A stretch of 64,000 bases of DNA, from IMG/VR virus record IMGVR_UViG_3300031555_004022. One strand, 5' to 3'. The stretch comes from an uncultured virus (IMG/VR IMGVR_UViG_3300031555_004022) (lineage: Duplodnaviria > Heunggongvirae > Uroviricota > Caudoviricetes). The translations under genes and the position numbers were made by a program. Of the stretch, positions 1-64,000 are shown piece by piece (the stretch's first letter is position 1; every line of letters starts with the position of its first letter). The notes beneath the pieces were generated by a model. The model was not told the DNA's origin and did no database searches. It saw nothing but the letters and a program-made list of their open reading frames with translations.

Positions 1-147
1 CGTCTGAGTGCAAAGCAAAATGAACCCAACAGCACCGACCCCGAGAACAATCTCGGAGCCGGTGCTGTCAATGTCTGGAGGGGCGGCGAACATCCGACCT
101 CACCGCCGGTAGATTTGACGCTTACATTGGGGCATTGCAAATAGGGT

Positions 148-199
148 AAAAAGTTAGAAAAACCACCGTTTTCGAGGTGAAAACGGTGGTTTTTATGGT
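148..199. repeat. 52-bp direct repeat, left copy (putative att core of the island); contains a terminator hairpin
   Basis: AAAAAGTTAGAAAAACCACCGTTTTCGAGGTGAAAACGGTGGTTTTTATGGT is identical to 25110-25161. Confidence 0.9.
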
Positions 200-308
200 A
201 CGGGTGTTCATAACGGACTTGACTAAATTACATAATTGACCGGCAGCACACATATTCGCTGTAATAATCAAAAGCAGAAGTGAAACAACTTCATATGAGA
301 AATTATAT

Positions 309-1808
309 TTAATTCGCACGAATCATTATAATCGAAAGCAATCTGGCAAAGTCATACGGCCATAATGTGCTATCGGGATTGTCCTTTGATAATGGTTCCC
401 CTTCAGGATAGAATTCGAATAGTGCAATGATTTCTACCTCGTCTCCCTCTATAATGCTATCGTCAATATACTTTACACTAGATCGAGAGACAATACATGG
501 AATACTTGATCTATTTCTGTACGACACACCAGATAACGCTTGAATATTTAGATTTTTATCATATTCATAATCAAAACTTACATATTCCTCCTCTGAAATA
601 TACCATTCGTACCAATCTTTTGATTCAAATGATTGGGAGGAAATATATGCTGTGAGTTTAACATATATATCATCATACTTTGTGGGATTTTGTCGCAACT
701 CCTGTAAATCGACATTAGGAGCGTTTATATATTCGTCTAAATACTCGACATATGGGTGTTCTTTAAGATAAATGGTGGAGGTATCTTTTGCAGAACCTTT
801 CTCGAGATAGAGCTCTGTTGCCAATTCAGCGGGTATGGCAAGATTCAGATTTTGTCCTTCTGAGTAAGAGGCAAATGTAATACCGATCACATTGCCCTCA
901 TTGTTAAAGAGGGCACCACCACTACTGCCGCTGGAGATTGGTGCAGTGAATTGTAATACATCCATGTTTTCTTCCATAATTCTTCCGCTAAGAACACCGG
1001 TCGACACAGTGTTTTTTATTCCCAAAGGACTTCCAATGGCTACTACTGTTTCTCCTTTCTTAACAGAGGTCGAATTACCCAATACCAGAGGAGTAAGTCC
1101 AGTATCGTTGGAGAGTTGAAGAATAGCAATATCCTGGGCTTCTGAATAACAGATAATTCCAGATACATTGTACGAAATGTCCTGATTTGTGGAAATCTTA
1201 CAGGTGTGCGCTGAAGTCATTACATGGTAGTTAGTTACAACAGTGTTTCCGTTAAAGGCTACAAAACCACTGCCTGTTGCGGACAGTTTGCCTTTATGAT
1301 CGTAGCAGAAGATAGTTACCACGGACGCATCTGCCGCCTCAATTGCATTAGTATCATCTGAGAAAGATATTGGCTGCGTGGGAGCGGTTGTAAGAACAGT
1401 TGCAGAGGCGGTTGTGGGAACAGAAGTAGTTACTGGAGGTTCATTGCTAGTTACTAAACTACTTTTAAGGAATAAGATCAGTATGATCACAATCAGGGCT
1501 AAAACTATAATGGCAAAAATAATCAGAGTTCTAGGTTTGTGCTTAGTTGTAACCGGAATGACAGAGATTTTGGGTGGGTTTTCTGCTGAATTGGATAGTC
1601 TAATTTCGTCTGTTACTCCTTCTAAAAAGGAATCTGGAGAAATCGAAAAAATCTCACACATTTTTACTAGCAATGCGAAAGTGGGAGTAGACTCATCTGC
1701 CTCCCATTCGGCAATGATACCAGTGGAAAGCTCCAATTTGCTGGCAAGCTCTTTTTGCGTAAGATTATGTGATTCCCTCAGTGATAGTATTCTCATACCA
1801 AGGGTCAT
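309..1808 (-). CDS. XRE HTH - transmembrane - trypsin-like serine protease fusion
   Basis: N-terminal HTH (LTQKELASKL), hydrophobic helix (IIFAIIVLALIVIILILF), catalytic motifs TNYHV / DIAIL / GSSGGAL. Confidence 0.85.
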   Translation of the reverse strand: MTLGMRILSLRESHNLTQKELASKLELSTGIIAEWEADESTPTFALLVKMCEIFSISPDSFLEGVTDEIRLSNSAENPPKISVIPVTTKHKPRTLIIFAIIVLALIVIILILFLKSSLVTSNEPPVTTSVPTTASATVLTTAPTQPISFSDDTNAIEAADASVVTIFCYDHKGKLSATGSGFVAFNGNTVVTNYHVMTSAHTCKISTNQDISYNVSGIICYSEAQDIAILQLSNDTGLTPLVLGNSTSVKKGETVVAIGSPLGIKNTVSTGVLSGRIMEENMDVLQFTAPISSGSSGGALFNNEGNVIGITFASYSEGQNLNLAIPAELATELYLEKGSAKDTSTIYLKEHPYVEYLDEYINAPNVDLQELRQNPTKYDDIYVKLTAYISSQSFESKDWYEWYISEEEYVSFDYEYDKNLNIQALSGVSYRNRSSIPCIVSRSSVKYIDDSIIEGDEVEIIALFEFYPEGEPLSKDNPDSTLWPYDFARLLSIIMIRAN

Positions 1809-2028
1809 GTAAGCACCTCCTTCTACAAAGAATGAATCGTATCATCTATGAATATTCTATCTGGTTTCAATCAAACTGTCAATGATTTTATTCTATGCCA
1901 ATAATGTATCAACAATACTTGTTTGAAAATGCTGTAAAGCCATCTTATTAACAGTTCACACATTTGCTTTTCTTAAATTTCGCTTGTAAAATGAAGTTGT
2001 AAAAACAAATGAGTAGGAGGATAAACAA

Positions 2029-2400
2029 ATGGAACACACCATCTACGATTCAAAAACTGGACTGACTTATGAGCTCAATGGGGACTACTATCTACTTGCC
2101 GGAGAGGATAATCCGAAGGAGAATCCCATCGGATCTTGGGGACAGAGGCATTTGGAGTTTCTCAAAAAGCGGCAGAGGGCAGTATATCGGGAGATGCAGA
2201 TGAATGGCAGATTGAACAGCTATCTTGCCGAGATTGACACCCAGGCCACCGAAATGTTTAACCGTCTGATGAAGCGGCTTTCCGAGGCGGAAGGTGTGAC
2301 CGAAGAACTCAAGGAAGAAAACCAAATGCTGTGGGTGCAGACGATGAACAATCTAAGGAATGCTGCCACGGAAATCGTTTTAAGTGAGCTAATCTATTGA
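2029..2400 (+). CDS. tnpV: TnpV family protein (copy 1)
   Basis: Y.L.GDYYL, IG.WG.RH, EG.TE.LK..NQM.WV..MNN motifs; AGGAGG RBS. Confidence 0.85.
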   Translation: MEHTIYDSKTGLTYELNGDYYLLAGEDNPKENPIGSWGQRHLEFLKKRQRAVYREMQMNGRLNSYLAEIDTQATEMFNRLMKRLSEAEGVTEELKEENQMLWVQTMNNLRNAATEIVLSELIY

Positions 2401-2412
2401 TAGGTGATAATC

Positions 2413-2703
2413 ATGAAAGTCAAACTGGACGATTACGAAATCCGTGTGCTGATAAATGGCTTATATCAGCAACGGTGCGATTATGATCCGCAGACGAACA
2501 ATGAAATCGACGGTCTCCTTCTTCAGTTGCTCAGAAAGTCTGAGAACACGAAGCTTTGCCGTAGAAGAAAATTCCGCTTTGAGCCACATGAAATCAGTCT
2601 GATTCGTATGTGCTTAATTGAGTGGCGAAACCATCAACTGCTGGCTGGAAAGAAAGGAGCCGCAGAAGCAATCAGCGAATTAGTAATCCTATTTACCCAT
2701 TAA
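2413..2703 (+). CDS. Hypothetical protein
   Basis: ORF directly after tnpV with AGGTG RBS, followed by a terminator. Confidence 0.6.
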   Translation: MKVKLDDYEIRVLINGLYQQRCDYDPQTNNEIDGLLLQLLRKSENTKLCRRRKFRFEPHEISLIRMCLIEWRNHQLLAGKKGAAEAISELVILFTH

Positions 2704-2704
2704 C

Positions 2705-2740
2705 GAGAAGGGCTGTCATTCGCAAATGGCAGCCCTTCTC
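2705..2740. terminator. Stem-loop between convergent transcription units
   Basis: GAGAAGGGCTG...CAGCCCTTCTC inverted repeat. Confidence 0.65.
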
Positions 2741-2934
2741 TACTGTGGGGGACTAAGTATTACATGGCTGCAAATATCATTGAGGTATAAATATTCAGTA
2801 GATAGAAGAGTTGTCTTATTCTTAAAAGATGGAAGGCCTATCTAACACATATTTTCCGTAACATAGACACCAAGTATGTACTGCATATTTTGCACTTTCA
2901 GCCCCTATTCCATTATGTCAATCGTCCCATCAAA

Positions 2935-3087
2935 TTAATCAATGGAGAGCGATCTAATTTCCAAAGGGTTTGGCACATCAAGATCACCAATGCACTTTTC
3001 AATAAGGTGGGCTTTGCGTCCCTTATCAAATTGTTCCATTCGAGCCTTGTTTTCGAGATCTTCTACTAACCACTTTTCCATGCCCAT
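2935..3087 (-). CDS. 50-aa ORF, possibly the 5' part of a decayed gene
   Basis: GGTGAGG RBS then MGMEKWLVEDLENKARMEQFDKGRK...; the same frame continues past the stop with further stops. Confidence 0.35.
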   Translation of the reverse strand: MGMEKWLVEDLENKARMEQFDKGRKAHLIEKCIGDLDVPNPLEIRSLSID

Positions 3088-3143
3088 TCCTCACCTTTTA
3101 TTATAAGCAGTTAAGGCGGTGCGACTTGCAAACCGTTCAGCCA

Positions 3144-3488
3144 TTAAATATTCCCTGTAATGTTAATACTATCGATTCCGTCGCTCAATTTGCCGGTAGC
3201 TCCGCACCAACTACAAGTGGCAATACGGGATTCTCCATTCCAACAGTTTAGTTTGCCACAACTGCAGTAAAAGAATCCTTTAGTGCCGCAGTGGGGACAT
3301 CCGGGGTATTCTTCTCCTTGGATCAACGCACCAGCAATGGTAGTTTTGTCATAATCTTCATTGAGAGCAGTCTTTTCTTGGATAGGAAATGCCCAGGTAT
3401 ATTTCCAATCGCGTCCGGTACGCTCAAAACGAATGCCATACATTTTCTTTGTCTGAGCGCATTTGCTCAGTGCAATAACAGCAATCAA
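3144..3488 (-). CDS. TerY-C metal-binding domain protein
   Basis: YPGCPHCG..GFFYCSCGKLNCW...CSWCG cysteine pattern; GGAGG RBS; TerY operon context. Confidence 0.8.
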   Translation of the reverse strand: MIAVIALSKCAQTKKMYGIRFERTGRDWKYTWAFPIQEKTALNEDYDKTTIAGALIQGEEYPGCPHCGTKGFFYCSCGKLNCWNGESRIATCSWCGATGKLSDGIDSINITGNI

Positions 3489-3500
3489 AATCTAACCTCC

Positions 3501-4568
3501 TTAAATAAACAAGGAAATGATAGATACAATAACGGCAATAGCAACGCCACCCAAGGCAATACCAAGCTTTGTATTGATGGACTTATTCATATCCTGACAA
3601 TACTTATACAGCTGATCCATGTTTGTGGCTTCGAGTTTGGCAACAAAAGCATCATATTTTGCTTCAAGCTGTTGACTCAAATCTACAACTTGTTTCTCCG
3701 TATTGGAAAGCTGCGCCAGGCGATCATCCATCATTTTCTCAAGTTCTTTCAAAAATGCACTGTACTGCTGATCGGAGTTATCCTTAATCTGTCCAGGAAC
3801 AGCTTGAATGCTTTCAACCACAGCTTGAAGCTGTTTGGCAAACGCTTCATTTGTTCTTGCCAAATCTGCTGCGTAGTGCTCTTGAATCTGCTTTAATCCT
3901 GCAATATGTTCTGCACGGTCTTTTTGCAACTGAGCATCCAAATTCTCGGGAACTTTTGTGATCGCTCCCGTCACAACGGCAATTCGAGCAGCATAACTTT
4001 CCATCGAAGAAGTCAGCGACTGAGAATAAGCAGCTTCAGCTTTTGCCAATTCGTCCATGTGGCGGCAGTGGGCAACTTCTGCTTGAGTTTCTAATGCACC
4101 CGGAATTTTAGAAATTGAGGCTTCTGCAGCTAACACTTTTTCACTTGTTCTTGCCAAATCTGCTGCGTAGTGCTCTTGAATCTGCCTTAATCCTGCAATA
4201 TGTTCTGCACGATCTTTTTGCAGCTGAGCATTTAAATTCTCGGGAACCTTTGTGATAGCCCCAGTCACATCGGAAACTCGAGTAGCATAACTTTCCATGA
4301 GATTTGTAACAGCTATTTGATAGGACTGATGTTCATTGCGAACTTCCTGCACAAACCCCTCAATCTTCTTTTGGAACAAATCACTCAGTTCTGGCGGCAG
4401 TTTTGACAGTTCGTCTTGCAATGCTTTGGTACGAACTTCAAAAGATTCTGTCTGTGTTTTTGTGAGCGAAGCGACAGACTTCAAAATCTTCATCAATTCG
4501 TTTGAGTCTTTTATATTTTTGTGGAACTGATCTATCTCTCGTTCCAATTCTTGAATTGTTGTAAGCAT
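3501..4568 (-). CDS. Coiled-coil protein with internal repeat and C-terminal membrane anchor
   Basis: Helical Q/E/A/K-rich body; duplicated TGAITKVPENL.AQLQKDRAEHIAGL.QIQEHYAADLART; C-terminal LGIALGGVAIAVIVSIISLFI. Confidence 0.75.
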   Translation of the reverse strand: MLTTIQELEREIDQFHKNIKDSNELMKILKSVASLTKTQTESFEVRTKALQDELSKLPPELSDLFQKKIEGFVQEVRNEHQSYQIAVTNLMESYATRVSDVTGAITKVPENLNAQLQKDRAEHIAGLRQIQEHYAADLARTSEKVLAAEASISKIPGALETQAEVAHCRHMDELAKAEAAYSQSLTSSMESYAARIAVVTGAITKVPENLDAQLQKDRAEHIAGLKQIQEHYAADLARTNEAFAKQLQAVVESIQAVPGQIKDNSDQQYSAFLKELEKMMDDRLAQLSNTEKQVVDLSQQLEAKYDAFVAKLEATNMDQLYKYCQDMNKSINTKLGIALGGVAIAVIVSIISLFI

Positions 4569-4585
4569 TTATGTTCTCCTCTCTG

Positions 4586-7500
4586 TTAGCAGAACTGCAT
4601 GTTCAGCTGATTTGCCAACATTCCATAGTAAACTGTATCCTTATCTGCGTTTTTGTAAAGAGCATCGCAAATACTGATTTCATCACTGCCGAATAGAGTT
4701 CCGGTTTCACTCAAACAGCGAATGGTTTCAAATCGTCCTGCAGCATTCAACTTGGCAAAAACTTTGCTGATTGCATCCATCAGCTCTTGATTTTGTTTAG
4801 TAGGCGTATTTCTGATAATACGCTCAAATCTACTCTTATCAAAACGCGCATACAGCTTCAAATTACCAAGGAACAAGAAGCAATCCAAATTATACATGTA
4901 GCGATTACTGTTGATTCGCTCTACATTAGTTAATGTGTTACGACCGATTCCTTGTGCGACCTTTTCTGCGATTTCCTTGAGCGAAAGTTTGGAATAGTAC
5001 ATTTCGTCGCTCTTAATTTCAATGAACGGCAAGGTAAAATACTCTCTGATCTCCTCTGTCACTTTCTCGCTATCGCTCTCTTTGTTCGCTTCTGCAAACT
5101 CAAGGAAGTCCAAGAACATTTCCTTGTGATGATAGAGGAACTTCGCATAATACCAGTCCACATAAATCTTGATTACTTCGGTAATGTCTGTTGCTCGTTG
5201 CGTTTTAACGATTTGTTCTCGGTTAGAGCCAAGAGAATCATAGTATTCTGTTGCGCGCTTCTTCATACGGCCCAAGCCACAGTCATTGCCCAGCGTCATC
5301 ATTATTTCGATTTGACCGCTGTTTTCGTCCGTAGAATAGGAATACCAGTCCTTAATGAAGCCTATAACATATAGCATGTATATGTATTTCTTGGCCATGT
5401 CAACAGTTGCGAGAGGGTACTTCCGTGTGTTGATATCGCGACCATTCCGGTTCAAATCGTCGTAGATTTCCATGATTTGCCCGAGCAAGTCTTCTTTGGA
5501 GTCGATGTTGCTGTTGAGCTTTCGATAACAGTCGGAATAATCGTTGCCGATATCATTGAGAAGTCGAGCGATGTCAGGTATCTCAAGTTCGCGTTTTATC
5601 AAAATTGGAGGGACATTTTCCGGAACAGGTTCGAGATAAAACACATAGGAGTTTACAGCTTCATTGGCTCGTCCAGCTCGTCCGATCTCTTGAACAAATT
5701 CATTCTTTGATACGGGCAGACCGAAGTGGATGATGTTTTGAACATTCGGCAAATTGATACCAATGCCAAGTTCTTCACTTGCAACCAATACCTTGCACTT
5801 CTCGTCCGCAAACAAATGATATGCGTATGTGTTTTCTTTTTGGAAAACATCTGCCTCATAGCCAATCGCTTGGGCGACTTGGAATGAGACCTCATCGTTC
5901 TTGGTAAAAACGAGAGTTCGTTCATTTCTTCGGATCTGCTTACCTACGACTTCACACACTCTTTCTATCATCTCATCAAAGCTATGAACCGCTTGGAAAT
6001 GATAAGAAATGTTGTACTTTTCAAATGCAATAGGCGAGAAAATGTTTTGCTGTGGAATTTTCAACTGTTGCTGAATATCCTCAACAACCGTATAGTTTGC
6101 AGTTGCAGTAAAGCCGAGGAAGGTAACTCTATCTAAGAACTTGTTCAAAAACTTCGAGAGCATCAAATACTCCGGGCGGAAATCGTGCCCCCAGTTGGAA
6201 AGGCAGTGAATCTCATCCAATACCACATAGGAGATCGAGGGACCGGGAGCCACCTTGGTTTCATTCAGGATTCGAGACTGCTTATTCATTATGAGATTAT
6301 GTCCGCTATTGATGTACCGACACTTTACCAACAAGTGCCTATTCTGGAATGTGGTAGGGGTGAGGTACATCAAGCTGTTACGCATCTCAAATTTACTGAA
6401 ATCATTATCTGTTGTCAGTTTGAGATGAGATACATTATCCATGTGATGGAACTTTTTTAAGTTTCTAATCTGATCGTCAATCAGAATCTCTGTCGGTGCC
6501 AAAATGAACATGGGCAGAGGTTGCAATAGCGATGCAAAATAGAAAATCAAAGACTTACCGCTGCCGGTAGGCATGATACAAATAGAGTGACCATTTGAGC
6601 CAAGCATGTTTTTCAATGCAATGAACTGACCCTCTTTGAATGTATCAAACGGAGATATCTCGCCAAGTAAATACTCAAGATCTGGAAGCAAATCTGTGTC
6701 GAGCTGGTAGTTGATTTTCTCTCCAAGCCAAAGCTCACGAGCATTACAGGGCACTTTGTTTTCTTCAATGTAAACACCGTTGATCTTCTTATCCAGAGAT
6801 ATCTTGATTGCATTTTTGCCTTGGGGAACTCTTTCAAGAGTATATTTCTTGCTGACCCGCATGAGGCGCAGAAACCGAGCGACATAATCATTGATTATCG
6901 CGATGGCTATGTCCAGTTCTTCGTCCTTACCAGCATAAATTAAATCAAGATTCCGACCAACCATACCATTCTTTATCAGCTGAAGGATAATCATCATCAA
7001 CCGGAACACGCGCTGATAATTTATCTGGAATGTAGTGGATATGGTGTTTAGATAATGGGGATAGTCCTCCGGTGTGATGCAGCTGTTTCTAATCAGATAG
7101 TTGTAGACCAAGGCGAAAACAGTAGGTGCTTCGCTACAATGCTTTTCGCTGATGCCACAAATATAGAAACCGTTGTCCGTGTTACCCACGCCACAAGGGA
7201 TGTATATTTTGCCTTGGATTTTATTCAACTGGACATTTGTGTAATAGTCAACTTGGTCGGACTTATCTGTAAAGTCAATCGCCGTTGGTTCGGAATGATC
7301 GTCATGTGAACTTGGAAGTTCCAAATCTGCCCACGGATCATCCTTGCTGCCAAAGAGCTTTTCCTCTTTCTCTTTATCCAACTGTGCTTGTGCTGCCTGC
7401 GTCTCTCTAATAACAGCGCCATCAACTGCAGCAATCCACTGATCCACAGCCCAAGTTGCCGTATCTTCAAGCATGGAGTGTTGCTTAATCAATTTGTTAA

Positions 7501-7693
7501 TAGCATTGCTACGTTCAAGATTGTTGAGCGGAAAATGCGCTTGGATTAATGTAACGATACCAATATCATATGCACTCATAAGTGCATTGATTTTGGGAAT
7601 GTCGTTATTAAATGCGTCACTCAAAATTGCCTTTGTAGACTGTCTTTCTATGAGAGTGGCAGCATGACCAAGCAATATCTGATTCAGCTTCAT
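4586..7693 (-). CDS. RecQ-like SF2 helicase with long N-terminal extension
   Basis: MPTGSGKS, DEIHC, WGHDFRPEY, TATA and QEIGRAGR motifs. Confidence 0.9.
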   Translation of the reverse strand: MKLNQILLGHAATLIERQSTKAILSDAFNNDIPKINALMSAYDIGIVTLIQAHFPLNNLERSNAINKLIKQHSMLEDTATWAVDQWIAAVDGAVIRETQAAQAQLDKEKEEKLFGSKDDPWADLELPSSHDDHSEPTAIDFTDKSDQVDYYTNVQLNKIQGKIYIPCGVGNTDNGFYICGISEKHCSEAPTVFALVYNYLIRNSCITPEDYPHYLNTISTTFQINYQRVFRLMMIILQLIKNGMVGRNLDLIYAGKDEELDIAIAIINDYVARFLRLMRVSKKYTLERVPQGKNAIKISLDKKINGVYIEENKVPCNARELWLGEKINYQLDTDLLPDLEYLLGEISPFDTFKEGQFIALKNMLGSNGHSICIMPTGSGKSLIFYFASLLQPLPMFILAPTEILIDDQIRNLKKFHHMDNVSHLKLTTDNDFSKFEMRNSLMYLTPTTFQNRHLLVKCRYINSGHNLIMNKQSRILNETKVAPGPSISYVVLDEIHCLSNWGHDFRPEYLMLSKFLNKFLDRVTFLGFTATANYTVVEDIQQQLKIPQQNIFSPIAFEKYNISYHFQAVHSFDEMIERVCEVVGKQIRRNERTLVFTKNDEVSFQVAQAIGYEADVFQKENTYAYHLFADEKCKVLVASEELGIGINLPNVQNIIHFGLPVSKNEFVQEIGRAGRANEAVNSYVFYLEPVPENVPPILIKRELEIPDIARLLNDIGNDYSDCYRKLNSNIDSKEDLLGQIMEIYDDLNRNGRDINTRKYPLATVDMAKKYIYMLYVIGFIKDWYSYSTDENSGQIEIMMTLGNDCGLGRMKKRATEYYDSLGSNREQIVKTQRATDITEVIKIYVDWYYAKFLYHHKEMFLDFLEFAEANKESDSEKVTEEIREYFTLPFIEIKSDEMYYSKLSLKEIAEKVAQGIGRNTLTNVERINSNRYMYNLDCFLFLGNLKLYARFDKSRFERIIRNTPTKQNQELMDAISKVFAKLNAAGRFETIRCLSETGTLFGSDEISICDALYKNADKDTVYYGMLANQLNMQFC

Positions 7694-7817
7694 AGGCTCA
7701 TCTCACTATCCGGATCGTACTCCTGGTATTCAAATCTCTATTTTAGAGGAGTAATTTCCAAATTAATTATTAACATACATCGTTCTCTTGTTGTACCTTT
7801 GATCATAATAATCGCGC

Positions 7818-7849
7818 TGATGGAAACAGCAAATGATCTGTTTCCATCA
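7818..7849. promoter_or_regulatory. Intergenic stem-loop inside the operon
   Basis: TGATGGAAACAG-N8-CTGTTTCCATCA, 12-bp perfect arms. Confidence 0.5.
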
Positions 7850-7870
7850 AAAACGATTGCTTATTGATTC

Positions 7871-9220
7871 TTATTCGCCGACATCAGCGGGATTGGTATG
7901 CTCTTCTGATGAATGTACGCAGTCTTCTGAAAAGCGAATTTCGTCTTCAGAGTATACCCCTGTATGAACAATTTCGTCACTAATTGGGGTGATAGTTTCA
8001 TTCGCACTGAAATCTTTAGTGTCTTCCGACGAGGGTACAATGGACATATCGTCAGCACAAGTTAATTCTGCTTCAAATATGCCTCCATCAGATGCATCTT
8101 CTGCTAAGCTACACTGGTATGCAGCAATAGCGGTTGATAGTGCATTTTCAGCAGCTTCAAGACGTCTAACGGCCTCCTCTTGAACACGGTGAGCGGTATC
8201 AATTGAAAGTTGAGCCTCAGATGCTTTCTTCTCACAAGTTTCTACATTCAATCTGGCTTTGCTCAAAGCGGACAATATGTAGTCTTGTTTTTCTGCTGCA
8301 AGCACCACATCTCGATCAGCCTTTTCGCAAGAAGCCTTTGCATTAGAGTATTCGCACTGGGCCTTCAGAACTTCTATGAAAGGCATAGAAAGGGCTGTAG
8401 ATACAATACCTGCAATAGAAACATCATCACCGCTACCTTTGCGCGAAAGTCCTGGCAGAAATGCTTTAATCTCAGCTTCACCTGTTTCACGACCATACTC
8501 TGCGAAGATTGCGAGAATAGAGCGATAGAGGACATACATTTCCTCCGTGTTGGCATAGGAATCATCTATGCCGTCGGTTCCCATCAGTGTTGCGACAGGA
8601 CATTCCTTTGTAAAATAGTATCGGAATTCTTCTATTGCTTCGGAATCACAGATAGAGGTGGTGATGTTCGCTTGGCAATCCTCATCCCACGGGATTGGCT
8701 CACCCATGGAACCATCCTGTGAAATGCATACACACTTGCCGTCTCCAATCTGCAGGCCGAACCAGTAATTTTTAGTCTGGCAGGCAGCGATCAAGGTAGT
8801 GCCGTAAGCCTTTTCCTGTCTTTGGCCAGACAAATATCTTTTCTTATACTTTTCAGAAACTTTAGACAGTTCTTCTTCCGAAAAAGGATACTTTTCCAAA
8901 TCGGCATCAACAGCCGCATACCAATTAGCCAGGATATTTTTTGCCAGTTGCTCCAAATAGGAATCACTGTCTGCAGAAATATCAATGGCACTTTCTTCTA
9001 CGGTTTTCACGAACTCTCTAACAGCGGTAATCGTAGCTTCGACAGCAAAACTCGATCCTCTATCCGTTCTTGGATAATTGTCGCTCCCATGTCCGTCAGC
9101 AACAACAACGACCGCCATTGAATCGTCGGAATAGCAGCCAGAAGAGTCTTGGCATACCTTGTCCGATTTGATGTGATTGTATCCTTGTTCGGAAAAAGCG
9201 AAATCATATGATGTATTCAT
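7871..9220 (-). CDS. PP2C-family Ser/Thr phosphatase with coiled-coil and acidic tail
   Basis: CQDS, VADGHGS, YGTTL, QIGDG, TDGI and GDDVS motifs. Confidence 0.9.
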   Translation of the reverse strand: MNTSYDFAFSEQGYNHIKSDKVCQDSSGCYSDDSMAVVVVADGHGSDNYPRTDRGSSFAVEATITAVREFVKTVEESAIDISADSDSYLEQLAKNILANWYAAVDADLEKYPFSEEELSKVSEKYKKRYLSGQRQEKAYGTTLIAACQTKNYWFGLQIGDGKCVCISQDGSMGEPIPWDEDCQANITTSICDSEAIEEFRYYFTKECPVATLMGTDGIDDSYANTEEMYVLYRSILAIFAEYGRETGEAEIKAFLPGLSRKGSGDDVSIAGIVSTALSMPFIEVLKAQCEYSNAKASCEKADRDVVLAAEKQDYILSALSKARLNVETCEKKASEAQLSIDTAHRVQEEAVRRLEAAENALSTAIAAYQCSLAEDASDGGIFEAELTCADDMSIVPSSEDTKDFSANETITPISDEIVHTGVYSEDEIRFSEDCVHSSEEHTNPADVGE

Positions 9221-9241
9221 TGCTTTCCTCCGAAATGGGGT

Positions 9242-10003
9242 TTACCAATCTCCCCAGCCGCTATCATCAACCTTGATAGGATTGCCGCTTGAACCAGCCT
9301 CCTGAGAAATTTCTTCCTTAACCTCTTTGACGATATTTGCAGAGTCTTCTTCGGGGGTAGTCTCCACATCAGAAGTCTGCTTGCTGTGGCTTTGGAACTC
9401 GGACGCACGAACACTAACCTTGCGAATGAGAGCCTTCAGCGTGTGCTTATCGTTGACCGCAATAACAGACTCGGGAGTGCCGGTAAAGGTGGCAAGAACA
9501 TTTTTGTCTGCATCTTCACCGATAGCAATAGCGATCTTGATAGCATGCTTGAACCAATTGTTCTTCTTCAGCTGTTCCAGACCCTTTTCCCAATTATCGG
9601 TAGGACCACCATCGCTGAACAGGAGAATGACAGGAGCATATGCACCAGTCTGAGATTCAAGGAACTCTTTTCTGGATAACTTCTTATCCAGCTCGGTGCA
9701 TGCGGCGCCGAGATCGGTCAAACCATTGGCATGAAGATCGTTCCAGATTACATCGCCAATGCCGATAGGTCCGGAAGAAGGGGTGATCCAGGAGCAACCG
9801 CTGGAGAACTGCATGATAGCAACGCGGATCTCAGCATCGTCATTAGCGGTGGAGATGTCGGGCAAGTCCACAGTGATTGCTTCTTCCATAGCGGAGTTTA
9901 CGGAGCCGATCTTGTCGCCGGTCATACTGCCAGAAGTATCAACGACATAGAACAAGGTCATAATTTTACGGGGGGAAGGCGTAACTTGATCTAACAGTGA
10001 CAT
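9242..10003 (-). CDS. terY: TerY-like vWA domain protein
   Basis: MIDAS motif DTSGSM, G.TDLG, LFSDGGPTD. Confidence 0.85.
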   Translation of the reverse strand: MSLLDQVTPSPRKIMTLFYVVDTSGSMTGDKIGSVNSAMEEAITVDLPDISTANDDAEIRVAIMQFSSGCSWITPSSGPIGIGDVIWNDLHANGLTDLGAACTELDKKLSRKEFLESQTGAYAPVILLFSDGGPTDNWEKGLEQLKKNNWFKHAIKIAIAIGEDADKNVLATFTGTPESVIAVNDKHTLKALIRKVSVRASEFQSHSKQTSDVETTPEEDSANIVKEVKEEISQEAGSSGNPIKVDDSGWGDW

Positions 10004-10021
10004 GATTTATACCTCTCTTTT

Positions 10022-11341
10022 TTATATTTTCATCGTTGCTGTAGACTGATTGTTTCCGAAGAAGTCGATAACGAAGCCATCCTTAATTGGAACTACGCTT
10101 CCCGGAGCCAAAGGCTTCTGACTTCCATCAGGCAGGTTAATCTTCCATGTATAAGTGGAAGTGTTGCGGAGACCTAGCACCTGCGGATTCTGGGGGTTAG
10201 CTACGATTTCACCGGCGATAGTTTCAATATCTTCCAAAGTGGAATCGATGTGCCATAAGTAAACTTTCATGCCGTTGTAAACAGGCAACTGATAGTTCTT
10301 AAACAATAGTGCAGCTGGTTTGTTGATCTTTTTTTTGCACTCGAAGCATTCGTTTACGCCCTCTGCAGTATAGAACATTTCATTCTTACAGTAAGGACAC
10401 TTGCCGGTTTCCGCTCTCAAGCGGAAGAACGCATCCAGCCATTCCTTTTCAAGCACGCGAGCCTTCTTTTTGTGCATAACCTCTTGGCTGAAAGCACGAA
10501 CAAAGAGATCGCGAATGTATTGAGGATAGATGTTCCAGAACAGCTTTAAGTTTCTGTCAGTTCCGGGAATCGGTCTATTACGCATATCATTGGGAGCATA
10601 GACGAAAATAGGTTCGCTGCCGTAATACTTCTTTTCGAGTTCCTTAGTCATGCAGGGAGGTGTAGAATACTTACCCTCCAATGGATGATTGATAAACAAC
10701 AGTCGGAACAAGACAACTGCGAGAGAAAATCGGTCGGACTGTTTATCCGGATCAGATTTAAGAGTAACGATCTCCGGAGCCATCCAACGCTGCTTGCCCA
10801 TAATGCCGAGGTTTGTACCATACGGAGATACATTATCGTTGTCGCAGATCAGAACTTTGCCAGTGGTCGGATTGATGAAGAAATTACCGTTGTTGATATC
10901 TTGGTAGCTGTAACCTCTGTTATGCAATTCTCTGAACGCCTGAATAATATTGATCGCAGCAGTAGAGATTGCGTTAAAGGACTTGAAACGAACCTGCTGT
11001 TTCTTCTTAGAACCAACAAAGAAGTTGGTCAGCTCCTCATATCCTGCAGGACGGATCTCCATAATGTAACCAAAGGAGCCATTCTGCACTTCGGTAATAC
11101 CCAGCGGCCACAGAAATGCCTCTGTAGGAGCACCCTTTGCAATGTTGTTTTCAAGGTTTGTGTAAAACTCCTTCTCCTTGCCCTTGAAAGATCCATTATG
11201 ATACCACTTCAAAGCATATTCCTTGCCATTGTAAGAAACCTTATAGACAGTACCTTGACCACCTGCGCCAAACTCTGCCAATATCTTTGTGTCACCGCCA
11301 TTTTTCATTTTGACGGTATCGCCAATTTTCATAACACCCAT
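10022..11341 (-). CDS. Ser/Thr protein kinase with Zn ribbon
   Basis: GAGGQGTVY, ALK, YQDINNGN, CDNDN, WMAPE, DRFSLA; CPYC...CFEC. Confidence 0.9.
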   Translation of the reverse strand: MGVMKIGDTVKMKNGGDTKILAEFGAGGQGTVYKVSYNGKEYALKWYHNGSFKGKEKEFYTNLENNIAKGAPTEAFLWPLGITEVQNGSFGYIMEIRPAGYEELTNFFVGSKKKQQVRFKSFNAISTAAINIIQAFRELHNRGYSYQDINNGNFFINPTTGKVLICDNDNVSPYGTNLGIMGKQRWMAPEIVTLKSDPDKQSDRFSLAVVLFRLLFINHPLEGKYSTPPCMTKELEKKYYGSEPIFVYAPNDMRNRPIPGTDRNLKLFWNIYPQYIRDLFVRAFSQEVMHKKKARVLEKEWLDAFFRLRAETGKCPYCKNEMFYTAEGVNECFECKKKINKPAALLFKNYQLPVYNGMKVYLWHIDSTLEDIETIAGEIVANPQNPQVLGLRNTSTYTWKINLPDGSQKPLAPGSVVPIKDGFVIDFFGNNQSTATMKI

Positions 11342-11383
11342 GTTTTATTTTTCCTCCTATATTAGAACTGTGCTTTCGTATGT

Positions 11384-12652
11384 TTATTGCGGCTTTTCTA
11401 TCAGCTCAAATTTGGCTTTGTGACTTATTGCCCACTTATGTGCATAGGAATCTCTATAGCACTCTATATGGATGTCCGAAAGAATGTTAAAGAAAGTATC
11501 TGCATCTATTTTTGTGACACTTTCTGGAATAGTAATTCGTGTCAACGACCAACAATTTGCAAATGCATCCTCTTTGATTTGAACGACTCCATCTGGTACA
11601 ATAAAGCTACCAAAACCGCAACAATAGAAAACTTCCTGTTCCAAAATCTTTAAGCCTCGTGACAAGGTGACATTGGTCAAATCCGTACAATACGCAAATG
11701 CTCTATATTCGATATGCTTAACGCTATCTGGAATACTAACTCGATTTAACCCTTTGCAATCATAGAAAGCAGAAGCTTCGATAGCTGTTACACCGTCTGG
11801 AAGAGCAATGCTTGCAATAGCTTTGCATCCACTAAAGGCTTCGCTTTGTATGGTGTTGATACCTTCCAAAATTGTCACATTTGAAAGCTGCTTGCAATTT
11901 GAAAAAGCTCCTTTTGAAACAGCCCCTATGCTACCCGGTAAAACAATACTCCGTATACCGCTACCAACAAAAGCATAGTTTCCAATGAACCTAATGCCCT
12001 CTGGAAGCGAAATTCGTGATAGTGCCTTGCAGTTTTTGAATGTGTTTTCGCCAATCGACTCCAATCCCTCCGGCAAGGATACATCTTTTAGTGCTTTGCA
12101 CCCCATAAAGGCATTGCTCTCTATTCTTCTGACCCCTTTAGGTACAACAACAGATTCAACATTTATTCTGTCGGAGCCTTTCGGCTTTGTATCTCCTAAA
12201 GCCGTGCTACCAATACTGATAACTGTTTTGCTGTCAACGCAATCCGGGAAAATGATTTGTGTTGGGAGTTTGCCCTTATATGCGATAAGCTCTACCGTGT
12301 TATTCCCAAGATCAACATATTCCCACTCTGTTGCTTGAGGCACCACATTATTAGGAGGTGGTGCTACTTGAGGGGATAATTGAATACTTGTCGCACTTAC
12401 GCCGAAAGCATCAGCCCAAATCAAAATAGCCTCTTGCGAATACTGTCCTGTAATGCCGTACTCATTCTCAATTTGTGCGATGAGTCCTTGCATCTCATTA
12501 GGAGCTATGCTTGTCTCTGCTTTGATTTTGTTTGCAACACCACATTCAAACAGTATTGTCAGAATGTTTACCACCCTTTTTTCGGAAGGGTATGTATCCA
12601 TAAGAATAGACTTAAACGACGCCCTGCTGTTCAAGCAGTTTGGATGTTGCAT
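11384..12652 (-). CDS. BspA-like leucine-rich repeat (LRR_5) protein; the likely original start at 12676 is interrupted by TAG
   Basis: Repeated LP.G...I...AF..C..L units; N-terminal helical domain; no signal peptide evident. Confidence 0.85.
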   Translation of the reverse strand: MQHPNCLNSRASFKSILMDTYPSEKRVVNILTILFECGVANKIKAETSIAPNEMQGLIAQIENEYGITGQYSQEAILIWADAFGVSATSIQLSPQVAPPPNNVVPQATEWEYVDLGNNTVELIAYKGKLPTQIIFPDCVDSKTVISIGSTALGDTKPKGSDRINVESVVVPKGVRRIESNAFMGCKALKDVSLPEGLESIGENTFKNCKALSRISLPEGIRFIGNYAFVGSGIRSIVLPGSIGAVSKGAFSNCKQLSNVTILEGINTIQSEAFSGCKAIASIALPDGVTAIEASAFYDCKGLNRVSIPDSVKHIEYRAFAYCTDLTNVTLSRGLKILEQEVFYCCGFGSFIVPDGVVQIKEDAFANCWSLTRITIPESVTKIDADTFFNILSDIHIECYRDSYAHKWAISHKAKFELIEKPQ

Positions 12653-12690
12653 CTAAATTGATTTCAAATCAATCATCTGTCATACCCCTA

Positions 12691-13188
12691 TCAGATTAAC
12701 TTCAAAACGATGTGTGGCAGGTTTCCGTCGGGCACAAACAATTTTAAAGTCTCTTTACTGAACCGGAACTCGATGCAGTTTGCATAAGGAGTAACCGCTA
12801 CGAGATCATCCGTCTTGCGGTCGAATCCATCAGCACCACCAACAAAAATGATTCTCTTGGTTGTGATGTAGAGAATACCTATTATGGTCGAGTATTTCAC
12901 ATCGTCTACGTATTCAGAGTTGCCACCACCAACGTGGACGCGTGTCCCTTTGAACAATCCGGGCATACTGTAGCCGGTATTCTTACGAATTCGCTTTTTG
13001 TTTACAGTTCTCTTTTCATAAATGGCACGATCTGCATAATGGCAGGTTTCCCCATTCTTCAAGAACAAATAATTCGGTTCAAGTGTAGGCAACTGCCCTC
13101 GGAGGATTTGCTGTCTTGCTGCGTCTGGCAAAACGCTTGGAACAGTTGGTGTCGTTGATTGTGGTTTCAAGAAATCAAGAAAACCCAT
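12691..13188 (-). CDS. Hypothetical protein (possible PH-like fold), first gene of the operon
   Basis: AGGGG RBS; GILYITTKRIIF motif reminiscent of bacterial PH/GRAM-like domains. Confidence 0.6.
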   Translation of the reverse strand: MGFLDFLKPQSTTPTVPSVLPDAARQQILRGQLPTLEPNYLFLKNGETCHYADRAIYEKRTVNKKRIRKNTGYSMPGLFKGTRVHVGGGNSEYVDDVKYSTIIGILYITTKRIIFVGGADGFDRKTDDLVAVTPYANCIEFRFSKETLKLFVPDGNLPHIVLKLI

Positions 13189-13437
13189 TATTTTTCCCCT
13201 TCGTGTATTTTATATTTAACAACCTGATAATTTGGCAGAGTTTAATTCGTTTGCAATTCTAAGAACAGACATATGTGAGTAGTAATGTACATCTTGTGCT
13301 TAAATCTAAAGAGGAACTACGCAGAATTTTTCTCTTTAATATAGCATATCATTTTTTTGGAAAAAAAGCAATGGAGATCCTACAATTGTAAGCGACCTTT
13401 TGTCAAAATTGAATGTTTTTAACAATGCGCCGGAAAT

Positions 13438-13869
13438 TCATAAAGTTAGGCTGATAACGATCTTCTTTAAAGCACCTGATTTTTTCGCGAATTTGGCTGC
13501 TCCACCCCATGAGTGGGAGATGTAGGTAACAACATAGTCGGACTGCCTGAGCATCCAATTGTTTCGCCATGAGATGGCGTAACGGGGATGGACAGTTTCG
13601 ATTCCCTCCGGGAGCATGGTGTCGGAGTAATCTTCGTATTCTTTTAGCTTGCCGGGCATGTAGGCTAGCACTACAGCATAGGTAATCCTTGGGTACTCCT
13701 TTTTGAGTTCTCGCAAAGAATGGCGTACAAGGGAATCGAATTGTCCATGGTTTCCTACATAGAAAGTATCTACATCATGGTTGGTTATGAGGTCAATCAA
13801 TACCTCACGTAATATCGGTTGTATGGTTTGTGGGCAGTCTCTGTGACCGAAAAAAGTACATGCTTTCAT
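13438..13869 (-). CDS. SLOG/YspA-like (DUF1273-like) protein
   Basis: CTFFGHR start, FYVG..G.FD, RN.WM...SDYVV.Y....GGA. Confidence 0.7.
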   Translation of the reverse strand: MKACTFFGHRDCPQTIQPILREVLIDLITNHDVDTFYVGNHGQFDSLVRHSLRELKKEYPRITYAVVLAYMPGKLKEYEDYSDTMLPEGIETVHPRYAISWRNNWMLRQSDYVVTYISHSWGGAAKFAKKSGALKKIVISLTL

Positions 13870-13875
13870 ATTTTC

Positions 13876-13908
13876 ACCCCTTTTGAGTTATTTTAACTCA
13901 AAAGGGGT
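13876..13908. promoter_or_regulatory. Perfect 15-bp inverted repeat (putative operator) between divergent genes
   Basis: ACCCCTTTTGAGTTA-TTT-TAACTCAAAAGGGGT. Confidence 0.7.
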
Positions 13909-13958
13909 AATCTTTTCAAGAGGGAAAAGGTATCATTTTAATAAAAGAGGTGATACCT

Positions 13959-14201
13959 ATGACTGTAGGAGAAGCTGTCCGGCAGAGAATCATTCAACTA
14001 TGTCAGGAACGCAATATTTCTATCAACAAACTGAGTGCCATAAGCGGTGTGACACAATCCACGGTAAATAATATTGTAAGCGGAAGAAACAATAGTGCAA
14101 CAGTTTCTACGATTAAAAAGCTCTGCGACGGATTGGGTATTACCATTGATGAATTCTTCCACAATGAACTGTTTGCCGGACTGGAACAGGAAATTAAATG
14201 A
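13959..14201 (+). CDS. XRE-family HTH regulator
   Basis: SINKLSAISGVTQSTVNNIVSG...TIKKLCDGLGI; GAGGTG RBS. Confidence 0.85.
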   Translation: MTVGEAVRQRIIQLCQERNISINKLSAISGVTQSTVNNIVSGRNNSATVSTIKKLCDGLGITIDEFFHNELFAGLEQEIK

Positions 14202-14210
14202 GATCAAAAC

Positions 14211-14254
14211 AAAGCTGCAAGACCGATGATGTTGGTTTTGCAGCTTTCTTTTTT
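14211..14254 (+). terminator. Rho-independent terminator
   Basis: AAAGCTGCAA...TTGCAGCTTT followed by a T run. Confidence 0.65.
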
Positions 14255-15569
14255 AGGCGGACAATAATGTACAATCTGTTTTAGAAGTGTAGTGAGTGCA
14301 TGCATGATGTCCAAAGGCATATATCATTCGCGAAAAAAACAGTCCCTTTTATAGGAGGTGATTTTCTGTGAATGAAATTATTAATGTCAGAATAAAAAAT
14401 CTGACCATCAAAGTCGATGAAACGTATTTTTACTGTGAAACAAAAAATGAATTTGAATTCAAAATATCCATAAAAGCAGTATTGAATATTGTTAAATTTG
14501 TAAACAGGAAAATACTGGGGCATAAGGAAGGCGGCTAATAAGATAGTCTTGCTAATAATGAAATGAAGGTGAGACTATTCTTGGCGTGCTGAGTGCCCTA
14601 AAAGACAGGGGGAACAATCCGTTCCCTCTGTTACCTTTAAAGTGTGTTAGGATCAAGAGCGTTAAATAGAAGAAAGCTAAAATTTTCTTGAAAATTTTGG
14701 CTATGTTGCGTACAGATATTTTACCACACTTGTTCATCCAACACATGAAACTCCTTCGTTTTCAATGGTTTCAGCACAGTTGCGCTTTTTCTTTTACGTG
14801 AGTTGCGGAATACTTGCTGTTTTTGTGTTTTCCGCATATTCTAAAGAGTAGAATGGGAAGTTTAGCGGCACAGTAACACTTGAAAAACAATCGCAGACTA
14901 GGATAATTTTGTTAATCTGTTCTTTGGACCGAAATAAAGCTCGGAACGTACGGGAAAATAGGCACCTATTAACGAAAGTTGATGGGTGTCTATTTTTTAC
15001 TCTTTTCGGGATCGCTTCCAAACGCTCACCTTTTCGAAGTGGGGGCTTTTTAATTATTTGTGAATTTTTCGAAAAGTGGCTAACAAATGGGCTTTCTCGC
15101 TGCCTACTACATGAGGGGTAATATTTCAGCCACGGCAGTGATAGAAAAAATTCTGAAAAATGTTCGCTCGGGTGTTTAGTTATTGCGGTTTTCGCTGCCT
15201 ACCAAGTGAGGGATAGTTTTCTTACTTCAGAAAAGTGGCTGGATGAAATCCCTTGTGTACCTTGAAAATTAAATAGCCGCCAAGGAGGGAGGCTGAACCT
15301 TCTTGGTGGCATTAGGATTGTAAATGTTTTGTGAATTATTAAAACATTTGCAAAAAAGGTTCCGCTGAAGAGGCCATTTTTCTCCTGTTTATAGAGGGCA
15401 ATGCAGCGGAATGATGTAGACAGAAACAGTGCCGTGTAAGGATACGTTGTTTGCTGTGAGATTTTATTTATGATAACTGCCCCCACTTTTTTGAAGTGGA
15501 GGTTGTTTTATATGACAAAGAAAGGAGGACGAGAACATGAAACTATTCTGCATGAGAGGAGGTGACGAT

Positions 15570-15743
15570 ATGCCGAGAATGTCGAAGAAGTTGAAGCTGG
15601 AGTGGGATTTCTTTTTGAATCCCAATACTGGGAGGAAGAACTACAATCCGCTGTGCCGAAGGTGCTTGAAAGATTGCAAGCAGAGCTATCGGACGGTGAT
15701 ATTGGAGTGTCCGAGATTTGTGAGTAATTCGGGGCGAAAATGA
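15570..15743 (+). CDS. Small Cys-rich protein
   Basis: GGAGGTG RBS; MPRMSKK...CRRCLKDCKQS...CP. Confidence 0.6.
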   Translation: MPRMSKKLKLEWDFFLNPNTGRKNYNPLCRRCLKDCKQSYRTVILECPRFVSNSGRK

Positions 15744-15889
15744 GGGATTTTTCTCTCTGTATGAAACGAAAAATCAAGAGGTGAAATGATATACCCTCTG
15801 TTTTATTTGTGGAATACGGGAAAGAAACGGGCTAAAAATCGCCCTGAAATCGCCACAAAAAAATCAACCATAGAAAGGAGCCTGCAAAT

Positions 15890-16399
15890 ATGGGCGAAAG
15901 TAAAAGCAAAGGAACCTTCCTGAAGGAGAACAGCAAGGTAGTTGGCTATATGGTTTATCCAAGGTTCTTAATGGGTTTGGAACTGAATGAAACTGCCAAG
16001 CTGATTTATGTCCTGCTGCTAGATCGGGCGAGGCTATCCATAAAACAAGGAGGGTGGGCGGATGAGGAAGGAAATGTTTATATTTACTACGACATCAAGA
16101 GCCTATCTGCCGACAGTGGAAAAAGTGCCGGAACCGTGAAGGCAGCGTTGAAAGAGTTGGAGAAGGCTGACCTAATCTTCCGGGCAAAGCAGGAGGTGGG
16201 AAAGCCACGAAGAATCTATGTAAAGACGAGGTCAGAAAACTGTCCCTCGCCGTGGATAGATTCTTGGCCCCTTGGTGGACAGAAAACTGTCTCTCACGGG
16301 GACAGTTTTTCGACTCCATACAATACAATAGTAAAAACAAATAGAACAAAAACAAATATATCAAGAAATTATTCATATGGGAAAGGAGAGAGTTTATGA
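15890..16399 (+). CDS. Replication initiator A N-terminal (winged HTH) domain protein
   Basis: AKLIYVLLLDRARLS...W.DE.G.VYIYY...LKELE..DLI...G.P.RIYV. Confidence 0.8.
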   Translation: MGESKSKGTFLKENSKVVGYMVYPRFLMGLELNETAKLIYVLLLDRARLSIKQGGWADEEGNVYIYYDIKSLSADSGKSAGTVKAALKELEKADLIFRAKQEVGKPRRIYVKTRSENCPSPWIDSWPLGGQKTVSHGDSFSTPYNTIVKTNRTKTNISRNYSYGKGESL

Positions 16400-17238
16400 T
16401 TCCTGTTTTAGAAGCATTCACTGTGGAGACTGACAATGAGCTCAGAGAAGACGAGTATCGAAATGACATGGGGTTGATCTGTTGTAAAAACTGCCATTCC
16501 CTCCGGCAGATCACATTGACTGTTGGAGATAAGCAGATCAGCCCTCGTGTTTTATGCAGATGTCAAGAAGAGGAGCGAGATCGAATGGAAGCAGAATGGA
16601 AAGCCCGAAGACGGCGAGAGGAGATTGAACGGAATCGCAGTATTGGTCTTACGGATCCTGTAATTGGGAAGCACACCTTTGAGAATGATCTGGGCTACAA
16701 TCCTCTCGCTATGGAGATTGCTCGAAACTATGTGGAGCACTGGGAGGAATTCACGCAGAATTCTCAGGGGCTGCTCCTGTGGGGCGATGTCGGAACCGGG
16801 AAGAGCTTTCTTGCAGGCTGTGTTGGAAACGAGCTGCTGAATAGAGGCGTCCGGGTTCTGATGACTAACTTCTCCCGTCTGTTGAATCGACTGACTGATA
16901 TACAGATGGGAGATCGGAATGGATTTATTGACAGCCTGAACAGCTTTGAATTACTGATCCTTGACGACTTGGGGATTGAGAGAAATTCGGAGTTTGCCAA
17001 GGAACAGATATTCAGCATCATCGACAGTCGCTACCGTAGCGGACTGCCTATGATCGTGACCACAAACCTGACTTTGGACGAACTTCTGAATCCGGCTGAC
17101 TTGTGGCGAAAACGAGTTTACGACAGAGTTTTAGAGCGAAACATTCGGGTCTGTGTGAACGATCATAATATCCGAAAAATACTCTCTGAAAAGGCAATGG
17201 CGCGAGGAAAGGAGGTGTTGACCTATGGTAAGGAATAG
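16396..17238 (+). CDS. DnaC/IstB-like AAA+ ATPase (helicase loader)
   Basis: GDVGTGKS, LLILDDLG, IIDSRY, TTNL. Confidence 0.85.
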   Translation: MIPVLEAFTVETDNELREDEYRNDMGLICCKNCHSLRQITLTVGDKQISPRVLCRCQEEERDRMEAEWKARRRREEIERNRSIGLTDPVIGKHTFENDLGYNPLAMEIARNYVEHWEEFTQNSQGLLLWGDVGTGKSFLAGCVGNELLNRGVRVLMTNFSRLLNRLTDIQMGDRNGFIDSLNSFELLILDDLGIERNSEFAKEQIFSIIDSRYRSGLPMIVTTNLTLDELLNPADLWRKRVYDRVLERNIRVCVNDHNIRKILSEKAMARGKEVLTYGKE

Positions 17239-17254
17239 ACCATGGAGATGTCTT

Positions 17255-17320
17255 AACAAGCACTGGATTTGCTTGTGCAAATCCGCTTGTCCTGGGCTTG
17301 CCGCCCCTGAAACCCCGCAG
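17255..17320. promoter_or_regulatory. Putative oriT
   Basis: GGATTTGC-TTGT-GCAAATCC inverted repeat (17265-17284) then TTGTCCTGG, resembling a MOBP TATCCTG nic motif, just upstream of mobC. Confidence 0.5.
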
Positions 17321-17334
17321 AAAGGAGGACGAAT

Positions 17335-17694
17335 ATGAGAAAGAGAAACCGTCGGGTAGAAATCTATTTTTCGGACGAAGAATATGAGGAATTGATGGAG
17401 AAGGTAACAGCCTCCAAACTCTCAAGAGAGCAGTTTTGCCGCATGGTTTTGAATGGGGCGAAAATCAAGGAAGCACCACCGGCTGAGTTTTATAAACTGA
17501 TCACGGAGATACGAAGAGTAGGGGTACATCTGAATCGCATTCTTTGCAAAGCTGAAGCAGGAGGCATTTTGGATGTGCCGCTGATCCGTGAGAGCATAGA
17601 GGAGCTACATGCTACACAAAAAATGCTTTACGACACATTTCGAAATGAAGTACCGAAAAGAAAGCACAACACAATGAAGGAGGAAACTAAATGA
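17335..17694 (+). CDS. mobC: MobC-like ribbon-helix-helix relaxosome accessory protein
   Basis: RKRNRRVEIYFSDEEY...L..EIRRVGVHLNRI pattern. Confidence 0.7.
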   Translation: MRKRNRRVEIYFSDEEYEELMEKVTASKLSREQFCRMVLNGAKIKEAPPAEFYKLITEIRRVGVHLNRILCKAEAGGILDVPLIRESIEELHATQKMLYDTFRNEVPKRKHNTMKEETK

Positions 17695-18542
17695 ACAAAG
17701 CGAAAGCAGAATATTTATCTGTAGACCAATTAAAGCCCTTTGAGGGGCAACCCTTCCAAGTGAAGGACGACGAAGAAATGGACCGGTTGGTCTGGAGCAT
17801 TATGACCCAAGGACTGCTGACTCCTTTGGCAGTCCGGCCTCTCGGCAGTAACGAATATGAGGTGATCTCCGGGCATCGGAGATTGCATGCATGCAAAAAA
17901 GCAGGGATCGAGACGGTCCCTGCTTTAGTTTATCCTATGAGCCGCGACGAGGCAGCGGTGGCCTTGGTGGACAGTAATTTACACCGGGAGAAGCTGCTAC
18001 CAAGCGAGAAAGCATGGGCTTACAAGCTGAAAATGGAAGCCCTGAAACGGCAAGGTCAACGTGTGGATCTAACTTCGTCCCAAGTTGGGACGAGGTCAGA
18101 CGAGCTACTTGCACAGCAAACGGGAGAGAGCCGAAATCAGGTACAACGCTACATTCGTTTGACCAATCTGATCCCCGGCATTTTAAGAATGGTTGATGAA
18201 GGCAGGATCGCACTGACACCGGCTGTTGAGATATCATATCTTCGGGAGCAGGAACAGGCAGAGCTTCTGGAAACTATGGAGAGCGAGGAATGCACGCCTT
18301 CCCTTGCCCAAGCCATACAGTTGAAGCAACTTAGCCAAAGTGGGGACTTGGGCATAGACAGAATCTTCACCATCATGGGTGAGAAGAAGGGCAACCAGAA
18401 GGAAAAACTCAGTTTTTTCCGCGACGATATCAGTCGCTATTTCCCGTCCCACTTCACCGCCGCAAAAATGCAAACCACCATTATGGAACTACTGAAAAAT
18501 TATCAAAGAACATGGAAAAGGAGAGAACTAAATGACCGATAA
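17691..18542 (+). CDS. ParB/Spo0J-family protein
   Basis: GLLTPLAVRP...YEVISGHRR, VDSNLHRE. Confidence 0.85.
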   Translation: MNKAKAEYLSVDQLKPFEGQPFQVKDDEEMDRLVWSIMTQGLLTPLAVRPLGSNEYEVISGHRRLHACKKAGIETVPALVYPMSRDEAAVALVDSNLHREKLLPSEKAWAYKLKMEALKRQGQRVDLTSSQVGTRSDELLAQQTGESRNQVQRYIRLTNLIPGILRMVDEGRIALTPAVEISYLREQEQAELLETMESEECTPSLAQAIQLKQLSQSGDLGIDRIFTIMGEKKGNQKEKLSFFRDDISRYFPSHFTAAKMQTTIMELLKNYQRTWKRRELNDR

Positions 18543-18813
18543 TCAGAGAATCGATATTTTGAAAATCAAAGAGGCCTCCCAGCGAGCACGGGAGTGTGGC
18601 ATGGCGATCAGCGAATATACCATTCGCCGTGCCATCCGTTCCGGGCAGTTGCCCTGCCGTATCATTGGCCGCACCTATTTGATTAGTTGGAAGAAACTTG
18701 TGGAGTGGGCTACCTGCGCAGATGGCGGAGATATTCCCACTGACCTCGCACATTTGCACCGAGAGCCTTCTGCCGGTAGAATATCTGTAGAAACGACACA
18801 CGAAGGGAGATAA
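18532..18813 (+). CDS. Excisionase-like HTH protein
   Basis: ISEYTIRRAIRSGQLP...IGRTYLI; directly upstream of the integrase. Confidence 0.7.
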   Translation: MTDNQRIDILKIKEASQRARECGMAISEYTIRRAIRSGQLPCRIIGRTYLISWKKLVEWATCADGGDIPTDLAHLHREPSAGRISVETTHEGR

Positions 18814-18819
18814 CATACT

Positions 18820-20211
18820 ATGCCATCGATTGAAGCAAGAAGAAACGCAAGCGGCAAGATCACAAGCTACCGCATCACGGTTTCCGACGGAACGGATTAT
18901 AAGGGCAACCCCATTCGCCACCGCATCTTATGGACACCTCCGAAGAAGGTCATGACAGAGAGGCAGATGGAGAAAGAGGCTTATGCCGCAGCGGCCAAAT
19001 ATGAGGAGCAAATCAAAGTAGGCTACTACATCGACAACAATCAGACTTTCTGCGAATATGCCCAATATGTCATGGAACTGAAGGAGCGAACCGGGATCAA
19101 AACATCCACCTTGGATCGTTATTTGGAGATGCTGCCCCGAATTTATGAAGCCATCGGACATATGAAGTTGAGCCAGATTCGTCCCCAACACTTAAACGAA
19201 TTTTATCGCCACTTGGGACAAATGGGAATGCGTGCGGACAGTCAGCGTGCCGTTCCAAAAAGAATCTTCCCCAAGAGATTCCATGCCTTACAAGTCTCTC
19301 AGGCAGACCTTGCAAGGGTAGCAGGAATAGGCTACCAAACCATTAACACTGCCCTCAAGGGAAACGCCATCAAAATGGATAAGGCAAATGCCATTGCAGA
19401 GGCTATGGGGATGACCTTTTCAACTTTGTTTGATGTGAAGGAAAATTTGAAGCCCTTGTCAGCAAAGACAGTCCGGGAGCACCATCGGTTAATCTCCACG
19501 ATCTTAGCCCAAGCGGAGAAAGAAATGCTGATCCCCTACAATCCCGCACAAAAGGCCACACCGCCGAAGGTCGAGAGAACCGTTCCGGAATATTATCAAC
19601 AGGAGGAAATGGACGAAATTTTAGAAGCTCTGGAAAAGGCGCCGGTTCGTTGGAAAGCCATTTCTTATGTTCTGATCGATACCGGGTGTCGCCGTGGAGA
19701 AGCTTTAGGGCTAAAATGGGACAAAATCGATTTGGAAACAGGCTTGATCGTCATTGACAGATCCCTACTGTATTCCCCATCCAAGGGAATCTATGAAAGT
19801 ACCACGAAAACCAACGATGTCCGCGCAATGATCCTGGCACCGCAAACCATAGACGCTCTGAAGGCATGGAAAGAAGAATATGAGCAGTGGAAAGAAATCA
19901 ACGGCGACCGCTGGAAGAATTCTCCCTATGTCTTCGTCCGGGAAGACGGAGGCCCCATGCACCCGGATAGCGTTACAGATTGGTTGGCGAGATTCAGCAA
20001 GGACAATGTCTTGCCCCACATCCATCCTCACGCATTCCGTCATACCGCAGCTTCTACCATGATTATGAACGGTGTAGATGTGGTAACCGCCGCAGCAGAA
20101 ATGGGCCATGCCAGCCCCTCCACAACTGCCAATATCTATGCCCACCAATTCGCCATTGCAAGAGCCAAAGCTGCCAATGTTCGTGGCGGCGTGTTCGCTA
20201 AGCGGAAGTAA
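18820..20211 (+). CDS. Tyrosine recombinase/integrase with embedded XRE-like HTH
   Basis: TGCRRGE, HAFRHT, MGH and IYAH catalytic motifs; internal SQADLARVAGIGYQTIN segment. Confidence 0.9.
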   Translation: MPSIEARRNASGKITSYRITVSDGTDYKGNPIRHRILWTPPKKVMTERQMEKEAYAAAAKYEEQIKVGYYIDNNQTFCEYAQYVMELKERTGIKTSTLDRYLEMLPRIYEAIGHMKLSQIRPQHLNEFYRHLGQMGMRADSQRAVPKRIFPKRFHALQVSQADLARVAGIGYQTINTALKGNAIKMDKANAIAEAMGMTFSTLFDVKENLKPLSAKTVREHHRLISTILAQAEKEMLIPYNPAQKATPPKVERTVPEYYQQEEMDEILEALEKAPVRWKAISYVLIDTGCRRGEALGLKWDKIDLETGLIVIDRSLLYSPSKGIYESTTKTNDVRAMILAPQTIDALKAWKEEYEQWKEINGDRWKNSPYVFVREDGGPMHPDSVTDWLARFSKDNVLPHIHPHAFRHTAASTMIMNGVDVVTAAAEMGHASPSTTANIYAHQFAIARAKAANVRGGVFAKRK

Positions 20212-20216
20212 TGACT

Positions 20217-20260
20217 TACCCCCTCTCCGATTCTTGCCAACCGGAGAGGGGGTATTTTTT
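20217..20260 (+). terminator. Rho-independent terminator
   Basis: TACCCCCTCTCCG...CGGAGAGGGGGTA followed by TTTTTT. Confidence 0.75.
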
Positions 20261-20373
20261 CGTTATTGCGTATGGATAGTTAAGAACGGAAATTTCCTTG
20301 ACCTCACACATTTGTCTTTTCCAAAGGGATCTTGTAAAATGAAGATACAAAAAACAAATAGGAGGAAAACCAA

Positions 20374-20754
20374 ATGAAAAAATCCAAAGACGCCACCTAT
20401 ACTTCCAAATTCGACCTGACCTATGTACTTGAGGGAGAATACTACATCCCTTTGGTAGAACTTCCGAAGCCTGCCGATATCGGCATTTGGGGCAAGCGGC
20501 GCCATGACTATTTGAAGAACCACCGCCGAGTCATCTACTATGCTATGCAGATGAAAGAAACCCTAAATCCGCACCTGGAGGAAGTAGATCGCGCTGCGAA
20601 TGAAATGTGCGACCGCCTCATCAAACAATTCGCCACCGCCGAAGGCATCACCGAAGACCTAAAAGCCACCAACCAAATGGAATGGGTCGGCCGCATGAAT
20701 AACATCCATGCCCGTGTTACGGAAATTGTGAATAACGAACTGATTCTGGTATGA
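20374..20754 (+). CDS. tnpV: TnpV family protein (copy 2)
   Basis: IGIWGKRR, EGITEDLKA.NQMEWVGRMNNI motifs. Confidence 0.85.
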   Translation: MKKSKDATYTSKFDLTYVLEGEYYIPLVELPKPADIGIWGKRRHDYLKNHRRVIYYAMQMKETLNPHLEEVDRAANEMCDRLIKQFATAEGITEDLKATNQMEWVGRMNNIHARVTEIVNNELILV

Positions 20755-20927
20755 TCGGAGCAATCGGTCAATACAGAGGTGTATGATCCGACAAAGGGCA
20801 ACCCTGCGTAAGGGCTGTCCTTTTGCCTTGCTTGAGGATGAAAAAGAGCCATGCAAACAACACTGTCTGCATGGCTTCTTGAGAATAATATATAGACAAA
20901 AAATGCTTCAATTCACAGCGCGCAATG

Positions 20928-21281
20928 TTAATCGTCTTCTGATAGATTCTTTTGTTGCTCCAACAACGTATCAATCATTTTTGAGACCGCCACCAACGTT
21001 GCCGGATTGCATTTCTCCAATTTTGCAGCAATATCACGGCTGATGATCGTTTCCGGGTGAGCGTATGGCGTATCTAAGAGGAAATAATCCGTACTCTCAC
21101 CAAGTACAGAGGCAAGTCTCAGCAACATAGAAAGAGACAGCTTGCACTGAGCCGTTTCAATGTGGCTCAGATAGTTGTTAGAGCAGTTCACCATTGCGCT
21201 CAAGTCCGCCTGCGTAAGCCCCTTTTCCAAACGGAGTTTGCGAATCCGCTGCCCAATCTTTTCATAATTCACTTCTATCAT
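20928..21281 (-). CDS. XRE-family HTH regulator
   Basis: IGQRIRKLRLEKGLTQADLS...YLSHIE. Confidence 0.85.
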   Translation of the reverse strand: MIEVNYEKIGQRIRKLRLEKGLTQADLSAMVNCSNNYLSHIETAQCKLSLSMLLRLASVLGESTDYFLLDTPYAHPETIISRDIAAKLEKCNPATLVAVSKMIDTLLEQQKNLSEDD

Positions 21282-21492
21282 ATCAATCACCATCCTAACT
21301 TTGTCCCCTCTATTGTATCGGATGGTGTATTTTCTTAAAACAATCTATAATAACATATTGCTATAATAGTTATAATGATATATAATAAAAATTGCAGATT
21401 GCCATAATAGATGGAATAGGAAACAGCTTTACTTCTGGGTTTGGGAGTAAACCTATATGCGCCGAAAAGCAAGCGTGATGCGCACCGCATCC

Positions 21493-21514
21493 GATGGGGC
21501 GATTTTGCCCTATC
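21493..21514. promoter_or_regulatory. Palindromic operator-like box, copy 1
   Basis: GATGGGGCGATTTTGCCCTATC, similar to 22348-22369. Confidence 0.6.
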
Positions 21515-21567
21515 AGGTGTGCTATTCTTAATATATACATAACGTATTTCAAAAAAGGAGGATACCA

Positions 21568-22338
21568 ATGAAAAAAATCATCATTGCAGACGCAGACAGC
21601 GCATTTCGGGAAAAGCTTGTTCGAGCGATAGAGGCGTGCGAGGAATTTGAAATTATTGGGATTGCGGAAGATGGTGAGCAGGCAATGAAACTAATGGAGA
21701 ACTTACAACCGGACATTTTAGTAATGGATTTTCTTCTGCCACAGTATGACGGCATTACCGTTTTGCAGGAGACCCGTTCTATGGGCAAGCGTCCAAAGGT
21801 TCTTGTTGCTACGCTTTTCATCAACGATTATGTTGCACGGACAGCGGCTCGTCTCGGAGTGCAGCAAATGCTGCGCAAGCCATGCAGTGCAGAACGGGTC
21901 GTGCAGCATTTATACCAAATGCTGCACGAACAAGAGAATACTCCTGCAATCATTCTTTGGGACGGAGAAAAAACGGCAGATTCCTTGGCGACGAAGATGC
22001 TGCATCATATCGGCGTGCCTGCTCATATTAAGGGCTACAGCTATGTACGCGAAGCGATCCTTCTTGCTATGCCATATGAAATCATCAAAAGAGATGTCAT
22101 CGCATATTGCTATCGGGAAACCGCTAAAGTTTTCAACACAACACCGAGCAGGGTCGAGCACGCGATTCGTTATGCTGTCGAAGCGGCGTGGGAACGCGGT
22201 GATTTAAACACGTTGCAGCAGTATTTTGGCTACACAGTCTCGAATGTAAAAGGAATGCCTACAAATTCGGAGTTTATTGCCATCCTTGCAGACAGTCTTC
22301 GACTGTTGCTCAAAAATCATGCAGAAATCGCAAAATAA
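21568..22338 (+). CDS. Spo0A-like response regulator (REC plus Spo0A C-terminal domain)
   Basis: PDILVMD, LRKP; IGVPAHIKGYSYVREAI, TTPSRVEHAIR, PTNSEFIA. Confidence 0.9.
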   Translation: MKKIIIADADSAFREKLVRAIEACEEFEIIGIAEDGEQAMKLMENLQPDILVMDFLLPQYDGITVLQETRSMGKRPKVLVATLFINDYVARTAARLGVQQMLRKPCSAERVVQHLYQMLHEQENTPAIILWDGEKTADSLATKMLHHIGVPAHIKGYSYVREAILLAMPYEIIKRDVIAYCYRETAKVFNTTPSRVEHAIRYAVEAAWERGDLNTLQQYFGYTVSNVKGMPTNSEFIAILADSLRLLLKNHAEIAK

Positions 22339-22347
22339 TTTGCGACC

Positions 22348-22369
22348 GATGGGACGTTTTTGCCCCATC
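22348..22369. promoter_or_regulatory. Palindromic operator-like box, copy 2, upstream of the WYL gene
   Basis: GATGGGACGTTTTTGCCCCATC followed by a TAATAT -10-like box. Confidence 0.6.
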
Positions 22370-22419
22370 GGGTGTTGTAATATGGTGTAAAAGATGATAC
22401 CATAAAAAGGGTGATAGAT

Positions 22420-23460
22420 ATGGGCAGAAAAAAGCTCGCCTTTGCGATACTGGATATCCTTCGCAAGTACACCGACGAAGACCATCGGCTGAGCCAAAAG
22501 GATATCATTGACATTCTGAAAACCGAATATGATCTCTCTGCTGACCGCAAAAGCGTGAAGCGAAATATTACAAGCCTCATGGACATGGGCTATGATATCA
22601 ACTTCAGCGAAGCGTTACGGATGTTTCCCAACAAAGAAGGTGTTTTGGAAGAGAGCTATATTCTTTCCGACTTCTACTTGGAGCGAGAATTTGAAGACAG
22701 CGAGTTGCGTCTGCTGATTGACAGCCTTTTATTTTCCAAACACATTCCATATAGTCAGTGCAAGAATTTAATTCACAAGCTGGAAGGTCTGTCCAATCAA
22801 TATTTCAAGACCCATGTGCGATTTATTTCTACTCTACCCGAGACCGCGCCCAAAAATCCGCAGTTGTTTTATACCATTGAGGTCTTGGACGAAGCCATTG
22901 CCAAAGGCAGGCAGGTAGCATTTACTTATAACAGCTATGGTACGGACAAAAAGCTCCATCCACGACAGAACGCGGATGGAACTGTGAAGGAATATATTAT
23001 CAATCCCTACCAAATGGCCGCGACCAACGGCCGCTATTATTTGATCTGCAATTACAACAAATACGACAATTTGGCAAATTTTCGCATCGACCGCATCACC
23101 GACATTCGAATGCTGGACACGCCGTCAAAACCCGTGAGGCAGTTGGACGAAGCAAAGAACGGTCTGTTTCTGCCCAAGCATATGGCAGAACACGTGTATA
23201 TGTTCTCCGGCGAGAGCATACCCGTGACTTTCCGAATGAAGAAAAATATCTTAAACGATGTGATTGACTGGTTTGGTACGGATATCGCCTTCTCCGACGA
23301 AGCAGAAGACGAAGTCACCGCCCGCGTTACCGTCAATTGGAGCGCCATGCGCCATTGGGCGTTACAGTATTGCCGCCATGTAAAGATAGTCTCGCCAACA
23401 GAATTGGCGCAAACTGTTAAGCAAGACTTGCAAAAAGCAATCGAATTCTACAATACGTAA
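22420..23460 (+). CDS. WYL-domain transcriptional regulator (wHTH-WYL-WCX)
   Basis: ILDILRKYTDEDHRLS, NPY...NGRYYLI, FRIDRI, DVIDWFG. Confidence 0.9.
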   Translation: MGRKKLAFAILDILRKYTDEDHRLSQKDIIDILKTEYDLSADRKSVKRNITSLMDMGYDINFSEALRMFPNKEGVLEESYILSDFYLEREFEDSELRLLIDSLLFSKHIPYSQCKNLIHKLEGLSNQYFKTHVRFISTLPETAPKNPQLFYTIEVLDEAIAKGRQVAFTYNSYGTDKKLHPRQNADGTVKEYIINPYQMAATNGRYYLICNYNKYDNLANFRIDRITDIRMLDTPSKPVRQLDEAKNGLFLPKHMAEHVYMFSGESIPVTFRMKKNILNDVIDWFGTDIAFSDEAEDEVTARVTVNWSAMRHWALQYCRHVKIVSPTELAQTVKQDLQKAIEFYNT

Positions 23461-23481
23461 CCTCTTTGAAAGGAGTAGGAA

Positions 23482-23823
23482 ATGGCAACTATTTACAATT
23501 ACTATCAACTGTACATTCACACGGCAATAGACATGTTAGAAGGAACAGGGTATCTGAAAGATAGTTTAGATTGGGATGTTAACCGGGGGAAATTTACACT
23601 CCGCCTTCGAAATCGCGACGGTTCTCCCTTGACAGTGCTGGTTATTACATTCAAAAAATCTAAAAGCAGCATCGTTATTGCGGATACTAAGACGCATATG
23701 CAGACCGAATTCCGGATAATCCTTGACACAGACGGGAAGAATCTGGACTATTTCCATAGTTTCCTTGATGGTTTCATATTTGAAATTGCCTATCAAAATG
23801 ACGTAAAAAATAGCAGTACATAG
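23482..23823 (+). CDS. Hypothetical protein
   Basis: AAGGAG RBS; in an operon with the WYL gene. Confidence 0.6.
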   Translation: MATIYNYYQLYIHTAIDMLEGTGYLKDSLDWDVNRGKFTLRLRNRDGSPLTVLVITFKKSKSSIVIADTKTHMQTEFRIILDTDGKNLDYFHSFLDGFIFEIAYQNDVKNSST

Positions 23824-23892
23824 CGATCAAAACGAGATATTGCAAAACCAACCATCTTAAATTATCTGTATATACAAAAGGAGAGTTACATC

Positions 23893-24651
23893 ATGAAATT
23901 GACATATGACGATGACTTAAAACAAATTGATTTTTATAAAACCCATCCGGAGTATTTACCATTTATTGGCGATAATTTTGATGAATTCAGAATTTTGCAG
24001 GTGGGAGAAAGTCACTACATAGGGCAAAGTAGCGCCTATGCTCCATTTGACTTAGAATACTTTGACAAGTGGTGGACTGATAGTTGCCCTGAGCTATATG
24101 AGCATCCGGATGGATATCCTGAAACTAAATGTTGGGGCAGTTGGTATAAAACTAGAGATGTTATTGGTCGGTTTTTGAACAAGAATCAAAACAACTACAG
24201 CATTTTTACGAATATGATCCGCGCTTTTGATGAAGCTGTCGGAGGGTTGCCGGAATGCGTCAATATAAAGCGGAAATATCACTATTTTGCGTTTATGAAT
24301 TTCTTTCAGATGCCGTCGCTACATCAGGGCGTTAGCTTTGAAAAATCAATCTACAAATCAGCGAAAGAAGCGGATAATCCTACCGCTGTTTATAAACGCG
24401 CAGTAGAAGAGTCGTGCGCTGTCTTGGACAAGGTTGTCGGAATTCTTAATCCGAATGCGATTGTGTTTACCTCTAAAGCTGCTTACAGAGCTTACTGCAC
24501 TCACAGGGGTGAGTGCGCTGAAATTGACAAACGATTGATCAATACTGTTCACCCCGGTTGTTCCTGGTGGAATCGGCCGATTAAGCGCTTTGACGGTCGC
24601 ACAGGAAGGGAAGAACTAGTAAGAGCGTTGAGAAATCATCTCAACGAATAG
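23893..24651 (+). CDS. Uracil-DNA-glycosylase-like fold protein (putative)
   Basis: ILQVGESHY, AFMNFFQ, L.P..IVF.SK and HPG motifs in UDG-superfamily order. Confidence 0.55.
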   Translation: MKLTYDDDLKQIDFYKTHPEYLPFIGDNFDEFRILQVGESHYIGQSSAYAPFDLEYFDKWWTDSCPELYEHPDGYPETKCWGSWYKTRDVIGRFLNKNQNNYSIFTNMIRAFDEAVGGLPECVNIKRKYHYFAFMNFFQMPSLHQGVSFEKSIYKSAKEADNPTAVYKRAVEESCAVLDKVVGILNPNAIVFTSKAAYRAYCTHRGECAEIDKRLINTVHPGCSWWNRPIKRFDGRTGREELVRALRNHLNE

Positions 24652-25109
24652 ATTTTTTGCTTCATCGGGAATGGCAGAATAAATCCGTCCCTGATACTTT
24701 TGTATTACGGAAAAGTGGATTAGCTATATATGTGATAGTCTCTACGAGGAAGTATAAGGGCTGTTTGCCAACTGATTTGGTTCTATCTCCGCACGTGTAT
24801 CGTCGCCGTCGTCGGCCTGTCCACAGTTTGCCGACAAGCCGAAAGTCATCGCATTCTCCCCAGCTTGACAATACGATATCACGGATCTAAATAAAAAACA
24901 ATACTAAGTTATAATGGAAGGGCAGATTTGAGAAATCTCTCCCCCCAAGCTGTCCCAAGTTGGGGATGAGATTTCCGAACTTATTTTGGGCGAAAAAGTT
25001 CGGAAAAGTCCGGAAATGGGGTATAAACGGAATTTATCAAAATGGATTGCAGAAGGCACTTTCCCCAAATCTTCCCCAAGGCGTTTTTTGGGGTGTTGTA
25101 AAATGGGAC

Positions 25110-25161
25110 AAAAAGTTAGAAAAACCACCGTTTTCGAGGTGAAAACGGTGGTTTTTATGGT
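25110..25161. repeat. 52-bp direct repeat, right copy
   Basis: Identical to 148-199. Confidence 0.9.
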
Positions 25162-25169
25162 TGCGGAGG
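25158..25169 (-). other. tRNA-fMet-like 3' end fragment (CCTCCGCAACCA), putative prophage att remnant
   Basis: TGGTTGCGGAGG on the plus strand, abutting the terminator and at the boundary with GC-rich phage DNA; no T-arm follows. Confidence 0.5.
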
Positions 25170-25219
25170 TCTGCTACACTTGGTATGTACGACCTGGACG
25201 AACAGGATCGCAGCATAAG

Positions 25220-25253
25220 AAAATCCCCGGCCTGGGAACAGGTCGGGGATTTT
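25220..25253 (-). terminator. Terminator ending the late/lysis operon
   Basis: AAAATCCCCGGCCTG...CAGGTCGGGGATTTT. Confidence 0.7.
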
Positions 25254-25324
25254 TGTACATTTTGCTATTTCGCCGGGCGCGATCCGCGTCTCATGGGCCG
25301 CTTGATCCCGGTGAAAATTGTGCA

Positions 25325-25915
25325 TTACGCCATATAACGGACGACGTCGCCGCTGATCAGGCACTCCTTGCCGTGGCGATCCTCCACGCGATACCAGACG
25401 ACGCCCTCGATCTCGCGCTTGCCGGTGACGGGGAATACCTGGCCCTGCATAGCCTGGTCAATGACGGCCAGGTTCTCGTCGCGCAGGTTGACCATACCGG
25501 TGTAGGTGACCAGGACACGGCCCTTCATGGGTACGTCGGTACACTCCAGACCCTCGCCGGGGTCGTCGTCTTCCTGGGCGGCAGCTTCGGGGGCCACCTC
25601 CTGTTCGATGTCGATGATCAAGCCGTCGGCAGCGTCAGCTGCATCTTCGGGATCGGCTGCGTCTTCCACGATCGCGGTCTTTTCCGCCTGGACAGGCACT
25701 GCGGCGATCATGACAGCCAGGTCGTCCTTCTTGATGTTGAAGGGGTACTTCAGGCCCATGTCGTTCGCCAGGGCTTTCAGATCGGCCATTTTCATCCCCT
25801 TCAGTTGTTCGACGTCCAGGTGGCCGGTGATCAGATCGGTGTCGGCCTGGGCGGCGCCTGCTGCCTTCGCGGCAGCCTGGGCTTCGACCTGGGCCATCTT
25901 TTCTTCCATAGTCAT
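25325..25915 (-). CDS. Acidic phage protein, possible C-terminal SH3b-like domain
   Basis: GGAG RBS; VNLRD...GQVF.V......WYRV....G. Confidence 0.6.
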   Translation of the reverse strand: MTMEEKMAQVEAQAAAKAAGAAQADTDLITGHLDVEQLKGMKMADLKALANDMGLKYPFNIKKDDLAVMIAAVPVQAEKTAIVEDAADPEDAADAADGLIIDIEQEVAPEAAAQEDDDPGEGLECTDVPMKGRVLVTYTGMVNLRDENLAVIDQAMQGQVFPVTGKREIEGVVWYRVEDRHGKECLISGDVVRYMA

Positions 25916-25929
25916 GTGGTTTTCCTCCG

Positions 25930-27306
25930 TTACTTCTTCAGCATTTTGTTGACCAGGGTCTGGACTTCGTGATAGTCATACCCGGCAGCGGTCAGGCGTT
26001 CCTTCCGCTCGGTGCCGTTGCCCCAGTCGCCACGGATCACGGCCTTCGCGACCTTCTCCAGGTCGGCGGCCTTTTTGGCGCCCAGGATCGCGTTCACGCG
26101 GTTCTGCACGGCCTTGTAGTCGTGGCCCGCAGCGGTCAGGCGCTCCTTCCGGTCGGCGCCGTTGCCCCACTTGCCCGCGATCACTTCCTGGGCCAGCTCG
26201 TCCACGGTCTTCTTCGCGGGTTCGGGCTTCACAGGTTCTGCAGGTTTGGGAGCCGCCACGGCGACGGACGCATAATTGGGGCAGCCATAGCCCCGGATGT
26301 ACTTCGCGTTCACGGTCAGGTGGCGATAGGTCACGGCGTCGGACTTGTTGCCCTCGATCACGGTGATCTTGCCGTCCTCGCACTCGGTGACGATGCCCAC
26401 GTGGTCGGAGTTGCCGGTGTTGTCACCCTTGCCGCTGTCGTCCCAGTCGTAGAAGATATAGTCGCCGGGCAGGGGCACGTGGGCGTCGTTCTCGACCCAG
26501 GCGCCCAGCTTTTTGAACAGCTGCACGTGCTTCTCGCAGCCGCACTCGGTGGGGATGATGTCGGCCAGCCCGGCAGCGATCGCGACCGCGCTGGCGTAGG
26601 TGCTGCACCAGGCGTCGTCATACTGGACAGCATAGCCTCGGGCCAGGGGCTTGTGGCTGTTGTAGACGTCGATGATCTTCTTGTGGCTGCCGTCTGCCTC
26701 ATTGCAGCCCAGCCAGCCCACGGCGATCTTCACGATCAAGGCGCGAAGCTCGTCCTCGGTCATGTTCTTGACGTCGGTCTGATCCTGGGCGGGTTCGACG
26801 AACTCGTCCCAGAACTCCCTGGCGTAGGACGCCCGGCGGTTCTTCGCGGCGTCGCTCTGATCTGCGGGCCGCTCGAACTGGGTCATGAAGGCGTCGGACG
26901 CTGCCTTCATGTCGTCGGTGGTCTTCAGCAGATTCAGCAGGGACGGGTATGCCTTCAGCTCCAGGATCATAAACAGCAGCTGCATTTCCATGTCCGCGAT
27001 ACTTGCGGCCAGCTGCTGGGCGTAGGCCAGCAGGTTCTTCTTCCGGCTCCAATACGTCCACTGGCACAGGCCGAAGCCTTGGCCGTCCCGGACGAAGTTG
27101 GTGTAGGTGCCCGCGTCGACCGCCGCCACGTATTCGGCGTCAGTCATGCCCAGCTTCTTCTCGCCGGTGTTCTGAAGGTTATCAGGGCGACCGGCGGATT
27201 CTGCCTTGATGTTCGCCATGGTGCCCACGGCACCGGCGTCGGTGAAGCCCTGGGCCTTCAGGAAATTGTAGATTTTCTCATAGTTACCGCTTCCGATCAA
27301 TGCCAT
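25930..27306 (-). CDS. Endolysin: phage-tail-lysozyme + CHAP + two CW_7 repeats
   Basis: ANIKAES, GFGLCQWT, FERPA; AWCS...DHVGIV...IEGN; two A..VI.G.WGNG.ERKERL..AG.DY..VQ..VN repeats. Confidence 0.9.
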   Translation of the reverse strand: MALIGSGNYEKIYNFLKAQGFTDAGAVGTMANIKAESAGRPDNLQNTGEKKLGMTDAEYVAAVDAGTYTNFVRDGQGFGLCQWTYWSRKKNLLAYAQQLAASIADMEMQLLFMILELKAYPSLLNLLKTTDDMKAASDAFMTQFERPADQSDAAKNRRASYAREFWDEFVEPAQDQTDVKNMTEDELRALIVKIAVGWLGCNEADGSHKKIIDVYNSHKPLARGYAVQYDDAWCSTYASAVAIAAGLADIIPTECGCEKHVQLFKKLGAWVENDAHVPLPGDYIFYDWDDSGKGDNTGNSDHVGIVTECEDGKITVIEGNKSDAVTYRHLTVNAKYIRGYGCPNYASVAVAAPKPAEPVKPEPAKKTVDELAQEVIAGKWGNGADRKERLTAAGHDYKAVQNRVNAILGAKKAADLEKVAKAVIRGDWGNGTERKERLTAAGYDYHEVQTLVNKMLKK

Positions 27307-27475
27307 GCTTGCGGCCTCCTTCTCTGTTCTTCTTGGGTTTCTTGCGTTCTCTGGGGATGTAGTTCACGAAATGATCGTGGGCGCAGTTCTTCGCGGCCTT
27401 GACGGGGTCGTCGCCGTAGGGTTTGCATTCCTCGCCGGTGCAGTTCGTGCAGCGGCGGCAGTCGACCCTGATCAT
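27284..27475 (-). CDS. Small Cys-rich protein between holin and endolysin
   Basis: ATGA overlap with the holin stop; CRRCTNC...C...C. Confidence 0.5.
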   Translation of the reverse strand: MIRVDCRRCTNCTGEECKPYGDDPVKAAKNCAHDHFVNYIPRERKKPKKNREGGRKHGIDRKR

Positions 27476-27726
27476 TTCAGGGTCTCCATGTACTTGTCGG
27501 CGGCGATTGCCTTCTTGGTGAAGCTGTTGTTCTTCCACCAGTTCCAGAGCGCGACGCCGATCATGATGCCGGTGGTGACGATGGTCTCCACCTGCTCGTT
27601 CTCGATGGGCAGAACGGCGTGGCCTGCGTTGGACAGCAGCTGATTGATCAGGGCCAGGAACAGGCAGATGGTTCTGACGATGGTGCCAGTCTTGACGGTC
27701 AGGTCGTTGGTGTTGGTGTTGCTCAT
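27472..27726 (-). CDS. Phage holin, SPP1 family
   Basis: GTIVRTICLFLALINQ...WNWWKNNSFTK. Confidence 0.85.
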   Translation of the reverse strand: MSNTNTNDLTVKTGTIVRTICLFLALINQLLSNAGHAVLPIENEQVETIVTTGIMIGVALWNWWKNNSFTKKAIAADKYMETLK

Positions 27727-27744
27727 TTTGTTTTTCCTCCTTCG

Positions 27745-28086
27745 TTAGTACAGGGCGTGGATTCCCTGCTTTGCTAAATAGTCCTTTTGGTCATGCTTGA
27801 CCTTTTCCGCGTATTCCAGCGCGGCGTGCATATCCCCGTTGCACTTGGCGTCCGGGATTCTCTGGACTGCCCTGGCTGTCGCCTCGGCCAGCGCGATCGC
27901 GGCCCAGGTCGCCTGGACGTTCATGAATTCCAGCTGCTCCTTGTTCTTCTCCCGGTCGTCCTTCTCTTTCTCCGCCTTCTCCACGCGGCGCTTGTAGTGC
28001 CACGCGATCAGGCCCATGACGGTCGTGGGAATAAGGGCAATAAAAGCCCAGATCCAGCCAGGGACGGTTATCGTGACTGCCTCCGT
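27745..28086 (-). CDS. Membrane protein of the lysis cassette (probable ACG start)
   Basis: N-terminal TM helix, CNGDMHAAL motif; AGGAGGT 7 nt upstream of ACG. Confidence 0.65.
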   Translation of the reverse strand, partial: TEAVTITVPGWIWAFIALIPTTVMGLIAWHYKRRVEKAEKEKDDREKNKEQLEFMNVQATWAAIALAEATARAVQRIPDAKCNGDMHAALEYAEKVKHDQKDYLAKQGIHALY

Positions 28087-28134
28087 TTTCTCCACCTCCT
28101 TCGGCGTGCTGCGGGTCTTGCCCAAAAAATAGAA

Positions 28135-28249
28135 ACAAGCACCGGGTGATTGATTGCTCATTCACTCGGTGCTTGTCTTGCACTTCCTGGGTGATATTGT
28201 ACAGCCTGGGGCGGCACGCCGCCACCCCAGGATTTTCCCACGGTTTTAC
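28135..28249 (-). promoter_or_regulatory. Late promoter/leader element, copy upstream of the lysis genes
   Basis: Repeat of 52529-52645 (48 of the first 49 nt identical); CCTGGGG-N13-CCCCAGG, TACAAT -10, long hairpin. Confidence 0.75.
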
Positions 28250-28255
28250 CGCAGA

Positions 28256-28702
28256 TCAGGCGCCGGTGACAGCTTCCCAGGCGGCGGCATAGTCCGCCGG
28301 GCTGAAGTTGGTGCCGTTGGCAGCGGTGCAGCGGTAGACGTTGCCGTCCGTCCAGATCATGCACTCGCCGCTTCTGTAGATGTCGTGGGCGCCCATAGGG
28401 GCCACCCAGGGCCGGGCGGTCTCCGGGCTGGTGCCGTGCAGCGGACGGTTGAAGGTGTACCAGGCAGCAGCGCCGGGCACGATGTCCGGATAGACCGCGT
28501 TGTCGTATGCCTGGAAGCACTCCCACGTCTGGCCGTCGGCGTTGTAGATTTCGCCGACCGCGTGGGTGCCTGCTGTCCAGTCCTCATACAGAGCGGACGC
28601 CCGGATGCGCTTGTCGTCGGTGTCGGCGGTCTCCCCTTTCAGGGCCAGCCGGGACAGGTAGATGGAGCTGGTCAGGGCCGCCAGCATTTTCTCGTCGATC
28701 AT
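28256..28702 (-). CDS. Phage tail-associated protein with carbohydrate-binding-like repeats
   Basis: W.AG....GE....DGQTWEC.Q; GAHDIY..GE.MIWTDG.VYRC. Confidence 0.65.
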   Translation of the reverse strand: MIDEKMLAALTSSIYLSRLALKGETADTDDKRIRASALYEDWTAGTHAVGEIYNADGQTWECFQAYDNAVYPDIVPGAAAWYTFNRPLHGTSPETARPWVAPMGAHDIYRSGECMIWTDGNVYRCTAANGTNFSPADYAAAWEAVTGA

Positions 28703-29121
28703 AGCGTCAGTCCTTTCTGGATCGCAGCGGTCAGGGCTGCCTGATCCGCTGCCAGCTGATTCACCGCGGCGGTCAGTTCCGCGCGGGTCATTACCTCACC
28801 GGTGTCTCCGCCTTCCGGCGTCTCCGGCTCGGTGTCTTCCTTGTCCTCGTCTTCAGAGGTTCCCAGGGACAGCAGCAGCTCGTCGTATTCGGCGGTGGTG
28901 ATCACCATGGCGGTCGCCACGGCCCGGTCGATGGTCTCCTTGCCGTACAGCTGGTAGATGTTGGCGCCTTTGGCGTCCAGGACGCCCTGGGCCTGGGTGT
29001 CAATGCAGCGGACGATCTCGCCGTTGCTGGGCTGCTTGTAGACGTAGACCGGCGGGGTCAGAGCTTCGACAGCGACGACGGTGCCGGTGTCGTCCATGAT
29101 TTTGATGTAGATGGTGGTCAT
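28699..29121 (-). CDS. Hypothetical phage protein
   Basis: AGGAGG RBS; ATGA overlap with the RT stop (MTTIYIKIMDD). Confidence 0.65.
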   Translation of the reverse strand: MTTIYIKIMDDTGTVVAVEALTPPVYVYKQPSNGEIVRCIDTQAQGVLDAKGANIYQLYGKETIDRAVATAMVITTAEYDELLLSLGTSEDEDKEDTEPETPEGGDTGEVMTRAELTAAVNQLAADQAALTAAIQKGLTL

Positions 29122-30386
29122 GCGCTGTTTCCTCCTTCTTTTGCGGACGTCTCCGTGTCCCACATTCTCCTGTACTGTTCCATTTCCTCGCGGGCGGCCT
29201 GTTCGCATCTCCAGTCTCGTTCACGCCGCAGCCGATCCTGTTCGATCACGATCTCCGGGAACAGCTGCGTGAACAGATTCCGCATAGACTGGCGTGTTCG
29301 CCAGGTATCGAAGCGGGCCGCGTGGCTGTCCCAGCTCTGGAAAGAGTTGTACACGTCACCCGGCAGCATTTCGCCATTGTTCAGCAGGTGCCGCAGCTTC
29401 TTCAGCTTCCGGCGCTGTCTGGTGACGCTGCGCGGGTAGATTCTCCGGACGATGTGGCCGGTCTGGGTGACGTATGTCCGGACTTTCAAGAAGGTGAAGC
29501 CGCGGGTCAGCTTCACGATCTGTGTCTTCCGGTCGCTCAACGTCAGCCCCACCTCCGCACACTTGGCGCGGATCGCGTCCATGCAGGTCTTCAGGAACTC
29601 CTTGTCTCGGTGGATCAGGTAGAAGTCGTCCATGTATCGACCGTAGTATTTGACGCCCAGGACTTCCTTCACGAAGTGATCCATGGCTCCAGGGATCGCC
29701 GGGGCCAGCACCTGGGAGACTTGGCTGCCCAGGCCCAGGCCAACGCCTTCCCCTGCCGGGGCCTTCGGGTCAAACTGTTTCACCATGTCCAGGATCAGCC
29801 GGACGATCCGCTCGTCCGTGAACTGCTTCCTGATCAGCTGCTCGACCGCCCAATGTGGGATGCTGTCAAAGAAGGATTTCAGGTCACCGATCAGGATGTA
29901 GCCCTCGGTGCCGTGTTCCCGGACGTGCTTCTCTAAATGGCACAGCATACGGCGGACGGCGAAGTCGTAGCCCTTGTTTTTCATGCAGGCGCCGTTGTCA
30001 TACACGAAGCTGCTGCCGATCACCGGCACCAGGGCGTAGTCGCACAGGCAGCGCTGCACCACGCGCTCACCGATCACGGTGCTTTTGATGTGGCGTTTCT
30101 TCCCGCGCTCGAAGATGTCGAACTCGAAGAAGTCCGGGCACCTGTACGTGCCCGCCAGCAGCTTCTGCTGGGTTCTGACCACGTTCAGGGGTGCCTGGGC
30201 GCTGTACCGCTGGACGCTGGCCTTCCAGCCCACATTCCGGCGGCACCGGCGGTATGCTGCATATAGGTGTTCATAGGTGAATACCTGGTCGAAGTTGCGC
30301 GCCGGGGCCAGTTTCGCAGCCCTGGCTGCTTCCCTTCTGGCCCTGCGTCGCAGGTATCGCTGTTGGTGTCGTTCTTTGCTGGTCAT
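29118..30386 (-). CDS. DGR reverse transcriptase
   Basis: GDLKSFFDSI, GLGLGSQVSQ, YGRYMDDF, GFTFL; adjacent TR and avd. Confidence 0.95.
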   Translation of the reverse strand: MTSKERHQQRYLRRRARREAARAAKLAPARNFDQVFTYEHLYAAYRRCRRNVGWKASVQRYSAQAPLNVVRTQQKLLAGTYRCPDFFEFDIFERGKKRHIKSTVIGERVVQRCLCDYALVPVIGSSFVYDNGACMKNKGYDFAVRRMLCHLEKHVREHGTEGYILIGDLKSFFDSIPHWAVEQLIRKQFTDERIVRLILDMVKQFDPKAPAGEGVGLGLGSQVSQVLAPAIPGAMDHFVKEVLGVKYYGRYMDDFYLIHRDKEFLKTCMDAIRAKCAEVGLTLSDRKTQIVKLTRGFTFLKVRTYVTQTGHIVRRIYPRSVTRQRRKLKKLRHLLNNGEMLPGDVYNSFQSWDSHAARFDTWRTRQSMRNLFTQLFPEIVIEQDRLRRERDWRCEQAAREEMEQYRRMWDTETSAKEGGNSA

Positions 30387-30623
30387 GTTAAAACCTCGCT
30401 TCGCCCCGCCCGACTGCCGGACGGTTGCGTATAGTCGTATAGGGTCACCGGGCATGAAACAGCACATAACCGTCAAGCGCTGCCATGCAAGAAGCGTCGT
30501 CCGCCCGGACCCGTCGGGGCGTATATTTACCTTTTCAGGAAGGTCACGGTCTCCTTCTCTCCTTCTCGGTTCTGATTTCGCTTTCGCTACTTTGTCTGCC
30601 AGGGAAGAAGCCGAACGTCGGGG

Positions 30624-30748
30624 AGAAGCCGAACGCGACGCCATTGGAGTTGGTCGCGTTGTTGTTGTTGGCGTTGCCGTTGTTGTTCACATTGCAGAAG
30701 TTCGTGGTGGACGAAGACAACGGGGAGCGCAGCCAGTAGTTGCCCGCG
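30624..30748 (-). repeat. DGR template repeat (TR)
   Basis: 125 bp with 13 AAY codons; differs from both VRs only at TR adenines. Confidence 0.95.
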
Positions 30749-30783
30749 CAAATTTACAGACCGTAACCTCATAGCCTGCCGCA

Positions 30784-31191
30784 TTACTGCGGCAGGTTTT
30801 TGTATCTCTTGCGATCCGCGTCAATGACGCCGTTGATCAGGGTGATCTCCTTGGCGATCATTGCCATCCATGCCGGAAGGATGTCCATGTTGATCCCATC
30901 CACCCGGCAGCAGACCTCGACCTCGCGGATCATGTCAGCATATACGCCCCTGGCGTCAATGAAATGGGCGCGCCGTTTCTGGACGTCGTGCTGGGTCGCC
31001 GGGTATATGTCGTTTCCTCTGGACAGGTGGCCTGCCGCTTCCGCGGCCAGGCCGATCAGTCTGGCGGAAGTGGTGAATCGTTCCGTCTTCGGGAATCTCT
31101 TGCATTTCCGCCGGGTGTAGATTTCGATCTCCATGGCATTATTCAGAAATTCCATGACGGACGTGTTCCGTCTTGCTCTGGGTACTGACGT
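30784..31191 (-). CDS. avd: Avd-like accessory variability determinant (probable ACG start at 31191; first ATG at 31155)
   Basis: Basic helical protein between VR and TR; FPK.ERF motif. Confidence 0.8.
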   Translation of the reverse strand, partial: TSVPRARRNTSVMEFLNNAMEIEIYTRRKCKRFPKTERFTTSARLIGLAAEAAGHLSRGNDIYPATQHDVQKRRAHFIDARGVYADMIREVEVCCRVDGINMDILPAWMAMIAKEITLINGVIDADRKRYKNLPQ

Positions 31192-31211
31192 ATTTCTTCA
31201 CCTCTTTCTTT

Positions 31212-31234
31212 TCTCCGCCCACAGGGGGCGGAGA
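31212..31234 (-). promoter_or_regulatory. GC-rich hairpin downstream of VR1 (DGR target-recognition element)
   Basis: TCTCCGCCC-N5-GGGCGGAGA just past the target stop codon. Confidence 0.7.
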
Positions 31235-31236
31235 TT

Positions 31237-34200
31237 TTATTGGGCGATATTGGATCGTAAACAGAAGCCGAACGCGACGCCAGAGGAGTAGGTCGCGGTG
31301 CCGTGGCCGGCGTTGCCGCCGGTGTTCACATTGCAGAAGTTCGTGGTGGACGAAGACAACGGGGAGCGCAGCCAGTAGTGGCCCGCGGCTCCGGTGCCGT
31401 TGTAGGTCTTCTTGATCCGGCTTGCATTGTCGGTGTAGCAGCTGAATGTCACCTCGTCCGCGCCTTCCGCCACCTCGTTCTTGTAGGGAACGTCTCCGGC
31501 GTTAAAGCCCAGCTCCGCCTGGCTTTCCAGGGTCAGATAGGTGTCCATGGACACGATGTCCGGGGAAGTGTTGCCCGCAGAAGACAGCACCGTGATCTTC
31601 TCGATCATAGTCCGGAAGAACTGCGGCAGGCCCGGCAGCACCACGTCGTTCAGGAAGTCCGGCATGGTCATTGCCGGGAAGCCGCCGACGTTGGTGTTCA
31701 CGTTGTTCATCTGTCTGTTTGCGTTCATCAGGCCGATCATGCCGAAGTACGGCCCGGCGAACTGGCCGATGCGTTCCGCAGACATGAAGTGCTTGTAGGA
31801 TCGCAGCGCCATGATGATCGACGTGTCGGCGAAGTTCGTGGTGCTGATCACCAGCCTGATCTTGTCGCCCTTGGCGAAGAAGTCCCGCTCCCGTCCATAG
31901 TACAGGATGCCGTAGAACTCCGAGGCCGTGTATGCGCTGACGTCCGCCGGGTCGTTAGAATACAGGTAGTCGTATTCAGACGGCACAGAATCCGGCAGCA
32001 CCGGCGTCACAAACAGGGCATGGACATCCAGGTCGGCCTGGACGTTGTTGGTGATGTTGTCCCAGCCCATCCAGACGGCGCCGTCGCTGCGGGTCAGATC
32101 AGCGCCTTCCCAGGCGCAGCTGCCATACGCCGCCACCTGGGAAGTCTGCAACAGACTGCTTTCGGCGTCGTCGTACCAGAAGCGGACGGTGTAGTACCGG
32201 ACAGACGCCGCGAAGACGGCGGTGATCACGGTGTCCATGACGATGTTCGTCAGGGGCTTGTCCCAGCCGGTGAAGGCGAAGGTCTCGCCCACGGTGGGTT
32301 CCCTGGTCGGTTTGCTGATCATGCCAGCGGTGACAGGGTTCAGGGCCGTGCCGCCGTAGCGGACGGTCTGGGTCGCTTCCGTGAAGCTGGTGCCGTCCCA
32401 GTTCTTGAAGGTGACCGTGTAGCTGGTCACGATCTCGCCATAGGACAACGCCAGATCCGGGAAGGCTGCGGTGATCGTGTCGATCTCCGCCTGGGTGATC
32501 ACGGCGCAGTATGCGCTGCCGGTCAGGACGAAGCCATCGATGGTCTCGCCCTGGGCGTCCATGCCGCCGGAAGTTTGCAAACGGGCCAGTCGTGTCAGCA
32601 CGTCGGCGTTGTCGTCGTTCCAGTTCACGCCGATCAGACGGCCACGGGCCAGGCCGGTCGCTGCCTTGCACAGGGCCAGGGTGTCGATCTTCGGGCAGTT
32701 CTCCACCCAGAGGGACAGCAGATTGGAGCCGTCCATGACGAAGGTCTCCAGCTTTACCAGATCGCGGGCCGCGAAGGCGGTGACCGCCGGGACGCGGGCG
32801 ATCCGCAGGGGCGCGCCCTTTGCGAAGGTCAGGCTGGTCATGCCGCTGCCGTTGCCGTAGAACTCTTCCAGGCTGGTCAGGTTGGACAGGTTCATGGCGC
32901 CGGTCAGGTTCGGCAGGCCGCGGACGTCCAGATACTCGATCAGCGTGTTATTGCCCAGGGACAGCTCGGTCATGTTCAGGTTTTCGTAGCCCGCCTCGTC
33001 GCAGCCGATCGGCAGCACCTGGAGCTTTTCCGCCTTCGTCAGGGTGACGAACTTGGTCTTCAGCTTCGACAGGTCGCCCAGCTTGGTCAGGTTGGACGCG
33101 GCGAAGATGTAGGTCTCGGTGTCGGTCAGGCTGTCCACGGGGCACTCCACCGTGTAGGTGACGTTCCGCTTTGCTCTGATCCGGACGGTGCCGTTCGTTC
33201 CGTACATGACCGTGATATACAGGTCAGAGTACGGGGTGATGTCGATATTGCCCGCCGCTGCGTTGCTGACCGTTGCGCGAAGGCTGATACAGTTGGCGCG
33301 GTCAGAGGTGTCGCAGTATTTGGAAGCAAAATAGACGTCCTGGTAGGTCTCGAACTGTTCGCGCCAGTATTCCTTCGTGCCGTGGCAGCGCTTCAGAAAT
33401 GCGGATTCGTTCGCCAGCAGCAGCGGCTCGAAATACTTATTCCACATATCCTCAATTCGCAGGGCTTCCGGGGTGATCGCCTGGTAGTCGTTGAATTTCT
33501 TGATGATGCGGGCAGCGTCCCAGGCGTCCTTGTTCTCCTTGTAGACGCGTTTCAGCTCGTCGTGCATCAGCCCGAAGATATTGACCCAGATGGTGTTGTC
33601 GTTGGCGTTGAAGACGTAGCTGTCGCCCACGATGTCGTCCAGCTCCAGGCCATAGGTGAAGGTGGCGCCGCCGGAGTTGTCGTTGCCTTCGCCGGTGTCG
33701 CCGTCGTACTGGCGCCGGAAGCTCCAGCGGTAGCCGCCGACCTCCGGATAGTAGTCATAGCACAGGAATGTGTTCTTGCTCCGGTTGTCGGTCATGCAAT
33801 GGCGTTCCGTCTTCAGCGCATGGAAAAGCGGCTGGTCGTGGATGAAGTAGTCGTCATATTCCGCCAGCCATTTCGCGTTGCGGTAGGCCGTGGTGTCGTT
33901 GGCATAGACGGTGCCGCCGATGATCACGGACGGCGTCAGGGGTTCACCGGTCGCCAGGTCGGGAGCCGTGGAGACGACCCAGGTCAGCAGCTCCTGGAAT
34001 TTGGCCTTCATGGCGTCGGTGGGGTTCTTCGGGTATGCGAACTCGAAGTTGCTGGTGCCTTCGGCGCCGTCCCAGGTCTCGGTGGTCAGGTCGTCAGACC
34101 GGAAACGGCATTGCAGCGAAATGTTGTTCAGCACCTCGACGCAGCACTGCTCCGGCCACTTCGTGCTGTCCCAGCCGAAGACGGCGAAATTCTTCTTGCT

Positions 34201-37116
34201 GTTGTTCATGTTGCCCGCGAAGTACAGCACGGTCTCACCAGCTGCCACGCTGCGGGCGCCGATGGATACCGTGTCGTCGGATGTGTTCGTGAAGAACACG
34301 GCGCAGGGGTGGCCCTCGATGGTGTCACGGACGCCGTCGGTCTTGCCTGCGAAGGGCACGGGGTTGTAGGTGTTGAACTCGTCACACAACACCACATTGT
34401 TCGCGCTTTCAGAGCTGGCGACGTCTGCCTTCAGGTTGAAGTAGTCGACCGGGATGCTGCTGGGCGTGAAGGCGTAGGACGTGATCGCGTCGCCCTTGCC
34501 GTTCGTGAAGCTGGTGGCCGTGGAGAAGTCGACGTCCAGGTTCAGGGCTGCCAGGATGTACTCCAGGGAGCTTGTGCCCTGGGCCTTGAAGGTGATGCCG
34601 GTGGCGATCAGGTGGTGGGTCTCGCCGCCCGCCACGTAGATGATCTCGATGTCGGCGGTGACCTCGTCGTCCTTGCCGGTGGTCATGCGCTTCGCCTTGA
34701 TATGGACAGAGCGCAGCTCCGTGTTCCTGGCCGTCAATTTGCTGATACTGATCTTGCCCTCGGTGTCAAAGATGTCGTTCCGCAGATAGCGGGCGACCAT
34801 TTCCTCCGGATCGGTGCAGTCGGCGATATAGTTGTCCAGGATTTCGTAGCGGTTCAGGCTGTTGCCGTACATCTTCACACGATAGATCCAGACGTCGGCG
34901 TCTTCGCTGCCGATGGTCAGCAGCTTTGCGGCGGTCTGCGTCCAGCTGTCGGTGCTGCCGTACTGGACGGGCTTCGCAGACGGGACGGCCTTCATGCACA
35001 CGTAGGCCAGGCTGTTCTCGTTGGATGCCTGGATGTTGACGTCCATCTCGATCTTCTTGCCCTCGCAGTACCGGACGTTGATGGTCTCCGCTTCCGATCC
35101 CACGGTGGCCTCCTGGGCCTGGACTTTGATGCCGACGTTGCCGGACATACAGTTGATCAGTTCGGCGTCGTAGTTCCGGACGTTGGTGGTCTTGAAAATC
35201 AGCTTGATCTCCTTGCCGTTGGTCTTGGCATTGTCAGAGAACAGACTGCAATCCGCCGTGACGTAGGTGCCGCGCTTGACCACGAAGGCCGTGACGCCGT
35301 CCTCGTCCAGCTGGAAGCCGCCACCAGTCCAGTCGAAATTATCAGAGAAGGTGAAGGGGTGATTCACTCCGGACTTGTCCGTATATCCGAAGTTAGCGCG
35401 GCCCGCTTCGCTGTTGCTATGGCCGCTGGGGTCGATGTCCAGCACCAGGCCGGACGTGATCGGCGCGATCGCATAGCCCAGGTCGGTCACGGTCAGGGTG
35501 ACGGTGTCGGCCACGGTGCCGCACACGACGGCCAGGGTCTCGGTGCCCACGGCCTTCGCCTTGTAGGCCCAGGTGTTCACCGCGCGACCCACGTCGGTCA
35601 GGATAGAGACGGTGGTGCCGTTTGCGCGCAGCTCGACGGACGTGGTCTCGTTTGCAGGGTCGACCGCCATAAACTTGACGGCGGCGGTGCCGTACTGGGG
35701 CACGGTCAGCTCCGGCTCCAGGACGGCCACGATCTTCGCGGTGGCTCCGGACACAGTCCAGATGCCCACGTGATGCAGGGCGTCGGTGGTCACGGTCTCG
35801 CCTGCGGCGTCCGCTTCCAGCCATGCCCGGATGGTATGGGCGCCATGGGACAGCGGGCCGATGGTGGTGCTGATCGTTCTGCCGGTGCTGGTGACGACTT
35901 CCGTGTATTCCACTTCGCCGTCGACCTCGACCTTCACCGTCTTGTCGCCGGTTCCGGTCGGCGCCAGGCGGATCGTCACGGCCTCGTCCTTGTGGTAGGC
36001 CATTTCGTCCAGGTTCCAGGTCAAGCCGAAGCTGGCGACGCCGATCGTGAAGGGCAAGTTCTTGCTGTTGCCGTAGGCGTCGGAGACGGTCAGGATCACG
36101 GTGCTGTCCTCGCCTTCGGTCAGGTATTTCCGGACGTCGAACTCGTTGTAGCCCTGCTCGATCTTGTAGGTCGCAACGCGGGAGCCGTTGACCGACCAGC
36201 TGGCCGTACCGGGGCCGGTGTTGCTGCCGTCTTCGGTGTCGGTGGACGACCACACGAAGGGCAAGATGCACGTCGGCTCGTCGGACATGATGGAGAAAAT
36301 GCGGCTTTCCAGGCTGCACGTCACCTTCAGCATGGAGCCGTAGCCGCCACCAGAGCCGCCACCAGAGCCAACGAAGAACGGGTCGAAGCCCTCGATGTCG
36401 ACGCCGTCCAGGGTCAGGTGCAGATAGCCTTCTTCGTCGATGTAGCCGGTATCGAAGGCGGTGCCGCCGGTGCCGCTTCCGACTTTGATGCCGTCGCCCA
36501 GTTTGGTCGTACCGCTCCGCAGGTACACCAGACCGGTCGCCGGGTCTTTGTAGATGTTGTCACCCTTTTCTGCCAGGGTGTTCCGCAGCGTCTTGATGAT
36601 CGTGTCGATGTCCACGGTCTGGGTCGCCCGGACTTTGCCGTCGGCGTCGACTTCGGTGACCTTGATGTACTGGCCTACCACGGCACCGGTGGGCATAGGA
36701 ACGAAGCCCACGACGTGCTTGTAGTTTTCGGATGCGGTCAGCATAGCCGCCACATTCTTGTGGACGTTGATCACGATCTGGAAGGTGTTGATCGCCTTAT
36801 GCTCCAGGATCAGGGTCACGCCCATGTGTACCGCGCCGGGTGCCGTCAGCACCTGGGGCGCCAGCTTTACGGTCAGGACATTGCCGGACACAGACCACGC
36901 CGTCTCGCCGTTGGGCATGGTGTCGTACTCGCCGCCGGTTCCGTCGGCCTTGACATAGTTCACGACCGCGGTGGCGCCGGTTGGGATGGGCCAGGGCGTG
37001 CCGTCGGTGACCAGGCTGATCTCCACGTTCCGGCTGTACTTGTCGTCCTGGATCGCCTCGATCTTCGGCTTGTCGTACCAGTTCAGATCCATTTCGATCT
37101 TGCTTGTCGCAATCAT
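31237..37116 (-). CDS. Large tail/receptor-binding protein, DGR target 1
   Basis: BppU-like N-terminus (QDDKYSRNVEI...YVKADG), LRR-like region, C-terminal YWLRSP...GVAFGFC CLec-like domain containing VR1. Confidence 0.9.
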   Translation of the reverse strand: MIATSKIEMDLNWYDKPKIEAIQDDKYSRNVEISLVTDGTPWPIPTGATAVVNYVKADGTGGEYDTMPNGETAWSVSGNVLTVKLAPQVLTAPGAVHMGVTLILEHKAINTFQIVINVHKNVAAMLTASENYKHVVGFVPMPTGAVVGQYIKVTEVDADGKVRATQTVDIDTIIKTLRNTLAEKGDNIYKDPATGLVYLRSGTTKLGDGIKVGSGTGGTAFDTGYIDEEGYLHLTLDGVDIEGFDPFFVGSGGGSGGGYGSMLKVTCSLESRIFSIMSDEPTCILPFVWSSTDTEDGSNTGPGTASWSVNGSRVATYKIEQGYNEFDVRKYLTEGEDSTVILTVSDAYGNSKNLPFTIGVASFGLTWNLDEMAYHKDEAVTIRLAPTGTGDKTVKVEVDGEVEYTEVVTSTGRTISTTIGPLSHGAHTIRAWLEADAAGETVTTDALHHVGIWTVSGATAKIVAVLEPELTVPQYGTAAVKFMAVDPANETTSVELRANGTTVSILTDVGRAVNTWAYKAKAVGTETLAVVCGTVADTVTLTVTDLGYAIAPITSGLVLDIDPSGHSNSEAGRANFGYTDKSGVNHPFTFSDNFDWTGGGFQLDEDGVTAFVVKRGTYVTADCSLFSDNAKTNGKEIKLIFKTTNVRNYDAELINCMSGNVGIKVQAQEATVGSEAETINVRYCEGKKIEMDVNIQASNENSLAYVCMKAVPSAKPVQYGSTDSWTQTAAKLLTIGSEDADVWIYRVKMYGNSLNRYEILDNYIADCTDPEEMVARYLRNDIFDTEGKISISKLTARNTELRSVHIKAKRMTTGKDDEVTADIEIIYVAGGETHHLIATGITFKAQGTSSLEYILAALNLDVDFSTATSFTNGKGDAITSYAFTPSSIPVDYFNLKADVASSESANNVVLCDEFNTYNPVPFAGKTDGVRDTIEGHPCAVFFTNTSDDTVSIGARSVAAGETVLYFAGNMNNSKKNFAVFGWDSTKWPEQCCVEVLNNISLQCRFRSDDLTTETWDGAEGTSNFEFAYPKNPTDAMKAKFQELLTWVVSTAPDLATGEPLTPSVIIGGTVYANDTTAYRNAKWLAEYDDYFIHDQPLFHALKTERHCMTDNRSKNTFLCYDYYPEVGGYRWSFRRQYDGDTGEGNDNSGGATFTYGLELDDIVGDSYVFNANDNTIWVNIFGLMHDELKRVYKENKDAWDAARIIKKFNDYQAITPEALRIEDMWNKYFEPLLLANESAFLKRCHGTKEYWREQFETYQDVYFASKYCDTSDRANCISLRATVSNAAAGNIDITPYSDLYITVMYGTNGTVRIRAKRNVTYTVECPVDSLTDTETYIFAASNLTKLGDLSKLKTKFVTLTKAEKLQVLPIGCDEAGYENLNMTELSLGNNTLIEYLDVRGLPNLTGAMNLSNLTSLEEFYGNGSGMTSLTFAKGAPLRIARVPAVTAFAARDLVKLETFVMDGSNLLSLWVENCPKIDTLALCKAATGLARGRLIGVNWNDDNADVLTRLARLQTSGGMDAQGETIDGFVLTGSAYCAVITQAEIDTITAAFPDLALSYGEIVTSYTVTFKNWDGTSFTEATQTVRYGGTALNPVTAGMISKPTREPTVGETFAFTGWDKPLTNIVMDTVITAVFAASVRYYTVRFWYDDAESSLLQTSQVAAYGSCAWEGADLTRSDGAVWMGWDNITNNVQADLDVHALFVTPVLPDSVPSEYDYLYSNDPADVSAYTASEFYGILYYGRERDFFAKGDKIRLVISTTNFADTSIIMALRSYKHFMSAERIGQFAGPYFGMIGLMNANRQMNNVNTNVGGFPAMTMPDFLNDVVLPGLPQFFRTMIEKITVLSSAGNTSPDIVSMDTYLTLESQAELGFNAGDVPYKNEVAEGADEVTFSCYTDNASRIKKTYNGTGAAGHYWLRSPLSSSTTNFCNVNTGGNAGHGTATYSSGVAFGFCLRSNIAQ
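31263..31387 (-). repeat. DGR variable repeat VR1
   Basis: 125 bp aligned without gaps to TR; 13 mismatches, all at TR adenines. Confidence 0.95.
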
Positions 37117-37133
37117 TGCTCACACTCCCTTCT

Positions 37134-37550
37134 TCACAGGCGGCCAGACACGAAGGTCTCCAGCGTTGCCGCCGCCTCGATCTGGTCGTCCATGTACCCC
37201 TCCACCAGGGTCAGGGTCGCCTGGTTGTTCTTCGTCACGGTGGCGCCGGTCTGGGCGTCGATCTCGTCGTACATATACGTGACCGCGGTGCCCTCGGTGG
37301 ACTGGAAAATGCAGAAGCTGGTCAGAGCGCCGGGGCGGTCTCCGCCGGGCAGTTTCTCCGCCAGGTAGTTCTCCAGGGCTTTCACCGCAGCAGCGGCGTC
37401 TTCCATTCCCTTCGTCAGCACCAGCGACCCGCGGATATTCCGCCTGGTCGGCTGGCCGGTGACGGTGTCGATCGTGGAATAGGTGTACGCGATACGGGTG
37501 CCCACGCGGGCGCGCATTGCCGTGACGGTTGTCAATTTCTTGATTTCCAT
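37134..37550 (-). CDS. Hypothetical tail-module protein
   Basis: In the tail operon; two similar halves (YTYSTID..TG / YMYDEID..TG). Confidence 0.65.
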   Translation of the reverse strand: MEIKKLTTVTAMRARVGTRIAYTYSTIDTVTGQPTRRNIRGSLVLTKGMEDAAAAVKALENYLAEKLPGGDRPGALTSFCIFQSTEGTAVTYMYDEIDAQTGATVTKNNQATLTLVEGYMDDQIEAAATLETFVSGRL

Positions 37551-37565
37551 GGTTGCCGCCTTTCG

Positions 37566-39347
37566 TTAGGTTTCAGCACCGGCGTCGCCGGTGTCGTCGA
37601 TGGTTTCGGTGTATCTGATCGCCAGCCAATTGAAGGTCAGGCTGGCCGGGCCGGTCACCGTGAAGCCTGCGGTGTCAGATTCTGACACGTAGACCTCCCC
37701 CGCCCCCAGAGCCTGGAGCCACACGCGGTACTTTCCCGCCGCCGCGTCTGCGAAGGCGTCCGTCAGGGCGACCGTGACGGCTCCATTTTCGTCCGTTGTC
37801 GCCTGGCCGGTTTCTTTATCCTTGGCGGCGTCCGCGGCGTTCTGGGCCGCCTGGGCGGTCTGCTGGGCCGCTTCTGCGGTGTCCATTGCAGCCGCAGCCA
37901 GGGCCAGCGCGTCGTCCGCGTCCACCTGGGCTGCATCTGCCGTTTCCTTGGCTGCCAGAGCCAGCGCCCGGACTTCTTCCAGGGCTGCGACCGTGGCGTA
38001 GGTGGCGCCGGTGCTTCCCTCGACGCCCTCGATCGCCGCAGCGATCGCTTCGTCGGTCTCGTCTGCCGTGTAGTAGGACGCCAGGGCCTCCTGGAACGAC
38101 CGCTTCGCATTGGCTTCCGCCGTGTTGGCGTACTCCAGCGCGGTCGCCTCTGCGTCCTCCTGGGCCTGCTGGGCCAACGTGGCCGCGTAGTTCGTGGCGT
38201 TGGTCAGCTCGTCCTTGGTGGCAAGTCCGGCCAGCTGGGCCGTGGTGACCTCTGTGACCGTTTCGCCCACCTCGTCGGTGGTGACGTAGTCCTCCAGCTG
38301 GGCGTCTGTGTAGCCGTTCGCCAGGCGGGCGGCTGTTTCGGTGGCGATCTCCTGATCGTCCCGCTGCATTTGGGCGAAGGATTTGGAGACGTTGTTGATC
38401 TCGACCTGGTTGTCCTGGTCGTTCTCATACTCGTCGATCTCCACGATCCGCTGCTTCTCCCGGATGCCGGTGGACTTACTGACCAGGGTGATCGTGTCGC
38501 CGATGCCGTAGCCGAAGAAGTCCGGGTGTTCCGTGCTTCCCGCGGCCAGGTCTTTGACTGATCCGGTGTAGCTGGAAAGAGGTCTGCACGCTTCCGCCAG
38601 CTTTGCCAGGGCGTCCTCGCGCAGGCTTTTGACGTTGGTGTAGCGCTCGTCGCGCCATACCTTCCGCACCTTCTTCTTGCTGTAGGTATAGTCTGCCAGG
38701 ATCAGCACCGGATCGTCCACGTCCGACAGAAGGGTCATGCCATTCTTGCCGACGGGGACGATCTGGGTGAAAAATTCATAGGTGTCGCGGTCATACTCCA
38801 GGCTTTTCAGGTTGATGCCTTCCATGAAGTGGACGCCGCGATCGACGCCGCGGGCCGCGTAGATGTTGATCACGTGGTTCAGGGTGTCGATCTCGACCTC
38901 GCAGCGGTATGTGCTGACACATTGCTGAAGGATCGCCCAGGCGTCACAGTCGTCTTCCTTCCGGATCGTTCGCTTCTTCGTGATCTCGCAGACGCCCACA
39001 GTCCAGTCGCTGTCCTCCAGCGCCAGAGCCAGGACGGCGTCCACGGTCATTTCCACAGCCTCGAAGCCGCCCACGAACAGGCAGTTCTCGATGCCTTCGA
39101 TGTTCATGGTGGCCGTGACGCTGATCCAGTCGGACGTGGTGCCGCCGGTGACCTGCTTGATCACGAACTCGTCCGTCTTCGTCCGGACGTATGCCTCGTT
39201 TTTCAGCTGGCCCACATAGGGGCCGCTTTTGGGGTACTTGAAGTACAGGGTCTTCTCGTCGTATTCCAGGGCGTGCTTCACGTGCAGCTCCCGGTGTCCG
39301 ACCAGCACGCCGACGCGCTGGCCGGTGTCGGTGTATAGCTGGGGCAT
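37566..39347 (-). CDS. Tail spike / Tal-like minor structural protein
   Basis: Follows Dit; W.VG, G.NLKS, GIGDTITL patterns and a coiled-coil C-terminus. Confidence 0.75.
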   Translation of the reverse strand: MPQLYTDTGQRVGVLVGHRELHVKHALEYDEKTLYFKYPKSGPYVGQLKNEAYVRTKTDEFVIKQVTGGTTSDWISVTATMNIEGIENCLFVGGFEAVEMTVDAVLALALEDSDWTVGVCEITKKRTIRKEDDCDAWAILQQCVSTYRCEVEIDTLNHVINIYAARGVDRGVHFMEGINLKSLEYDRDTYEFFTQIVPVGKNGMTLLSDVDDPVLILADYTYSKKKVRKVWRDERYTNVKSLREDALAKLAEACRPLSSYTGSVKDLAAGSTEHPDFFGYGIGDTITLVSKSTGIREKQRIVEIDEYENDQDNQVEINNVSKSFAQMQRDDQEIATETAARLANGYTDAQLEDYVTTDEVGETVTEVTTAQLAGLATKDELTNATNYAATLAQQAQEDAEATALEYANTAEANAKRSFQEALASYYTADETDEAIAAAIEGVEGSTGATYATVAALEEVRALALAAKETADAAQVDADDALALAAAAMDTAEAAQQTAQAAQNAADAAKDKETGQATTDENGAVTVALTDAFADAAAGKYRVWLQALGAGEVYVSESDTAGFTVTGPASLTFNWLAIRYTETIDDTGDAGAET

Positions 39348-39359
39348 GGTGTCGCCTCC

Positions 39360-40061
39360 TTACAGCCAGACCGGCCAATAGTCCACGGTCACCAGGGCGT
39401 CGCCGCGGGAGAACTTCAGGGCCGCCACAGAATCGCGCAGGGCGGGCGGTTCCCAGAGATCGACGTCGGCGCCTTTGCTGACGCCGCGCTCCCAGGCGGT
39501 GCCGTCGCGTCCGTCGATCGTCACCGATACGGCGGCGGACAGGTTGGAGATCACGATGGGGTCTTCTGTCAGGCCCTCGATCGTGAAGCTGTCCATGTCC
39601 ACCTCCGGGCTGATCGTCAGGATCACCGGGGTCGGGCGGGCGCCCACGCGTTTCAGCTGGGCCTCGGTGACGCCCTGGAACTGCTGCCGCTGCATTTCGC
39701 CGCGCAGGTAGCCCCGGAACTCCAGCGTCAGCTTCTGCCGGGTTTTGCTTCTCTGCACCTGGGCGATATTGCTGGTCTTCAGATAGCCCACATACTCGCC
39801 CCGGATGCCCGGCACCTTCAGGATCGCCTCCGACGTCAGCAGGGCCAGCAGCTGGGCCATGTTCTGGATGATCTTCGACCGGTCAGGGCCGCGGAAGTAC
39901 AGCACCGCCTTCGCGGTACCGAAGGTGACCGTGGTGGTGCCCGGCGTGGGCGCCACCGCTTTGTCGATCCATTCCACGGCGACCGCGTCCTGGGCGGGCT
40001 GCATTTCAAACGTCAGCTTCGTCGCCCCGAACTTCGCGATCGGTTCGTTGTTGATTCTCAT
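39360..40061 (-). CDS. Distal tail (Dit-like) protein
   Basis: Immediately after the tape measure gene; G..PTP, TIDG..G patterns. Confidence 0.7.
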   Translation of the reverse strand: MRINNEPIAKFGATKLTFEMQPAQDAVAVEWIDKAVAPTPGTTTVTFGTAKAVLYFRGPDRSKIIQNMAQLLALLTSEAILKVPGIRGEYVGYLKTSNIAQVQRSKTRQKLTLEFRGYLRGEMQRQQFQGVTEAQLKRVGARPTPVILTISPEVDMDSFTIEGLTEDPIVISNLSAAVSVTIDGRDGTAWERGVSKGADVDLWEPPALRDSVAALKFSRGDALVTVDYWPVWL

Positions 40062-43000
40062 GTCGTCGCCCTCCTGATCGCCCGGCTGCTGCCCGCCAGG
40101 TACTTCTCGACCTTGACGATCTGCCGGGTGGTGATTTCCTCGCCGTCGATCAGACAGGTCACATAGACCACGACGTTCTGGACGGCGTCGGTCAGCTGGG
40201 CCAGTTTAGTGTCCAGCATATTACCCAGTCGCACATAGAAAGGCTCCAGGGGCAGGATCGCCTCCTTGCCTGCTTCGCCGCCACCCAGCAGCGTGTTCCC
40301 ATTCATGCCGAAGATCGTGTCGCCGTCCATGATGGCGCCGGTCTTATACCAGGAAATGCCGAACTTCGGCACCTGGGGCGGATTCAGGGAGAACTTGCCG
40401 CTGATATACGGGTGGGGCATTGCCAGCTTCGGCAGGCTCCAGGAAAAATTGAAGAAGCCCTTGATCTTGTCGATTGCAGACTTCACCACATTGATCGCAG
40501 AGTTGATCGGGGTGCTGATCGCGGTCTTGATCGCATTCCAGGTGGAGCTGGTCGCGGACTTGATGCTGTTCCAGACAGACGACACGGTGGTCTTCACGGC
40601 GTTGACAGCGGTGGAGACGGCGGACTTCACGCCGTTGATGTCTCCGGTGACCAGGGCCTTGATACCGGCCCAGACGCTGCTGGTGACGGTCTTGATGCCG
40701 TTCCAGACGGTGCTGATCACAGACTTCACCGTATTGACCGCGGTGCTGACGATCGTGCTGATCGTGTTCCAGACCGTGCTGATCGTGTTCTTGATGCCGT
40801 TCCAGGCGCTGGTGAAGATGGAGCTGATCGTGTTCAGGATGCCGGTGATCGTTGTGACGATGCCGTTCCACAGCCCCACGAAGAAGTTCTTGATGTTGTT
40901 CCACAGGTTCACGAAGAAGGTGCTGATCGACGTCCACACGGTGTTCCAGTCGGTGCCAAACCACCCCAGGATCACGTCAGCGACGCCGCGGATCGTGGTG
41001 ACCCAGTTGCTGAAGGTGTTCTTCGCGTATTCCCAGGCATTTGCAAAAATGCCCTTTACAGCCTCCCAGCAGCCCTCCCAGTCGCCTTTGAATAGCGCAA
41101 TGAAGAAGTCAACGACGCCCAGGATGTGGTTCGTCACAGCCGTCAACGTGTTGCTGATATGTTGGAAGGCTCCCTCGAATACCGGCGCCAGGAACTCACA
41201 CAGAGCATTCCACACGGTTTTGATCGCCGCGCTGACGCTCTCGAATGTGATGCCCATGCCGCCCAGGCGTTCCTTCAGTCCTTCGATAAAAGTGCCGACG
41301 GTGTTCTTGATCTCGTTCCAGATGTCAATGATCGCCGTCCGGAAGCCTTCGTTCGTGTTCCATAGGTGCATGAACGCCGCCACCAGGGCCGCCACCACAG
41401 CAGCGACCGCCAGCACCGGTGCAGACACTCCAGCCAGAGCCACCTTCACAGCGGCCAGGCCGGTCTTCATCAGTTTGAACGCGTTCACCACGTTCTTGAC
41501 GGTTTTGATCACTTTGGAGACGCCCAGGATCAGCGGGCCGATCGCAGCCACGACGCCCGCCACCGTCAGGATCGTCTTCTTCGTGTCCTCGTCAGCGGCA
41601 GCGAAGGCCGCCGCCCACTCCTGAATCCTTGCGACGACGTTCCGGATCGTGGGCATTAAGATGTCGCCGATCTGAATCGCGATACCCTCGATGGTGGACT
41701 TCAGGATGGTGATCTGTCCGGACAGGTTGTCCAGTTTTACGGCAGCCGCAGCTTCCGCGGCGCCTTCGCAGCCGTAGATCGCTTCCGTCAGGCTTTGGAA
41801 GTCTGCGTCAGATGCGGATACGATAGCCGCCCAGCCGGACATGGCTTCCGTGCCGAAGATCGTAGACAGGGCCTGGGCCTGGGTTGTTGCATCCAGGTCT
41901 CCCATAGCAGACCGCAGGTTCTGCATTGTTCCCATGAAGTCGACGCTGCCGTCCTCCGTGGTCGCAATGTTGAAGCCATACTGTTCCATTGCTTTCGCCG
42001 CTTCTGTCGTCGGGTCGATCAACTTGGACAGACCAGAACGCAGAGCCGTGCCCGCCTGGCTTGCCTTGATACCTGCATTGCCCATCAAGCCCGTGGCGAT
42101 CGCGCAGTCTTCGACGGTGATGCCCAGGGTGCCGCACACGGCGCCCGCGTACTTGAACGTCTCACCCATCATGGCGACGCTTGTGTTCGCATTATTTCCA
42201 GCCGCCACCAGGACGTCCGCAAAATGTGCAGAATCCGACGCCGCCAGCCCGAAGGCGGTCAGACCGTCGGTCAGTATGTCCGAAGTCGCGGCCAGGTCTT
42301 CACCGCTGGCTGCCGCGGCGTTCATTACGCCCGCGATACCGTCCAGCATATCCTCCGTCGACCAGCCTGCCATGGCCATGTATTCCATGGCGGACGCAGC
42401 TTCCGAAGCAGAGAACGCGGTGGTGCTGCCCATTTCCAAGGCTTTGTCGCGCAGGGCGTCGAAGTCGTCGCCGGTCGCTCCGGAGATAGACTGCACCGTG
42501 GACATTTCCGCGTCAAAGTCCGCCGTGGTCTTCACCGCAGCGGCGCCCATGCCAACGACGGCGCCGGTGACGACCATGAGCTTCTGGCCCACGTTGTCCA
42601 TGACCTCGGTGGCCTTGTCGGCCTTCTTTGTCCACTCGTCCCAGGCGGCGTCCTTCAGTTCCTTATTGGTCTTTTTCAGCTCACCCTGTAATTCCACCAG
42701 GGCCTGCTCGCTCTTATTGGTGGCGACCGTCTGCTTCGACAGTCTTTCCTCGGTTTTGCTGACCTGGGCGGCGGCGTCCTTTTCTTCCTTGGTCAGCTGG
42801 GCCAGTTCTTCCTTCAGCGCCTTCGTCTCGTCGCTGTTCTCGCCGGTCGCGGCGGTGGACTGCTCGATGGCCGCCTTCGTGGCCTGAATTTTGGATTGAA
42901 GTTCGGACTGCTTGCTTTTCCATTTGTCAAGCTGCTGCACCAGCTCTTGCTGCCGGTCTTTGTTCAGCTTGACGATGTCCGCCTGCTGGCTGATCTGGGC

Positions 43001-43174
43001 CTGCAAGCCGCTGATCTTTGCCTTCAGGGCGTCCTGGGCGGAACCGAACAATTTCGCCTGGGTGGTCGCCAGGCTGGTCTCGCTGGACAGCTCCTTCATG
43101 GACTGCACAGCCTTCTTCATCTCTTGCTGGAAGCTGCTGCTGTCCGATGTGACGCGGACGCTTGTCTTCGACAT
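40058..43174 (-). CDS. Tail tape measure protein (TP901 family)
   Basis: FDAEMS.V, T.FSASEAA.AM.YMAMAGW, GIKASQAGT; Trp-spaced helical repeats. Confidence 0.95.
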   Translation of the reverse strand: MSKTSVRVTSDSSSFQQEMKKAVQSMKELSSETSLATTQAKLFGSAQDALKAKISGLQAQISQQADIVKLNKDRQQELVQQLDKWKSKQSELQSKIQATKAAIEQSTAATGENSDETKALKEELAQLTKEEKDAAAQVSKTEERLSKQTVATNKSEQALVELQGELKKTNKELKDAAWDEWTKKADKATEVMDNVGQKLMVVTGAVVGMGAAAVKTTADFDAEMSTVQSISGATGDDFDALRDKALEMGSTTAFSASEAASAMEYMAMAGWSTEDMLDGIAGVMNAAAASGEDLAATSDILTDGLTAFGLAASDSAHFADVLVAAGNNANTSVAMMGETFKYAGAVCGTLGITVEDCAIATGLMGNAGIKASQAGTALRSGLSKLIDPTTEAAKAMEQYGFNIATTEDGSVDFMGTMQNLRSAMGDLDATTQAQALSTIFGTEAMSGWAAIVSASDADFQSLTEAIYGCEGAAEAAAAVKLDNLSGQITILKSTIEGIAIQIGDILMPTIRNVVARIQEWAAAFAAADEDTKKTILTVAGVVAAIGPLILGVSKVIKTVKNVVNAFKLMKTGLAAVKVALAGVSAPVLAVAAVVAALVAAFMHLWNTNEGFRTAIIDIWNEIKNTVGTFIEGLKERLGGMGITFESVSAAIKTVWNALCEFLAPVFEGAFQHISNTLTAVTNHILGVVDFFIALFKGDWEGCWEAVKGIFANAWEYAKNTFSNWVTTIRGVADVILGWFGTDWNTVWTSISTFFVNLWNNIKNFFVGLWNGIVTTITGILNTISSIFTSAWNGIKNTISTVWNTISTIVSTAVNTVKSVISTVWNGIKTVTSSVWAGIKALVTGDINGVKSAVSTAVNAVKTTVSSVWNSIKSATSSTWNAIKTAISTPINSAINVVKSAIDKIKGFFNFSWSLPKLAMPHPYISGKFSLNPPQVPKFGISWYKTGAIMDGDTIFGMNGNTLLGGGEAGKEAILPLEPFYVRLGNMLDTKLAQLTDAVQNVVVYVTCLIDGEEITTRQIVKVEKYLAGSSRAIRRATT

Positions 43175-43178
43175 TGTT

Positions 43179-43655
43179 CTATCCTCCCTTCTGCTCTGGC
43201 TGGTGGTCAAATTCCCAGCGCAGATGCTCTAATAGCGGCACCAGTTCCTCCTTCATGGTGTCGGTGTAGGACTGGCGCATGATTTTGATCGCCGCTTGTG
43301 TCACGGCTTCGATATTCTCCAGGCACGTCTCCCAGACGTTGATTTCGTCCAATTCGTCGTAGCCGTTCTCCGCGTCATACTCGTCGAAGACGCTGGCCTC
43401 CCGCTCCACGGGCGGCTCGTCCGACAGGATGGAGAATTTCGGCAGCACGACCTCTTGCATGACGAAGTGGACGGCCTTGATCACCGTCAGGACTTCGACG
43501 ATGTCGGCGCGGATCACGTCCGCCGGGCGAAGGTCGCCGAACAATTCCGGCAGCATACGGGTCGCCGTTTTCAGAACGGCCTGGACGCTGTCGTCGGTGT
43601 CCAGCATTGCCTTCACATAACGCTTTGCCTGCTGCACGGTGATCTTGTCCATCAT
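43179..43655 (-). CDS. Tail assembly chaperone, frameshift extension (T part)
   Basis: Open -1 frame continuing from the slippery site in the upstream gene. Confidence 0.75.
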   Translation of the reverse strand: MMDKITVQQAKRYVKAMLDTDDSVQAVLKTATRMLPELFGDLRPADVIRADIVEVLTVIKAVHFVMQEVVLPKFSILSDEPPVEREASVFDEYDAENGYDELDEINVWETCLENIEAVTQAAIKIMRQSYTDTMKEELVPLLEHLRWEFDHQPEQKGG

Positions 43656-43699
43656 GCAGCAGGCGGTTCTGTTCCGGGTTGTGATCAGCTGGTCGTCGA

Positions 43700-44023
43700 T
43701 TACGTGCCAGCGGTAAAATTTTCCTTCATGCCCGTGATGGAATCGTTGACCTGATTCAGCAGCACGGTCTCGATCATGGAGAACTGCACGATCACCTCGC
43801 CGGGCTTCAGACCTTCAGCGCCCAACAGTTCCGCGCGGGTGAACTGGTTGCCGTACAGCTTCACAAGCTGGTCGGCCATGGCATAGAAGTCCTTCCGGGT
43901 GTACAGTTCCCGCTCTGCGATAGGTTCGCGGACGTCGCAATACTCCAGGTACTGCTCCGTGGTTACGGTGGGCAGCTCATAGGTCTGACCGCCGATGGTG
44001 ATGCTGGCGTTGGGCATTTTCAT
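43700..44023 (-). CDS. Tail assembly chaperone (G part)
   Basis: Between major tail and tape measure genes; LYGNQFT..EL; ends with A AAT TTT. Confidence 0.8.
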   Translation of the reverse strand: MKMPNASITIGGQTYELPTVTTEQYLEYCDVREPIAERELYTRKDFYAMADQLVKLYGNQFTRAELLGAEGLKPGEVIVQFSMIETVLLNQVNDSITGMKENFTAGT

Positions 44024-44038
44024 CGTCTGACCCTCCGA

Positions 44039-44710
44039 TTATTCAGTCTGGGCGGCCTGGGCGGTGCCGGGGTACTCCTGCACCTTCTCAAACCATGCCT
44101 TGATGGCTGCGGTCGCCTGGGCTGCGTCCGTCGCCAGGTTGGATTCGTCCACGCGGACGCGCACCAGATGCTTTTCCTCGACCTCGCCGGTGGTGGCGTT
44201 GGGCAGGTTGTCAGCCTTTGCGCGCTCATAGAAGGACGCCTTGATGGTAGAGGTGACGGCGTTCTTCTTGTCCTCGATGGTGTTGTATTCCTCGTCCTGG
44301 CCCTGGTCGAACTTGCCGCAGTAGTACCAGACAAATTCGTACTTGCCGTTCAGCTGACGCGTCCGGAAGCCCAGCGCCAGCTCGACGGGGTTGTCTTCGG
44401 ACGCCTCGACCAGGTAGCCCTCCGCCCACAGGCGGTTCCAGAGGGCGGCGCGATCCTGGGGTGCCAGGGCGTTGACCTCCAGCTCGATCGTGGTGCCCTG
44501 GTAGGTGTTCACGATGTCCTCGGTGCCGTCGTCGGAGTAAATCTTCTCGCTGTTGTAGTTGTCGGTGATCTTCGCCTTGATTGCGCGGGCGAACTTGAAG
44601 GGAGTGCCCGCAGTATAGCCGTCGGTCGCGTTCTTGGTTACCTTCGCCAGGTAAATATCACGCAGGCCGCAGCGTCTGGAGCGGACGATGGTCTGGGTGG
44701 TTTCACTCAT
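44039..44710 (-). CDS. Major tail protein (phi13-like)
   Basis: GLRDIY.A, YSDD, ALGFR...NG.YEFVW.Y.GKF. Confidence 0.85.
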   Translation of the reverse strand: MSETTQTIVRSRRCGLRDIYLAKVTKNATDGYTAGTPFKFARAIKAKITDNYNSEKIYSDDGTEDIVNTYQGTTIELEVNALAPQDRAALWNRLWAEGYLVEASEDNPVELALGFRTRQLNGKYEFVWYYCGKFDQGQDEEYNTIEDKKNAVTSTIKASFYERAKADNLPNATTGEVEEKHLVRVRVDESNLATDAAQATAAIKAWFEKVQEYPGTAQAAQTE

Positions 44711-45060
44711 TCTTCTGTTTCCTCCTTGTCAAAATGGAAACGCTGGGGCTTCATAAAGATGCCCCCGTCGTTTTGCGTGTCGTCCTGGCTTCCACCCGTC
44801 CAGGTGAAGCCAGCGGCGACCATTAACTTCTTGATTCTCCGGGCCAGGGCGACCTCGTCCTGGTTGGAGAAGATCGTGACCTGGACGTCTCCGCCGATCA
44901 CGTCATTCTCGTCGTCGCTGAAGCCTTCCGGGTTTGTGCCCAGGTTCCACAGCGTGACGTGGGTGTCGTTGATGTTCTTGTCATACCATCCCTGCTGGAC
45001 GGTGATGCCTTCGGCCTGGATAGGTTCCAGGGCCGCAGCCGCTAACGCGATAATATCCAT
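44707..45060 (-). CDS. Tail completion/terminator protein
   Basis: Synteny; QVTIFS...M..AGF. Confidence 0.65.
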   Translation of the reverse strand: MDIIALAAAALEPIQAEGITVQQGWYDKNINDTHVTLWNLGTNPEGFSDDENDVIGGDVQVTIFSNQDEVALARRIKKLMVAAGFTWTGGSQDDTQNDGGIFMKPQRFHFDKEETEE

Positions 45061-45063
45061 GTG

Positions 45064-45507
45064 TCAGCCTCCCAGCTTCTTTTTCAGTAGCGCCTCGTAT
45101 TCTTCCCTTGCGATCTCAACGATCTGGGTCTCTGTCTCCCGGATCGCGACCTCGATGAAGTCCCGCGGGGGCATTTTCCACGTCCCCCACTCCACGAACT
45201 TCATGTAGAAATATTCCGAAGCGTCACCCAAATCCCAGCCGACCTCCGCCCACGCCTGGGTGCCGCGGGTGCTGATCTTACTGATCGGCACGTTTTCCTT
45301 CGCGTGTCCGCCTGGGCGGTAGCCTTCCTTGCCGGACTTGGCGTTGTCGCCGCTGACCGGGATGTGCTTTTGCATGGCTTCCTTCACGATCGGCGTGCTG
45401 CGTTCAACGACGCGCTTGTTCGCCGCCTTCATTTCCTTCTCGGACGCCACTTCCTCCAGGGCCTTCAGTTGCTCCTTCAGGCCCGAAAAGTCCAGGGTGA
45501 TCTTCAT
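45064..45507 (-). CDS. HK97 gp10-family neck protein
   Basis: FYMKFVEWGT.KMPP.DF. Confidence 0.8.
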   Translation of the reverse strand: MKITLDFSGLKEQLKALEEVASEKEMKAANKRVVERSTPIVKEAMQKHIPVSGDNAKSGKEGYRPGGHAKENVPISKISTRGTQAWAEVGWDLGDASEYFYMKFVEWGTWKMPPRDFIEVAIRETETQIVEIAREEYEALLKKKLGG

Positions 45508-45511
45508 GCGA

Positions 45512-45832
45512 TCAGTCCGTTCTGGATGCCAGAATCCGCACCTTTCCCTCATGGCTGCGGGAAGGGTCGGAGCTGTTCAGGGTGTACGGCTTCCCCTTGT
45601 AGATCGCCCGGTACTGCTTCAGATTGTCCAGGATGTCCTGGATTTTCTCGCAGGTTCTGACCTCCAGCGTGATCGCGTCGGTCAGCGATCGGTTGTTGAC
45701 GTCAGTCTGTTCCCGGATGGACAGGCCCGGAAGGTCAGCCCAGGCGGCGTAAAACGTCGCCCAGGTGTCCTTCTTGCGGCCTTCCTCGACCTTCTGGGTC
45801 TTCTTCTCGAAAGTGATGCGCGCGCTATTCAT
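45512..45832 (-). CDS. Head closure / head-tail adaptor
   Basis: RITFEK...W......WA; synteny. Confidence 0.7.
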   Translation of the reverse strand: MNSARITFEKKTQKVEEGRKKDTWATFYAAWADLPGLSIREQTDVNNRSLTDAITLEVRTCEKIQDILDNLKQYRAIYKGKPYTLNSSDPSRSHEGKVRILASRTD

Positions 45833-46133
45833 CGGCCTGCACCGCCTTCGGTTCGTAGATTTCGGACAGCAGCATGGACGCGGCGGCGATCTTCAGCTGC
45901 TGCTTCTCCTTGCCGTACTTCTCCCGGTTGTCGTACAGGTCTTTGACGGTGACGAACAGGATGATCTTCTGCCGCCCCGTCATTTTGTCGGCGTCGAAGG
46001 ACGGGATCACGTCGGCCATGCTTTCCGCGGCGGCGTCGACCATGATCTCGACCAGGTCGTCGTCGTCTGCGTAGTCAATCCGGGCGTACTTCTTCGCCTT
46101 CGCCGTCAGTTCTGCCAGGGTTCCAGAAGTCAT
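45825..46133 (-). CDS. Head-tail connector (gp6-like)
   Basis: KKYARID..DDD.L...LYDNRE. Confidence 0.8.
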   Translation of the reverse strand: MTSGTLAELTAKAKKYARIDYADDDDLVEIMVDAAAESMADVIPSFDADKMTGRQKIILFVTVKDLYDNREKYGKEKQQLKIAAASMLLSEIYEPKAVQADE

Positions 46134-46147
46134 TGGTCAGCCTCCGA

Positions 46148-47404
46148 TCAGCCCGCGGTGGGGATGGTGATCTTGCCCAGGACGACGGCGGCGGTGTCCA
46201 CGGGCTGGACATCGAAGCGGTCGCGCACCTTCAGGCCGGTCTTGTCCTTCGCCCACAGGTCGCCCGCGGTGGTGGAAATATCCAGGCTGATCACGTCGCG
46301 GTCGAACAGGGTGACGGCCTCGTTCAGGTCGCCGCAGTAAATGGGGACGATGGTGGAGCCTTCGCCGGTTTCGTTCTTCAGTACCTTGTTGGACAGCTTG
46401 ACGATGGGGTACTCACCGAACAGCAGCTTCTTGGTCTTCTGGGTGGGATCGGGCTGGATGATGTACTTGCCGTCTTCGTCCTTCAGCTTGTCCAGGAAGT
46501 TGAAGCCGGTCTGGTTGGTGTACACGGCGGCGCCCTGGGCGATCGCGGGGTCAAGCACGATGTTGAAGATGTCCTTCAGGTCGTCGACGCCGGTGATCGC
46601 GTAAGAGGTATCGCCGACGCAGGTCTTCAGCGCGGCCAGAATCTTCGCGTTTCTGGTGGCGCGGGACTTCTTGGCGATCCACTTCTTCAGGTATGCCAGG
46701 ATGTTCTCGGCGGTGTCCTCCAGCAGCTCTGCGGTGACCTTCAGGATGCCGCCGTACTTCTTGATCTTGTAGGAAATGGAGCGCAGCTTGGGGGTCTCCT
46801 GTTCCTGGAACTCGCCGCCCTCCTCGACTTCGGGCCACTCGGTGCTGTCAGCGTCGACTTCGATCACGCGGGTGCCGGTCTTGGTGCTGACGTGTTCCAC
46901 GTTGACGTAGTTCTCCAGGTTGTCAGCGGTGGCGCGGCGCAGTTCGCGGATGCTGGTGGTGATGTCCTGGGGGACAGTCAGGCCACCGTCTTCGCCGGAA
47001 TCTTCGCCGGGGGTGCCTTCTACCATTTCTGCATGGATTTCGGCGTCACGCTTCAGGACGGCCACGGCGTCCGCGGGTGCCTTCTTGCCCTTCAGGCGGG
47101 CGCGGATCATAGCGACCAGGGCGGAGCCTACCTGCTTTGCGGTGGGGGCGACAGGGTCGCCGTCGGGATCGCCAGCGCCTGCGGGCTTCTTGCCTGCGGG
47201 GGTGCCGGTGGCGCCAGCAGCGCCGGGATCACCGGGATCACCGTCGTCGTCCAGGTCGTACAGCAGGTCGAACTCCTTCTGCTCCTTTGCCATCAGGGCC
47301 TTCTCGGTGGTTGCTTCGTCCAGCTTACCGGCAGCGACCAGGTCTTTGACCTTCTGCTTGCGGGCGTTGATGCTGGCCAGCAGTTTCTTCAGCTTTTCGT
47401 TCAT
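46148..47404 (-). CDS. Major capsid protein (HK97 fold)
   Basis: DGGLTVPQDI, VTAELLED, LKDEDGKYI, GDL. Confidence 0.9.
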   Translation of the reverse strand: MNEKLKKLLASINARKQKVKDLVAAGKLDEATTEKALMAKEQKEFDLLYDLDDDGDPGDPGAAGATGTPAGKKPAGAGDPDGDPVAPTAKQVGSALVAMIRARLKGKKAPADAVAVLKRDAEIHAEMVEGTPGEDSGEDGGLTVPQDITTSIRELRRATADNLENYVNVEHVSTKTGTRVIEVDADSTEWPEVEEGGEFQEQETPKLRSISYKIKKYGGILKVTAELLEDTAENILAYLKKWIAKKSRATRNAKILAALKTCVGDTSYAITGVDDLKDIFNIVLDPAIAQGAAVYTNQTGFNFLDKLKDEDGKYIIQPDPTQKTKKLLFGEYPIVKLSNKVLKNETGEGSTIVPIYCGDLNEAVTLFDRDVISLDISTTAGDLWAKDKTGLKVRDRFDVQPVDTAAVVLGKITIPTAG

Positions 47405-47420
47405 ACTTTTCGTTCTCCTT

Positions 47421-48182
47421 TCATTCGACCGTACCGTAGAGGTACAGGTCATCCAGCAGAGCCTTTGCGCGCTCTGCGTCGGTTTTCTTCCGTGCTTCCT
47501 CTGCCTTCAGTTCTTCGGGCAGGTTCTTGTAGCTGCCGAACAAGTCGCTGGCGGCTGCCGCAGCAGCCGGGGCTTCCTTCGTTCCCAGCTCGAAATACTC
47601 CGCGGCCTTTTCGCCACGAAGCCAGGTTTCAGCGGACAGCAGATCCGCCACCTGTTCGCGGGTCACGCCCTCGCGGGCCTTCCCCATGTAGACGTCCAGC
47701 ATGGACTCCTTCGCGTTGTCCAGCTGATCGGCGACGTCACGAAGGTCGCGGGAGTTGCCCGCGGTGTACGTCCAGGGGTCATGCACCATGATCTGGGCGC
47801 CGGTGTTGACCACGATCTCGTCGCAGCCCATCAGGATCACGGACGCAATGGACGCGGCCATGCCGTCGACCTGGCCGGTCTTTTTGCCCGTGTGGCGCTT
47901 CAGGACGCTATGGATCGCCAGGCCCGCGAACACGTCGCCGCCGGGGCTGTTGAAGTAGATCGTCACCGGGGCGTTCGGATTCAGACCGTTGACGAAGTCG
48001 GCGATCTCCTGTGGGCAATGTCCGCCGAAATACGCAGCGGTCAGTTCATCGTCGACGATGTCGCCGTACAGGTACAGCTCCGCGCCATTTTCCGTGGCCT
48101 TCATGTCGATGTAGCCGCGGGTCACGACCTTCCCCTGCCGGGTTGCCTTCATGTCGTAGCGTTTAGTCTTCAGATTCTTCAT
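47421..48182 (-). CDS. ClpP-like prohead protease
   Basis: NSPGGDVF, AASIASVI, MVHDP, ETWL. Confidence 0.9.
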   Translation of the reverse strand: MKNLKTKRYDMKATRQGKVVTRGYIDMKATENGAELYLYGDIVDDELTAAYFGGHCPQEIADFVNGLNPNAPVTIYFNSPGGDVFAGLAIHSVLKRHTGKKTGQVDGMAASIASVILMGCDEIVVNTGAQIMVHDPWTYTAGNSRDLRDVADQLDNAKESMLDVYMGKAREGVTREQVADLLSAETWLRGEKAAEYFELGTKEAPAAAAAASDLFGSYKNLPEELKAEEARKKTDAERAKALLDDLYLYGTVE

Positions 48183-49548
48183 CTTCTTCACCCCCTTCCT
48201 GATCGTCTTCGGTTTCTTCTCCCTCGTCGTCCTGGGGTGGTGCCGCCGCGGGCTGCTGCCCGACGGTAGCCGTGCCGGTCTTGTTTGCAGCGACGTCCAG
48301 CGGGATCATGGTGCCATTCACCAGCGGGCGGTCGCCATATTCGACGCCTTCCATATCCAGGTAGGCGCGGGATTCGTTGATCAGGTAGATGCCGTTCTTC
48401 GTGTAGCCGGTCATGACCTCCATCTGGGTCTTGCTGTCTGTACGCAACAGGGCCTTCTCGTTGATCTTGACGTACTCGCCCCGCTCCAGAAGCTCGATGC
48501 CCAGGATTTTGTACCCGGTTTCTTCTTCGTACTGTTTCAGGACGAACAGCATGGTCTCGGTCAGGAAGGACAGCTGCTGCATTTCGCTGTTGCTGTAGCT
48601 GCTCTTTTCGTAGTCGTTGATCTGATTGGGCTTGACGCCGAAGGCTCCGGCGATTTGCAGGGCGGAGTATTTCCGCAGCTCGAAGAACTGCGCGTCGGTC
48701 AGTTTGATGTCCAGCGGCGTCAGCTTCATGCCCAGGGGCACCGGCATGATCCGGCCCGTGTTCTTGACGCCGTTTCCGAAGTCCTCGAAGGCTTCGCGCA
48801 GGGCTTCCTTCGCCTCCTGGGACATTGTGCCGGTGTATTCCAGGGTCGCCTTCGCGGTCATGCCCTGTTCGTATAGCTTGTTCATGTAGCCCTGGCCGCT
48901 CTTGGCGCCCATGACCGTCTCGCGGAGAATATCCTGTACCGGCATACCGACCAGGCCGTTCAGGGTGTGGGACGTCTTCACGTGGATCACGTCCTCGCTC
49001 CGGAAGATGTACTTCTTCCCGCTGTACGGGTCGGTGTACCAGTACCAGACGTTACCGGCTCCGGCGAAAATTCCCGCGTCGTCCACCAGTACCTGCACGC
49101 AGTTCGACGGCATGATCCACAGGTTTTTGATCTCATAGCTGCCGCCGTATTTCATCCGGCGGAAGCGGCGCTCGATGTAGACGTAGCCGTTGCCGAAGTG
49201 GTTCCGGTTCATTTCCACCGTCGCCCAGAACGTGGTCGGCGTCATGAACGGGTTCGGGCGATACCGCAGCACGCGGTTCACGTCCTTCCGTCTGCTGTCT
49301 GCGACGCCGTTCTTGCTCCGCTTGTAGACCTTCCAGGGCAGCTTGCCCAGGGTCTCCGCCAGGGTCTTCATGCAGGTGAAATACGTGATTTCAGACCATA
49401 CGCCGCGGCGTTTTCCGCTGCGGTTCAGCCATTCCACCAGGGTCTCGCCGCTCATGCTGGCGACGTTTTCGGTGCCGTTGTAGGCCCTCCAGCCGTTCAG
49501 CCAGGGGAATCTGGCGCGCAGATTTCTAAAAAATTCGCCTATTTTCAT
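48163..49548 (-). CDS. Portal protein (HK97 family)
   Basis: RPNPFMT, GNGY, DAQFFE.RK, IAGAFGV.P, SYSNSE. Confidence 0.9.
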   Translation of the reverse strand: MKIGEFFRNLRARFPWLNGWRAYNGTENVASMSGETLVEWLNRSGKRRGVWSEITYFTCMKTLAETLGKLPWKVYKRSKNGVADSRRKDVNRVLRYRPNPFMTPTTFWATVEMNRNHFGNGYVYIERRFRRMKYGGSYEIKNLWIMPSNCVQVLVDDAGIFAGAGNVWYWYTDPYSGKKYIFRSEDVIHVKTSHTLNGLVGMPVQDILRETVMGAKSGQGYMNKLYEQGMTAKATLEYTGTMSQEAKEALREAFEDFGNGVKNTGRIMPVPLGMKLTPLDIKLTDAQFFELRKYSALQIAGAFGVKPNQINDYEKSSYSNSEMQQLSFLTETMLFVLKQYEEETGYKILGIELLERGEYVKINEKALLRTDSKTQMEVMTGYTKNGIYLINESRAYLDMEGVEYGDRPLVNGTMIPLDVAANKTGTATVGQQPAAAPPQDDEGEETEDDQEGGEEDEESED

Positions 49549-51287
49549 TGCTTTGTCGTCACCTTCTTATGCCTTTCGTACATCTTCAGCCATTCGCCCA
49601 CGATTTCCTCCGTGGTCTGGGCCTGTTCGCCGCACATGGCGACCTTCCAGGCGTCAATCACGGCGTCGACCGGGTCGATCCGCTGGGTCGTTATGTCTTT
49701 GTCGATCTTGATCTCGCCGTAGTTGTTGGAAATGACGCGGGCGTTCAGGATCGACCAGACCAGCAGCTCTTCGCCGCGGTTGTATTCCACGTTTCCGGCT
49801 TCGATTTCCAGCCGGAAGTCGTCGGTGGGGTCGGACAGGGCCTTCGCGCTCTGGTGAATCTCCAGGCTGTCGTAGCCGGTGGCCTCCAGGTCTTGCAAGA
49901 AGGCGGAGGCGTTGTGGGGGTCGTAGCAGATCATTCTGACCTTCAGATCGAAGGCGTCCACCAGGGCCTGAAGGTAGGCCAGCACGTACCGGTAGTCGGT
50001 TTTTATGCCGCCCATGGTCTCGGTGACGGTCACCAGCTTCTTCGCGATCCACACGTCATACGGGGCAAGGTCGCTGTCGATATGCTCCTGGACGCGCTTC
50101 GACGGGATGAAGCTATGGCTATGAATGAAATACTTTTTGACGCCCGCCACCCAGAATGGGATCACGATCACGATCGTCGTCAAGTCGCCGCCGGACGACA
50201 GATCCAGGCCCACGTAGCACGGCAGGCCCTGGAAGTCTGCCAGGCTCCGGTCAGACGCGCAGCGCTTCAGGGCTTCCGGGTCTTTGATGTACAGAGCGTT
50301 CGACCATTGCAGCCACTTGTTCAGCTGCTTGACCAGGAAGTCACGCAGGTCTTCGCCGCCCATGTCCTTCGCGGTGACCGCGATCGGGATCATGTTCTCC
50401 AGGGCCTCCTGGTCGTAGGCCAGGGCCGGGTTCGCCTTGATCCAGTTCTCCGGCAGCCATAGGTCGTCATTCTCGTCCATTTCGGCGATATAGATAAACT
50501 GACTATCGACGCGGGTGGTGCCCTTCAGGATCGCCTTGCAATGCTCGTATAGCTTGTAGCAGGGGGCGTTCAGGTTGAAGCCTGCGGTGGTGATCACGCT
50601 GATCAGGGCCGACTTCATCTTCTTGATGCCGCCCTCCAGCAGCTTGTACATCTGGTTCGTCAGGTGGGCGTGGTACTCGTCGACGATGCCCAGATATGGC
50701 CGGTGGCCGTCCAGGCTTTTCGTGTCGCCGGAAATAGCGCGGATTTTGCCGTTCGTCAGCAGGCAGTCGATCGTGTGGTTGTGATCGTGGACTTTGAAGC
50801 ACTCCTGAAGATCGGCGTCCGAATTGATGAATTTCTTGATTTCCTCGAAAACGATGTCCGCCTGGTCTTGTTTTGTGGCCGTGCAGAAGATTTTCGGGTA
50901 CTGGTAGCTTGTAAAATTGCCATAATAGGCCGCCAGGATGCCGTTCAGGAAGGACTTGCCGTTCTGACGGCCCAGCTGGACATAACTGGTACGGTACCGG
51001 CGGTGTCCGCCTGCCTTCTTCCTCCAGCCGTTCAGGCTGCCCAGGATGAAACATTGGAACGGGTACAGGGTGATCGTCTGGCGCTCGTCACCCTCTGCGA
51101 TTTCCAGTTCTTCGGCGAAATTTATGATTTCTTCCGACGCTTCGACGTCGAAGCAGTAGGCAAACGGGGCGACTTTCGCCGCCTCCAGGTCGTCCAGGTG
51201 ACGCTGGCAGGCCATTTTGACGGTCTCACCGGCGACGATCCGCCCCTCCAGCACGTCGATCGCGTACTGTGTGCAGCGGTCGGTCAC
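49545..51287 (-). CDS. Terminase large subunit
   Basis: GRQNGKS, VDEYH, ITTAG, GLDLS, RIDP; GTG start overlapping the terS stop. Confidence 0.9.
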   Translation of the reverse strand: MTDRCTQYAIDVLEGRIVAGETVKMACQRHLDDLEAAKVAPFAYCFDVEASEEIINFAEELEIAEGDERQTITLYPFQCFILGSLNGWRKKAGGHRRYRTSYVQLGRQNGKSFLNGILAAYYGNFTSYQYPKIFCTATKQDQADIVFEEIKKFINSDADLQECFKVHDHNHTIDCLLTNGKIRAISGDTKSLDGHRPYLGIVDEYHAHLTNQMYKLLEGGIKKMKSALISVITTAGFNLNAPCYKLYEHCKAILKGTTRVDSQFIYIAEMDENDDLWLPENWIKANPALAYDQEALENMIPIAVTAKDMGGEDLRDFLVKQLNKWLQWSNALYIKDPEALKRCASDRSLADFQGLPCYVGLDLSSGGDLTTIVIVIPFWVAGVKKYFIHSHSFIPSKRVQEHIDSDLAPYDVWIAKKLVTVTETMGGIKTDYRYVLAYLQALVDAFDLKVRMICYDPHNASAFLQDLEATGYDSLEIHQSAKALSDPTDDFRLEIEAGNVEYNRGEELLVWSILNARVISNNYGEIKIDKDITTQRIDPVDAVIDAWKVAMCGEQAQTTEEIVGEWLKMYERHKKVTTKQ

Positions 51288-51847
51288 GCTTCCACCTTGC
51301 CCTTCGCGTATTTCAGGAACTTGTTCTCCGGTTTTTCGTCTTTCGCCTTCGGTGCCACCAGACGGCAGCGTCCGGCGATCGTCAGGCCGAAGTCCGTGGC
51401 GCCCTGGCGGCATTGCTTCCACAGCTTGTCCTGTTGCTGAAGCAGCGCGGCGCGTTCCTCATTGACGACCATCCTGGTCTCCACGATCTTCTCGCCGGTT
51501 TCCGGGTCGATCTCCGGCTTGCCGTCCAGGTCGGTCTTGTACCGGCGCTTCTCCACCATCAGCGGCAGCTCGTCGATCGCCTGGGTCATGGCGACATAGT
51601 CTGCTTCCGCCTTCACCAGGCGGCCCAGGGCCTCGCAGTCCAGGTTGGTCATTATTTTCAGGTCGATCAGCTGGGCGGCCAGCTCCTTGAAACGGCGCTT
51701 TTGCTTCTTGTCCAGCCATGCAGGCGGGGCGACTTTGTCGGCGTCAGGGTGTAGTTCCTGGGCCTTCCGCAGCTCGATCTCCGCCTTCGTCAGGTGTTTC
51801 CGGCCTTTCGCCTGCAACAGGGCGATCGGCTCCTTCTTTCCGGCCAT
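51284..51847 (-). CDS. Terminase small subunit (P27 family)
   Basis: KHLTKAEI..R, PP.WL, FGLT...R. Confidence 0.85.
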   Translation of the reverse strand: MAGKKEPIALLQAKGRKHLTKAEIELRKAQELHPDADKVAPPAWLDKKQKRRFKELAAQLIDLKIMTNLDCEALGRLVKAEADYVAMTQAIDELPLMVEKRRYKTDLDGKPEIDPETGEKIVETRMVVNEERAALLQQQDKLWKQCRQGATDFGLTIAGRCRLVAPKAKDEKPENKFLKYAKGKVEA

Positions 51848-51898
51848 GTCCCCACCTCCTTCGGTGTCAGATTCTGACACTTCCCTGGGGCGGGGGCG

Positions 51899-52405
51899 TC
51901 AGATTTTCCCGTGGGGAGTTTTCTCCACGAAAAAGGGGGGCGCGACTAAACCAGCGGCCGCGAATACTTTTTCGATACCCCCTCGGTCTGCAAACCACCT
52001 GTCCCGCAGCGCCCGCAGCCGCTTCTGGCAGGCTGCCATGCTCTCCGGCCCCGCCTTGTACATTGCGGTGACGCGTGTATGGTTGGCATTGCTCAATGGG
52101 AACAGGTTGAACGGGTCAAGCCGTAAATCCCAGTCTTCCTCCAGCTCTACAATGTGGTGAACTCTGTCCGCTTCGACCAGCTCCTGGTCTTCGTAGTAGG
52201 CCAGGATGTCGATGCCGTCAAAGACGTCGATCATGCGCTGTCTCATAACGCGCCACGCGCGCGAACAATAAAAGGCGGCTGACATTTGGCTGCGCTCCTG
52301 GCGGTTGTAAATCATGTGCCTGCTGCCATACCGAACACGGCAGGCCGGGCACATATCAATGCCTTGCTGGATGGGCTTTCCACAGCGGCACAAATGCAGC
52401 AGCAT
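51899..52405 (-). CDS. HNH endonuclease (packaging-associated)
   Basis: FYCSRAW...VHHI.....W..RLD..NL..L...NH... Confidence 0.75.
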   Translation of the reverse strand: MLLHLCRCGKPIQQGIDMCPACRVRYGSRHMIYNRQERSQMSAAFYCSRAWRVMRQRMIDVFDGIDILAYYEDQELVEADRVHHIVELEEDWDLRLDPFNLFPLSNANHTRVTAMYKAGPESMAACQKRLRALRDRWFADRGGIEKVFAAAGLVAPPFFVEKTPHGKI

Positions 52406-52528
52406 TTTCTTCTCCTTCCTGGGGCTTCCTGTTTTTCCGGATTTACGGCGGCCCTTCTCTGGGCCTCTTGGCGGCCTTCTGGCGGGTCTTTTTTGACCGC
52501 GACCGCCAGCCCTCGGAAACGAAAAAAG

Positions 52529-52645
52529 ACAAGCACCGGGTGATTGATTGCTCTTTCACTCGGTGCTTGTCTTGCACATTTCCTGTCTGATATTCTATCG
52601 CCTGGGGCCGAAAAACGCCACCCCAGGTTTTCCCCACGTTTTTAC
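52529..52645 (-). promoter_or_regulatory. Late promoter/leader element, copy upstream of the packaging genes
   Basis: Repeat of 28135-28249; TAGAAT -10. Confidence 0.75.
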
Positions 52646-52662
52646 GCTCGGTTTTCAGCCCT

Positions 52663-53106
52663 TCAGCAGCTAATCCCGTTGACGCCGAAAAGCCGCACGG
52701 CCATTTGCCGCATGATCTCGTCGCACCACCTGCGGGGGCTGTTTCTCCCGCTGTTCATTGCGTCCGCGATCTGTTCGTAGGTCTGGCCCTTGATATATCG
52801 CCGCTCGAAGGCGTCGACCTTGTAGGAATAGCCGCCGGCGATCGCCGCCACACGTACCGCTGCCAGGGCGCGGTCGATTTCAGCGACCACGGCAGCGGTG
52901 TCTTCGCGGCTGCTTCTCAATGCGTCCAGGATCGCGCCCAGGTCGGTCCCGGACGGCTCCGATCCTCCGGGGCTGCCTTTTTGGGCGTATTCGTGCAGAA
53001 GCTGATAGTTTTCAAGCAGGCGCGCCGTCAGGGTCAAGCCCTGGGCGCCGTTGGCACTCTTGTCGGCCATTTCGGGCCGGATTTTGGGGTCGTTTCTGTT
53101 TTCCAT
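52663..53106 (-). CDS. Putative late transcriptional activator (RinA/ArpU-like position, C-terminal HTH)
   Basis: LLENY..L; RYIKGQTYEQIAD...MAVRLFG; last gene before the packaging module. Confidence 0.6.
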   Translation of the reverse strand: MENRNDPKIRPEMADKSANGAQGLTLTARLLENYQLLHEYAQKGSPGGSEPSGTDLGAILDALRSSREDTAAVVAEIDRALAAVRVAAIAGGYSYKVDAFERRYIKGQTYEQIADAMNSGRNSPRRWCDEIMRQMAVRLFGVNGISC

Positions 53107-53141
53107 CGTTTACTTCCTCCTTTCGGCCCGGTAGGTCGTTT

Positions 53142-53873
53142 TTACAGGCCGGGCGGCGGATCACGCCACCATTTGCTTCGCGTGTCCTCGTCGGTTTTGT
53201 CACCCTGGGCCGCCTTTTCCTTCTCCAGCGCGATCCGGCGCTTGGCTTTGTCGTAGGTGCTTTCCTTCACCTCGAAACAGATAAACCGGCGGTTGTTCCG
53301 GATCGCTGCGACGCCGGTGGTGCAGCTGCCGCCGAACAGGTCGACGACCAGGTCGCCCTCCTGGGTGGAATCCAGCAGGCAGCGCTCAATGATCGCCACC
53401 GGCTTCTGGGCCGGGTGGATTTTGTCACCGTCGGTACCGGCAGCGCCCACAGAAAAGCCGTTTTCCCGCCACACGTTGGATCCACCACGCCGCAGGCCGG
53501 TGTTCTTCGTGCCGTACAGGATGAATTCGTGGGTGTAGCTGTAAAAGCTGCCAGGGCCTGCTCCCTTGTCCCAGACGATCAGGTTCTTGACCGGCAAATA
53601 CTCCGCGAAGATCGGGTAGTAGAACGCGTAGCCGCGCCAGTCCATGAAAATGTAAAATTCCCCTTCCGGCTTCAGCACGCGGTTGATCTCCCGCGCCAGG
53701 GCCTTCCAGAACGGCTTGGTGATCTCCAGATCAGCGAAGTCTCCGCGGGTTCCGTTCTGGGTCAGCCCCTGGAAGTAGGGGGGGTCGGTGATGATCGCCT
53801 GGACGCTGCCGGTTTTGATCTGCCGCAGGCCGTCCAGGCAGTCCATGTTGTAGATTTCATTCTCTTTCAGCAT
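53142..53873 (-). CDS. N4/N6 DNA methyltransferase (beta class)
   Basis: TDPPY, HPAQKP, DLFGGSCTT. Confidence 0.9.
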   Translation of the reverse strand: MLKENEIYNMDCLDGLRQIKTGSVQAIITDPPYFQGLTQNGTRGDFADLEITKPFWKALAREINRVLKPEGEFYIFMDWRGYAFYYPIFAEYLPVKNLIVWDKGAGPGSFYSYTHEFILYGTKNTGLRRGGSNVWRENGFSVGAAGTDGDKIHPAQKPVAIIERCLLDSTQEGDLVVDLFGGSCTTGVAAIRNNRRFICFEVKESTYDKAKRRIALEKEKAAQGDKTDEDTRSKWWRDPPPGL

Positions 53874-54099
53874 TTCGCACTCCTTCCAGCGTCGCGGTGT
53901 AGGTCGTTGTGACGACCTGGATCGCCGTGCGCTGCATTTCTCCGCAGCTTATGCGGTCTTCGACCGGTATGCCCGCGGCTTCCTCCGCGGTGTCGGTTTT
54001 GTTGCAGTATGGCCGGGCCGGGCAGCCGGGGCACAAGCCCGCGGCGCCCAGAGCGTCAAACAGCCAGTCCTGTTCCTCGCGGGTGGCAATGATTACCAC
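53857..54099 (-). CDS. Hypothetical Cys-containing protein
   Basis: Tightly packed ORF; CPGCP...C. Confidence 0.5.
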   Translation of the reverse strand: MVIIATREEQDWLFDALGAAGLCPGCPARPYCNKTDTAEEAAGIPVEDRISCGEMQRTAIQVVTTTYTATLEGVRNAERE

Positions 54100-54100
54100 G

Positions 54101-54605
54101 TCACGCGCTCCTTTCCATCAGGTGCAGGGCCATCCGGCGCCAGCTTTCGGCCTGCTCCTTCGCTTCGGCCAGCTGTTCCTCCAGCTGGTCGGTCTCTGCT
54201 GCGCGGCGGACGTCCCGCCACGGCTTGGGGTCGTAGGTGTTCCGGGGTGCTTCTTCCTCCAGGCCCAGGGCGCGCCGGATCGCGTCGTCGATCTGGGCCA
54301 TTTCCTCGTCGGTCACGTGGCCGCAGCACTTATCCAGGCGGCGGGTGTCGACGGTCTTGATCTGATCGCACAGGGCGATCGAAGGCTTCGGGGCGCTGCC
54401 GATCTCGATGTGCAGCCCACCAGGGTCAGGGCGGTCTCGTTTGGTGGTCAGATACACCACCATGCAGGTGTTACCCCCCCCCCGCGGAAAAATCGCTGAC
54501 AATGACGCCAGGGCGTCCGGGCTGCTGTTCGTGGCCCCTGCTGATCTCCATGTCCCGCTCCACGTAGTAAATATCGCCGCGGGTGATTCTCCGGTTTCTG
54601 TACAT
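54101..54605 (-). pseudogene. PemK/MazF-like gene frameshifted at a G10 tract
   Basis: RGDIYYV...GHEQ..GRPGVIVS in one frame and VVYLTT...ALCDQIKTVD..RL in another; C10 at 54474-54483. Confidence 0.8.
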
Positions 54606-54610
54606 TGTGG

Positions 54611-54805
54611 TCACCATTTCCTTCCGTAGCCGTAGTAGTTCCGGCGCTGCGCGTCGGTCATGTTTCTGACGTTCTTCTTCTCGATCCATTCCAGGATGCT
54701 ATCCGCCACCAGCATCAGGATCAAGCCAGGCGTCGCAAGCATTACGCCCAGGGCGCCCAGCAGATAGCCCAGGCTGGCGGTGATCCGGGTGATCAGTTTC
54801 TTCAT
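54611..54805 (-). CDS. Small hydrophobic protein
   Basis: GGAG RBS, ATGA overlap, TM-like segment. Confidence 0.5.
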   Translation of the reverse strand: MKKLITRITASLGYLLGALGVMLATPGLILMLVADSILEWIEKKNVRNMTDAQRRNYYGYGRKW

Positions 54806-54978
54806 GTGTTCTCCAGTTCCTCGAACTCCGCGTCCAGCGGGTCGATTTCTTCCAGGATGTACACGGCGCCATGCAGCAGTCCGGCAGCGATCACAGCGAT
54901 CAGCATGACGGGCAGTTCGATCACCAGGATCAGAACGTCGCGCACTTTGTCCCAGGTCTTTTTCAGCAGTTCCTTCAT
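54802..54978 (-). CDS. Small hydrophobic protein
   Basis: MKELLKKTW...; ATGA overlap with the parB stop. Confidence 0.5.
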   Translation of the reverse strand: MKELLKKTWDKVRDVLILVIELPVMLIAVIAAGLLHGAVYILEEIDPLDAEFEELENT

Positions 54979-56279
54979 TCGTCCATTCCCTCCAGGCTCC
55001 AGGCCGCCACCAGGGCGTCCAGCATTTCCAGACAGGCGCGGGCCTGCGCTTCTTCCAGTCCGGCGTTCACGACGCACCAGCGGATCATGCCGATCCGGTC
55101 GGTCTCGGTTTCCACGGACTTCTCGATCTCTGCGGCGATCTCCGCCTTGTAGGTGGTCACCGGCCCCGCCACGGGTTCGGCTGGCTTGACGTTCTTGTTC
55201 CGGTACATATCGCAGGCGGTGGTCTTGTCCGTCCGATCCATGCAGGTGTCCCAGTTTGCACAGCTGAAGCACAGGGACGTCAGCGTCTTCGGCTCCGCCT
55301 GGGTTACCGGTGCAGCCTTCGCTGCTGCCTTTGCTTCTTCGGCCAGCACCTGGCGATCGACCACTTCGCACCGGAAGTCGCAGGTCGTCCGCTTCAGGCA
55401 GCCCTTGCAGCAGCCAGCGCACCCGACCAGCTCACCCTTCCGCATGAAGTTCGCCTTGATCACGCCGTAGTGTTCACAGGGGCCGTTGGCGACCTGGCAG
55501 TCCCTGGACGCCCAGGGGTTGCCGTCGTCCTTCGGCTTCGGTGTTGCCTGCCTGGCTTCGCTGGCGTCCTTGTGGGTGATCTCCGTGCCGGTGTCCTGGG
55601 CGCGCTCGAAGGCGGCACGCTGCGCGTCTTCATCCATGCCCGCCAGGGCGTAGGCTGCGGAGAATTTCAGGCCGCCGGTGTCCAGCAGTTGCTTCAGCTC
55701 TGGGATCAGGTGGCCGGTGATCCGCTCGATCTGGGCGATCTTCGTGGTGGACTTGTTCAGGATCGCGGCGATCACGTCGCGGAGACGTCCGCTTGTCAGG
55801 TCGTACCCGGCCAGCTTCTGGCCCTTTGCCCGCATGGCTTCCAGGGTGGCCTTCAGGGTGGTGTACTCCTGGAGCTGGTCGCCGATGGACTTGACGCGCT
55901 GGCTGTTTGCGGCGATCAGGTCAATGGTTTCTTCCTCCGGCGTCTTCTTCGCCCGGACGTTGCAGGTCGCCACGCTGAACTCGGTGTGTCCCCGGCTGAC
56001 CAGCAGCTTCAGGGCCTCCCATCTGCGCTCACCGCTGACGATCCGGTACTGGCCCGCCGGGGTGGGGTCGTAGATCACGACCAGATTGTCCAGCAGGCCG
56101 GACATCAGAATATGGCCCGCCAGTTCCTCGATCTCGACGATCTCGTAGAAGTTGCCCTCGTTCCGGTACAGCTGATCGATCGGCAGGTCTTTCGTCCGGA
56201 ACTTTCCGGAAGGGCCGGAAGGCTGCGCGCCTTTGCTGGCCGCGTTCAGGGTGTCCAGAATGTTGTGTCCTGTTGCCAT
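54975..56279 (-). CDS. parB: ParB-family protein with Cys-rich C-terminal region
   Basis: GLLDNL.V, YRIVSGERRW.A; downstream of parA. Confidence 0.85.
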   Translation of the reverse strand: MATGHNILDTLNAASKGAQPSGPSGKFRTKDLPIDQLYRNEGNFYEIVEIEELAGHILMSGLLDNLVVIYDPTPAGQYRIVSGERRWEALKLLVSRGHTEFSVATCNVRAKKTPEEETIDLIAANSQRVKSIGDQLQEYTTLKATLEAMRAKGQKLAGYDLTSGRLRDVIAAILNKSTTKIAQIERITGHLIPELKQLLDTGGLKFSAAYALAGMDEDAQRAAFERAQDTGTEITHKDASEARQATPKPKDDGNPWASRDCQVANGPCEHYGVIKANFMRKGELVGCAGCCKGCLKRTTCDFRCEVVDRQVLAEEAKAAAKAAPVTQAEPKTLTSLCFSCANWDTCMDRTDKTTACDMYRNKNVKPAEPVAGPVTTYKAEIAAEIEKSVETETDRIGMIRWCVVNAGLEEAQARACLEMLDALVAAWSLEGMDE

Positions 56280-57070
56280 TACTTCAGCACCTCCATGATC
56301 TCACGCGCCAGGGCGGCATATTCCCGCGATACCTTGCAGCGGGGGCTGTACGACGTGACCGGCTCCTGGTTGATGCTGGCCCGCTCCACGATCACCGACC
56401 GGCTGACCGTGGCGTCAAACGCCTGGCAGCGGTCGAAGGATTTCAGCCACTTCTCGAACTGATCGGAGGCGTCGTTGCGGCCCTTCATGGTGAAGAACGA
56501 CCGCAGCACCAGGGCGTCGTTCAGGCCGTGCAGCTGCTCGATCGTGTCGGCCATGTGGCCCAGGGCGTCAGCCTCGAAGCCGCCCAATTTCACCGGCACG
56601 ACCACCAGATCAGCCGCCACCAGGGCGTTCAGGACGGTCATGTCAAGCAGCAGGCCGCAGTCGACGATCACGTAGTCATACAGTTCCTGCACCTCCGGTG
56701 TGCCCAGGGCGGTCTGTAGCCGTCGCACCTGGTCGTTCTCGGTGTCGGTGGCGATCTCCGTGTTCGCGTCCATCAGGTAGCCGTTCGCCGGGATCACGTC
56801 GACCCGGTAGAAGCCGGTCTTCTTGTCTCCGAACACTCTGGACTGCTTCACAACGTCCGCCACGGTGACCTCGCCATGAACAGCAGACAGCAGGGCGGCC
56901 AGGCCCTTGTCCTCCGGGTCTGCCACGCCGTACAGGGTGGACAGGTTGCCCTGTTGGTCGGCGTCGATCATCAGGACACGGTGATGCGCGCCCAGGATGC
57001 AGCCCAGGGCCGCGGCGGTCGTGGTCTTACCGGCGCCGCCTTTTTCAATCATTACAGCGATTATTTTCAT
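56279..57070 (-). CDS. parA: ParA/Soj ATPase
   Basis: EKGGAGKTT, IDADQQGN, YDYVIVDC. Confidence 0.9.
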   Translation of the reverse strand: MKIIAVMIEKGGAGKTTTAAALGCILGAHHRVLMIDADQQGNLSTLYGVADPEDKGLAALLSAVHGEVTVADVVKQSRVFGDKKTGFYRVDVIPANGYLMDANTEIATDTENDQVRRLQTALGTPEVQELYDYVIVDCGLLLDMTVLNALVAADLVVVPVKLGGFEADALGHMADTIEQLHGLNDALVLRSFFTMKGRNDASDQFEKWLKSFDRCQAFDATVSRSVIVERASINQEPVTSYSPRCKVSREYAALAREIMEVLK

Positions 57071-57117
57071 ATTTCAGGCACTCCTTCACGTTTTTTGGTC
57101 TATTTCTTGTGATTTTT

Positions 57118-57558
57118 TCACTTTCTCCAGCCATCCAGGGACGGGAAGCCCCAGCGCACCTTCAGCAGGTCGGCGTCTTCCGCCATTTTCTCGCACGGCT
57201 TCAGGTTCATGTACTCGGTCAGCAGGTGGATCGCTGCGTTCGCGCTCCATACGACCGCCACGAAATACCCGGCGGCCTGGAGCTGCCGCAGCCAGTCCTT
57301 CTGGTCTTCGCTGGGCAGGTTCTTCCCGTACTTCATTTCGATCCGCAGGCCATGATATACGCCCGCCGGATAGTCCAGGATCAGATCGGGGACGCCAGGC
57401 TTCAGTCCCAGCGACTTCAGAATACCGGCGGTTGCCTTCGTTCTCTTGCCTTCGTTGGGGACGTGGTACAGGTTCTTCAGGCCGGGGTATTTGCCCTGGG
57501 CGTAGCTGGCCCACTCGATCACGGCTTGCTGTTCACTCGTTTCGCTTGCTCCTTGCAC
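57118..57558 (-). CDS. VRR-NUC domain nuclease
   Basis: HVPNEG.R, G.KPGVPDL, IEMK, Q..W...L...GY. Confidence 0.85.
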   Translation of the reverse strand: MQGASETSEQQAVIEWASYAQGKYPGLKNLYHVPNEGKRTKATAGILKSLGLKPGVPDLILDYPAGVYHGLRIEMKYGKNLPSEDQKDWLRQLQAAGYFVAVVWSANAAIHLLTEYMNLKPCEKMAEDADLLKVRWGFPSLDGWRK

Positions 57559-58616
57559 TTCTTTCTTCCTCCTTTCCTGATCAGGTGAAGGCAATCCAGG
57601 GGCACCTTGTAGGCCCGGCCCTTGCTTCCGGTCTTCCGGATCACAGCCTGGTCTCCTTCGGCGTACTCGATCAGCTCATAGACCGCCTTCTCGTCATAGC
57701 CCAGATCCTCCGCGTCCCGGATGTGTACCAGGTCGCCGGGGGCACAGGCTCGTCGCAACTTGGCGTATATGTAGGGCAGGCCGTTGAACTCGTTGATCCG
57801 GCGCTCGATGCTCTTTAGCCAGCAGCCAGGGGTCACGGCTCTGATCATTTCGGCGGCGTCTTCGTAGTTTTCGGCCATCTTTTTCGCCTTGTTGTGGCTG
57901 AATGTCTGGTGATTTTTCCGTTCTTCGGGCTTTTTCAGGTTCTTGGAAGCGCACCACCGTTTCTTGCCCTTCGGGTCTTTGGTGATGTAGTGGGCCAGGC
58001 CAGACAGGCCGTTCTCGTCATAGTCCAGGCGGCGGGTCTGATTGCGGCGTCCCAGCTTCCACGTGCTTTCCACTTCATCCATCGACAGCTGGCCGTCCAT
58101 GACGATGTGGTGGTGGCACCTGATCTTGTGGTTGTCGTCCTCTGACCATTCCGTGACATAGACGTACTTGGCAGGGGGCAGGCCCAGCTTCTTCCGGCGG
58201 TAGTTGATGCGCTTGATGTACTTCTGCATATTTTCCAAGGCTTCCTCCATGGAGCCGGGCAGGTTCCGGTCGGTATAGACCAGGGTGGCCCAGATGTCCT
58301 GGCTGGTGAAGTTGGTGTTGATCAGGCGCTCACAGTTCTTTCTGGCGTTCTTGTCCTTCAGGTTCCGCTGGGCCTGGGCATTGTAACCAGGACGGCGGCC
58401 TGCTGCCGGGATGTCTTCACGCTTTACGAACTCCGGATAGATTTCCAGCTCGACCTGATCACCGGCGTCGATCCGCTTCGTGGCGTATATAGCGCGCTTA
58501 CCTTTGCGGATCAACTCCCGGACGAACAGGTCATCGTCCTGGTCTATGGTTCGATCGAAGGCTGCCTCGTAGTCGTAGGGAATGAACGGGGCGGGCTTCT
58601 TCCTTGGCTGCTTCAT
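57519..58616 (-). CDS. HUH-type (rolling-circle Rep-like) protein
   Basis: WATLVY (motif I), CHHHIVM (motif II), LAHYITK (motif III). Confidence 0.7.
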   Translation of the reverse strand: MKQPRKKPAPFIPYDYEAAFDRTIDQDDDLFVRELIRKGKRAIYATKRIDAGDQVELEIYPEFVKREDIPAAGRRPGYNAQAQRNLKDKNARKNCERLINTNFTSQDIWATLVYTDRNLPGSMEEALENMQKYIKRINYRRKKLGLPPAKYVYVTEWSEDDNHKIRCHHHIVMDGQLSMDEVESTWKLGRRNQTRRLDYDENGLSGLAHYITKDPKGKKRWCASKNLKKPEERKNHQTFSHNKAKKMAENYEDAAEMIRAVTPGCWLKSIERRINEFNGLPYIYAKLRRACAPGDLVHIRDAEDLGYDEKAVYELIEYAEGDQAVIRKTGSKGRAYKVPLDCLHLIRKGGRKKCKEQAKRVNSKP

Positions 58617-58717
58617 TGTCTGGCCTCCTTGTAGGCATCTGATCTCACGAAGATTTCCGTGACTTCGGGCTATCCATTACAAGGCCGCCATACCGGGTGT
58701 CTTCCCGGTCGTTTTCG

Positions 58718-58746
58718 TTGACAATTACCGCGCCTTCTGGTATAAT
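58718..58746 (+). promoter_or_regulatory. Consensus sigma-A promoter, antisense to the phage operon
   Basis: TTGACA-N17-TATAAT exact consensus. Confidence 0.9.
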
Positions 58747-58751
58747 AGAAG

Positions 58752-58829
58752 GGCAATATTTAGGTATTGCAGCCTTGTCGGCGTGCCGCCTCCACTCTCA
58801 AATGTCGGGCGGCGCGCCGCTCTTTTTTT
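58752..58829 (+). ncRNA. Putative antisense small RNA of about 78 nt
   Basis: Between the consensus promoter and a GGGCGG-CGCG-CCGCTC-T7 terminator; no RBS-led ORF. Confidence 0.7.
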
Positions 58830-58986
58830 ATGCGCTTTTGTCGTCTTCCTCATTGTTCCGTTCCGCCTCCTTGCCCATCAGGTAGCCCACGAAGTAGGCC
58901 TTGTCGCGGGTGGGCAGTTTGGTGAACTTCTCCGCCACGGTCTGCGCGACCGTGGCGTTTTCGTTTTTCTGGGGTTCCTGGGTCAT
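58828..58986 (-). CDS. 52-aa phage protein, paralog of 63808-63930
   Basis: GGAGGTG RBS; KFTKLPTRDKAYFVGYLMGK. Confidence 0.6.
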   Translation of the reverse strand: MTQEPQKNENATVAQTVAEKFTKLPTRDKAYFVGYLMGKEAERNNEEDDKSA

Positions 58987-58990
58987 GTTC

Positions 58991-59209
58991 TCACCTCCGC
59001 AGGCTGAAGCCCTTCAGGACGCCGTTCTCAAACACGGGCGCGACGTACTTCTTGCTGGGTTCCACGATCACGGCGCCGGGCACGTCAGGGTGGAAGCGCA
59101 GGCCGATTTCGCTGCCGTCGACCAGCTCAATCCAGATCGTGCCGGTGTCGTCGACGCCGGTGATCTTCTTGACGCCGATCACTTCCACATTGTTCACAGT
59201 CTTTTCCAC
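58991..59209 (-). CDS. Hypothetical protein
   Basis: AGGAGGTG RBS, GTG start. Confidence 0.5.
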   Translation of the reverse strand: MEKTVNNVEVIGVKKITGVDDTGTIWIELVDGSEIGLRFHPDVPGAVIVEPSKKYVAPVFENGVLKGFSLRR

Positions 59210-59252
59210 AGTTTCACCTCCTGGGGTTGGTTTCCATTTATTTCCACTTTCA

Positions 59253-59582
59253 TCACGACGGCATACTTCCGTCCGGGTGTGCTGCGGTAGTGTGCTGTTG
59301 GCGGCGTTCCCGCAGGGCGTCCGCTGCTGCCTTCCTGTCTTCCTCGGTGGCCTTCTCGTTGATGATCACCAGGCCGCCCTGGGTTCTCGCGATCGCGGCA
59401 CCGACGCCTGCGGCGGCGATCGCGGTGAAGATGTTGCTGACAAAGTCCATGATGTACTGATCGTGTTCGTCGTGATCCTTTTCCTGTTCCTTCAGCATAC
59501 CGATCGCGGCGTCCTCCAGGAAGTTGCACGCCTTCAGGATGTCCTCGTCTTCGATGATCCGGAAGTTCTGGCCGTCAATCAT
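59253..59582 (-). CDS. Hypothetical protein
   Basis: GGAGG RBS, ATGA overlap. Confidence 0.55.
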   Translation of the reverse strand: MIDGQNFRIIEDEDILKACNFLEDAAIGMLKEQEKDHDEHDQYIMDFVSNIFTAIAAAGVGAAIARTQGGLVIINEKATEEDRKAAADALRERRQQHTTAAHPDGSMPS

Positions 59583-59998
59583 TCCGCCGCCTCCGTTCCT
59601 CTCATGTCGTGGACGATCCGAAGGGCGCGGCCCTTCTCGTCGATCTTGCGGTGGTCAAAATAGACGACCTTGGCAATGCCCAGCAGGTCGGGCAGCTCCG
59701 AAGGTCTGACCGCGCGCATACCAGAGTATTCGATGTTTCGACGGCTGAACAGCTGGACGCCTTCGATGTAGTTGGCAGCGCACACGGTGCCGTCGGGGTA
59801 TTCGTGGATTTCATGGACGACGGTGGGATCATTCCACCATGCCCGGCCATTGCTGACCAGCCACTTGTCCTTGATCTTGCGGAAGGCATAGTAGCCGGTG
59901 GTCACTTCCGGGCCGCCCTGCTCCTGTTTGCACTTTCTGGCCTTCTCGTCCATAGCCTTCAGCCAGGCCGGGCTGAAGGTGATCGCAGTTTCTGCCAT
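59579..59998 (-). CDS. Hypothetical protein
   Basis: AGGAGG RBS; in operon. Confidence 0.55.
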   Translation of the reverse strand: MAETAITFSPAWLKAMDEKARKCKQEQGGPEVTTGYYAFRKIKDKWLVSNGRAWWNDPTVVHEIHEYPDGTVCAANYIEGVQLFSRRNIEYSGMRAVRPSELPDLLGIAKVVYFDHRKIDEKGRALRIVHDMRGTEAAE

Positions 59999-60000
59999 TG

Positions 60001-60216
60001 TTACCTCCTTGTAAAGTGTTCCGGCGTGTTTTTATACACGCAGTTCATATTCTTGTCCATAGCGCCGACGACGTGCATGATCTCACCATTGTCCATGCGT
60101 CGCAGGGCGATCTCATAAATGTACGGGCAAACAATATCCACAGCGCCGACCGTTCTGTCGTTATAAACGACCGGCACCCTGTCCTTGAATGCCTGCTGCG
60201 CTTCTTTCCAGGTCAT
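60001..60216 (-). CDS. Hypothetical protein
   Basis: GGAGG RBS, ATGA overlap. Confidence 0.55.
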   Translation of the reverse strand: MTWKEAQQAFKDRVPVVYNDRTVGAVDIVCPYIYEIALRRMDNGEIMHVVGAMDKNMNCVYKNTPEHFTRR

Positions 60217-60425
60217 GCTTTCTGGGCCTCCTTCTTCTCCCGGCGCTTCCGCCGGTTGTATTCAGGACACGCGAACGGCTCCAGGTCGTGGCACTTTTCG
60301 CAGCACGCTTTGCAGGTAGCCTGCCCGAAGCGCTCATAGCCGCAGGGCCTCGCCCGCTCGGTCTGATCCGGAAAGACTTCGCCGCAGATGTAGCACCGGA
60401 AGCCCGCCACGGGTTTCTTTTTCAT
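60213..60425 (-). CDS. Small Cys-rich (Zn-finger-like) protein
   Basis: CYICG...C...CKACCEKC. Confidence 0.55.
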   Translation of the reverse strand: MKKKPVAGFRCYICGEVFPDQTERARPCGYERFGQATCKACCEKCHDLEPFACPEYNRRKRREKKEAQKA

Positions 60426-60727
60426 GCGGTGCCCTTCTTTCTCCTGGGCTTTCCGCCATCCGGACGGCGGGCCATCTTTGCGGCCTCCATGATCGCGCGC
60501 TGGCGCTGCTCCTGGGTCTGATCTTCAGCGAAGCACGGCAGGCCGCCCATGTTGGCAGCCACGACGCGGGCGTAGGTCAGACCGGTGACCAGGACGTCCT
60601 TCAGCAGCATGATCTGCGCGACCTGCTCCGCGTTGGTGGGGTCTTCGGGTCTCATTGCCTTCGCCCAGCCGACCGCAGCGTCCAGGTCTTCGGGTTCGAC
60701 CAGTTTGTAGCCTTTCTTCTGTTTCAT
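60422..60727 (-). CDS. Hypothetical protein
   Basis: Tightly packed operon ORF. Confidence 0.5.
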   Translation of the reverse strand: MKQKKGYKLVEPEDLDAAVGWAKAMRPEDPTNAEQVAQIMLLKDVLVTGLTYARVVAANMGGLPCFAEDQTQEQRQRAIMEAAKMARRPDGGKPRRKKGTA

Positions 60728-60732
60728 TTTCG

Positions 60733-61500
60733 TCACGCCACGAAATTGATCAGAACGATCGCCGCCAGGGTAGCCACGAAGGCCAGGGTGATGTTCTTCT
60801 GGCGGGCGCCGTCCTTTTCGCCGACCGTGCCCAGGAACAGCACGAAGGCGATCAGGCCCAGCAGAATGTTCAGAAAAATGATCATCGTGTTTTCTCCTTT
60901 CCTGATTTGTCCCGTTTCGGCCCTCCGTAGGCCATCATCGGTGACGCGGGTCAGCGTCAGACGGGATGGGCCAGGGCCGCCGTGATCGACGCCCTGGCCG
61001 TATAATTCGTAAAGCGTAGGCACCGGCAGCAGCCAGGTCACCAGCACCTTCACGGCGCCGTCGTGCCGGTCTTCTTCCTCCGGCTCGTCGGCGTCTGCGT
61101 ATTCTTCCATCATTTCCCGGATTTCTTCCCAGGCTTCAGCCAGGCCGGGCGCGTACTGTTCGTTGATCGTCTGGATCAGGGCGTTCAGCATTTCGGCAGC
61201 TGCGGCTGCTGCCTGGGCTACCAATTCACCGACGCGGCGAAGGGCGTCGTCCAGTTCCGCCACGGTGATCCCGGCGGCGTGGGCCAGCTGCGCGATCTGG
61301 AACTCCAACTCTTTACCGTTCCGGCGACCGGCGCCTATGATCACGGCCCGGCTGCGATCCCGTTCCTGGAGTATCTGTTCCTTGTCCATTGACGCCAGGC
61401 GGCGAAGGGTTTCGACGCCTTCGTCCATGGGGACGATCAGCTCGCCCGGTTCCATTTCCAGCTCCTGGGCGTCCGTTTCAATTATTCCGCCGTGGATCAT
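60733..61500 (-). CDS. Hypothetical protein; contains an internal RBS and ATG for a 50-aa two-TM protein (60733-60885)
   Basis: GGAGG RBS at the start; AAAGGAG RBS before the internal MIIFLNILLG. Confidence 0.55.
   Translation of the reverse strand: MIHGGIIETDAQELEMEPGELIVPMDEGVETLRRLASMDKEQILQERDRSRAVIIGAGRRNGKELEFQIAQLAHAAGITVAELDDALRRVGELVAQAAAAAAEMLNALIQTINEQYAPGLAEAWEEIREMMEEYADADEPEEEDRHDGAVKVLVTWLLPVPTLYELYGQGVDHGGPGPSRLTLTRVTDDGLRRAETGQIRKGENTMIIFLNILLGLIAFVLFLGTVGEKDGARQKNITLAFVATLAAIVLINFVA
60910..60966 (-). ncRNA. Type III hammerhead-like ribozyme A
   Basis: UCCCGUC / UGACGC-loop-GCGUCA / CCGAUGA U / GGCC-loop-GGCC / GAA ACGGGA. Confidence 0.8.
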
Positions 61501-61519
61501 GCGTACCTCCGAAGGTTGT

Positions 61520-61540
61520 GCCGCCCCTGGGCGGGGCGGC
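61520..61540 (-). promoter_or_regulatory. GC-rich hairpin downstream of VR2
   Basis: GCCGCCCC-N5-GGGGCGGC just past the target stop codon. Confidence 0.7.
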
Positions 61541-61546
61541 GGATTG

Positions 61547-62200
61547 TTAGATCATGGAGCCGATCAAGAAGCCGAACGCGACGCCAATGGAGTAGGTCGC
61601 GCCGTGGTTGTTGGCGACGCCGTAGCCGTTCACACCGCAGAAGTACGTGGTGGACGAAGACAACGGGGAGCGGGTGGCGTACCACCACGTCTCGCCGTTG
61701 AAGTTCTTGACGCGGTCGGCTTCGGTCTTGAAAATGGGCAGCTGTTCCTCGTCGGGGCCGTCGCACTCGGTGCCCCACTCGCCCCTGCCGAACATTTCCG
61801 TCGCAGAGGGCCGCCACAGCTTGTCCTCGGTGACGACTTCCTCGCCGCCGATCAGCTGAACGATCCGGCGGGGCGTGATCTCCGCCACCAGGTCGTCAGG
61901 CAGCAGGGCCAGGTCTTCGGTGTTCATGGTCTTCCGGTCGTCGGATTCTGCCCAGGACAGCAGCTTGCCGGGCAGGCGGTTGTACATAGGGCGCCGGGCG
62001 TGCAGGTCTTTCGCGATAAACAGGGCGCCGGTGTCGGTGACCTTCGCGGCCACGACCGTCTGGGCGATCCCGTCCTTGCCGATGTAGGTGATTTCGTCGC
62101 GTTCCTCCAGGAACTGGGTCAGGCGGCCCTGCTGGGCCTCGACGGTGATGTCGTGCCAGTTCACCGGCACCTGCTTCCACTTTCTCATAACTGCGGACAT
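61547..62200 (-). CDS. Stand-alone CLec/DUF6273-like protein, DGR target 2
   Basis: AGGAGG RBS before MSAVMRKW; DKLW.PS..E.FG, WWY.RSP...GVAFGF; contains VR2. Confidence 0.85.
   Translation of the reverse strand: MSAVMRKWKQVPVNWHDITVEAQQGRLTQFLEERDEITYIGKDGIAQTVVAAKVTDTGALFIAKDLHARRPMYNRLPGKLLSWAESDDRKTMNTEDLALLPDDLVAEITPRRIVQLIGGEEVVTEDKLWRPSATEMFGRGEWGTECDGPDEEQLPIFKTEADRVKNFNGETWWYATRSPLSSSTTYFCGVNGYGVANNHGATYSIGVAFGFLIGSMI
61567..61672 (-). repeat. DGR variable repeat VR2 (remote)
   Basis: 106 bp aligned without gaps to TR 30624-30729; 13 mismatches, all at TR adenines. Confidence 0.95.
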
Positions 62201-62228
62201 TGTTCTTTCCTCCTGATTGTTGGTATTG

Positions 62229-62396
62229 TTAGCCCTGGGCCGCTTCCGCGGGCGCGGGCTTGAATAAATGGTCATACTGGCCGTCCCGGTTCTCCCGGAT
62301 CGCGTTGATCAGCTCGTCCAGGCTGATCCCCAGGACGCCGACGACCTGCTGCTGCGGGGTCAGCGCCCGCTGCTTCTCCACGATGAACTCGTTCAT
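62229..62396 (-). CDS. 55-aa hypothetical protein
   Basis: GAGGT RBS; MNEFIVEKQRALTPQ... Confidence 0.5.
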   Translation of the reverse strand: MNEFIVEKQRALTPQQQVVGVLGISLDELINAIRENRDGQYDHLFKPAPAEAAQG

Positions 62397-62405
62397 GGGG
62401 TTACC

Positions 62406-63211
62406 TCACTTTATGGCGTATTTTTGGATTTCTGTCTGATCGAACGGCACCGGCTCCGCGACGCCGAACAGGGACAGCTGGGCGTCGTCCAGTCGGAACT
62501 GTTCGTCAATGTCGCAGAATCGCTCCGTCCGGGTGAATCGGTCGGTTGATTTGTTTGGTAGTGCTTGCAGCTCCAGCAGCCGTTTCCACAGCTCCGGGTG
62601 GTGGTCGTATAGGTGCCGCAGCTCCCGCCACTTTGCATTTGGGCAGAAGAAGCAGCCGTTTCGGGTTGTAAACTCATACGACGGAGAATACAGCCCCGCC
62701 TTCTTGCAGATCGCCACGGCGTCGGCTTCGGTCTTTCCGTACTTTGCCAGCAGGGACACTTTCGTCGTCCCGTCCAGCCGTGCCAGGCGATCAGCTTCGT
62801 CGTCGGCGATCCCGATGTACTGGATTACCTCGTCGTTTTTCCAGGCGGCTGCCTTGTACCGTTCCATGGGGCGGACTTTGCAATCGCGGTTTATGTAGCA
62901 GCGGCCACACAGCGGCCACGCCCATATTTTCCCCGCGTGCCGTCCACCCCCCCCCCGATCTCCTTCTGGAATAGGTCGACGAAGTTCTTCTCGCTCCTGA
63001 CGATGTGTACCTTGATCCCGTGCCCCTCCAGCCACGGGATCGCGGTGTCGTAGATAAAGGCCCGATGTTCCGGCACCTCCGCGCTGATCTCCTTGTCGAA
63101 CATGGTCTCGCAGTATAGGGCCTCGGTCAGCGGATCGCCATGTTCCACAGCCAGGATTGCCGACGCCATGCTATCTTTTCCGAAGGAACAGGACAGCACA
63201 TAGCGCTTCAT
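62406..63211 (-). pseudogene. PAPS-reductase-family gene frameshifted at a G10 tract
   Basis: SCSFGKDS PP-loop in the 5' frame; YIGIADDE..R and R.GCFFCPN in the 3' frame; C10 at 62947-62956. Confidence 0.8.
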
Positions 63212-63217
63212 TGTGTT

Positions 63218-63403
63218 TTAGCCCTCCCTCGCCAGCAGTATGTTCTCGGTGATTTCCACCTTCCGGATATGTTCGGGCGCGAACGTGTTCAGGGCTTTGT
63301 TCCAGGCTTCGGTCAGGTTTTGGGCCTTCACGGTGAAGCCCGTGGTGCCGCCGTTCACAAACGTGACGATCACGATGTATTTCACAGGGCCGCCTCCCTT
63401 CAC
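63218..63403 (-). CDS. Small hypothetical protein
   Basis: Operon ORF; GGGAGG RBS before an internal GTG. Confidence 0.5.
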   Translation of the reverse strand: MKGGGPVKYIVIVTFVNGGTTGFTVKAQNLTEAWNKALNTFAPEHIRKVEITENILLAREG

Positions 63404-63684
63404 AGCGTCTCGTATTTGCCGGTGGTGGGGTTCTTGTACTGGATTTCGGTGCAGCCCAGGCTGGCGCCGACGGTGTCCAAGGGCGCGAAGCTGTTGGAGT
63501 CAGAACAGACGCCCCAGAAATAGGTGACGCCGTCGTCGTCCTTGCAGCGGAACTTGTGGATCATCCGGGGCAGCATCTTCTCGATCTGCTCCCGGCTGTA
63601 CTGGTATTCGCAGCGGACGCGGCGGTCGAATTTCTCGCCGTCAAAGACGGCCTTGTTCTCGTGGGTGATTTTGAAAATAGCCAT
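63400..63684 (-). CDS. Hypothetical protein directly downstream of ribozyme B
   Basis: AAGGAGG RBS; FR..DDDG..YF.G...FAPLD...GCT.IQY. Confidence 0.65.
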   Translation of the reverse strand: MAIFKITHENKAVFDGEKFDRRVRCEYQYSREQIEKMLPRMIHKFRCKDDDGVTYFWGVCSDSNSFAPLDTVGASLGCTEIQYKNPTTGKYETL

Positions 63685-63718
63685 GTGTGCCTCCTTGCGG
63701 GGTTTCCGCTTTCATAGT

Positions 63719-63773
63719 CCCGTTTCGGCCCTCCATAGGCCATCATCGGCGGTGCGGATCGGCACCGGACGGG
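63719..63773 (-). ncRNA. Type III hammerhead-like ribozyme B
   Basis: CCCGUC / CGGUGC-loop-GCACCG / CCGAUGA U / GGCC-loop-GGCC / GAA ACGGG; stem I covaries with copy A. Confidence 0.8.
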
Positions 63774-63807
63774 TGGCACCGGGGATCCTCCCCGGTGCCC
63801 TCGGTGT

Positions 63808-63930
63808 TTACTTTGCGGTCTGCTTCTCGTCGTGCTTGCCGGTGACGTAGCCCAGGGCGAACTCCTTCGCCTCGTCGTCCAGCTGGGCGAACTTCTTCAG
63901 GGCTTCCTCGATCAGGTTCTTCTTCTCCAT
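63808..63930 (-). CDS. 40-aa phage protein, paralog of 58828-58986
   Basis: AGGAGGTG RBS; KFAQLDDEAKEFALGYVTGK. Confidence 0.6.
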   Translation of the reverse strand: MEKKNLIEEALKKFAQLDDEAKEFALGYVTGKHDEKQTAK

Positions 63931-64000
63931 GGTTACACCTCCTTCTTTTTGGGCGGTTCTCCGGTGGTCAGCCACGCCAGCCAGCACTCGCGGCAGGTGA

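Follow-up and report, generated by a model that had tools for sequence, protein, structure and literature searches.

Eight closely set genes on the minus strand between positions 3144 and 13188 of the window (the whole 64,000-nucleotide stretch that was analysed, from an uncultured virus; IMG/VR IMGVR_UViG_3300031555_004022) form a conserved unit, a real and widely conserved bacterial cassette that moves horizontally. The cassette combines a TerY-P-type kinase–vWA–PP2C triad with a RecQ-core helicase and a leucine-rich-repeat (LRR) protein, the last two of which have in common a helical N-terminal domain of ~95 residues (NTD). Our preferred reading is a putative anti-phage or anti-mobile-element system in which exchangeable sensors, a phosphorylation switch and a helicase as effector would travel as one mobile cassette, and we give this reading a probability of about 0.55.

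Organization and conservation of the operon

The original prediction placed eight co-oriented genes in this interval, and all eight open reading frames were confirmed there; the ORF calls and Pfam also agree with the predicted content (LRR, kinase, vWA, PP2C, helicase, coiled coil and TerY-C). Numbered g1–g8 from the first gene of the operon, they are separated by gaps of 38, 42, 18, 21, 177, 17 and 12 bp. Upstream of g1 lies a promoter-like site (TTGACA, 18 nt, TAGGAT; 13377–13406, minus strand) that matches at 10 of 12 positions. The region contains 30 such sites compared with 23.7 (s.d. 4.5) in shuffles, which is no excess, and this candidate g1 promoter is only a suggestion. The predicted cytoplasmic location of the LRR protein and tail anchoring of the coiled coil fit the hydrophobicity profile: using a 19-residue Kyte–Doolittle window, the coiled-coil protein has a sole hydrophobic segment, with a peak of 2.79 at residue 337 of 355, and no window reaches 1.8 in the other seven proteins.

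In other genomes (Bacillota, Bacteroidota and others) 31 loci contain this type of helicase, and the triad adjoins it in 22 of them; there is one further possible triad locus, L016, in which the contig end cuts just where the kinase gene starts. DNA similarity to the four closest loci (L001–L004) starts and stops at 3142–3146 and 13188–13190, which are the operon edges, and in L001 it covers all eight genes; the flanks differ among these loci. Because the triad recurs beside this helicase type and the similarity ends at the operon edges, the arrangement is not a chance juxtaposition. The distribution is sporadic, with this kinase type being found in six of 401 sampled Bacillota genomes.

The predicted association with the triad was borne out for the helicase and also for the coiled coil, since a sequence-similar gene directly follows the helicase in 22 of the 31 loci; a C-terminal hydrophobic helix is present in 21 of these 22 homologues (22 of 23 including the window's own protein). 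The presence of the LRR protein varies, as LRR_5 was found in seven of the 22 triad loci and the gene is absent entirely from L003, but it belongs to the system because its N-terminal domain is that of the helicase. Homologues of g1 were located by tblastn in 15 of the 31 loci, at or near the kinase gene, and they keep this position despite the rearranged gene order in L008, L010, L017 and L025. The TerY-C gene has homologues in 13 loci, which align from residue 1 in the closest ones, and recurs at the operon end. Nor is the NTD-helicase always present: in four out of five additional genomes that have this type of kinase, the triad occurs with NTD proteins and no NTD-helicase. Given these helicase-less variants, the core consists of the triad and one or more NTD proteins.

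The switch enzymes

The kinase (g3; 439 residues; 10022–11341; Pfam Pkinase, 4.1e-15) is a Ser/Thr kinase followed by a four-cysteine zinc ribbon and a β-rich C-terminal domain of ~95 residues. Residues G25/G27/G30, K45, D148, N153, D167-N-D169 and A188-P-E190 are invariant in all 15 aligned homologues, as are, towards the C-terminus, C315, C318, C332 and C335 of the zinc ribbon together with G390, N393 and W399. Sequence searches of the PDB gave no significant match for the C-terminal domain; S26 (0.15) and the OB-fold protein S17 (0.19) came closest. The PADLOC models matched by the kinase are PD-T4-6, mad6 and Stk2.

The TerY-like vWA protein (g4; 253 residues; 9242–10003; VWA 1.5e-08 and VWA_2 1.5e-07 in Pfam) has an intact MIDAS, with D22, S24 and S26 (DxSxS), T96, D131 and W250 invariant in 22 of 22 aligned sequences, and ends in an acidic tail with a terminal Trp. 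It matches the PADLOC TerY model with an E of only 0.0076. The PP2C phosphatase (g5; 449 residues; 7871–9220; PP2C_2, 9.2e-35 in Pfam) begins 21 bp downstream of the vWA gene; its PP2C domain (residues 13–255) is followed by a coiled-coil and acidic, variable C-terminal extension. D42-G-H-G45, D160-G161, D216-G217 and D265-D266 are invariant (15/15). The tail and the following intergenic stretch (7710–8110) are not conserved at the DNA level. Judged by the motifs of the kinase, PP2C and MIDAS, and by the Walker A, DExH and VI motifs of the helicase described below, the enzymes look active.

The helicase

The helicase (g6; 1035 residues; 4586–7693; Pfam DEAD 7.4e-17 and Helicase_C 8.8e-14, also ResIII) has a core of two RecQ-type lobes that contains the Walker A, DExH and VI motifs. 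In the AF2 model (pLDDT 86.1) the NTD (~10–103) is followed by a disordered linker (112–142), an α/β mid-domain (144–335), the RecQ-like core (340–~700), a winged-helix-like region (733–800) and a helical C-terminal domain (807–1035). The core residues G379, K380, S381, D493, E494, H496, Q668, G671, R672 and R675 do not vary in any of the 41 sequences. A PDB profile search matched RECQ1 over residues 339–720 (1.1e-49), the best Foldseek matches are RecQ-family chains (BLM, 6e-17), and VIA gave Z scores of 22.7–20.9 for RECQL5, RECQ1, WRN, BLM and DrRecQ compared with ≤17.1 for other SF2 helicases. The protein falls below the NCBIfam family cut-offs for both TIGR00614 recQ_fam (162.5 bits; cut-off 219.8) and the recQ equivalog (148.5 bits; cut-off 640.2).

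No zinc-binding, RQC or HRDC family was matched in Pfam at E ≤ 0.01, the latter two domains being typical of repair RecQ; the D2-Zn-WH fragment of RECQ1 aligns over residues 558–954 with a VIA Z of 18.5. The mid-domain has no known relatives, and the N-terminal 340 residues have no Foldseek match at E ≤ 1e-3 (best VIA Z 5.7). PADLOC returned PsyrT (1.5e-43) and DpdF (2.5e-43), in each case for the core only. HEPN_Swt1 or PIN_4 domains are found in relatives of the helicase. Among the plasmid and phage records searched, none held a full-length relative (0 records covering 80% of the query).

The shared N-terminal domain

The NTD comprises residues 1–~95 of the LRR protein (about 12368–12652) and is encoded in the helicase gene by 7385–7666; in the AF2 model of the helicase it is a separate helical bundle. 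By single-pass phmmer the N-terminus of the LRR protein is related to those of helicases (L021, 1.3e-6; L011, 1.5e-6; L007, 4.2e-6) and that of the helicase to proteins other than helicases (L008, 1.2e-9; L014, 1.5e-6; L001, 7.6e-6), and jackhmmer joins 49 NTD domains. No Pfam model covers the domain, including any model of an effector-associated domain (EAD) that Pfam may hold, and no significant PDB fold match was found. One aspartate is near-invariant. The helicase-type and accessory-type NTDs form separate lineages, with the window pair being 20% identical and direct BLASTP giving no match, and simple homotypic pairing is therefore not indicated.

At E ≤ 1e-3 the NTD matches 3,428 representative proteins. 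Fusions within the loci involve LRR_5, LRR_4/8, RCC1, tubulin/FtsZ and PIF1, as well as other modules of unknown type. Of 116 representative proteins, 51 have LRR_5 as partner, four RCC1, three DUF6273, two Lcl_C and two a helicase; Sel1, FtsK, Endonuclea_NS_2, SRA, HIRAN, S1, Lon_C, SBP_bac_3, PG_binding_1, Ltp and DUF7225 occur once each, and 43 have no fused partner. Some fusions (SBP_bac_3, PG_binding_1 and Ltp) place extracytoplasmic-type domains behind a TM helix, an arrangement not readily reconciled with a sensor inside the cell. One L001 protein is a single chain of vWA, NTD and LRR in which the vWA is without the MIDAS serines, an architecture that suggests that the vWA and NTD modules work together.

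Over nine genomes the NTD is restricted to these triad loci. All NTD matches in four of the genomes (2, 2, 3 and 2) are inside the operon; the five others, picked solely by kinase type, all contain the NTD, which lies beside the triad in the three with both on one contig. In total, every NTD copy is beside the triad except for two, which sit on separate contigs in assemblies that are fragmented.

The LRR protein and small proteins

The remainder of the LRR protein (g2; 422 residues; 11384–12652) consists of BspA-type repeats (LRR_5, 2.4e-62 in Pfam). At the DNA level this repeat part (11379–12392) shows no conservation in L001–L004, while for the NTD part the identity with L001 is 81%; the repeats have thus diverged beyond DNA recognition, whereas the NTD and the neighbouring genes remain ~80–87% identical. 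The first protein (g1; 165 residues; 12691–13188) matches no Pfam, NCBIfam or PADLOC family. Its homologues give only sub-threshold matches to bPH_3 (0.014), GRAM (0.1) and Vps36 GLUE (0.064), and its Atlas leads are bPH_3 (0.85) and GRAM (0.76), so that its putative fold is possibly PH/GRAM-like. The tail-anchored coiled coil (g7; 355 residues; 3501–4568) has internal repeats and, in Pfam and PADLOC, only weak matches of coiled-coil type. The last gene (g8; 3144–3488), with a TTG start, encodes a stand-alone TerY-C metal-binding protein of 114 residues (PF15616, TerY_C; 2.9e-13; 50.5 bits against a Pfam cut-off of 28.4).

Comparison with known systems

The cassette matches no system in PADLOC-DB v2: none of the families of known systems fits, and just generic kinase and helicase models match. 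To this extent the description of the system as new stands, but the available text of two papers (PMC4978471, PMC11090510) credits Anantharaman, Iyer & Aravind (2012) with connecting TerY-P triads to DNA-processing modules, helicases among them; the 2012 proposal was that these modules may also repair xenobiotic-induced DNA damage (PMC4978471). Stand-alone TerY-P is a reported anti-phage system (Gao et al., 2020; PMC7699616, PMC11090510). The triad of the window has the features given for TerY-P in the available text of PMC11090510, namely an adjacent TerY-like vWA with a MIDAS, a PP2C and a Ser/Thr kinase with a C-terminal zinc ribbon, and it also shares a stand-alone TerY-C protein and the tie to a DNA-processing enzyme. 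It differs from TerY-P as described there in its kinase–vWA–PP2C order, its five further conserved genes, the system-specific NTD common to a RecQ-core helicase and exchangeable proteins of repeat or enzyme type, and a kinase with both a zinc ribbon and a β-rich domain. The TerY-P of Gao et al. (2020) is given as three genes including a kinase with a C-terminal OB fold; for the kinase of the window, the profile match that bears on such a fold is the non-significant one to S17 (E = 0.19). Apart from the marginal TerY match (0.0076), no TerY-P-named PADLOC model matches the kinase or PP2C.

Type II/III-A CoCoNuTs (Bell et al., 2024; PMC11090510), as far as the available text describes them, likewise have TerY-P encoded in one operon together with coiled-coil proteins and a large helicase, with the triad viewed as a signalling add-on to a nucleic-acid-targeting core. 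The helicase of the window is SF2 RecQ-like rather than Upf1-like SF1, and the coiled-coil protein of the cassette sits in the membrane by a tail anchor. In Pfam, NCBIfam and PADLOC no match to the families of CnuB (McrB-like GTPase), CnuC (McrC-like nuclease), CnuH (Upf1-like) or CnuE (HEPN) was obtained for any of the eight proteins, and identity with CoCoNuTs was rejected in view of the missing McrB, McrC, HEPN and Upf1-like parts.

The NTD resembles the EADs (Kaur, Burroughs, Iyer & Aravind, 2020; PMC7159879), which the available text presents as small non-enzymatic domains of NTP-dependent conflict systems, carried both by a core component and by neighbouring stand-alone proteins with varied fused modules, and as coupling by direct, homotypic binding; the NTD likewise occurs on a core protein and on adjacent fused proteins. 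Both are α-helical, restricted to their own systems and form lineage-specific paralogue clusters, as in the L005/L006 clade of NTDs (support 99/96). The same text describes actinobacterial GTPase systems with a kinase bearing a zinc ribbon and β-rich domain, a PP2C and a stand-alone vWA. The hub in the window is a kinase/PP2C/vWA switch, in contrast to a MoxR–vWA or GTPase core, and the separation of helicase-type from accessory-type NTDs is a further difference from the EADs as described.

PsyrT, the toxin of PsyrTA, and DpdF share with the helicase two RecA-like lobes with RecQ-type motifs. The likeness is confined to residues ~340–690 (positions 17–340 of 689 in the PsyrT model), and nothing in PsyrT or DpdF corresponds to the NTD, the mid-domain or the C-terminal 330 residues. 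PADLOC detected no PsyrA-like antitoxin or Dpd genes. Identity with PsyrTA was rejected, there being no PsyrA match and the SLOG-like gene upstream of the operon (13438–13869) having no counterpart in any of the 31 loci. Zorya was also rejected, as the ZorA matches are weak, coiled-coil-type and 2e-6 or worse.

Genomic context and alternative explanations

In the window the operon is flanked by TnpV (2029–2400) on one side and by RepA_N, an IstB-like ATPase, ParB and a tyrosine integrase (15890–20211) on the other, and these genes lie next to chromosomal spo0A. Known defence genes were found within 7 kb in five clear cases (ZorB, type I RM, Wadjet, type II RM, and REase with mad2-like methylase) among 17 triad loci scanned, with two further marginal cases; the other 12 had no clear known defence gene within that distance. 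Accessory nuclease genes are present in some loci, in L005 the system is followed by a gene for a MazF-type toxin, and a TIR-Sel1 gene lies near L081. Hints of an immune role come from the divergence of the LRR repeats, the HEPN_Swt1 and PIN_4 relatives, the accessory nucleases, the defence-gene neighbours, the TIR-Sel1 gene and the reported anti-phage activity of TerY-P.

A DNA-damage or chemical-stress module, in which TerY-P would sense metal or xenobiotic stress and regulate a RecQ-like repair helicase, seems unlikely to us. Such a role would accord with the MIDAS and the TerY-C metal-binding domain, with the RecQ-like core, with the 12 of 17 loci without a clear defence gene and, in the available text, with the 2012 proposal (PMC4978471). 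The sporadic cassette, its varied contexts and the end of similarity at the operon edges speak against it, as do fast-diverging repeat proteins, swappable modules and relatives with HEPN, PIN or nuclease additions, all of them traits of conflict systems and not of housekeeping repair; Pfam did not detect the RQC and HRDC domains of repair RecQ. We are slightly more doubtful that the genes are mobile-element cargo that would exclude competitors, control the element's own DNA processing or cause addiction rather than protect the host. The mobile-element genes on both flanks, the MazF-type toxin gene in L005 and the best PADLOC match of the helicase, to the toxin of a toxin–antitoxin pair, are all in keeping with cargo, but the flanks vary among the closest loci, which argues that the cassette is not bound to one element type, and the plasmid and phage records searched hold no relative at 80% query coverage. 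In practice this explanation overlaps with defence, as excluding other elements is defence.

The patchy presence among the 31 loci of LRR_5 (seven), g1 (15) and TerY-C (13) might indicate that these are unrelated neighbours of a unit consisting of the triad and helicase only. This is already disfavoured, and we consider it very improbable: the NTD of the LRR protein is system-specific and common to the helicase, g1 recurs near the kinase gene and TerY-C at the operon end, and the L001 homology covers all eight genes. Least probable of all is a mere copy of stand-alone TerY-P, a Type II/III CoCoNuT, PsyrTA or Zorya. The triad does occur with a helicase and coiled coil as in CoCoNuTs, as far as their available description goes, and the PsyrT, DpdF and ZorA models give matches; these reflect the shared helicase core only or, for ZorA, are weak, and the missing McrB, McrC, HEPN and Upf1-like components, the marginal TerY score and the five conserved genes beyond the triad count against any such identity.

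Proposed function

We thus favour an anti-phage or anti-mobile-element system, in which the defence function, the division into sensors and effectors, the NTD partners, the targets of phosphorylation and the parts played by g1 and TerY-C are all putative. The core would be the TerY-P-type switch (kinase with zinc ribbon, MIDAS-intact vWA and PP2C) together with NTD-tagged proteins; the NTD would dock interchangeable proteins, here the LRR protein and the helicase, onto the switch, and the tail-anchored coiled coil may hold the assembly at the membrane. Recognition of a phage or other invader protein by the fast-diverging repeat protein would tip the balance between kinase and PP2C. Phosphorylation, most plausibly on the disordered linker behind the NTD, would then free the helicase to act on replicating or invading DNA, so that the invader is excluded or the cell arrested.

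A bolder and more tentative proposal, which we consider possible but rather less than even in its chances, is that the NTD is a new immune adaptor domain family that makes the TerY-P switch a plug-and-play hub for receptors and effectors. Receptors such as LRR, RCC1 and Sel1 proteins and effectors such as RecQ-like and PIF1 helicases, an FtsK-like translocase, a tubulin-like GTPase and nucleases would then carry the same tag, the MIDAS of the vWA could grip the near-invariant NTD aspartate, and phosphorylation would set when the effectors fire. If this is true, the cassette would be a bacterial counterpart, in logic, of the signalling from LRR receptor through helical adaptor to Ser/Thr kinase in animal and plant innate immunity.

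Composition of the cassette

The eight co-oriented genes that the original prediction placed at 3144–13188 are present on the minus strand at exactly those positions. The first in transcription order, g1 (12691–13188), encodes a 165-residue protein with no family in Pfam, NCBIfam or PADLOC; a PDB profile search for its fold gave no match, and Pfam and Atlas yielded sub-threshold PH-like leads only. It is followed on the same strand by a 422-residue protein with BspA-type leucine-rich repeats (g2, 11384–12652; LRR_5, 2.4e-62), a 439-residue kinase (g3, 10022–11341; Pkinase, 4.1e-15), a 253-residue vWA protein (g4, 9242–10003; VWA, 1.5e-08), a 449-residue PP2C phosphatase (g5, 7871–9220; PP2C_2, 9.2e-35), a 1035-residue helicase (g6, 4586–7693; Pfam DEAD, Helicase_C and ResIII), a 355-residue protein with only weak matches of coiled-coil type (g7, 3501–4568) and a 114-residue protein with a TTG start (g8, 3144–3488). 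The expected TerY-C protein is g8, which matches TerY_C at 50.5 bits against a cut-off of 28.4; this domain was reportedly defined by Anantharaman et al. in 2012. Neighbouring genes are 12–42 bp apart, except that 177 bp separate g5 from g6. Upstream of g1, at 13406–13377, is a promoter-like site, such sites being no commoner here than in shuffled sequence.

A hydrophobic segment occurs in g7 alone among the eight proteins, at residues 337–355 of 355, so that the LRR protein is predicted to be cytoplasmic and g7 to be tail-anchored, both as originally proposed. Twenty sequencing runs were listed as sharing words with the query. None is an RNA run, the DNA runs are animal faeces or gut metagenomes, and at least half of the words are present in seven of the 20.

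Conservation and mobility

Scanning a single genome for each species gave 79 loci, of which 31 (L001–L031) carry the long helicase type and the others ordinary RecQ cores. The components of these 31 loci were counted using tblastn and phmmer with the proteins of the window. Kinase, vWA and PP2C genes (the triad) lie beside the helicase in 22 loci (L001–L008, L010, L012–L015, L017, L021, L022, L024–L027, L029 and L030), and in L016 the contig ends just at the start of the kinase gene. The eight loci without a triad comprise three at contig ends (L009, L019 and L020) and five with none within the available DNA (L011, L018, L023, L028 and L031). Homologues of g7 immediately follow the helicase in 22 of the 31 loci, and 21 of these 22 proteins have a C-terminal hydrophobic helix (22 of 23 with that of the window included). 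Helicase and coiled-coil genes thus do accompany the triad elsewhere; the LRR gene does so in part, with LRR_5 proteins that share the N-terminal domain described below in seven loci and no LRR gene in L003. Homologues of g1 and of TerY-C were found in 15 and 13 loci, respectively. Further genes include a second vWA gene before TerY-C in three loci, a transglutaminase-like gene in three and a stand-alone Endonuclea_NS_2 gene in two. The hosts include Oscillospiraceae, Lachnospiraceae, Acutalibacteraceae, Bacillaceae and Syntrophaceticus, together with one Bacteroidales MAG and one Anaerolineaceae MAG.

The cassette is a conserved, horizontally mobile unit. In comparisons of the window with its four closest relatives, similarity at the nucleotide level begins at 3142–3146 and stops at 13188–13190, and the flanks are unrelated. 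Within these limits DNA-level similarity is no longer recognisable in the repeats of the LRR gene or in the PP2C tail, and the remainder is 77–88% identical. In the window the cassette sits amid mobile-element genes (309–2703 and 15890–20211), namely an HTH–trypsin-like protease fusion (309–1808), TnpV (2029–2400), RepA_N, an IstB-like ATPase, a ParB-like gene and a tyrosine integrase, which adjoin the chromosomal spo0A (21568–22338) and a WYL/WCX regulator (22411–23460). Searches of plasmid and phage collections gave no full-length relative of the helicase and ordinary RecQ-core matches only. Directly upstream of the operon, a minus-strand gene (13438–13869) encodes a 143-residue protein with a weak YpsA/SLOG match (8.6e-4); since none of the 31 related loci has a counterpart, the gene is probably cargo of the element rather than part of the system.

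Region 25000–60000 of the window is a prophage with a lysin (CW_7/CHAP), tail proteins, capsid, portal and terminase. Its reverse-transcriptase gene (RVT_1, 2.9e-15) adjoins a gene for a 1959-residue tail-fibre-like protein with a terminal DUF6273 (29118–30644 and 31237–37116, minus strand), a layout which suggests a diversity-generating retroelement. An open frame of 2021 residues antisense to the tail-fibre gene (31303–37368, plus strand) is most likely a compositional by-product of that long gene.

Catalytic residues

As judged from alignments, the catalytic and metal sites of the kinase, PP2C, vWA and helicase proteins are intact and the enzymes look active. Among 15 aligned kinase homologues the glycine loop, K45, D148, N153, D167-N-D169 and A188-P-E190 are invariant, as are the zinc-ribbon residues C315, C318, C332 and C335 and, in the C-terminal domain, G390, N393 and W399. 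From its motifs we had initially guessed that this last domain was FHA-like, which a PDB profile search did not support; the only match was a non-significant one to S17 (OB), and we refer to it simply as a beta-rich domain. In PP2C the motifs D42-G-H-G45, D160-G161, D216-G217 and D265-D266 are invariant in 15 homologues. The vWA MIDAS residues D22, S24, S26, T96 and D131 are invariant in 22 homologues, and so is the terminal tryptophan of an acidic C-terminal tail, which ends for example in DDSGWGDW, DDNQW, NDNW or DDVW. The helicase retains Walker A G379-K380-S381, D493-E494-x-H496 and Q668/G671/R672/R675 in all 41 homologues.

The helicase

The predicted length of 1035 residues was correct, and the helicase is RecQ-like in its core only. 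The NCBIfam recQ_fam model scores 162.5 bits, under its cut-off of 219.8, and a PDB profile search matched RECQ1, BLM, RecQ, RECQL5 and WRN over residues 339–720. The PADLOC models for PsyrT (1.5e-43) and DpdF (2.5e-43) match residues ~340–690 only. An AlphaFold2 model calculated from a 41-sequence alignment (pLDDT 86.1, pTM 0.78) comprises a helical bundle (1–114), a disordered linker (112–142), an α/β domain (144–335), two RecA lobes, a winged-helix-like unit (733–800) and a helical domain (807–1035). Its best fold matches are RecQ-family structures (Foldseek, 6e-17), with VIA Z scores of 22.7–20.9 against at most 17.1 for other SF2 helicases. The first 340 residues were also modelled separately (pLDDT 82), and Foldseek found no match to this part in the PDB at E ≤ 1e-3. 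The best hit across VIA was the ColE2 Rep DNA-binding domain (Z 5.7, 86 residues aligned, r.m.s.d. 4.1), which covers the N-terminal domain only at a Z score that falls within the noise for helical bundles. A search of named Atlas clusters gave no usable match for the domain at 144–335.

More than 100 full-length relatives in public protein sets share 46–95% identity with g6 and have about 1,020–1,060 residues. Two relatives carry RNase-type additions: P0047 has a Swt1-like HEPN domain in place of the N-terminal domain, and P0097 has a PIN_4 domain added at its C-terminus. Relatives lacking the N-terminal domain occur in L028 (40–8399), beside two other helicases, a 2077-residue DEAD+MZB protein and a UvrD-like one, after which comes a MORN-repeat membrane protein, and in L031 (13105–14325), adjoining a Macro-domain protein.

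A shared N-terminal domain

One domain family, which we call NTD, includes both the N-terminal ~95 residues of the LRR protein and residues ~10–103 of the helicase. The two copies in the window are 20% identical in alignment and are not matched by direct BLASTP; their homology rests on intermediates and profiles only. When the ORFs of the 31 loci are searched by single-pass phmmer, the two are joined in both directions. The LRR-protein N-terminus matches helicase N-termini in L021 (1.3e-6), L011 (1.5e-6), L007 (4.2e-6) and L016 (2e-4), and the helicase N-terminus matches non-helicase proteins in L008 (1.2e-9 and 6.6e-5), L014 (1.5e-6) and L001 (7.6e-6 and 2.6e-5). Jackhmmer gathered 49 such domains, including those of the helicases of 25 of the 31 loci, among them all 22 triad loci. 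Near-invariance is confined to a single aspartate, which is D19 of the LRR protein and D26 of the helicase. Thirteen of the 31 loci also encode between one and three accessory NTD proteins each, in which the domain is fused to LRR_5 (seven loci), LRR_4/8, RCC1 repeats, a tubulin/FtsZ GTPase domain, a PIF1 helicase or domains of no family. In a tree a single change separates helicase from accessory NTDs, which none of 500 label shuffles matched, and the branch between them is weakly supported (46/85). The accessory NTDs of L005 and L006 form one clade (99/96) despite their tubulin-like, LRR, PIF1 and RCC1 fusions.

A profile built from 37 NTDs and searched against 1.84 billion cluster representatives matched 3,428 proteins with a threshold of E ≤ 1e-3 and 1,027 with one of E ≤ 1e-10, almost always at residues ~10–100. 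Of the best 150, the 116 longest were scanned with Pfam (the other 34 all having ≤173 residues), and in none of them did a family cover the NTD itself. The partners were LRR_5 (51 proteins), RCC1 (four), DUF6273 (three), Lcl_C (two) and DEAD helicase (two), with Sel1, FtsK/SpoIIIE, Endonuclea_NS_2, SRA, HIRAN, S1, Lon_C, SBP_bac_3, PG_binding_1, Ltp and DUF7225 found once each and none in 43. We note that DUF6273 is also the terminal domain of the prophage tail-fibre-like protein. A likely transmembrane helix follows the NTD in 17 of 149 proteins.

The NTD is specific to these systems: in four cassette genomes every match (two, two, three and two) lies inside the operon, and a genome whose helicase lacks the domain has none. 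In L001 one protein (4310–6001) combines a full vWA domain, 53% identical to g4, with an NTD and LRR_5 repeats. Its vWA domain is MIDAS-degenerate, without the serines, the threonine and the second aspartate. This fusion suggests a functional tie between the vWA and NTD modules.

The core of the system is the triad together with NTD proteins. The kinase type (E ≤ 1e-40) was found in six of 401 sampled Bacillota genomes, the centre genome included. All five new genomes have NTD proteins, and one has an NTD-helicase, as a fragment at a contig end; the remaining helicase matches are ordinary RecQ cores on other contigs. Locus L080 encodes an NTD protein, LRAT/NlpC-P60, kinase, vWA, PP2C and two further NTD proteins; L081 encodes vWA, PP2C, kinase and an NTD+FGE-sulfatase-like protein with a TIR-Sel1 gene nearby; and L082 encodes NTD+RCC1, vWA, PP2C and kinase, with L083 and L084 of the same type but divided between contigs. 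The helicase is therefore common among the NTD-tagged components but not a mandatory member.

Comparison with known systems and possible function

The cassette contains a TerY-P triad as Bell et al. (2024; PMC11090510) summarise it: a vWA protein, a PP2C phosphatase and a Zn-ribbon-bearing Ser/Thr kinase. Stand-alone TerY-P is attributed to Gao et al. (2020) as an anti-phage system (PMC7699616, PMC11090510), and PMC4978471 traces to Anantharaman et al. (2012) the connection between TerY-P and modules that process DNA, helicases and endonucleases among them. The cassette is a variant of an already known kind, TerY-P linked to DNA processing, and the proposal of an undescribed system holds in part, the tie to DNA processing having been credited to the 2012 work. 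The design of the cassette recalls that of the EAD-coupled conflict systems described by Kaur et al. (2020; PMC7159879), who also mention actinobacterial systems with a kinase plus Zn ribbon plus beta-rich domain, PP2C and a stand-alone vWA protein.

In our view the cassette is somewhat more probably a defence system, against phages or other mobile elements, than anything else (probability roughly 0.55). A PADLOC scan of 84 flanking proteins at 17 triad loci found clear defence genes at most 7 kb away in five: ZorB and PDC-M09A (L007), type I RM (L015), Wadjet JetABCD (L021), type II RM (L022) and a REase with a mad2-like methylase (L026); IetA (L013, 5e-13) and WYL (L027) are marginal. In L007, a Neobacillus sp. 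chromosome, a 641-residue MotA/ExbB-like protein and a ZorB-like protein (PADLOC, 4.3e-70; 2110–6470) immediately precede an extra vWA gene, an NTD protein and a kinase–vWA–PP2C–helicase set, and a Zorya-type membrane motor may here be joined to the triad–NTD system. The same genes could, less probably, form a stress or repair module, in keeping with the RecQ-like helicase core, or could serve the element that carries them, as their position among mobile-element genes in the window might suggest. The cassette is very unlikely to be an already named system. The cassette is not a CoCoNuT, because McrB, McrC, HEPN and Upf1-like genes are absent; PsyrTA, Dpd and, for the cassette of the window, Zorya were likewise rejected, and in the literature searched no paper named both 'TerY' and 'RecQ' and none described the eight-gene set.

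TerY-P triads are among the least understood defence-associated modules of bacteria, in the signal they sense, their phosphorylation substrates and their route to the effector alike. On the defence reading, the NTD would dock interchangeable proteins onto the kinase/PP2C/vWA switch, with repeat proteins as putative sensors and the helicase as a candidate effector, replaced elsewhere by PIF1, FtsK-like, nuclease or other modules. Phosphorylation would probably fall on the disordered linker that follows the NTD, and the tail-anchored coiled coil and the possibly PH-like g1 could place the complex at the membrane. The vWA protein might bind the NTD through its MIDAS and the NTD aspartate, a proposal for which the single conserved aspartate and the L001 fusion are the only basis. 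What the analysis shows is a conserved mobile cassette, intact catalytic sites and a system-specific shared domain; the original interpretation is borne out in part, its sensor and effector roles being ones that we infer.

We regard the NTD, a putative adaptor domain without an earlier name, as the lead of most value. As a putative docking domain specific to the system, it offers a handle on which proteins belong to the switch, and through it the candidate sensors, the switch and the candidate effectors can be drawn as a wiring diagram open to test. The ~3,400 tagged protein clusters are a catalogue whose fused modules list possible inputs and outputs. Should the defence reading fail, what remains is a conserved signalling module that merits a name. 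If it is true, the immune functions known from gut Clostridia and Bacilli would be extended by a phospho-controlled RecQ-like helicase effector, and the NTD would be a new family of adaptors on a par with EADs and Death-like domains.

What the first reader, a model, noticed from the sequence alone, without database searches (positions are those of the whole stretch)
7430..12676. LRR protein and helicase share an N-terminal helical domain of about 85 aa (candidate homotypic adaptor)
Seen by eye: helicase MKLNQILLGHAATLIERQSTKAILSDAFNNDIPKINALMSAYDIGIV...INKLIKQHSMLEDTATWAVDQWIAAV aligns with LRR MIDLKSI*MQHPNCLNSRASFKSILMDTYPSEKRVVNILTILFECGVA...IAQIENEYGITGQYSQEAILIWADAF (pattern L..I...H.....R...K.IL.D........N.L......G......A...W..A). 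Established: ternary conflict systems couple sensors to effectors through shared small domains (EADs, death-like folds). Inference: a possibly unnamed adaptor domain linking an LRR sensor to a helicase effector.
Basis: partly seen in the sequence, partly recalled or inferred. Interest (0 to 1): 0.75.

Follow-up and report, generated by a model that had tools for sequence, protein, structure and literature searches.

The report
Unnamed adaptor domain of TerY-P systems
The two genes really do share a small helical domain, and it is an unnamed, widespread tag that bacteria attach to many interchangeable sensor, bait or enzyme proteins encoded beside a kinase/phosphatase defence switch, so it may be the plug through which that switch detects infection.

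Summary
Observation confirmed. The LRR protein and the RecQ-like helicase share a ~92-aa six-helix domain (HHalign 95%, E 3e-8, ungapped; matching AlphaFold helices from separate alignments). Both genes flank a TerY-P triad (vWA, PP2C, Ser/Thr kinase) plus TerY-C. The domain matches no Pfam, NCBIfam, PADLOC, PHROG or PDB family tested, yet 2,879 50%-identity clusters carry it, fused mostly N-terminally to LRR, DUF6273, RCC1, Sel1, lectin-like folds, FtsZ, FtsK, RNAP alpha-CTD and Clp/Hsl fragments. It tracks this TerY-P subtype: 5 of 5 kinase-positive genomes in a blind 400-genome sample carry it, against 2 of 395 others; two triads elsewhere lack it. The LRR-to-helicase reading is too narrow: most loci have no such helicase, several have one copy only, and the window's two copies lie in separate clades. 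Best reading: a docking tag that plugs swappable sensors, decoys and effectors into the TerY-P switch, perhaps by a near-invariant Asp binding the vWA metal site (inferred, untested). The window's LRR allele has a real stop at codon 8 followed by an ATG.

The parts
12395..12676 (-). Shared helical domain, LRR-type copy; interrupted by TAG at codon 8 (12653-12655), with ATG at 12652 as the likely restart, so the product lacks most of helix 1; conserved Asp codon at 12596-12598
11384..12676 (-). Domain + BspA-type LRR (PF13306) protein, 422 aa from the second ATG; variable cassette (domain median 76% identical to 75 homologues, remainder median 32% in 73)
7418..7693 (-). Shared helical domain, helicase-type copy (intact; conserved Asp26 at 7616-7618)
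4586..7693 (-). Domain + unknown region + RecQ-like SF2 helicase (TGSGKS, DEIH, TATA, QEIGRAGR present) + unknown helical C-terminus, 1035 aa
10022..11341 (-). TerY-P Ser/Thr kinase, 439 aa, with a CxxC...CxxC zinc-ribbon pattern after the kinase domain
   Evidence: zinc ribbon read from the sequence
9242..10003 (-). TerY-like vWA protein, 253 aa, MIDAS DxSxS intact (DTSGS)
7871..9220 (-). PP2C-like phosphatase (PF13672) with coiled-coil/acidic tail, 449 aa
3501..4568 (-). Coiled-coil protein with C-terminal hydrophobic segment, 355 aa; conserved downstream of the helicase in L001 and L002
3144..3488 (-). TerY-C metal-binding domain protein (PF15616), 114 aa
12691..13188 (-). 165-aa protein of no known family, first gene of the unit; homologues lead the unit in G002, G003 and G392 and a distant one lies in the Prevotella locus

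Best explanation
The domain is a docking tag that plugs interchangeable cargo proteins into a TerY-P phosphorylation switch. Shown: a small six-helix fold, kept under constraint while the protein behind it is swapped; fused to binding scaffolds (LRR, RCC1, Sel1, FGE/Lcl lectin-like folds, DUF6273), to pieces of host machines (ClpA N-domain, ClpX zinc finger, HslU fragment, FtsZ, FtsK, RNAP alpha-CTD, Lon-C) and here to a RecQ-like helicase; encoded next to kinase-vWA-PP2C triads in three phyla; one acidic residue is almost invariant. Inferred: the cargo is a sensor or decoy for invader proteins (the LRR) or an effector (the helicase); the tag brings it to the triad, and a change in cargo state tips the kinase/phosphatase balance and triggers a defence response. 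Most speculative step (about 0.35): the conserved Asp completes the Mg2+ site (MIDAS) of the free TerY vWA, as acidic ligands do in other vWA domains (established knowledge, recalled). In this window LRR and helicase would be coupled through the triad rather than to each other, and the LRR arm may be weakened by the codon-8 stop.
For: Co-occurrence, blind: in 400 Bacillota genomes the TerY-P-type kinase was in 5 and all 5 carry the domain, against 2 of 395 others (Fisher p 2.5e-10; 1.4e-8 with two related genomes counted once); one of those 2 has TerY-C between its two copies on a 3.3-kb contig. Domain genes share a contig with the triad in 12 of 17 triad loci examined; 2 more are split at contig ends, 1 contig is too short, 2 have none. 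A plasmid search with the domain returned 1 of 72,556 plasmids, and it is one of the 2 that carry the kinase: there five 91-98% identical copies follow the triad, fused to Sel1, an HslU piece, Tim44-like, Clp_N and zf-C4_ClpX. Cargo variety in 111 representatives: LRR_5 56, DUF6273 11, RCC1 4, FtsZ 2, RNAP alpha-CTD 2, Lcl_C 2, FtsK, S1, Lon_C, SBP, Ltp, LRR_4 1 each, none 32 (a few carry two). 141 of 148 copies are terminal. Asp27 is D in 96% and acidic in 99% of 73 non-redundant rows, above every hydrophobic position, and invariant in 21 of 21 diverse copies. Among 256 domain-bearing proteins 10 are fused to a TerY-like vWA, none to the kinase, PP2C or TerY-C; all 9 of those fused vWAs that include the motif have lost DxSxS, while the free vWA keeps it in 15 of 16 loci scanned by pattern.
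Against: No binding or defence activity has been measured. Two triads (G063, G085) have no detectable copy in their loci or genomes, so the domain is not obligatory; G038 and G325 carry it with no such kinase or vWA found, in G038 on a DHHW/AlgX membrane protein in an unrelated operon. The remote copies in G262, G281 and G342 were found by looking beside the kinase and then added to the profile; the Prevotella copies are only weakly supported (HHalign 73%, E 3e-5). The Asp could be purely structural (end of helix 2); its exposure could not be checked. The vWA fusions fall into few lineages and could be simple capture of a neighbouring gene. FtsK cargo keeps Walker A and the helicase keeps its motifs, so not all cargo is a dead decoy. 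The 256 proteins are the closest hits, biased to Bacillota.
Confidence: 0.55

Rival explanations
1. EAD-style homotypic adaptor: copies on different proteins bind each other, here joining the LRR sensor to the helicase effector, or polymerise into a signalling platform that the triad merely regulates.
For: All-helical, about 90 aa, terminal, several copies per operon (G002 5, G281 4, Methylomonas plasmid 5, G520 3); copies are locus-specific in G520 and G424 (supported clades) and in the plasmid (91-98%); five proteins carry two copies. Fits the EAD principle as described in PMC7159879 section 30.
Against: No copy on kinase, PP2C, TerY-C or the free vWA; five triad genomes with one copy found; the window's copies are 22% identical and in separate clades; the helicase is in 3 of 12 same-contig loci.
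Confidence: 0.25
2. The domain is the kinase/phosphatase's substrate or docking site: it is phosphorylated (or bound by the kinase's C-terminal part or by TerY-C), which switches the fused cargo on or off.
For: Same tight linkage to the triad; one enzyme pair serving many cargoes needs a shared handle (inference).
Against: No Ser/Thr column above 48% in 73 non-redundant rows; fusions are to vWA, never to kinase or PP2C, in 256 proteins.
Confidence: 0.12
3. Not a protein-protein adaptor: a nucleic-acid-binding or folding/stability module that spread by local duplication inside TerY-P islands.
For: Weak structural matches include homeodomain, winged-helix and integrase N-terminal domains at Z about 4-5; tandem near-identical copies show duplication is easy.
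Against: Those Z-scores are at background for helical domains; the domain stays 60-90% conserved while the cargo is swapped; it occurs on membrane and solute-binding proteins as well.
Confidence: 0.08

Closest known systems
TerY-P triad (Anantharaman et al. 2012; stand-alone anti-phage form in Gao et al. 2020; both known here only as cited in PMC11090510 and PMC4978471)
   Same: TerY-like vWA, PP2C phosphatase and Ser/Thr kinase with a C-terminal zinc ribbon in one operon, with TerY-C and a DNA-processing enzyme (helicase) alongside.
   Different: Accompanied by one to five genes that carry a shared unnamed domain on hypervariable cargo; the passages read name no such domain. The PADLOC models give only a weak TerY hit (E 0.0076) and no TerY-P kinase or phosphatase hit, so this is not the PADLOC-modelled subtype.
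Effector-associated domains EAD1-11 and bDLD1-3 (Kaur et al. 2020 PMC7159879; 2021 PMC8195603)
   Same: Small, non-enzymatic, helical, terminal, multi-copy, fused to diverse and often co-opted host domains (FtsK, FtsZ, FGS are named there too); decoy roles proposed there.
   Different: Linked to a kinase-vWA-PP2C core, not to MoxR-vWA ternary or GAP1 GTPase systems; no copy on a core component; no Pfam match; window copies are not locus-specific paralogues.
RecQ-family SF2 helicases
   Same: Helicase core with Walker A, DExH, motif III and VI; best NCBIfam match TIGR00614.
   Different: 162.5 bits against a cut-off of 219.8; N-terminal adaptor plus about 250 aa of unknown sequence, and an unmatched C-terminus in place of RQC/HRDC.
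Integrated-decoy receptors of plant immunity (recalled; analogy only)
   Same: Pieces of pathogen-targeted host proteins grafted onto a constant signalling handle, read out through kinases.
   Different: No NLR/STAND ATPase; no homology claimed; function untested.

Membership tests
TerY-P triad | TerY-like vWA with MIDAS motif | tested here: met
   Pfam VWA E 1.5e-8, PADLOC TerY E 0.0076, DTSGS in the sequence
TerY-P triad | PP2C-like phosphatase in the same operon | tested here: met
   PF13672 E 9.2e-35
TerY-P triad | Ser/Thr kinase fused to a C-terminal zinc ribbon | tested here: met
   Pkinase E 4.1e-15; CPYC...CFEC read from the translation
TerY-P stand-alone defence system (kinase-OB fold type, PADLOC) | Match to the PADLOC TerY-P kinase and phosphatase models | tested here: not met
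   No such hit at E 0.01 for kinase or phosphatase; only the weak TerY hit
TerY-P triad | Anti-phage or stress-switch activity | not testable with these tools
   Needs bench assay
EAD (Kaur 2020) | Small, non-enzymatic, alpha-helical | tested here: met
   94 aa, six helices, pLDDT 96.5; one conserved Asp, no catalytic set seen
EAD (Kaur 2020) | N- or C-terminal position; further copies on diverse effector or signalling domains in the same operon | tested here: met
   137 N, 4 C, 7 internal of 148 copies; 2-5 copies per locus in window, G002, G003, G281, G392, G424, G520 and both plasmids
EAD (Kaur 2020) | [quoted passage not shown] | tested here: not met
   0 kinase, 0 PP2C, 0 TerY-C fusions in 256 proteins; core genes lack it in the 22 loci scanned; vWA fusions are extra copies with a broken motif, except the distant P0260
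EAD (Kaur 2020) | Adjacent copies closer to each other than to copies from other genomes | tested here: not met
   Not so for the window, G002, G003 (21-26% within locus, 80-88% across; separate supported clades); it does hold for G520, G424 and the Methylomonas plasmid
EAD (Kaur 2020) | Sequence match to a named EAD or bDLD family | tested here: inconclusive
   No EAD/bDLD hit in Pfam scans at E up to 1-5; that Pfam holds most EAD models is recalled; the paper's own alignment file was too large to read
EAD (Kaur 2020) | Homotypic interaction | not testable with these tools
   Needs a binding assay
Death-like superfamily | Six-helix death fold | tested here: inconclusive
   Six helices predicted; structure searches gave no match above background for either model
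RecQ family | SF2 motifs I, II, III, VI | tested here: met
   TGSGKS, LDEIH, TATA, QEIGRAGR
RecQ family | Curated family score and RQC/HRDC domains | tested here: not met
   TIGR00614 162.5 bits below 219.8; no Pfam or PDB sequence match for the C-terminal 346-358 aa

The most novel reading that the evidence does not exclude
A modular guard-and-decoy immune platform in bacteria: a TerY-P kinase/phosphatase switch watches a swappable library of baits copied from phage-targeted host machines (ClpA, ClpX, HslU, Lon, FtsZ, FtsK, RNAP alpha) and of binding scaffolds (LRR, RCC1, Sel1, lectin folds), each plugged in by one universal tag whose invariant Asp docks on the vWA metal site like an integrin ligand; the helicase is one pluggable effector.
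Probability: 0.3. Interest if true: 0.9.

Novelty: new variant of a known kind. Interest (0 to 1): 0.72.

Why it matters
How TerY-P triads sense anything, and what the TerY vWA binds, is described only as hypothesis in the papers read. A conserved tag on variable cargo gives a candidate ligand, a one-residue test and, in the Methylomonas plasmid, a compact natural system with five cargoes on one tag. The domain also names the N-terminus of thousands of 'hypothetical', LRR, RCC1 and FGE-like proteins and flags them as likely immune components; its cargo list is a readout of which host machines invaders attack.

Tried and rejected
BLASTP of the two N-termini: no alignment (too insensitive). Complex prediction of the L002 helicase-type and LRR-type domains: no answer, score 0.02 against a mark of 0.32, controls not folded; no evidence either way. 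The vWA-domain pair could not be modelled (job spent). Fold searches: Foldseek PDB and viral, nothing at E 0.001; VIA-align best Z 6.9 (HAT1 C-terminal helices, rmsd 3.7, 62 aligned) and 6.1 (rmsd 4.2, 61 aligned), background level; no death-fold or TerB chain among the 50 rows listed. Profile against PDB sequences: nothing below E 0.26. Pfam, NCBIfam, PADLOC, PHROGs: no family for the domain; a TerB hit at E 0.1 in 1 of 10 members was set aside as noise. ESM Atlas: nearest clusters were unnamed hypothetical proteins, leads only. Viral contigs: no relative. Plasmid search with full-length P0199: none at 1e-6. Conserved phospho-site: rejected, no Ser/Thr column above 48%. TAG as assembly error or recoding: rejected; three runs of three studies carry it unchanged, a fourth has a sense codon, the operon's other genes end in TAA/TGA, no tRNA in the window. 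Promoter/terminator scan at chance level. The window's own genome is not held. Ten paper searches and motif searches of two papers' supplements found no description of this domain; Anantharaman 2012, Gao 2020 and the Kaur 2020 Figure 1 source data were not seen and could hold one.
Full report
1. Observation. Their likeness is beyond chance: Smith-Waterman 68 against 0 of 2000 shuffles; HHalign of 75 LRR-type against 33 helicase-type domains 95.1%, E 3.3e-8, 90 ungapped columns. AlphaFold2 gives six helices in the same register for both types from separate alignments (models of the L002 homologues).

2. The stop codon is real. Contigs from three runs of three studies match the window letter for letter across it (one or more may be the window's source); a fourth run, 99% alike, has a Leu codon at position 8 and an Ile codon at position 9 (depth 4.3). 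All 75 homologues have a hydrophobic residue at position 8 (Leu 68, Met 5, Phe 2) and none has Met at 9. So this allele has both a stop and a new ATG beside it; translation probably restarts at codon 9 and drops most of helix 1 (inference).

3. Context. The unit lies in a 40-47% GC stretch with RepA_N, IstB-like ATPase, ParB, integrase and TnpV genes, next to a 60% GC prophage: a mobile element of a gut clostridium (closest records: an uncultured Clostridia MAG and an Oscillospiraceae MAG; holders are animal gut or faeces runs). vWA + PP2C + kinase with zinc ribbon is the TerY-P triad as described in PMC11090510 (passages) and PMC4978471 (passages).

4. The domain is a large unnamed family. 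A 10-sequence profile found 2,879 proteins at E 0.001 and 867 at 1e-10 among 1.84 billion 50%-identity representatives. No Pfam, NCBIfam, PADLOC or PHROG family covers it. Of the 143 new proteins among the top 150, the 111 of 200 aa or more were scanned: LRR_5 56, DUF6273 11, RCC1 4, FtsZ/tubulin 2, RNAP alpha-CTD 2, Lcl_C 2, and one each of FtsK, S1, Lon_C, SBP_bac_3, Ltp and LRR_4; 32 had no family. 137 of 148 copies are N-terminal, 4 C-terminal, 7 internal; 5 proteins have two. In the LRR lineage the domain keeps a median 76% identity while the rest keeps 32%; relatives of the window keep kinase and vWA at 92-97% but swap the LRR. I recall this domain at the N-terminus of many cyanobacterial and spirochaete repeat proteins; that is memory, supported only by an Atlas lead.

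5. It tracks TerY-P, not the helicase. Blind test: in 400 genomes of the phylum (centre genome left out; the two searches show the same handles and are taken as one sample) the domain was in 7 and the kinase subtype in 5, all 5 among the 7 (p 2.5e-10; G534 and G635 are related; p 1.4e-8 counted once). Second sample, order level: kinase in 6 of 400; the domain lies beside the triad in 4 (G392, G262, G281, G342) and was not found in G063 and G085. Three of the 4 are remote copies found by inspection (HHalign 97.5%, E 6e-12 against the earlier profile) and then added to the profile; that profile found no further genome among 368 beyond its five members. G038 and G325 have the domain with no kinase or vWA of this type found. 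Of 72,556 plasmids two carry the kinase: in Methylomonas CP157007.1 five 91-98% identical copies follow the triad on Sel1, an HslU piece (E 0.0014), Tim44-like, Clp_N and ClpX zinc finger; in Prevotella NZ_CP091789.1 three remote, weakly supported copies sit on an unknown protein, an FGE-like protein and FtsK. In all, 12 of 17 triad loci have a domain gene on the same contig, 2 are split at contig ends (G468, G534), 1 contig is too short, 2 have none. The domain-bearing RecQ-like helicase is in 3 of the 12 (window, G002, G003) and in G468.

6. Mechanism. Shown: fold, conservation, cargo variety, linkage. One residue stands out: Asp27 is D in 96% of 73 non-redundant rows, above Trp87 and Leu25 (92%), and no Ser/Thr is conserved; it is invariant in 21 of 21 diverse copies. 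The domain is fused to TerY-like vWAs (10 of 256 proteins, in both orders) but not to kinase, PP2C or TerY-C; the fused vWAs have lost DxSxS (9 of 9 with the motif; the distant P0260 keeps it), the free ones keep it (15 of 16 loci by pattern, the SWIM-vWA of G392 not matched). Inferred: the domain is a tag that brings sensors, decoys and effectors to the triad; the simplest chemistry is Asp completing the vWA metal site. The two FtsZ cargoes carry GGKTGT where the signature as I recall it is GGGTG(T/S)G, which suggests dead baits, but FtsK and the helicase keep their ATPase motifs. Rivals: homotypic EAD-like coupling (0.25), kinase substrate or docking site (0.12), non-adaptor module (0.08).

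7. Comparison. It works like an EAD (PMC7159879: outline, section 30 and passages; PMC8195603: passages, supplement list, file 7 whole, one part of file 2): small, helical, terminal, multi-copy, on co-opted host domains. It fails two defining features here: no copy on a core component, and the window's copies are not each other's closest kin (22% identical; clades 97/96 and 99/98), though copies in G520, G424 and the Methylomonas plasmid are. It is therefore not filed as an EAD. The core is a TerY-P triad, but not the PADLOC-modelled form. Section 10 of PMC11090510 describes duplicated, partly degenerate TerY vWAs flanking variable cassettes and leaves their role open; it names no such tag.

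8. Novelty. Ten paper searches and four look-ups of this scan's notes found no description. Not seen: Anantharaman 2012, Gao 2020, and the Kaur 2020 Figure 1 source data (too large); any of them could hold a name for the domain. Verdict: real feature; new variant of known kinds (TerY-P core, EAD-like grammar) with an unnamed domain and a testable docking model. Interest 0.72.

Noticed in passing
window 12650-12655: Stop codon at codon 8 paired with a new ATG at codon 9 of the LRR gene; a 99%-alike allele in another run has Leu and Ile there. A natural truncation of helix 1 of the domain.
   Followed up: yes
window 29118-37116 (minus strand): Prophage carries a reverse transcriptase (PHROG 1423) behind a 1959-aa gene, with a 125-nt repeat pair, 90% identical, at 30624-30748 and 31263-31387: the layout of a diversity-generating retroelement acting on the 3' end of the large gene. 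Adenine bias not checked.
   Followed up: partly
window 25000-64000: 60% GC prophage (terminase, portal, capsid, tape measure, endolysin) abutting the low-GC element.
   Followed up: partly
window 15890-20211 and 2029-2400, 20374-20754: RepA_N, IstB-like ATPase, ParB, integrase module; TnpV at 2029-2400 and a similar-looking ORF at 20374-20754.
   Followed up: no
window 309-1808; 13438-14201; 21568-24651: HTH-membrane-trypsin fusion; YpsA/SLOG-like gene and HTH upstream of the unit; Spo0A-like regulator, WYL regulator and a 252-aa unknown on the other side.
   Followed up: no
window 12691-13188: 165-aa protein of no family that leads the unit in four Bacillota loci and has a distant homologue in the Prevotella locus; may be a further core part.
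   Followed up: partly
L061:14992-22418 (CP157007.1): Triad followed by five near-identical domain copies on Sel1, HslU piece, Tim44-like, ClpA N-domain and ClpX zinc finger; record unannotated.
   Followed up: yes
L015:8053-9105, L055:12691-13626, L057:12125-13075, L059:931-1881, L060:13408-14433: A 310-350-aa gene follows the PP2C in several clostridial triads (transglutaminase-like by Pfam in L015 only; the others look similar at the N-terminus), including the two that lack the domain; YwqG/DUF1963-like genes often precede the kinase.
   Followed up: no
L016:8229-10472 (G038): Domain fused to a DHHW/AlgX-type membrane protein in an O-acetylation operon, with no triad found.
   Followed up: partly
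L001:14569-14850: Frameshifted remnant of a further domain copy between PP2C and helicase in G002.
   Followed up: no

Follow-up and report, generated by a model that had tools for sequence, protein, structure and literature searches.

A gut prophage diversity-generating retroelement with two DUF6273 targets, one in a tail protein and one in a remote early-region protein

In diversity-generating retroelements (DGRs), the reverse transcriptase (RT), with Avd, makes an adenine-mutagenised cDNA from the RNA of a template repeat (TR), and this cDNA takes the place of any sequence with 3′ homology to the TR and a GC hairpin; distance from the TR therefore need not matter. In Toutatisvirus, as described by Egorov and Atkinson, the second of two targets is a core gene 17,480 nt from the TR, and the small target occurs in 98.8% of the phages and the DGR in 68.2% (10.1101/2024.10.15.618418). 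In Faecalibacterium phage CP11, both variable repeats (VRs) are reported to vary among cognate genomes (PMC11792537). For Roseburia phage Shimadzu, both VRs are described as mutated in virion reads and, in mice, the VR2 alleles as less selected than those of VR1 (10.1101/575076). Benler 2021 (PMC8008677) described a distal CLec target with methyltransferases as neighbours and suggested that it acts in phage-host conflict, a counter-defence idea. What the remote small target does is asked in at least five papers, and a literature search, with most subscription journals outside it, found no experimental test of its function.

The window, i.e. the whole stretch of DNA analysed here, comprises 64,000 nt of an uncultured Caudoviricetes virus (IMG/VR record IMGVR_UViG_3300031555_004022). 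Features are listed in Table 1, all those of the DGR (cassette and both targets) being on the minus strand. The prophage ends were read from the matching virus records L001 and G001, of which L001 extends the prophage.

Table 1. Coordinates of the DGR, its two targets and neighbouring genes in the window
Feature	Position	Strand	Remarks
DGR reverse transcriptase	29118..30386	minus	about 422 aa when started at the ATG that follows the RT-2 RNA; RVT_1 2e-15
RT-2 structured RNA	30382..30604	minus	TR-RT spacer; Rfam RF03077, full length
Template repeat (TR)	30624-30748	minus	self-BLAST; rich in AAC codons
Avd-like accessory gene	30784..31191	minus	between target and TR
GC hairpin 3′ of VR1	31212..31234	minus	9 pairs, 5-nt loop, DNA fold
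Target 1, tail/baseplate protein	31237..37116	minus	1959 aa; N-terminal BppU_N, C-terminal DUF6273 (CLec-type)
VR1	31263..31387	minus	C-terminal part of target 1
ParA, ParB and DNA methylase genes	53142-57070		beyond the replication initiator; Pfam AAA_31, ParB_N, N6_N4_Mtase
Replication initiator gene	57519..58616	minus	same early operon, after target 2; PHROG 3584 6e-75
GC hairpin 3′ of VR2	61520..61540	minus	8 pairs, 5-nt loop, DNA fold
Target 2, stand-alone DUF6273 protein	61547..62200	minus	217 aa; Pfam DUF6273 1.9e-8
VR2	61567..61672	minus	13/13 mismatches at TR adenines
PAPS-reductase-like gene	62406..63211	minus	directly upstream of target 2; two-frame split

The RT gene, an open frame adjoining the TR, encoded both the GSQVSQ and the YMDD motifs that a sequence-only reading of the window had named, and the RT-2 RNA scored 119.3 bits against a cut-off of 40. 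The Avd gene of that reading was retained as Avd-like: position, a size fitting Avd, and 25% to 31% identity to equally placed genes of other DGR loci agree with it, but no Pfam or NCBIfam model matched, and the first codon is ACG, versus ATG in 16/16 scorable homologues. Counted from ACG the gene has 135 codons, and from the next ATG it encodes 123 aa.

Self-BLAST of the window aligned the TR with VR1 over 125 bp and its part at 30624-30729 with VR2 over 106 bp, both gap-free and with 13 mismatches each. All mismatches were located at TR adenines, 13/13 in VR1 (30 A in 125; chance about 8e-10) and 13/13 in VR2 (27 A in 106; chance about 1e-9), and the substitution sets differed between the two VRs, so that the earlier description of one template with two adenine-mutated copies was borne out in full. 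The two VRs also constitute direct repeats (78% over 130 bp). Target 1 is encoded after tape-measure, Dit-like and Prophage_tail genes; its Pfam matches were BppU_N (6.6e-5) and DUF6273 (9.6e-5, slightly below the cut-off), and the A1 profile matched its C-terminal domain at 4e-23.

Both VRs are followed by a GC hairpin, the folded flanks of 57–58 nt giving -14.0 kcal/mol for VR1 and -13.3 kcal/mol for VR2; the TR flank folded weakly (-4.7 kcal/mol). The 5-nt-loop hairpins behind GVAFGF had been noted correctly from the sequence, but this motif does not end the proteins, target 1 continuing for 8 residues past it and target 2 for 6. A role of the hairpins as terminators was rejected: neither has a U-tract, and a terminator scan of L001 did not call that of VR2. 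By analogy with the element described in Bordetella phage BPP-1 (PMC3240598), the VR1 hairpin is likely a target-recognition element. We regard it as almost certain that a single DGR serves both targets.

Target 2 is located 31 kb from the TR and VR1, in an early operon. In L001, a perfect (12/12) promoter was found about 3.25–3.3 kb upstream of it, with an HTH, repressor-like gene divergent from this promoter on the opposite strand. The ATG of target 2 is preceded by a GGAGG site, and close homologues are mostly 215–218 aa long. Its sole Pfam domain is DUF6273 (34.8 bits versus a cut-off of 23.5), with the VR codons (177–212) at the C terminus of the domain; the protein has a pI of 5.0, no hydrophobic segment and no anchor domain, in keeping with the stand-alone early protein predicted by the sequence-only reading. 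PADLOC, NCBIfam and named PHROG searches gave no match to target 2. In the PAPS-reductase-like gene, PHROG 424 matched both pieces and PADLOC SspD the second (1.6e-12), and the replication initiator region matched Pfam REP_ORF2-G2P. The RNA runs contained 0.06–0.28 of the early-region words. The nearest head gene is 10 kb away from target 2.

A single-sequence scan of viral contigs recovered the identical copy only, and a profile scan recovered 61 viral-contig loci and 13 genome loci. An RT was present in 19 of the 33 virus records searched, including 9/9 of those at least 90% complete. When TR and VR were compared in 20 loci, 14 of them, from 6 lineages, had a VR that matched the resident TR, adenine positions accounting for at least 89% of the mismatches; these 14 share the layout of the window, with the small target about 11–32 kb from the RT; L035 had a match with 15/22 mismatches at adenines, L023, L054 and L058 had a VR without match to the resident TR, and L026 and L055 (the latter cut off) were unscored. 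L023/G014 retains the gene next to a DGR with a non-matching TR. A hairpin folded 3′ of the gene in 18/18 loci examined, some possibly being terminators, and the loops in relatives were of 4–6 nt.

Neighbours were scanned as same-strand ORFs in 22 lineage representatives, after clustering that omitted 6 of 75 loci (L013, L026, L030, L055, L061 and L074) and with four clusters set aside (three of multi-domain proteins and the copy from the window itself). In 17/22, genes for replication, recombination or a methylase lay within about 2.6 kb, and matches to capsid, portal, baseplate or fibre proteins within that distance in 0/22; the relatives of target 2 keep away from structural modules in both sipho-type and myo-type phages. 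Methylases were nearby in 10/22 lineages, a raw count without baseline, and no neighbour gene was constant among the 22. In a tree with the VR removed, a 99/98 branch split 29 stand-alone rows from 15 multi-domain rows; the stand-alone rows had been selected for resemblance to target 2, a bias towards grouping them together, row L069 kept its VR, and several tail rows were long-branched. In 11/11 phages, their own tail CLec scored below every distant stand-alone relative. On this comparison and the tree split, a recent tail-tip duplication was rejected as the origin of target 2. The VR follows the resident TR across TR families, and the scaffold follows its own lineage. The small targets therefore appear as a lineage apart from the tail CLec of the same phages, staying in replication modules, which the present comparison adds to earlier work.

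VR2 alleles differed within and between samples. In run X1, an assembly bubble at 61557-61681 held alleles with 0 and 17 differences between flanks with 0 differences; in run X5, a single contig covering 60700-62955 had 17 differences, of which the 6 itemised were all at TR adenines; and run X8, from a different study, contained a third allele joined to the VR2 flank. Among five homologues of at least 85% identity, residue differences amounted to 50/75 at TR-adenine codons, 8/105 at other VR codons and 57/875 in the scaffold. Invariance of VR2, which the earlier reading had set against its own proposal, was therefore not what was found. The scaffold of the target 2 family is under purifying selection (dN/dS of 0.10–0.51 in four clusters).

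The place in the early operon, the lack of a hydrophobic segment, the modules occupied by relatives and their separate grouping point to an early, non-virion binder. Target 2 is probably an early, non-virion protein. The fuller reading, an early cytoplasmic, DGR-diversified CLec binder of a host factor, stands about evenly balanced between right and wrong. In this reading, the carrier is a temperate siphophage, a gut prophage of a Clostridia-type host, using one DGR for two targets. Upon induction or infection, the early promoter under repressor control would drive target 2, which would remain in the cytoplasm rather than join the virion and bind as a free, single-domain CLec protein with a variable loop redrawn at each round. 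Its partner might most likely be a host macromolecule met early, e.g. a defence or DNA-metabolism protein, which would be blocked by binding. That the variable surface is selected for binding a host factor is tentative, at a little under an even chance.

At variable codons, VR1 and VR2 showed no difference in residues (p 0.39) or in the share of Tyr (35/120 versus 86/348, p 0.34), and a lean towards Tyr, Ser and Asp is the unaided output of the BPP-1 RT on AAC (PMC12875486). Since the VR2 spectrum resembles both that of VR1 and the intrinsic bias of the RT, it lends no support to selection on VR2. The same resemblance would suit an early function residing in the conserved scaffold, with hypermutation of VR2 a mostly neutral or weakly selected by-product of TR homology and hairpin, as would the weak selection described for Shimadzu VR2 (10.1101/575076) and the persistence of the gene without a matching TR in L023/G014 and, as described, in some Toutatis phages that lack a DGR. 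The VR nevertheless goes with the resident TR, whichever family that TR belongs to, while the scaffold keeps its own lineage, and the hairpin is kept behind the gene in all loci examined, even if some may be terminators; such upkeep would be hard to explain were the variation useless, and we consider a mere by-product unlikely.

The predicted structure of target 2 (pLDDT 76.8, below 50 in the VR loop) had as its best structural match the DUF6273 domain of 9qa6 (Z 10.8, rmsd 3.4, 163 aligned), which is the N-terminal domain of an extracellular IgA peptidase; with the Treponema variable protein 2y3c, Z was only 4.7. Foldseek gave no match at E ≤ 0.001, a profile search of PDB sequences none at E ≤ 1, and the ESM Atlas matches were to DUF6273 clusters only. 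The CLec label for DUF6273 follows its use in PMC10743442 and in the Toutatis preprint (10.1101/2024.10.15.618418). The occurrence of DUF6273 in tail proteins, tentaclins and this peptidase, the view that other DUF6273 domains bind cell-surface glycans or proteins, and the interpretation of the Toutatis pair as receptor-binding proteins by Egorov and Atkinson (10.1101/2024.10.15.618418) would fit a minor virion protein, or an adhesin or decoy released by lysis that binds such surface molecules. Against this stand the early-operon gene far from any head gene, the avoidance of structural modules by relatives, and a protein with neither anchor domain nor hydrophobic segment, so that a virion or surface role appears distinctly improbable. 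The tentaclin architecture, an N-terminal CLec followed by Ig domains, is absent, target 2 being single-domain and the DUF6273 of target 1 C-terminal. That VR2 serves the DGR or the tail gene, as an allele reservoir recombining into VR1 or as a superinfection-exclusion tail-tip mimic masking the receptor from inside, would accord with the direct repeats and with record L016, where the early region runs via VR2 directly into the Avd-TR-RT cassette, but is very improbable, as VR1 and VR2 alleles differ here and in relatives with both read, the scaffold is a separate lineage under purifying selection, and L016 may be an assembly chimera.

As for what an early host-factor binder would do, the likeness of VR2 to VR1 and to the RT bias, with the weak selection on Shimadzu VR2, leaves an anti-defence role a guess. 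In a wider and rather doubtful proposal, stand-alone DUF6273 proteins would be old intracellular hypervariable binders ('phage nanobodies'), mobile among unrelated Clostridial phages, re-coupled to the resident TR and made from the early lytic promoter, which neutralise variable host defence proteins allele-specifically as an adaptive counter-immune system. If small targets do bind host defence proteins, DGRs would provide adaptive counter-defence beyond tropism switching. This locus is a clean test case: it offers both VRs, VR2 alleles within a sample and, in a matching record, an early promoter.

The layout had been called unusual from the sequence; in the sources cited, the same or a similar one is described for Quimbyvirus, Shimadzu, Toutatis, Lelie/CP11 and four prophage species. 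BPP-1 (Guo et al. 2011, PMC3240598) is described with the same order of target, avd, TR and RT, adenine-specific changes and, as here, a GC stem (7–10 bp) behind the VR, but with a single target and a 4-nt GRNA loop, in contrast to the 5-nt non-GRNA loops of this locus. Shimadzu (Cornuault et al., 10.1101/575076) likewise combines a tail VR1 with a VR2 in an uncharacterised gene, but is a myovirus related to Lagaffe, and the Lagaffe_CP targets are described as Mtd-like, not DUF6273 (PMC11792537). Quimbyvirus (Benler 2021, PMC8008677) and the four species of Dahlman 2025 (PMC12629997) are likened by layout: they share a distal second VR, placed close to DNA methyltransferases in a gene of apparently non-structural kind, with a part in phage-host conflict proposed. 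Quimbyvirus differs in infecting Bacteroides, in its frameshifted RT and in having the second target on the strand opposite the structural genes. Toutatisvirus (FP_Toutatis, 10.1101/2024.10.15.618418) is described, as here, with one TR between Avd and RT and two DUF6273 targets with C-terminal VRs; its local target, a Hoc-like/tentaclin protein, is encoded downstream of the RT, whereas that of this locus is the large tail protein upstream, its remote target is nearer to the TR (17,480 nt versus 31 kb), and the proteins are likened by description. The Faecalibacterium phages Lelie and CP11 (Gulyaeva et al., PMC11792537) are also described with one DGR serving two DUF6273 targets, one large and one small. 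The locus thus fits the type with a small remote target represented by Toutatis and Lelie/CP11, in which a lone distant DUF6273 protein shares the TR with a large target, and adds another case to a two-target layout already published for other gut phages.

Self-comparison of the window recovered both repeat pairs where the sequence-only reading had placed them; on the coding (minus) strand a TR (template repeat) adenine stood at each mismatch (chance about 1e-9 per pair), and VR1 and VR2, the variable repeats of targets 1 and 2, carried different substitutions, both as claimed. The two-target DGR is real. The cassette was ordered target 1, hairpin, Avd-like gene, TR, RT-2 RNA, and RT (reverse transcriptase). 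Target 1 (1959 aa) closed the siphophage tail module, with BppU_N at its start and DUF6273 at its end; target 2 was, as proposed, a 217-aa stand-alone protein with DUF6273 as its sole domain. Both had been said to end in GVAFGF, but each continues a few residues past it. As for Avd, a gene was found at the expected place, but no profile matched it. Its first codon was ACG behind a GAGGTG ribosome-binding site, the 16 of 16 scorable homologues having ATG there; the start codon may have been lost or be of a non-standard type, perhaps with lowered DGR activity.

Coordinates of repeats and associated features in the window
Feature	Position	Strand	Extent and match
TR and VR1	30624-30748 and 31263-31387	minus	125 bp, 13 mismatches
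TR and VR2	30624-30729 and 61567-61672	minus	106 bp, 13 mismatches
First codon, Avd-like gene	31189-31191	minus	
PAPS-reductase-like (SspD-like) gene	62406-63211	minus	
10-C run in that gene	~62946-62955		
Hammerhead-like motif, two copies	60905-60972 and 63713-63780	minus	
Direct repeat	127-199 and 25088-25161		74 bp, 90.5%
Upstream repeat	28128-28249 and 52522-52645		124 bp, 84.7%
Internal repeat	3846-4004 and 4140-4298		159 bp, 91%

A check for polymorphism at VR2 adenine positions, suggested in the sequence-only reading, found that VR2 varies, both in run contigs and in homologues. When contigs from four sequencing runs (X1, X5, X6, and X8) were aligned to 60700-63200, those of X1, possibly the source sample, showed two alleles at 61557-61681, one without differences at depth 6.2 and one with 17 at depth 3.2, with 0 differences in the flanks; these could alternatively be two co-resident strains. 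A single X5 contig over 60700-62955 had 17 differences, at least 6 of them shared with the minor X1 allele and located at TR adenines; X6 had the allele of the window, and X8, from a separate study, had a third allele joined to the VR2 flank. TR had adenine at all 16 listed VR2 positions, although some rows were TR- or VR1-derived contigs that also aligned, so that the count is not independent. The 5 closest of 44 homologues (36 aligned) differed at 50/75 TR-adenine codons, 8/105 other VR codons, and 57/875 positions of the scaffold, the part outside VR. In a related phage group with TR identical in 7/7 records, 17 VR2 alleles changed 238/493 adenine sites and 2/1088 other sites, and 7 VR1 alleles changed 85/203 and 1/448, respectively; VR2 alleles of loci without their own TR were scored against the shared TR.

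The target 2 model (pLDDT 76.8, pTM 0.79) was confident everywhere but in the VR loop (residues 181-206). Its best structural match was the Thomasclavelia IgA peptidase over residues 32-284 (Z 10.8, rmsd 3.4, 163 aligned), the stretch named DUF6273 by its authors in the accessible text (PMC12402451), and the Treponema variable protein 2y3c gave Z 4.7. The CLec label for DUF6273 appears in Baykov 2023 (PMC10743442) and the Toutatis preprint (bioRxiv 10.1101/2024.10.15.618418), as far as their accessible text goes.

Profile scans yielded 61 viral and 13 genome loci, nearly all encoding stand-alone proteins of about 205-285 aa. RT was present in 19/33 longer virus records, including 9/9 of those at least 90% complete. 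Among the 20 loci in these 19 records, 14, representing 6 lineages at 70% identity, had a VR about 11-32 kb from RT that matched the resident TR, adenines accounting for at least 89% of the mismatched positions; one matched less cleanly, three had no match, and two were not scorable. The complete myovirus Dulem virus 34 had the same layout, its small target (stand-alone and remote from the cassette) lying between adenine methylase and Rep genes. Scaffold dN/dS was 0.17, 0.51, 0.31, and 0.10 in four clusters of non-independent pairs, and of 10 changes listed for the X8 strain, 5 were silent and 5 coding. With VR removed, a 99/98 branch parted 29 stand-alone from 15 multi-domain rows, and in 11/11 phages the own tail domain scored below all 22-27 distant stand-alone relatives, both results being favored because resemblance to target 2 was the basis for collecting the stand-alone rows. 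Fresh tail-tip duplication in each phage was ruled out by this tree and these scores. In one record (L016:1-13887), the early region passed through VR2 straight into the Avd-TR-RT cassette, matching both flanks in a relative at 98%; this is either a deletion of late genes between two VRs or an assembly chimera.

Virus record L001, identical to the window across 12,451 bp, ran 2.9 kb beyond, where an HTH gene with weak repressor-type matches lay on the opposite strand and a TTGACA-17-TATAAT promoter (12/12) stood 3.25 kb upstream of target 2; a single weak terminator-like match fell between the two. Three AAGTTCCG-initiated repeats around this promoter (L001:1410-1500), spotted by eye, are likely operators of the divergent repressor. 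On the same strand after target 2 followed a run of small genes, a replication initiator, ParA, ParB, and a methylase. By analogy with the established lambdoid pattern, the operon is classed as a putative repressor-controlled early lytic operon. In a scan of 182 same-strand neighbors from 22 lineage representatives, replication, recombination, or methylase genes lay within about 2.6 kb in 17/22 (methylase in 10/22), with no constant neighbor gene. Target 2 (computed pI 5.0) had no hydrophobic stretch (19-residue Kyte-Doolittle mean at most 1.27; N terminus below 0). Target 2 is probably expressed early and in the cytoplasm.

The PAPS-reductase-like gene upstream of target 2 was split over two frames around the 10-C run, where X8 had three bases fewer; L020, L039, L041, and L048 likewise had such genes close to their small targets. 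The hammerhead-like three-stem motifs flanked the target 2 block, each upstream of a small early gene, with a GUC triplet within a closing stem, the core CCGAUGA with one extra U, and GAAA; stem I differed in sequence between copies with pairing kept. The core has C at the position of the hammerhead consensus U. Neither copy matched Rfam even at E 10, and among the other loci the motif was found only in the identical L001.

Mutagenic retrohoming is an established DGR process, and here one TR faces two target sites; both have a hairpin as well as 3' homology, and VR2 is variable. In BPP-1, these two elements are enough for a foreign gene to be targeted (PMC3240598, accessible text). Target 2 would bind a host factor in an allele-specific manner, most likely in conflict with host defense, a hypothesis we put forward tentatively, at slightly under even chances. 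A useful scaffold with near-neutral VR2 variation is unlikely, but some results speak for it. VR1 and VR2 residue spectra in the same-TR group did not differ (p 0.39), with Tyr, Asp, and Ser the leading changes in both; BPP-1 RT by itself is reported to yield this lead on AAC (PMC12875486, in part), and in mice Shimadzu VR2 alleles were reportedly under less selection than VR1 alleles (bioRxiv 10.1101/575076, in part). From these spectra, selection on VR2 is neither demonstrated nor excluded. L023/G014 retained the small-target gene although the resident TR does not match: at L023:6295-6424 and in L080/L108 (G014), the phage carried a DGR with a VR of its own and another TR (~63% identity to the small-target VR), and this DGR therefore no longer drives the small target. 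Somewhat less likely still is a virion or released adhesin: capsid, portal, baseplate, and fiber matches occurred in 0/22 lineages among the scanned neighbors. Terminase small subunit or neck-type matches occurred 2.1-2.5 kb downstream in 3/22, and small transglycosylase-type genes nearby in 6/22. The accessible text of bioRxiv 10.64898/2026.05.08.723808 and PMC13432834 held no virion data for a small remote target. An allele reservoir or exclusion factor is improbable.

Elsewhere in the window, the 74-bp repeat brackets a 25-kb element encoding an integrase, ParB, a DnaC/IstB-like ATPase, Spo0A-like and WYL proteins, and a PP2C-kinase-LRR-helicase cluster. Since record G001 diverges from the window at 25152, the element appears to have integrated separately, adjoining the prophage left end. 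The 159-bp repeat lies inside its 355-aa coiled-coil ORF. The 124-bp repeats, upstream of lysis genes and of HNH/terminase genes, are probably twin late promoters.

The second target had been regarded as unusual; the two-target layout is, however, already known and not new, and together with the counter-defense idea it has been published for other gut phages, according to the accessible text of Benler 2021 (PMC8008677), Dahlman 2025 (PMC12629997), Egorov and Atkinson 2024 (bioRxiv 10.1101/2024.10.15.618418), Gulyaeva 2024 (PMC11792537), and Cornuault 2019 (bioRxiv 10.1101/575076). Remote targets fell outside the scope of the survey of Roux 2021 (PMC8144416, in part), and thus their number is under-counted.
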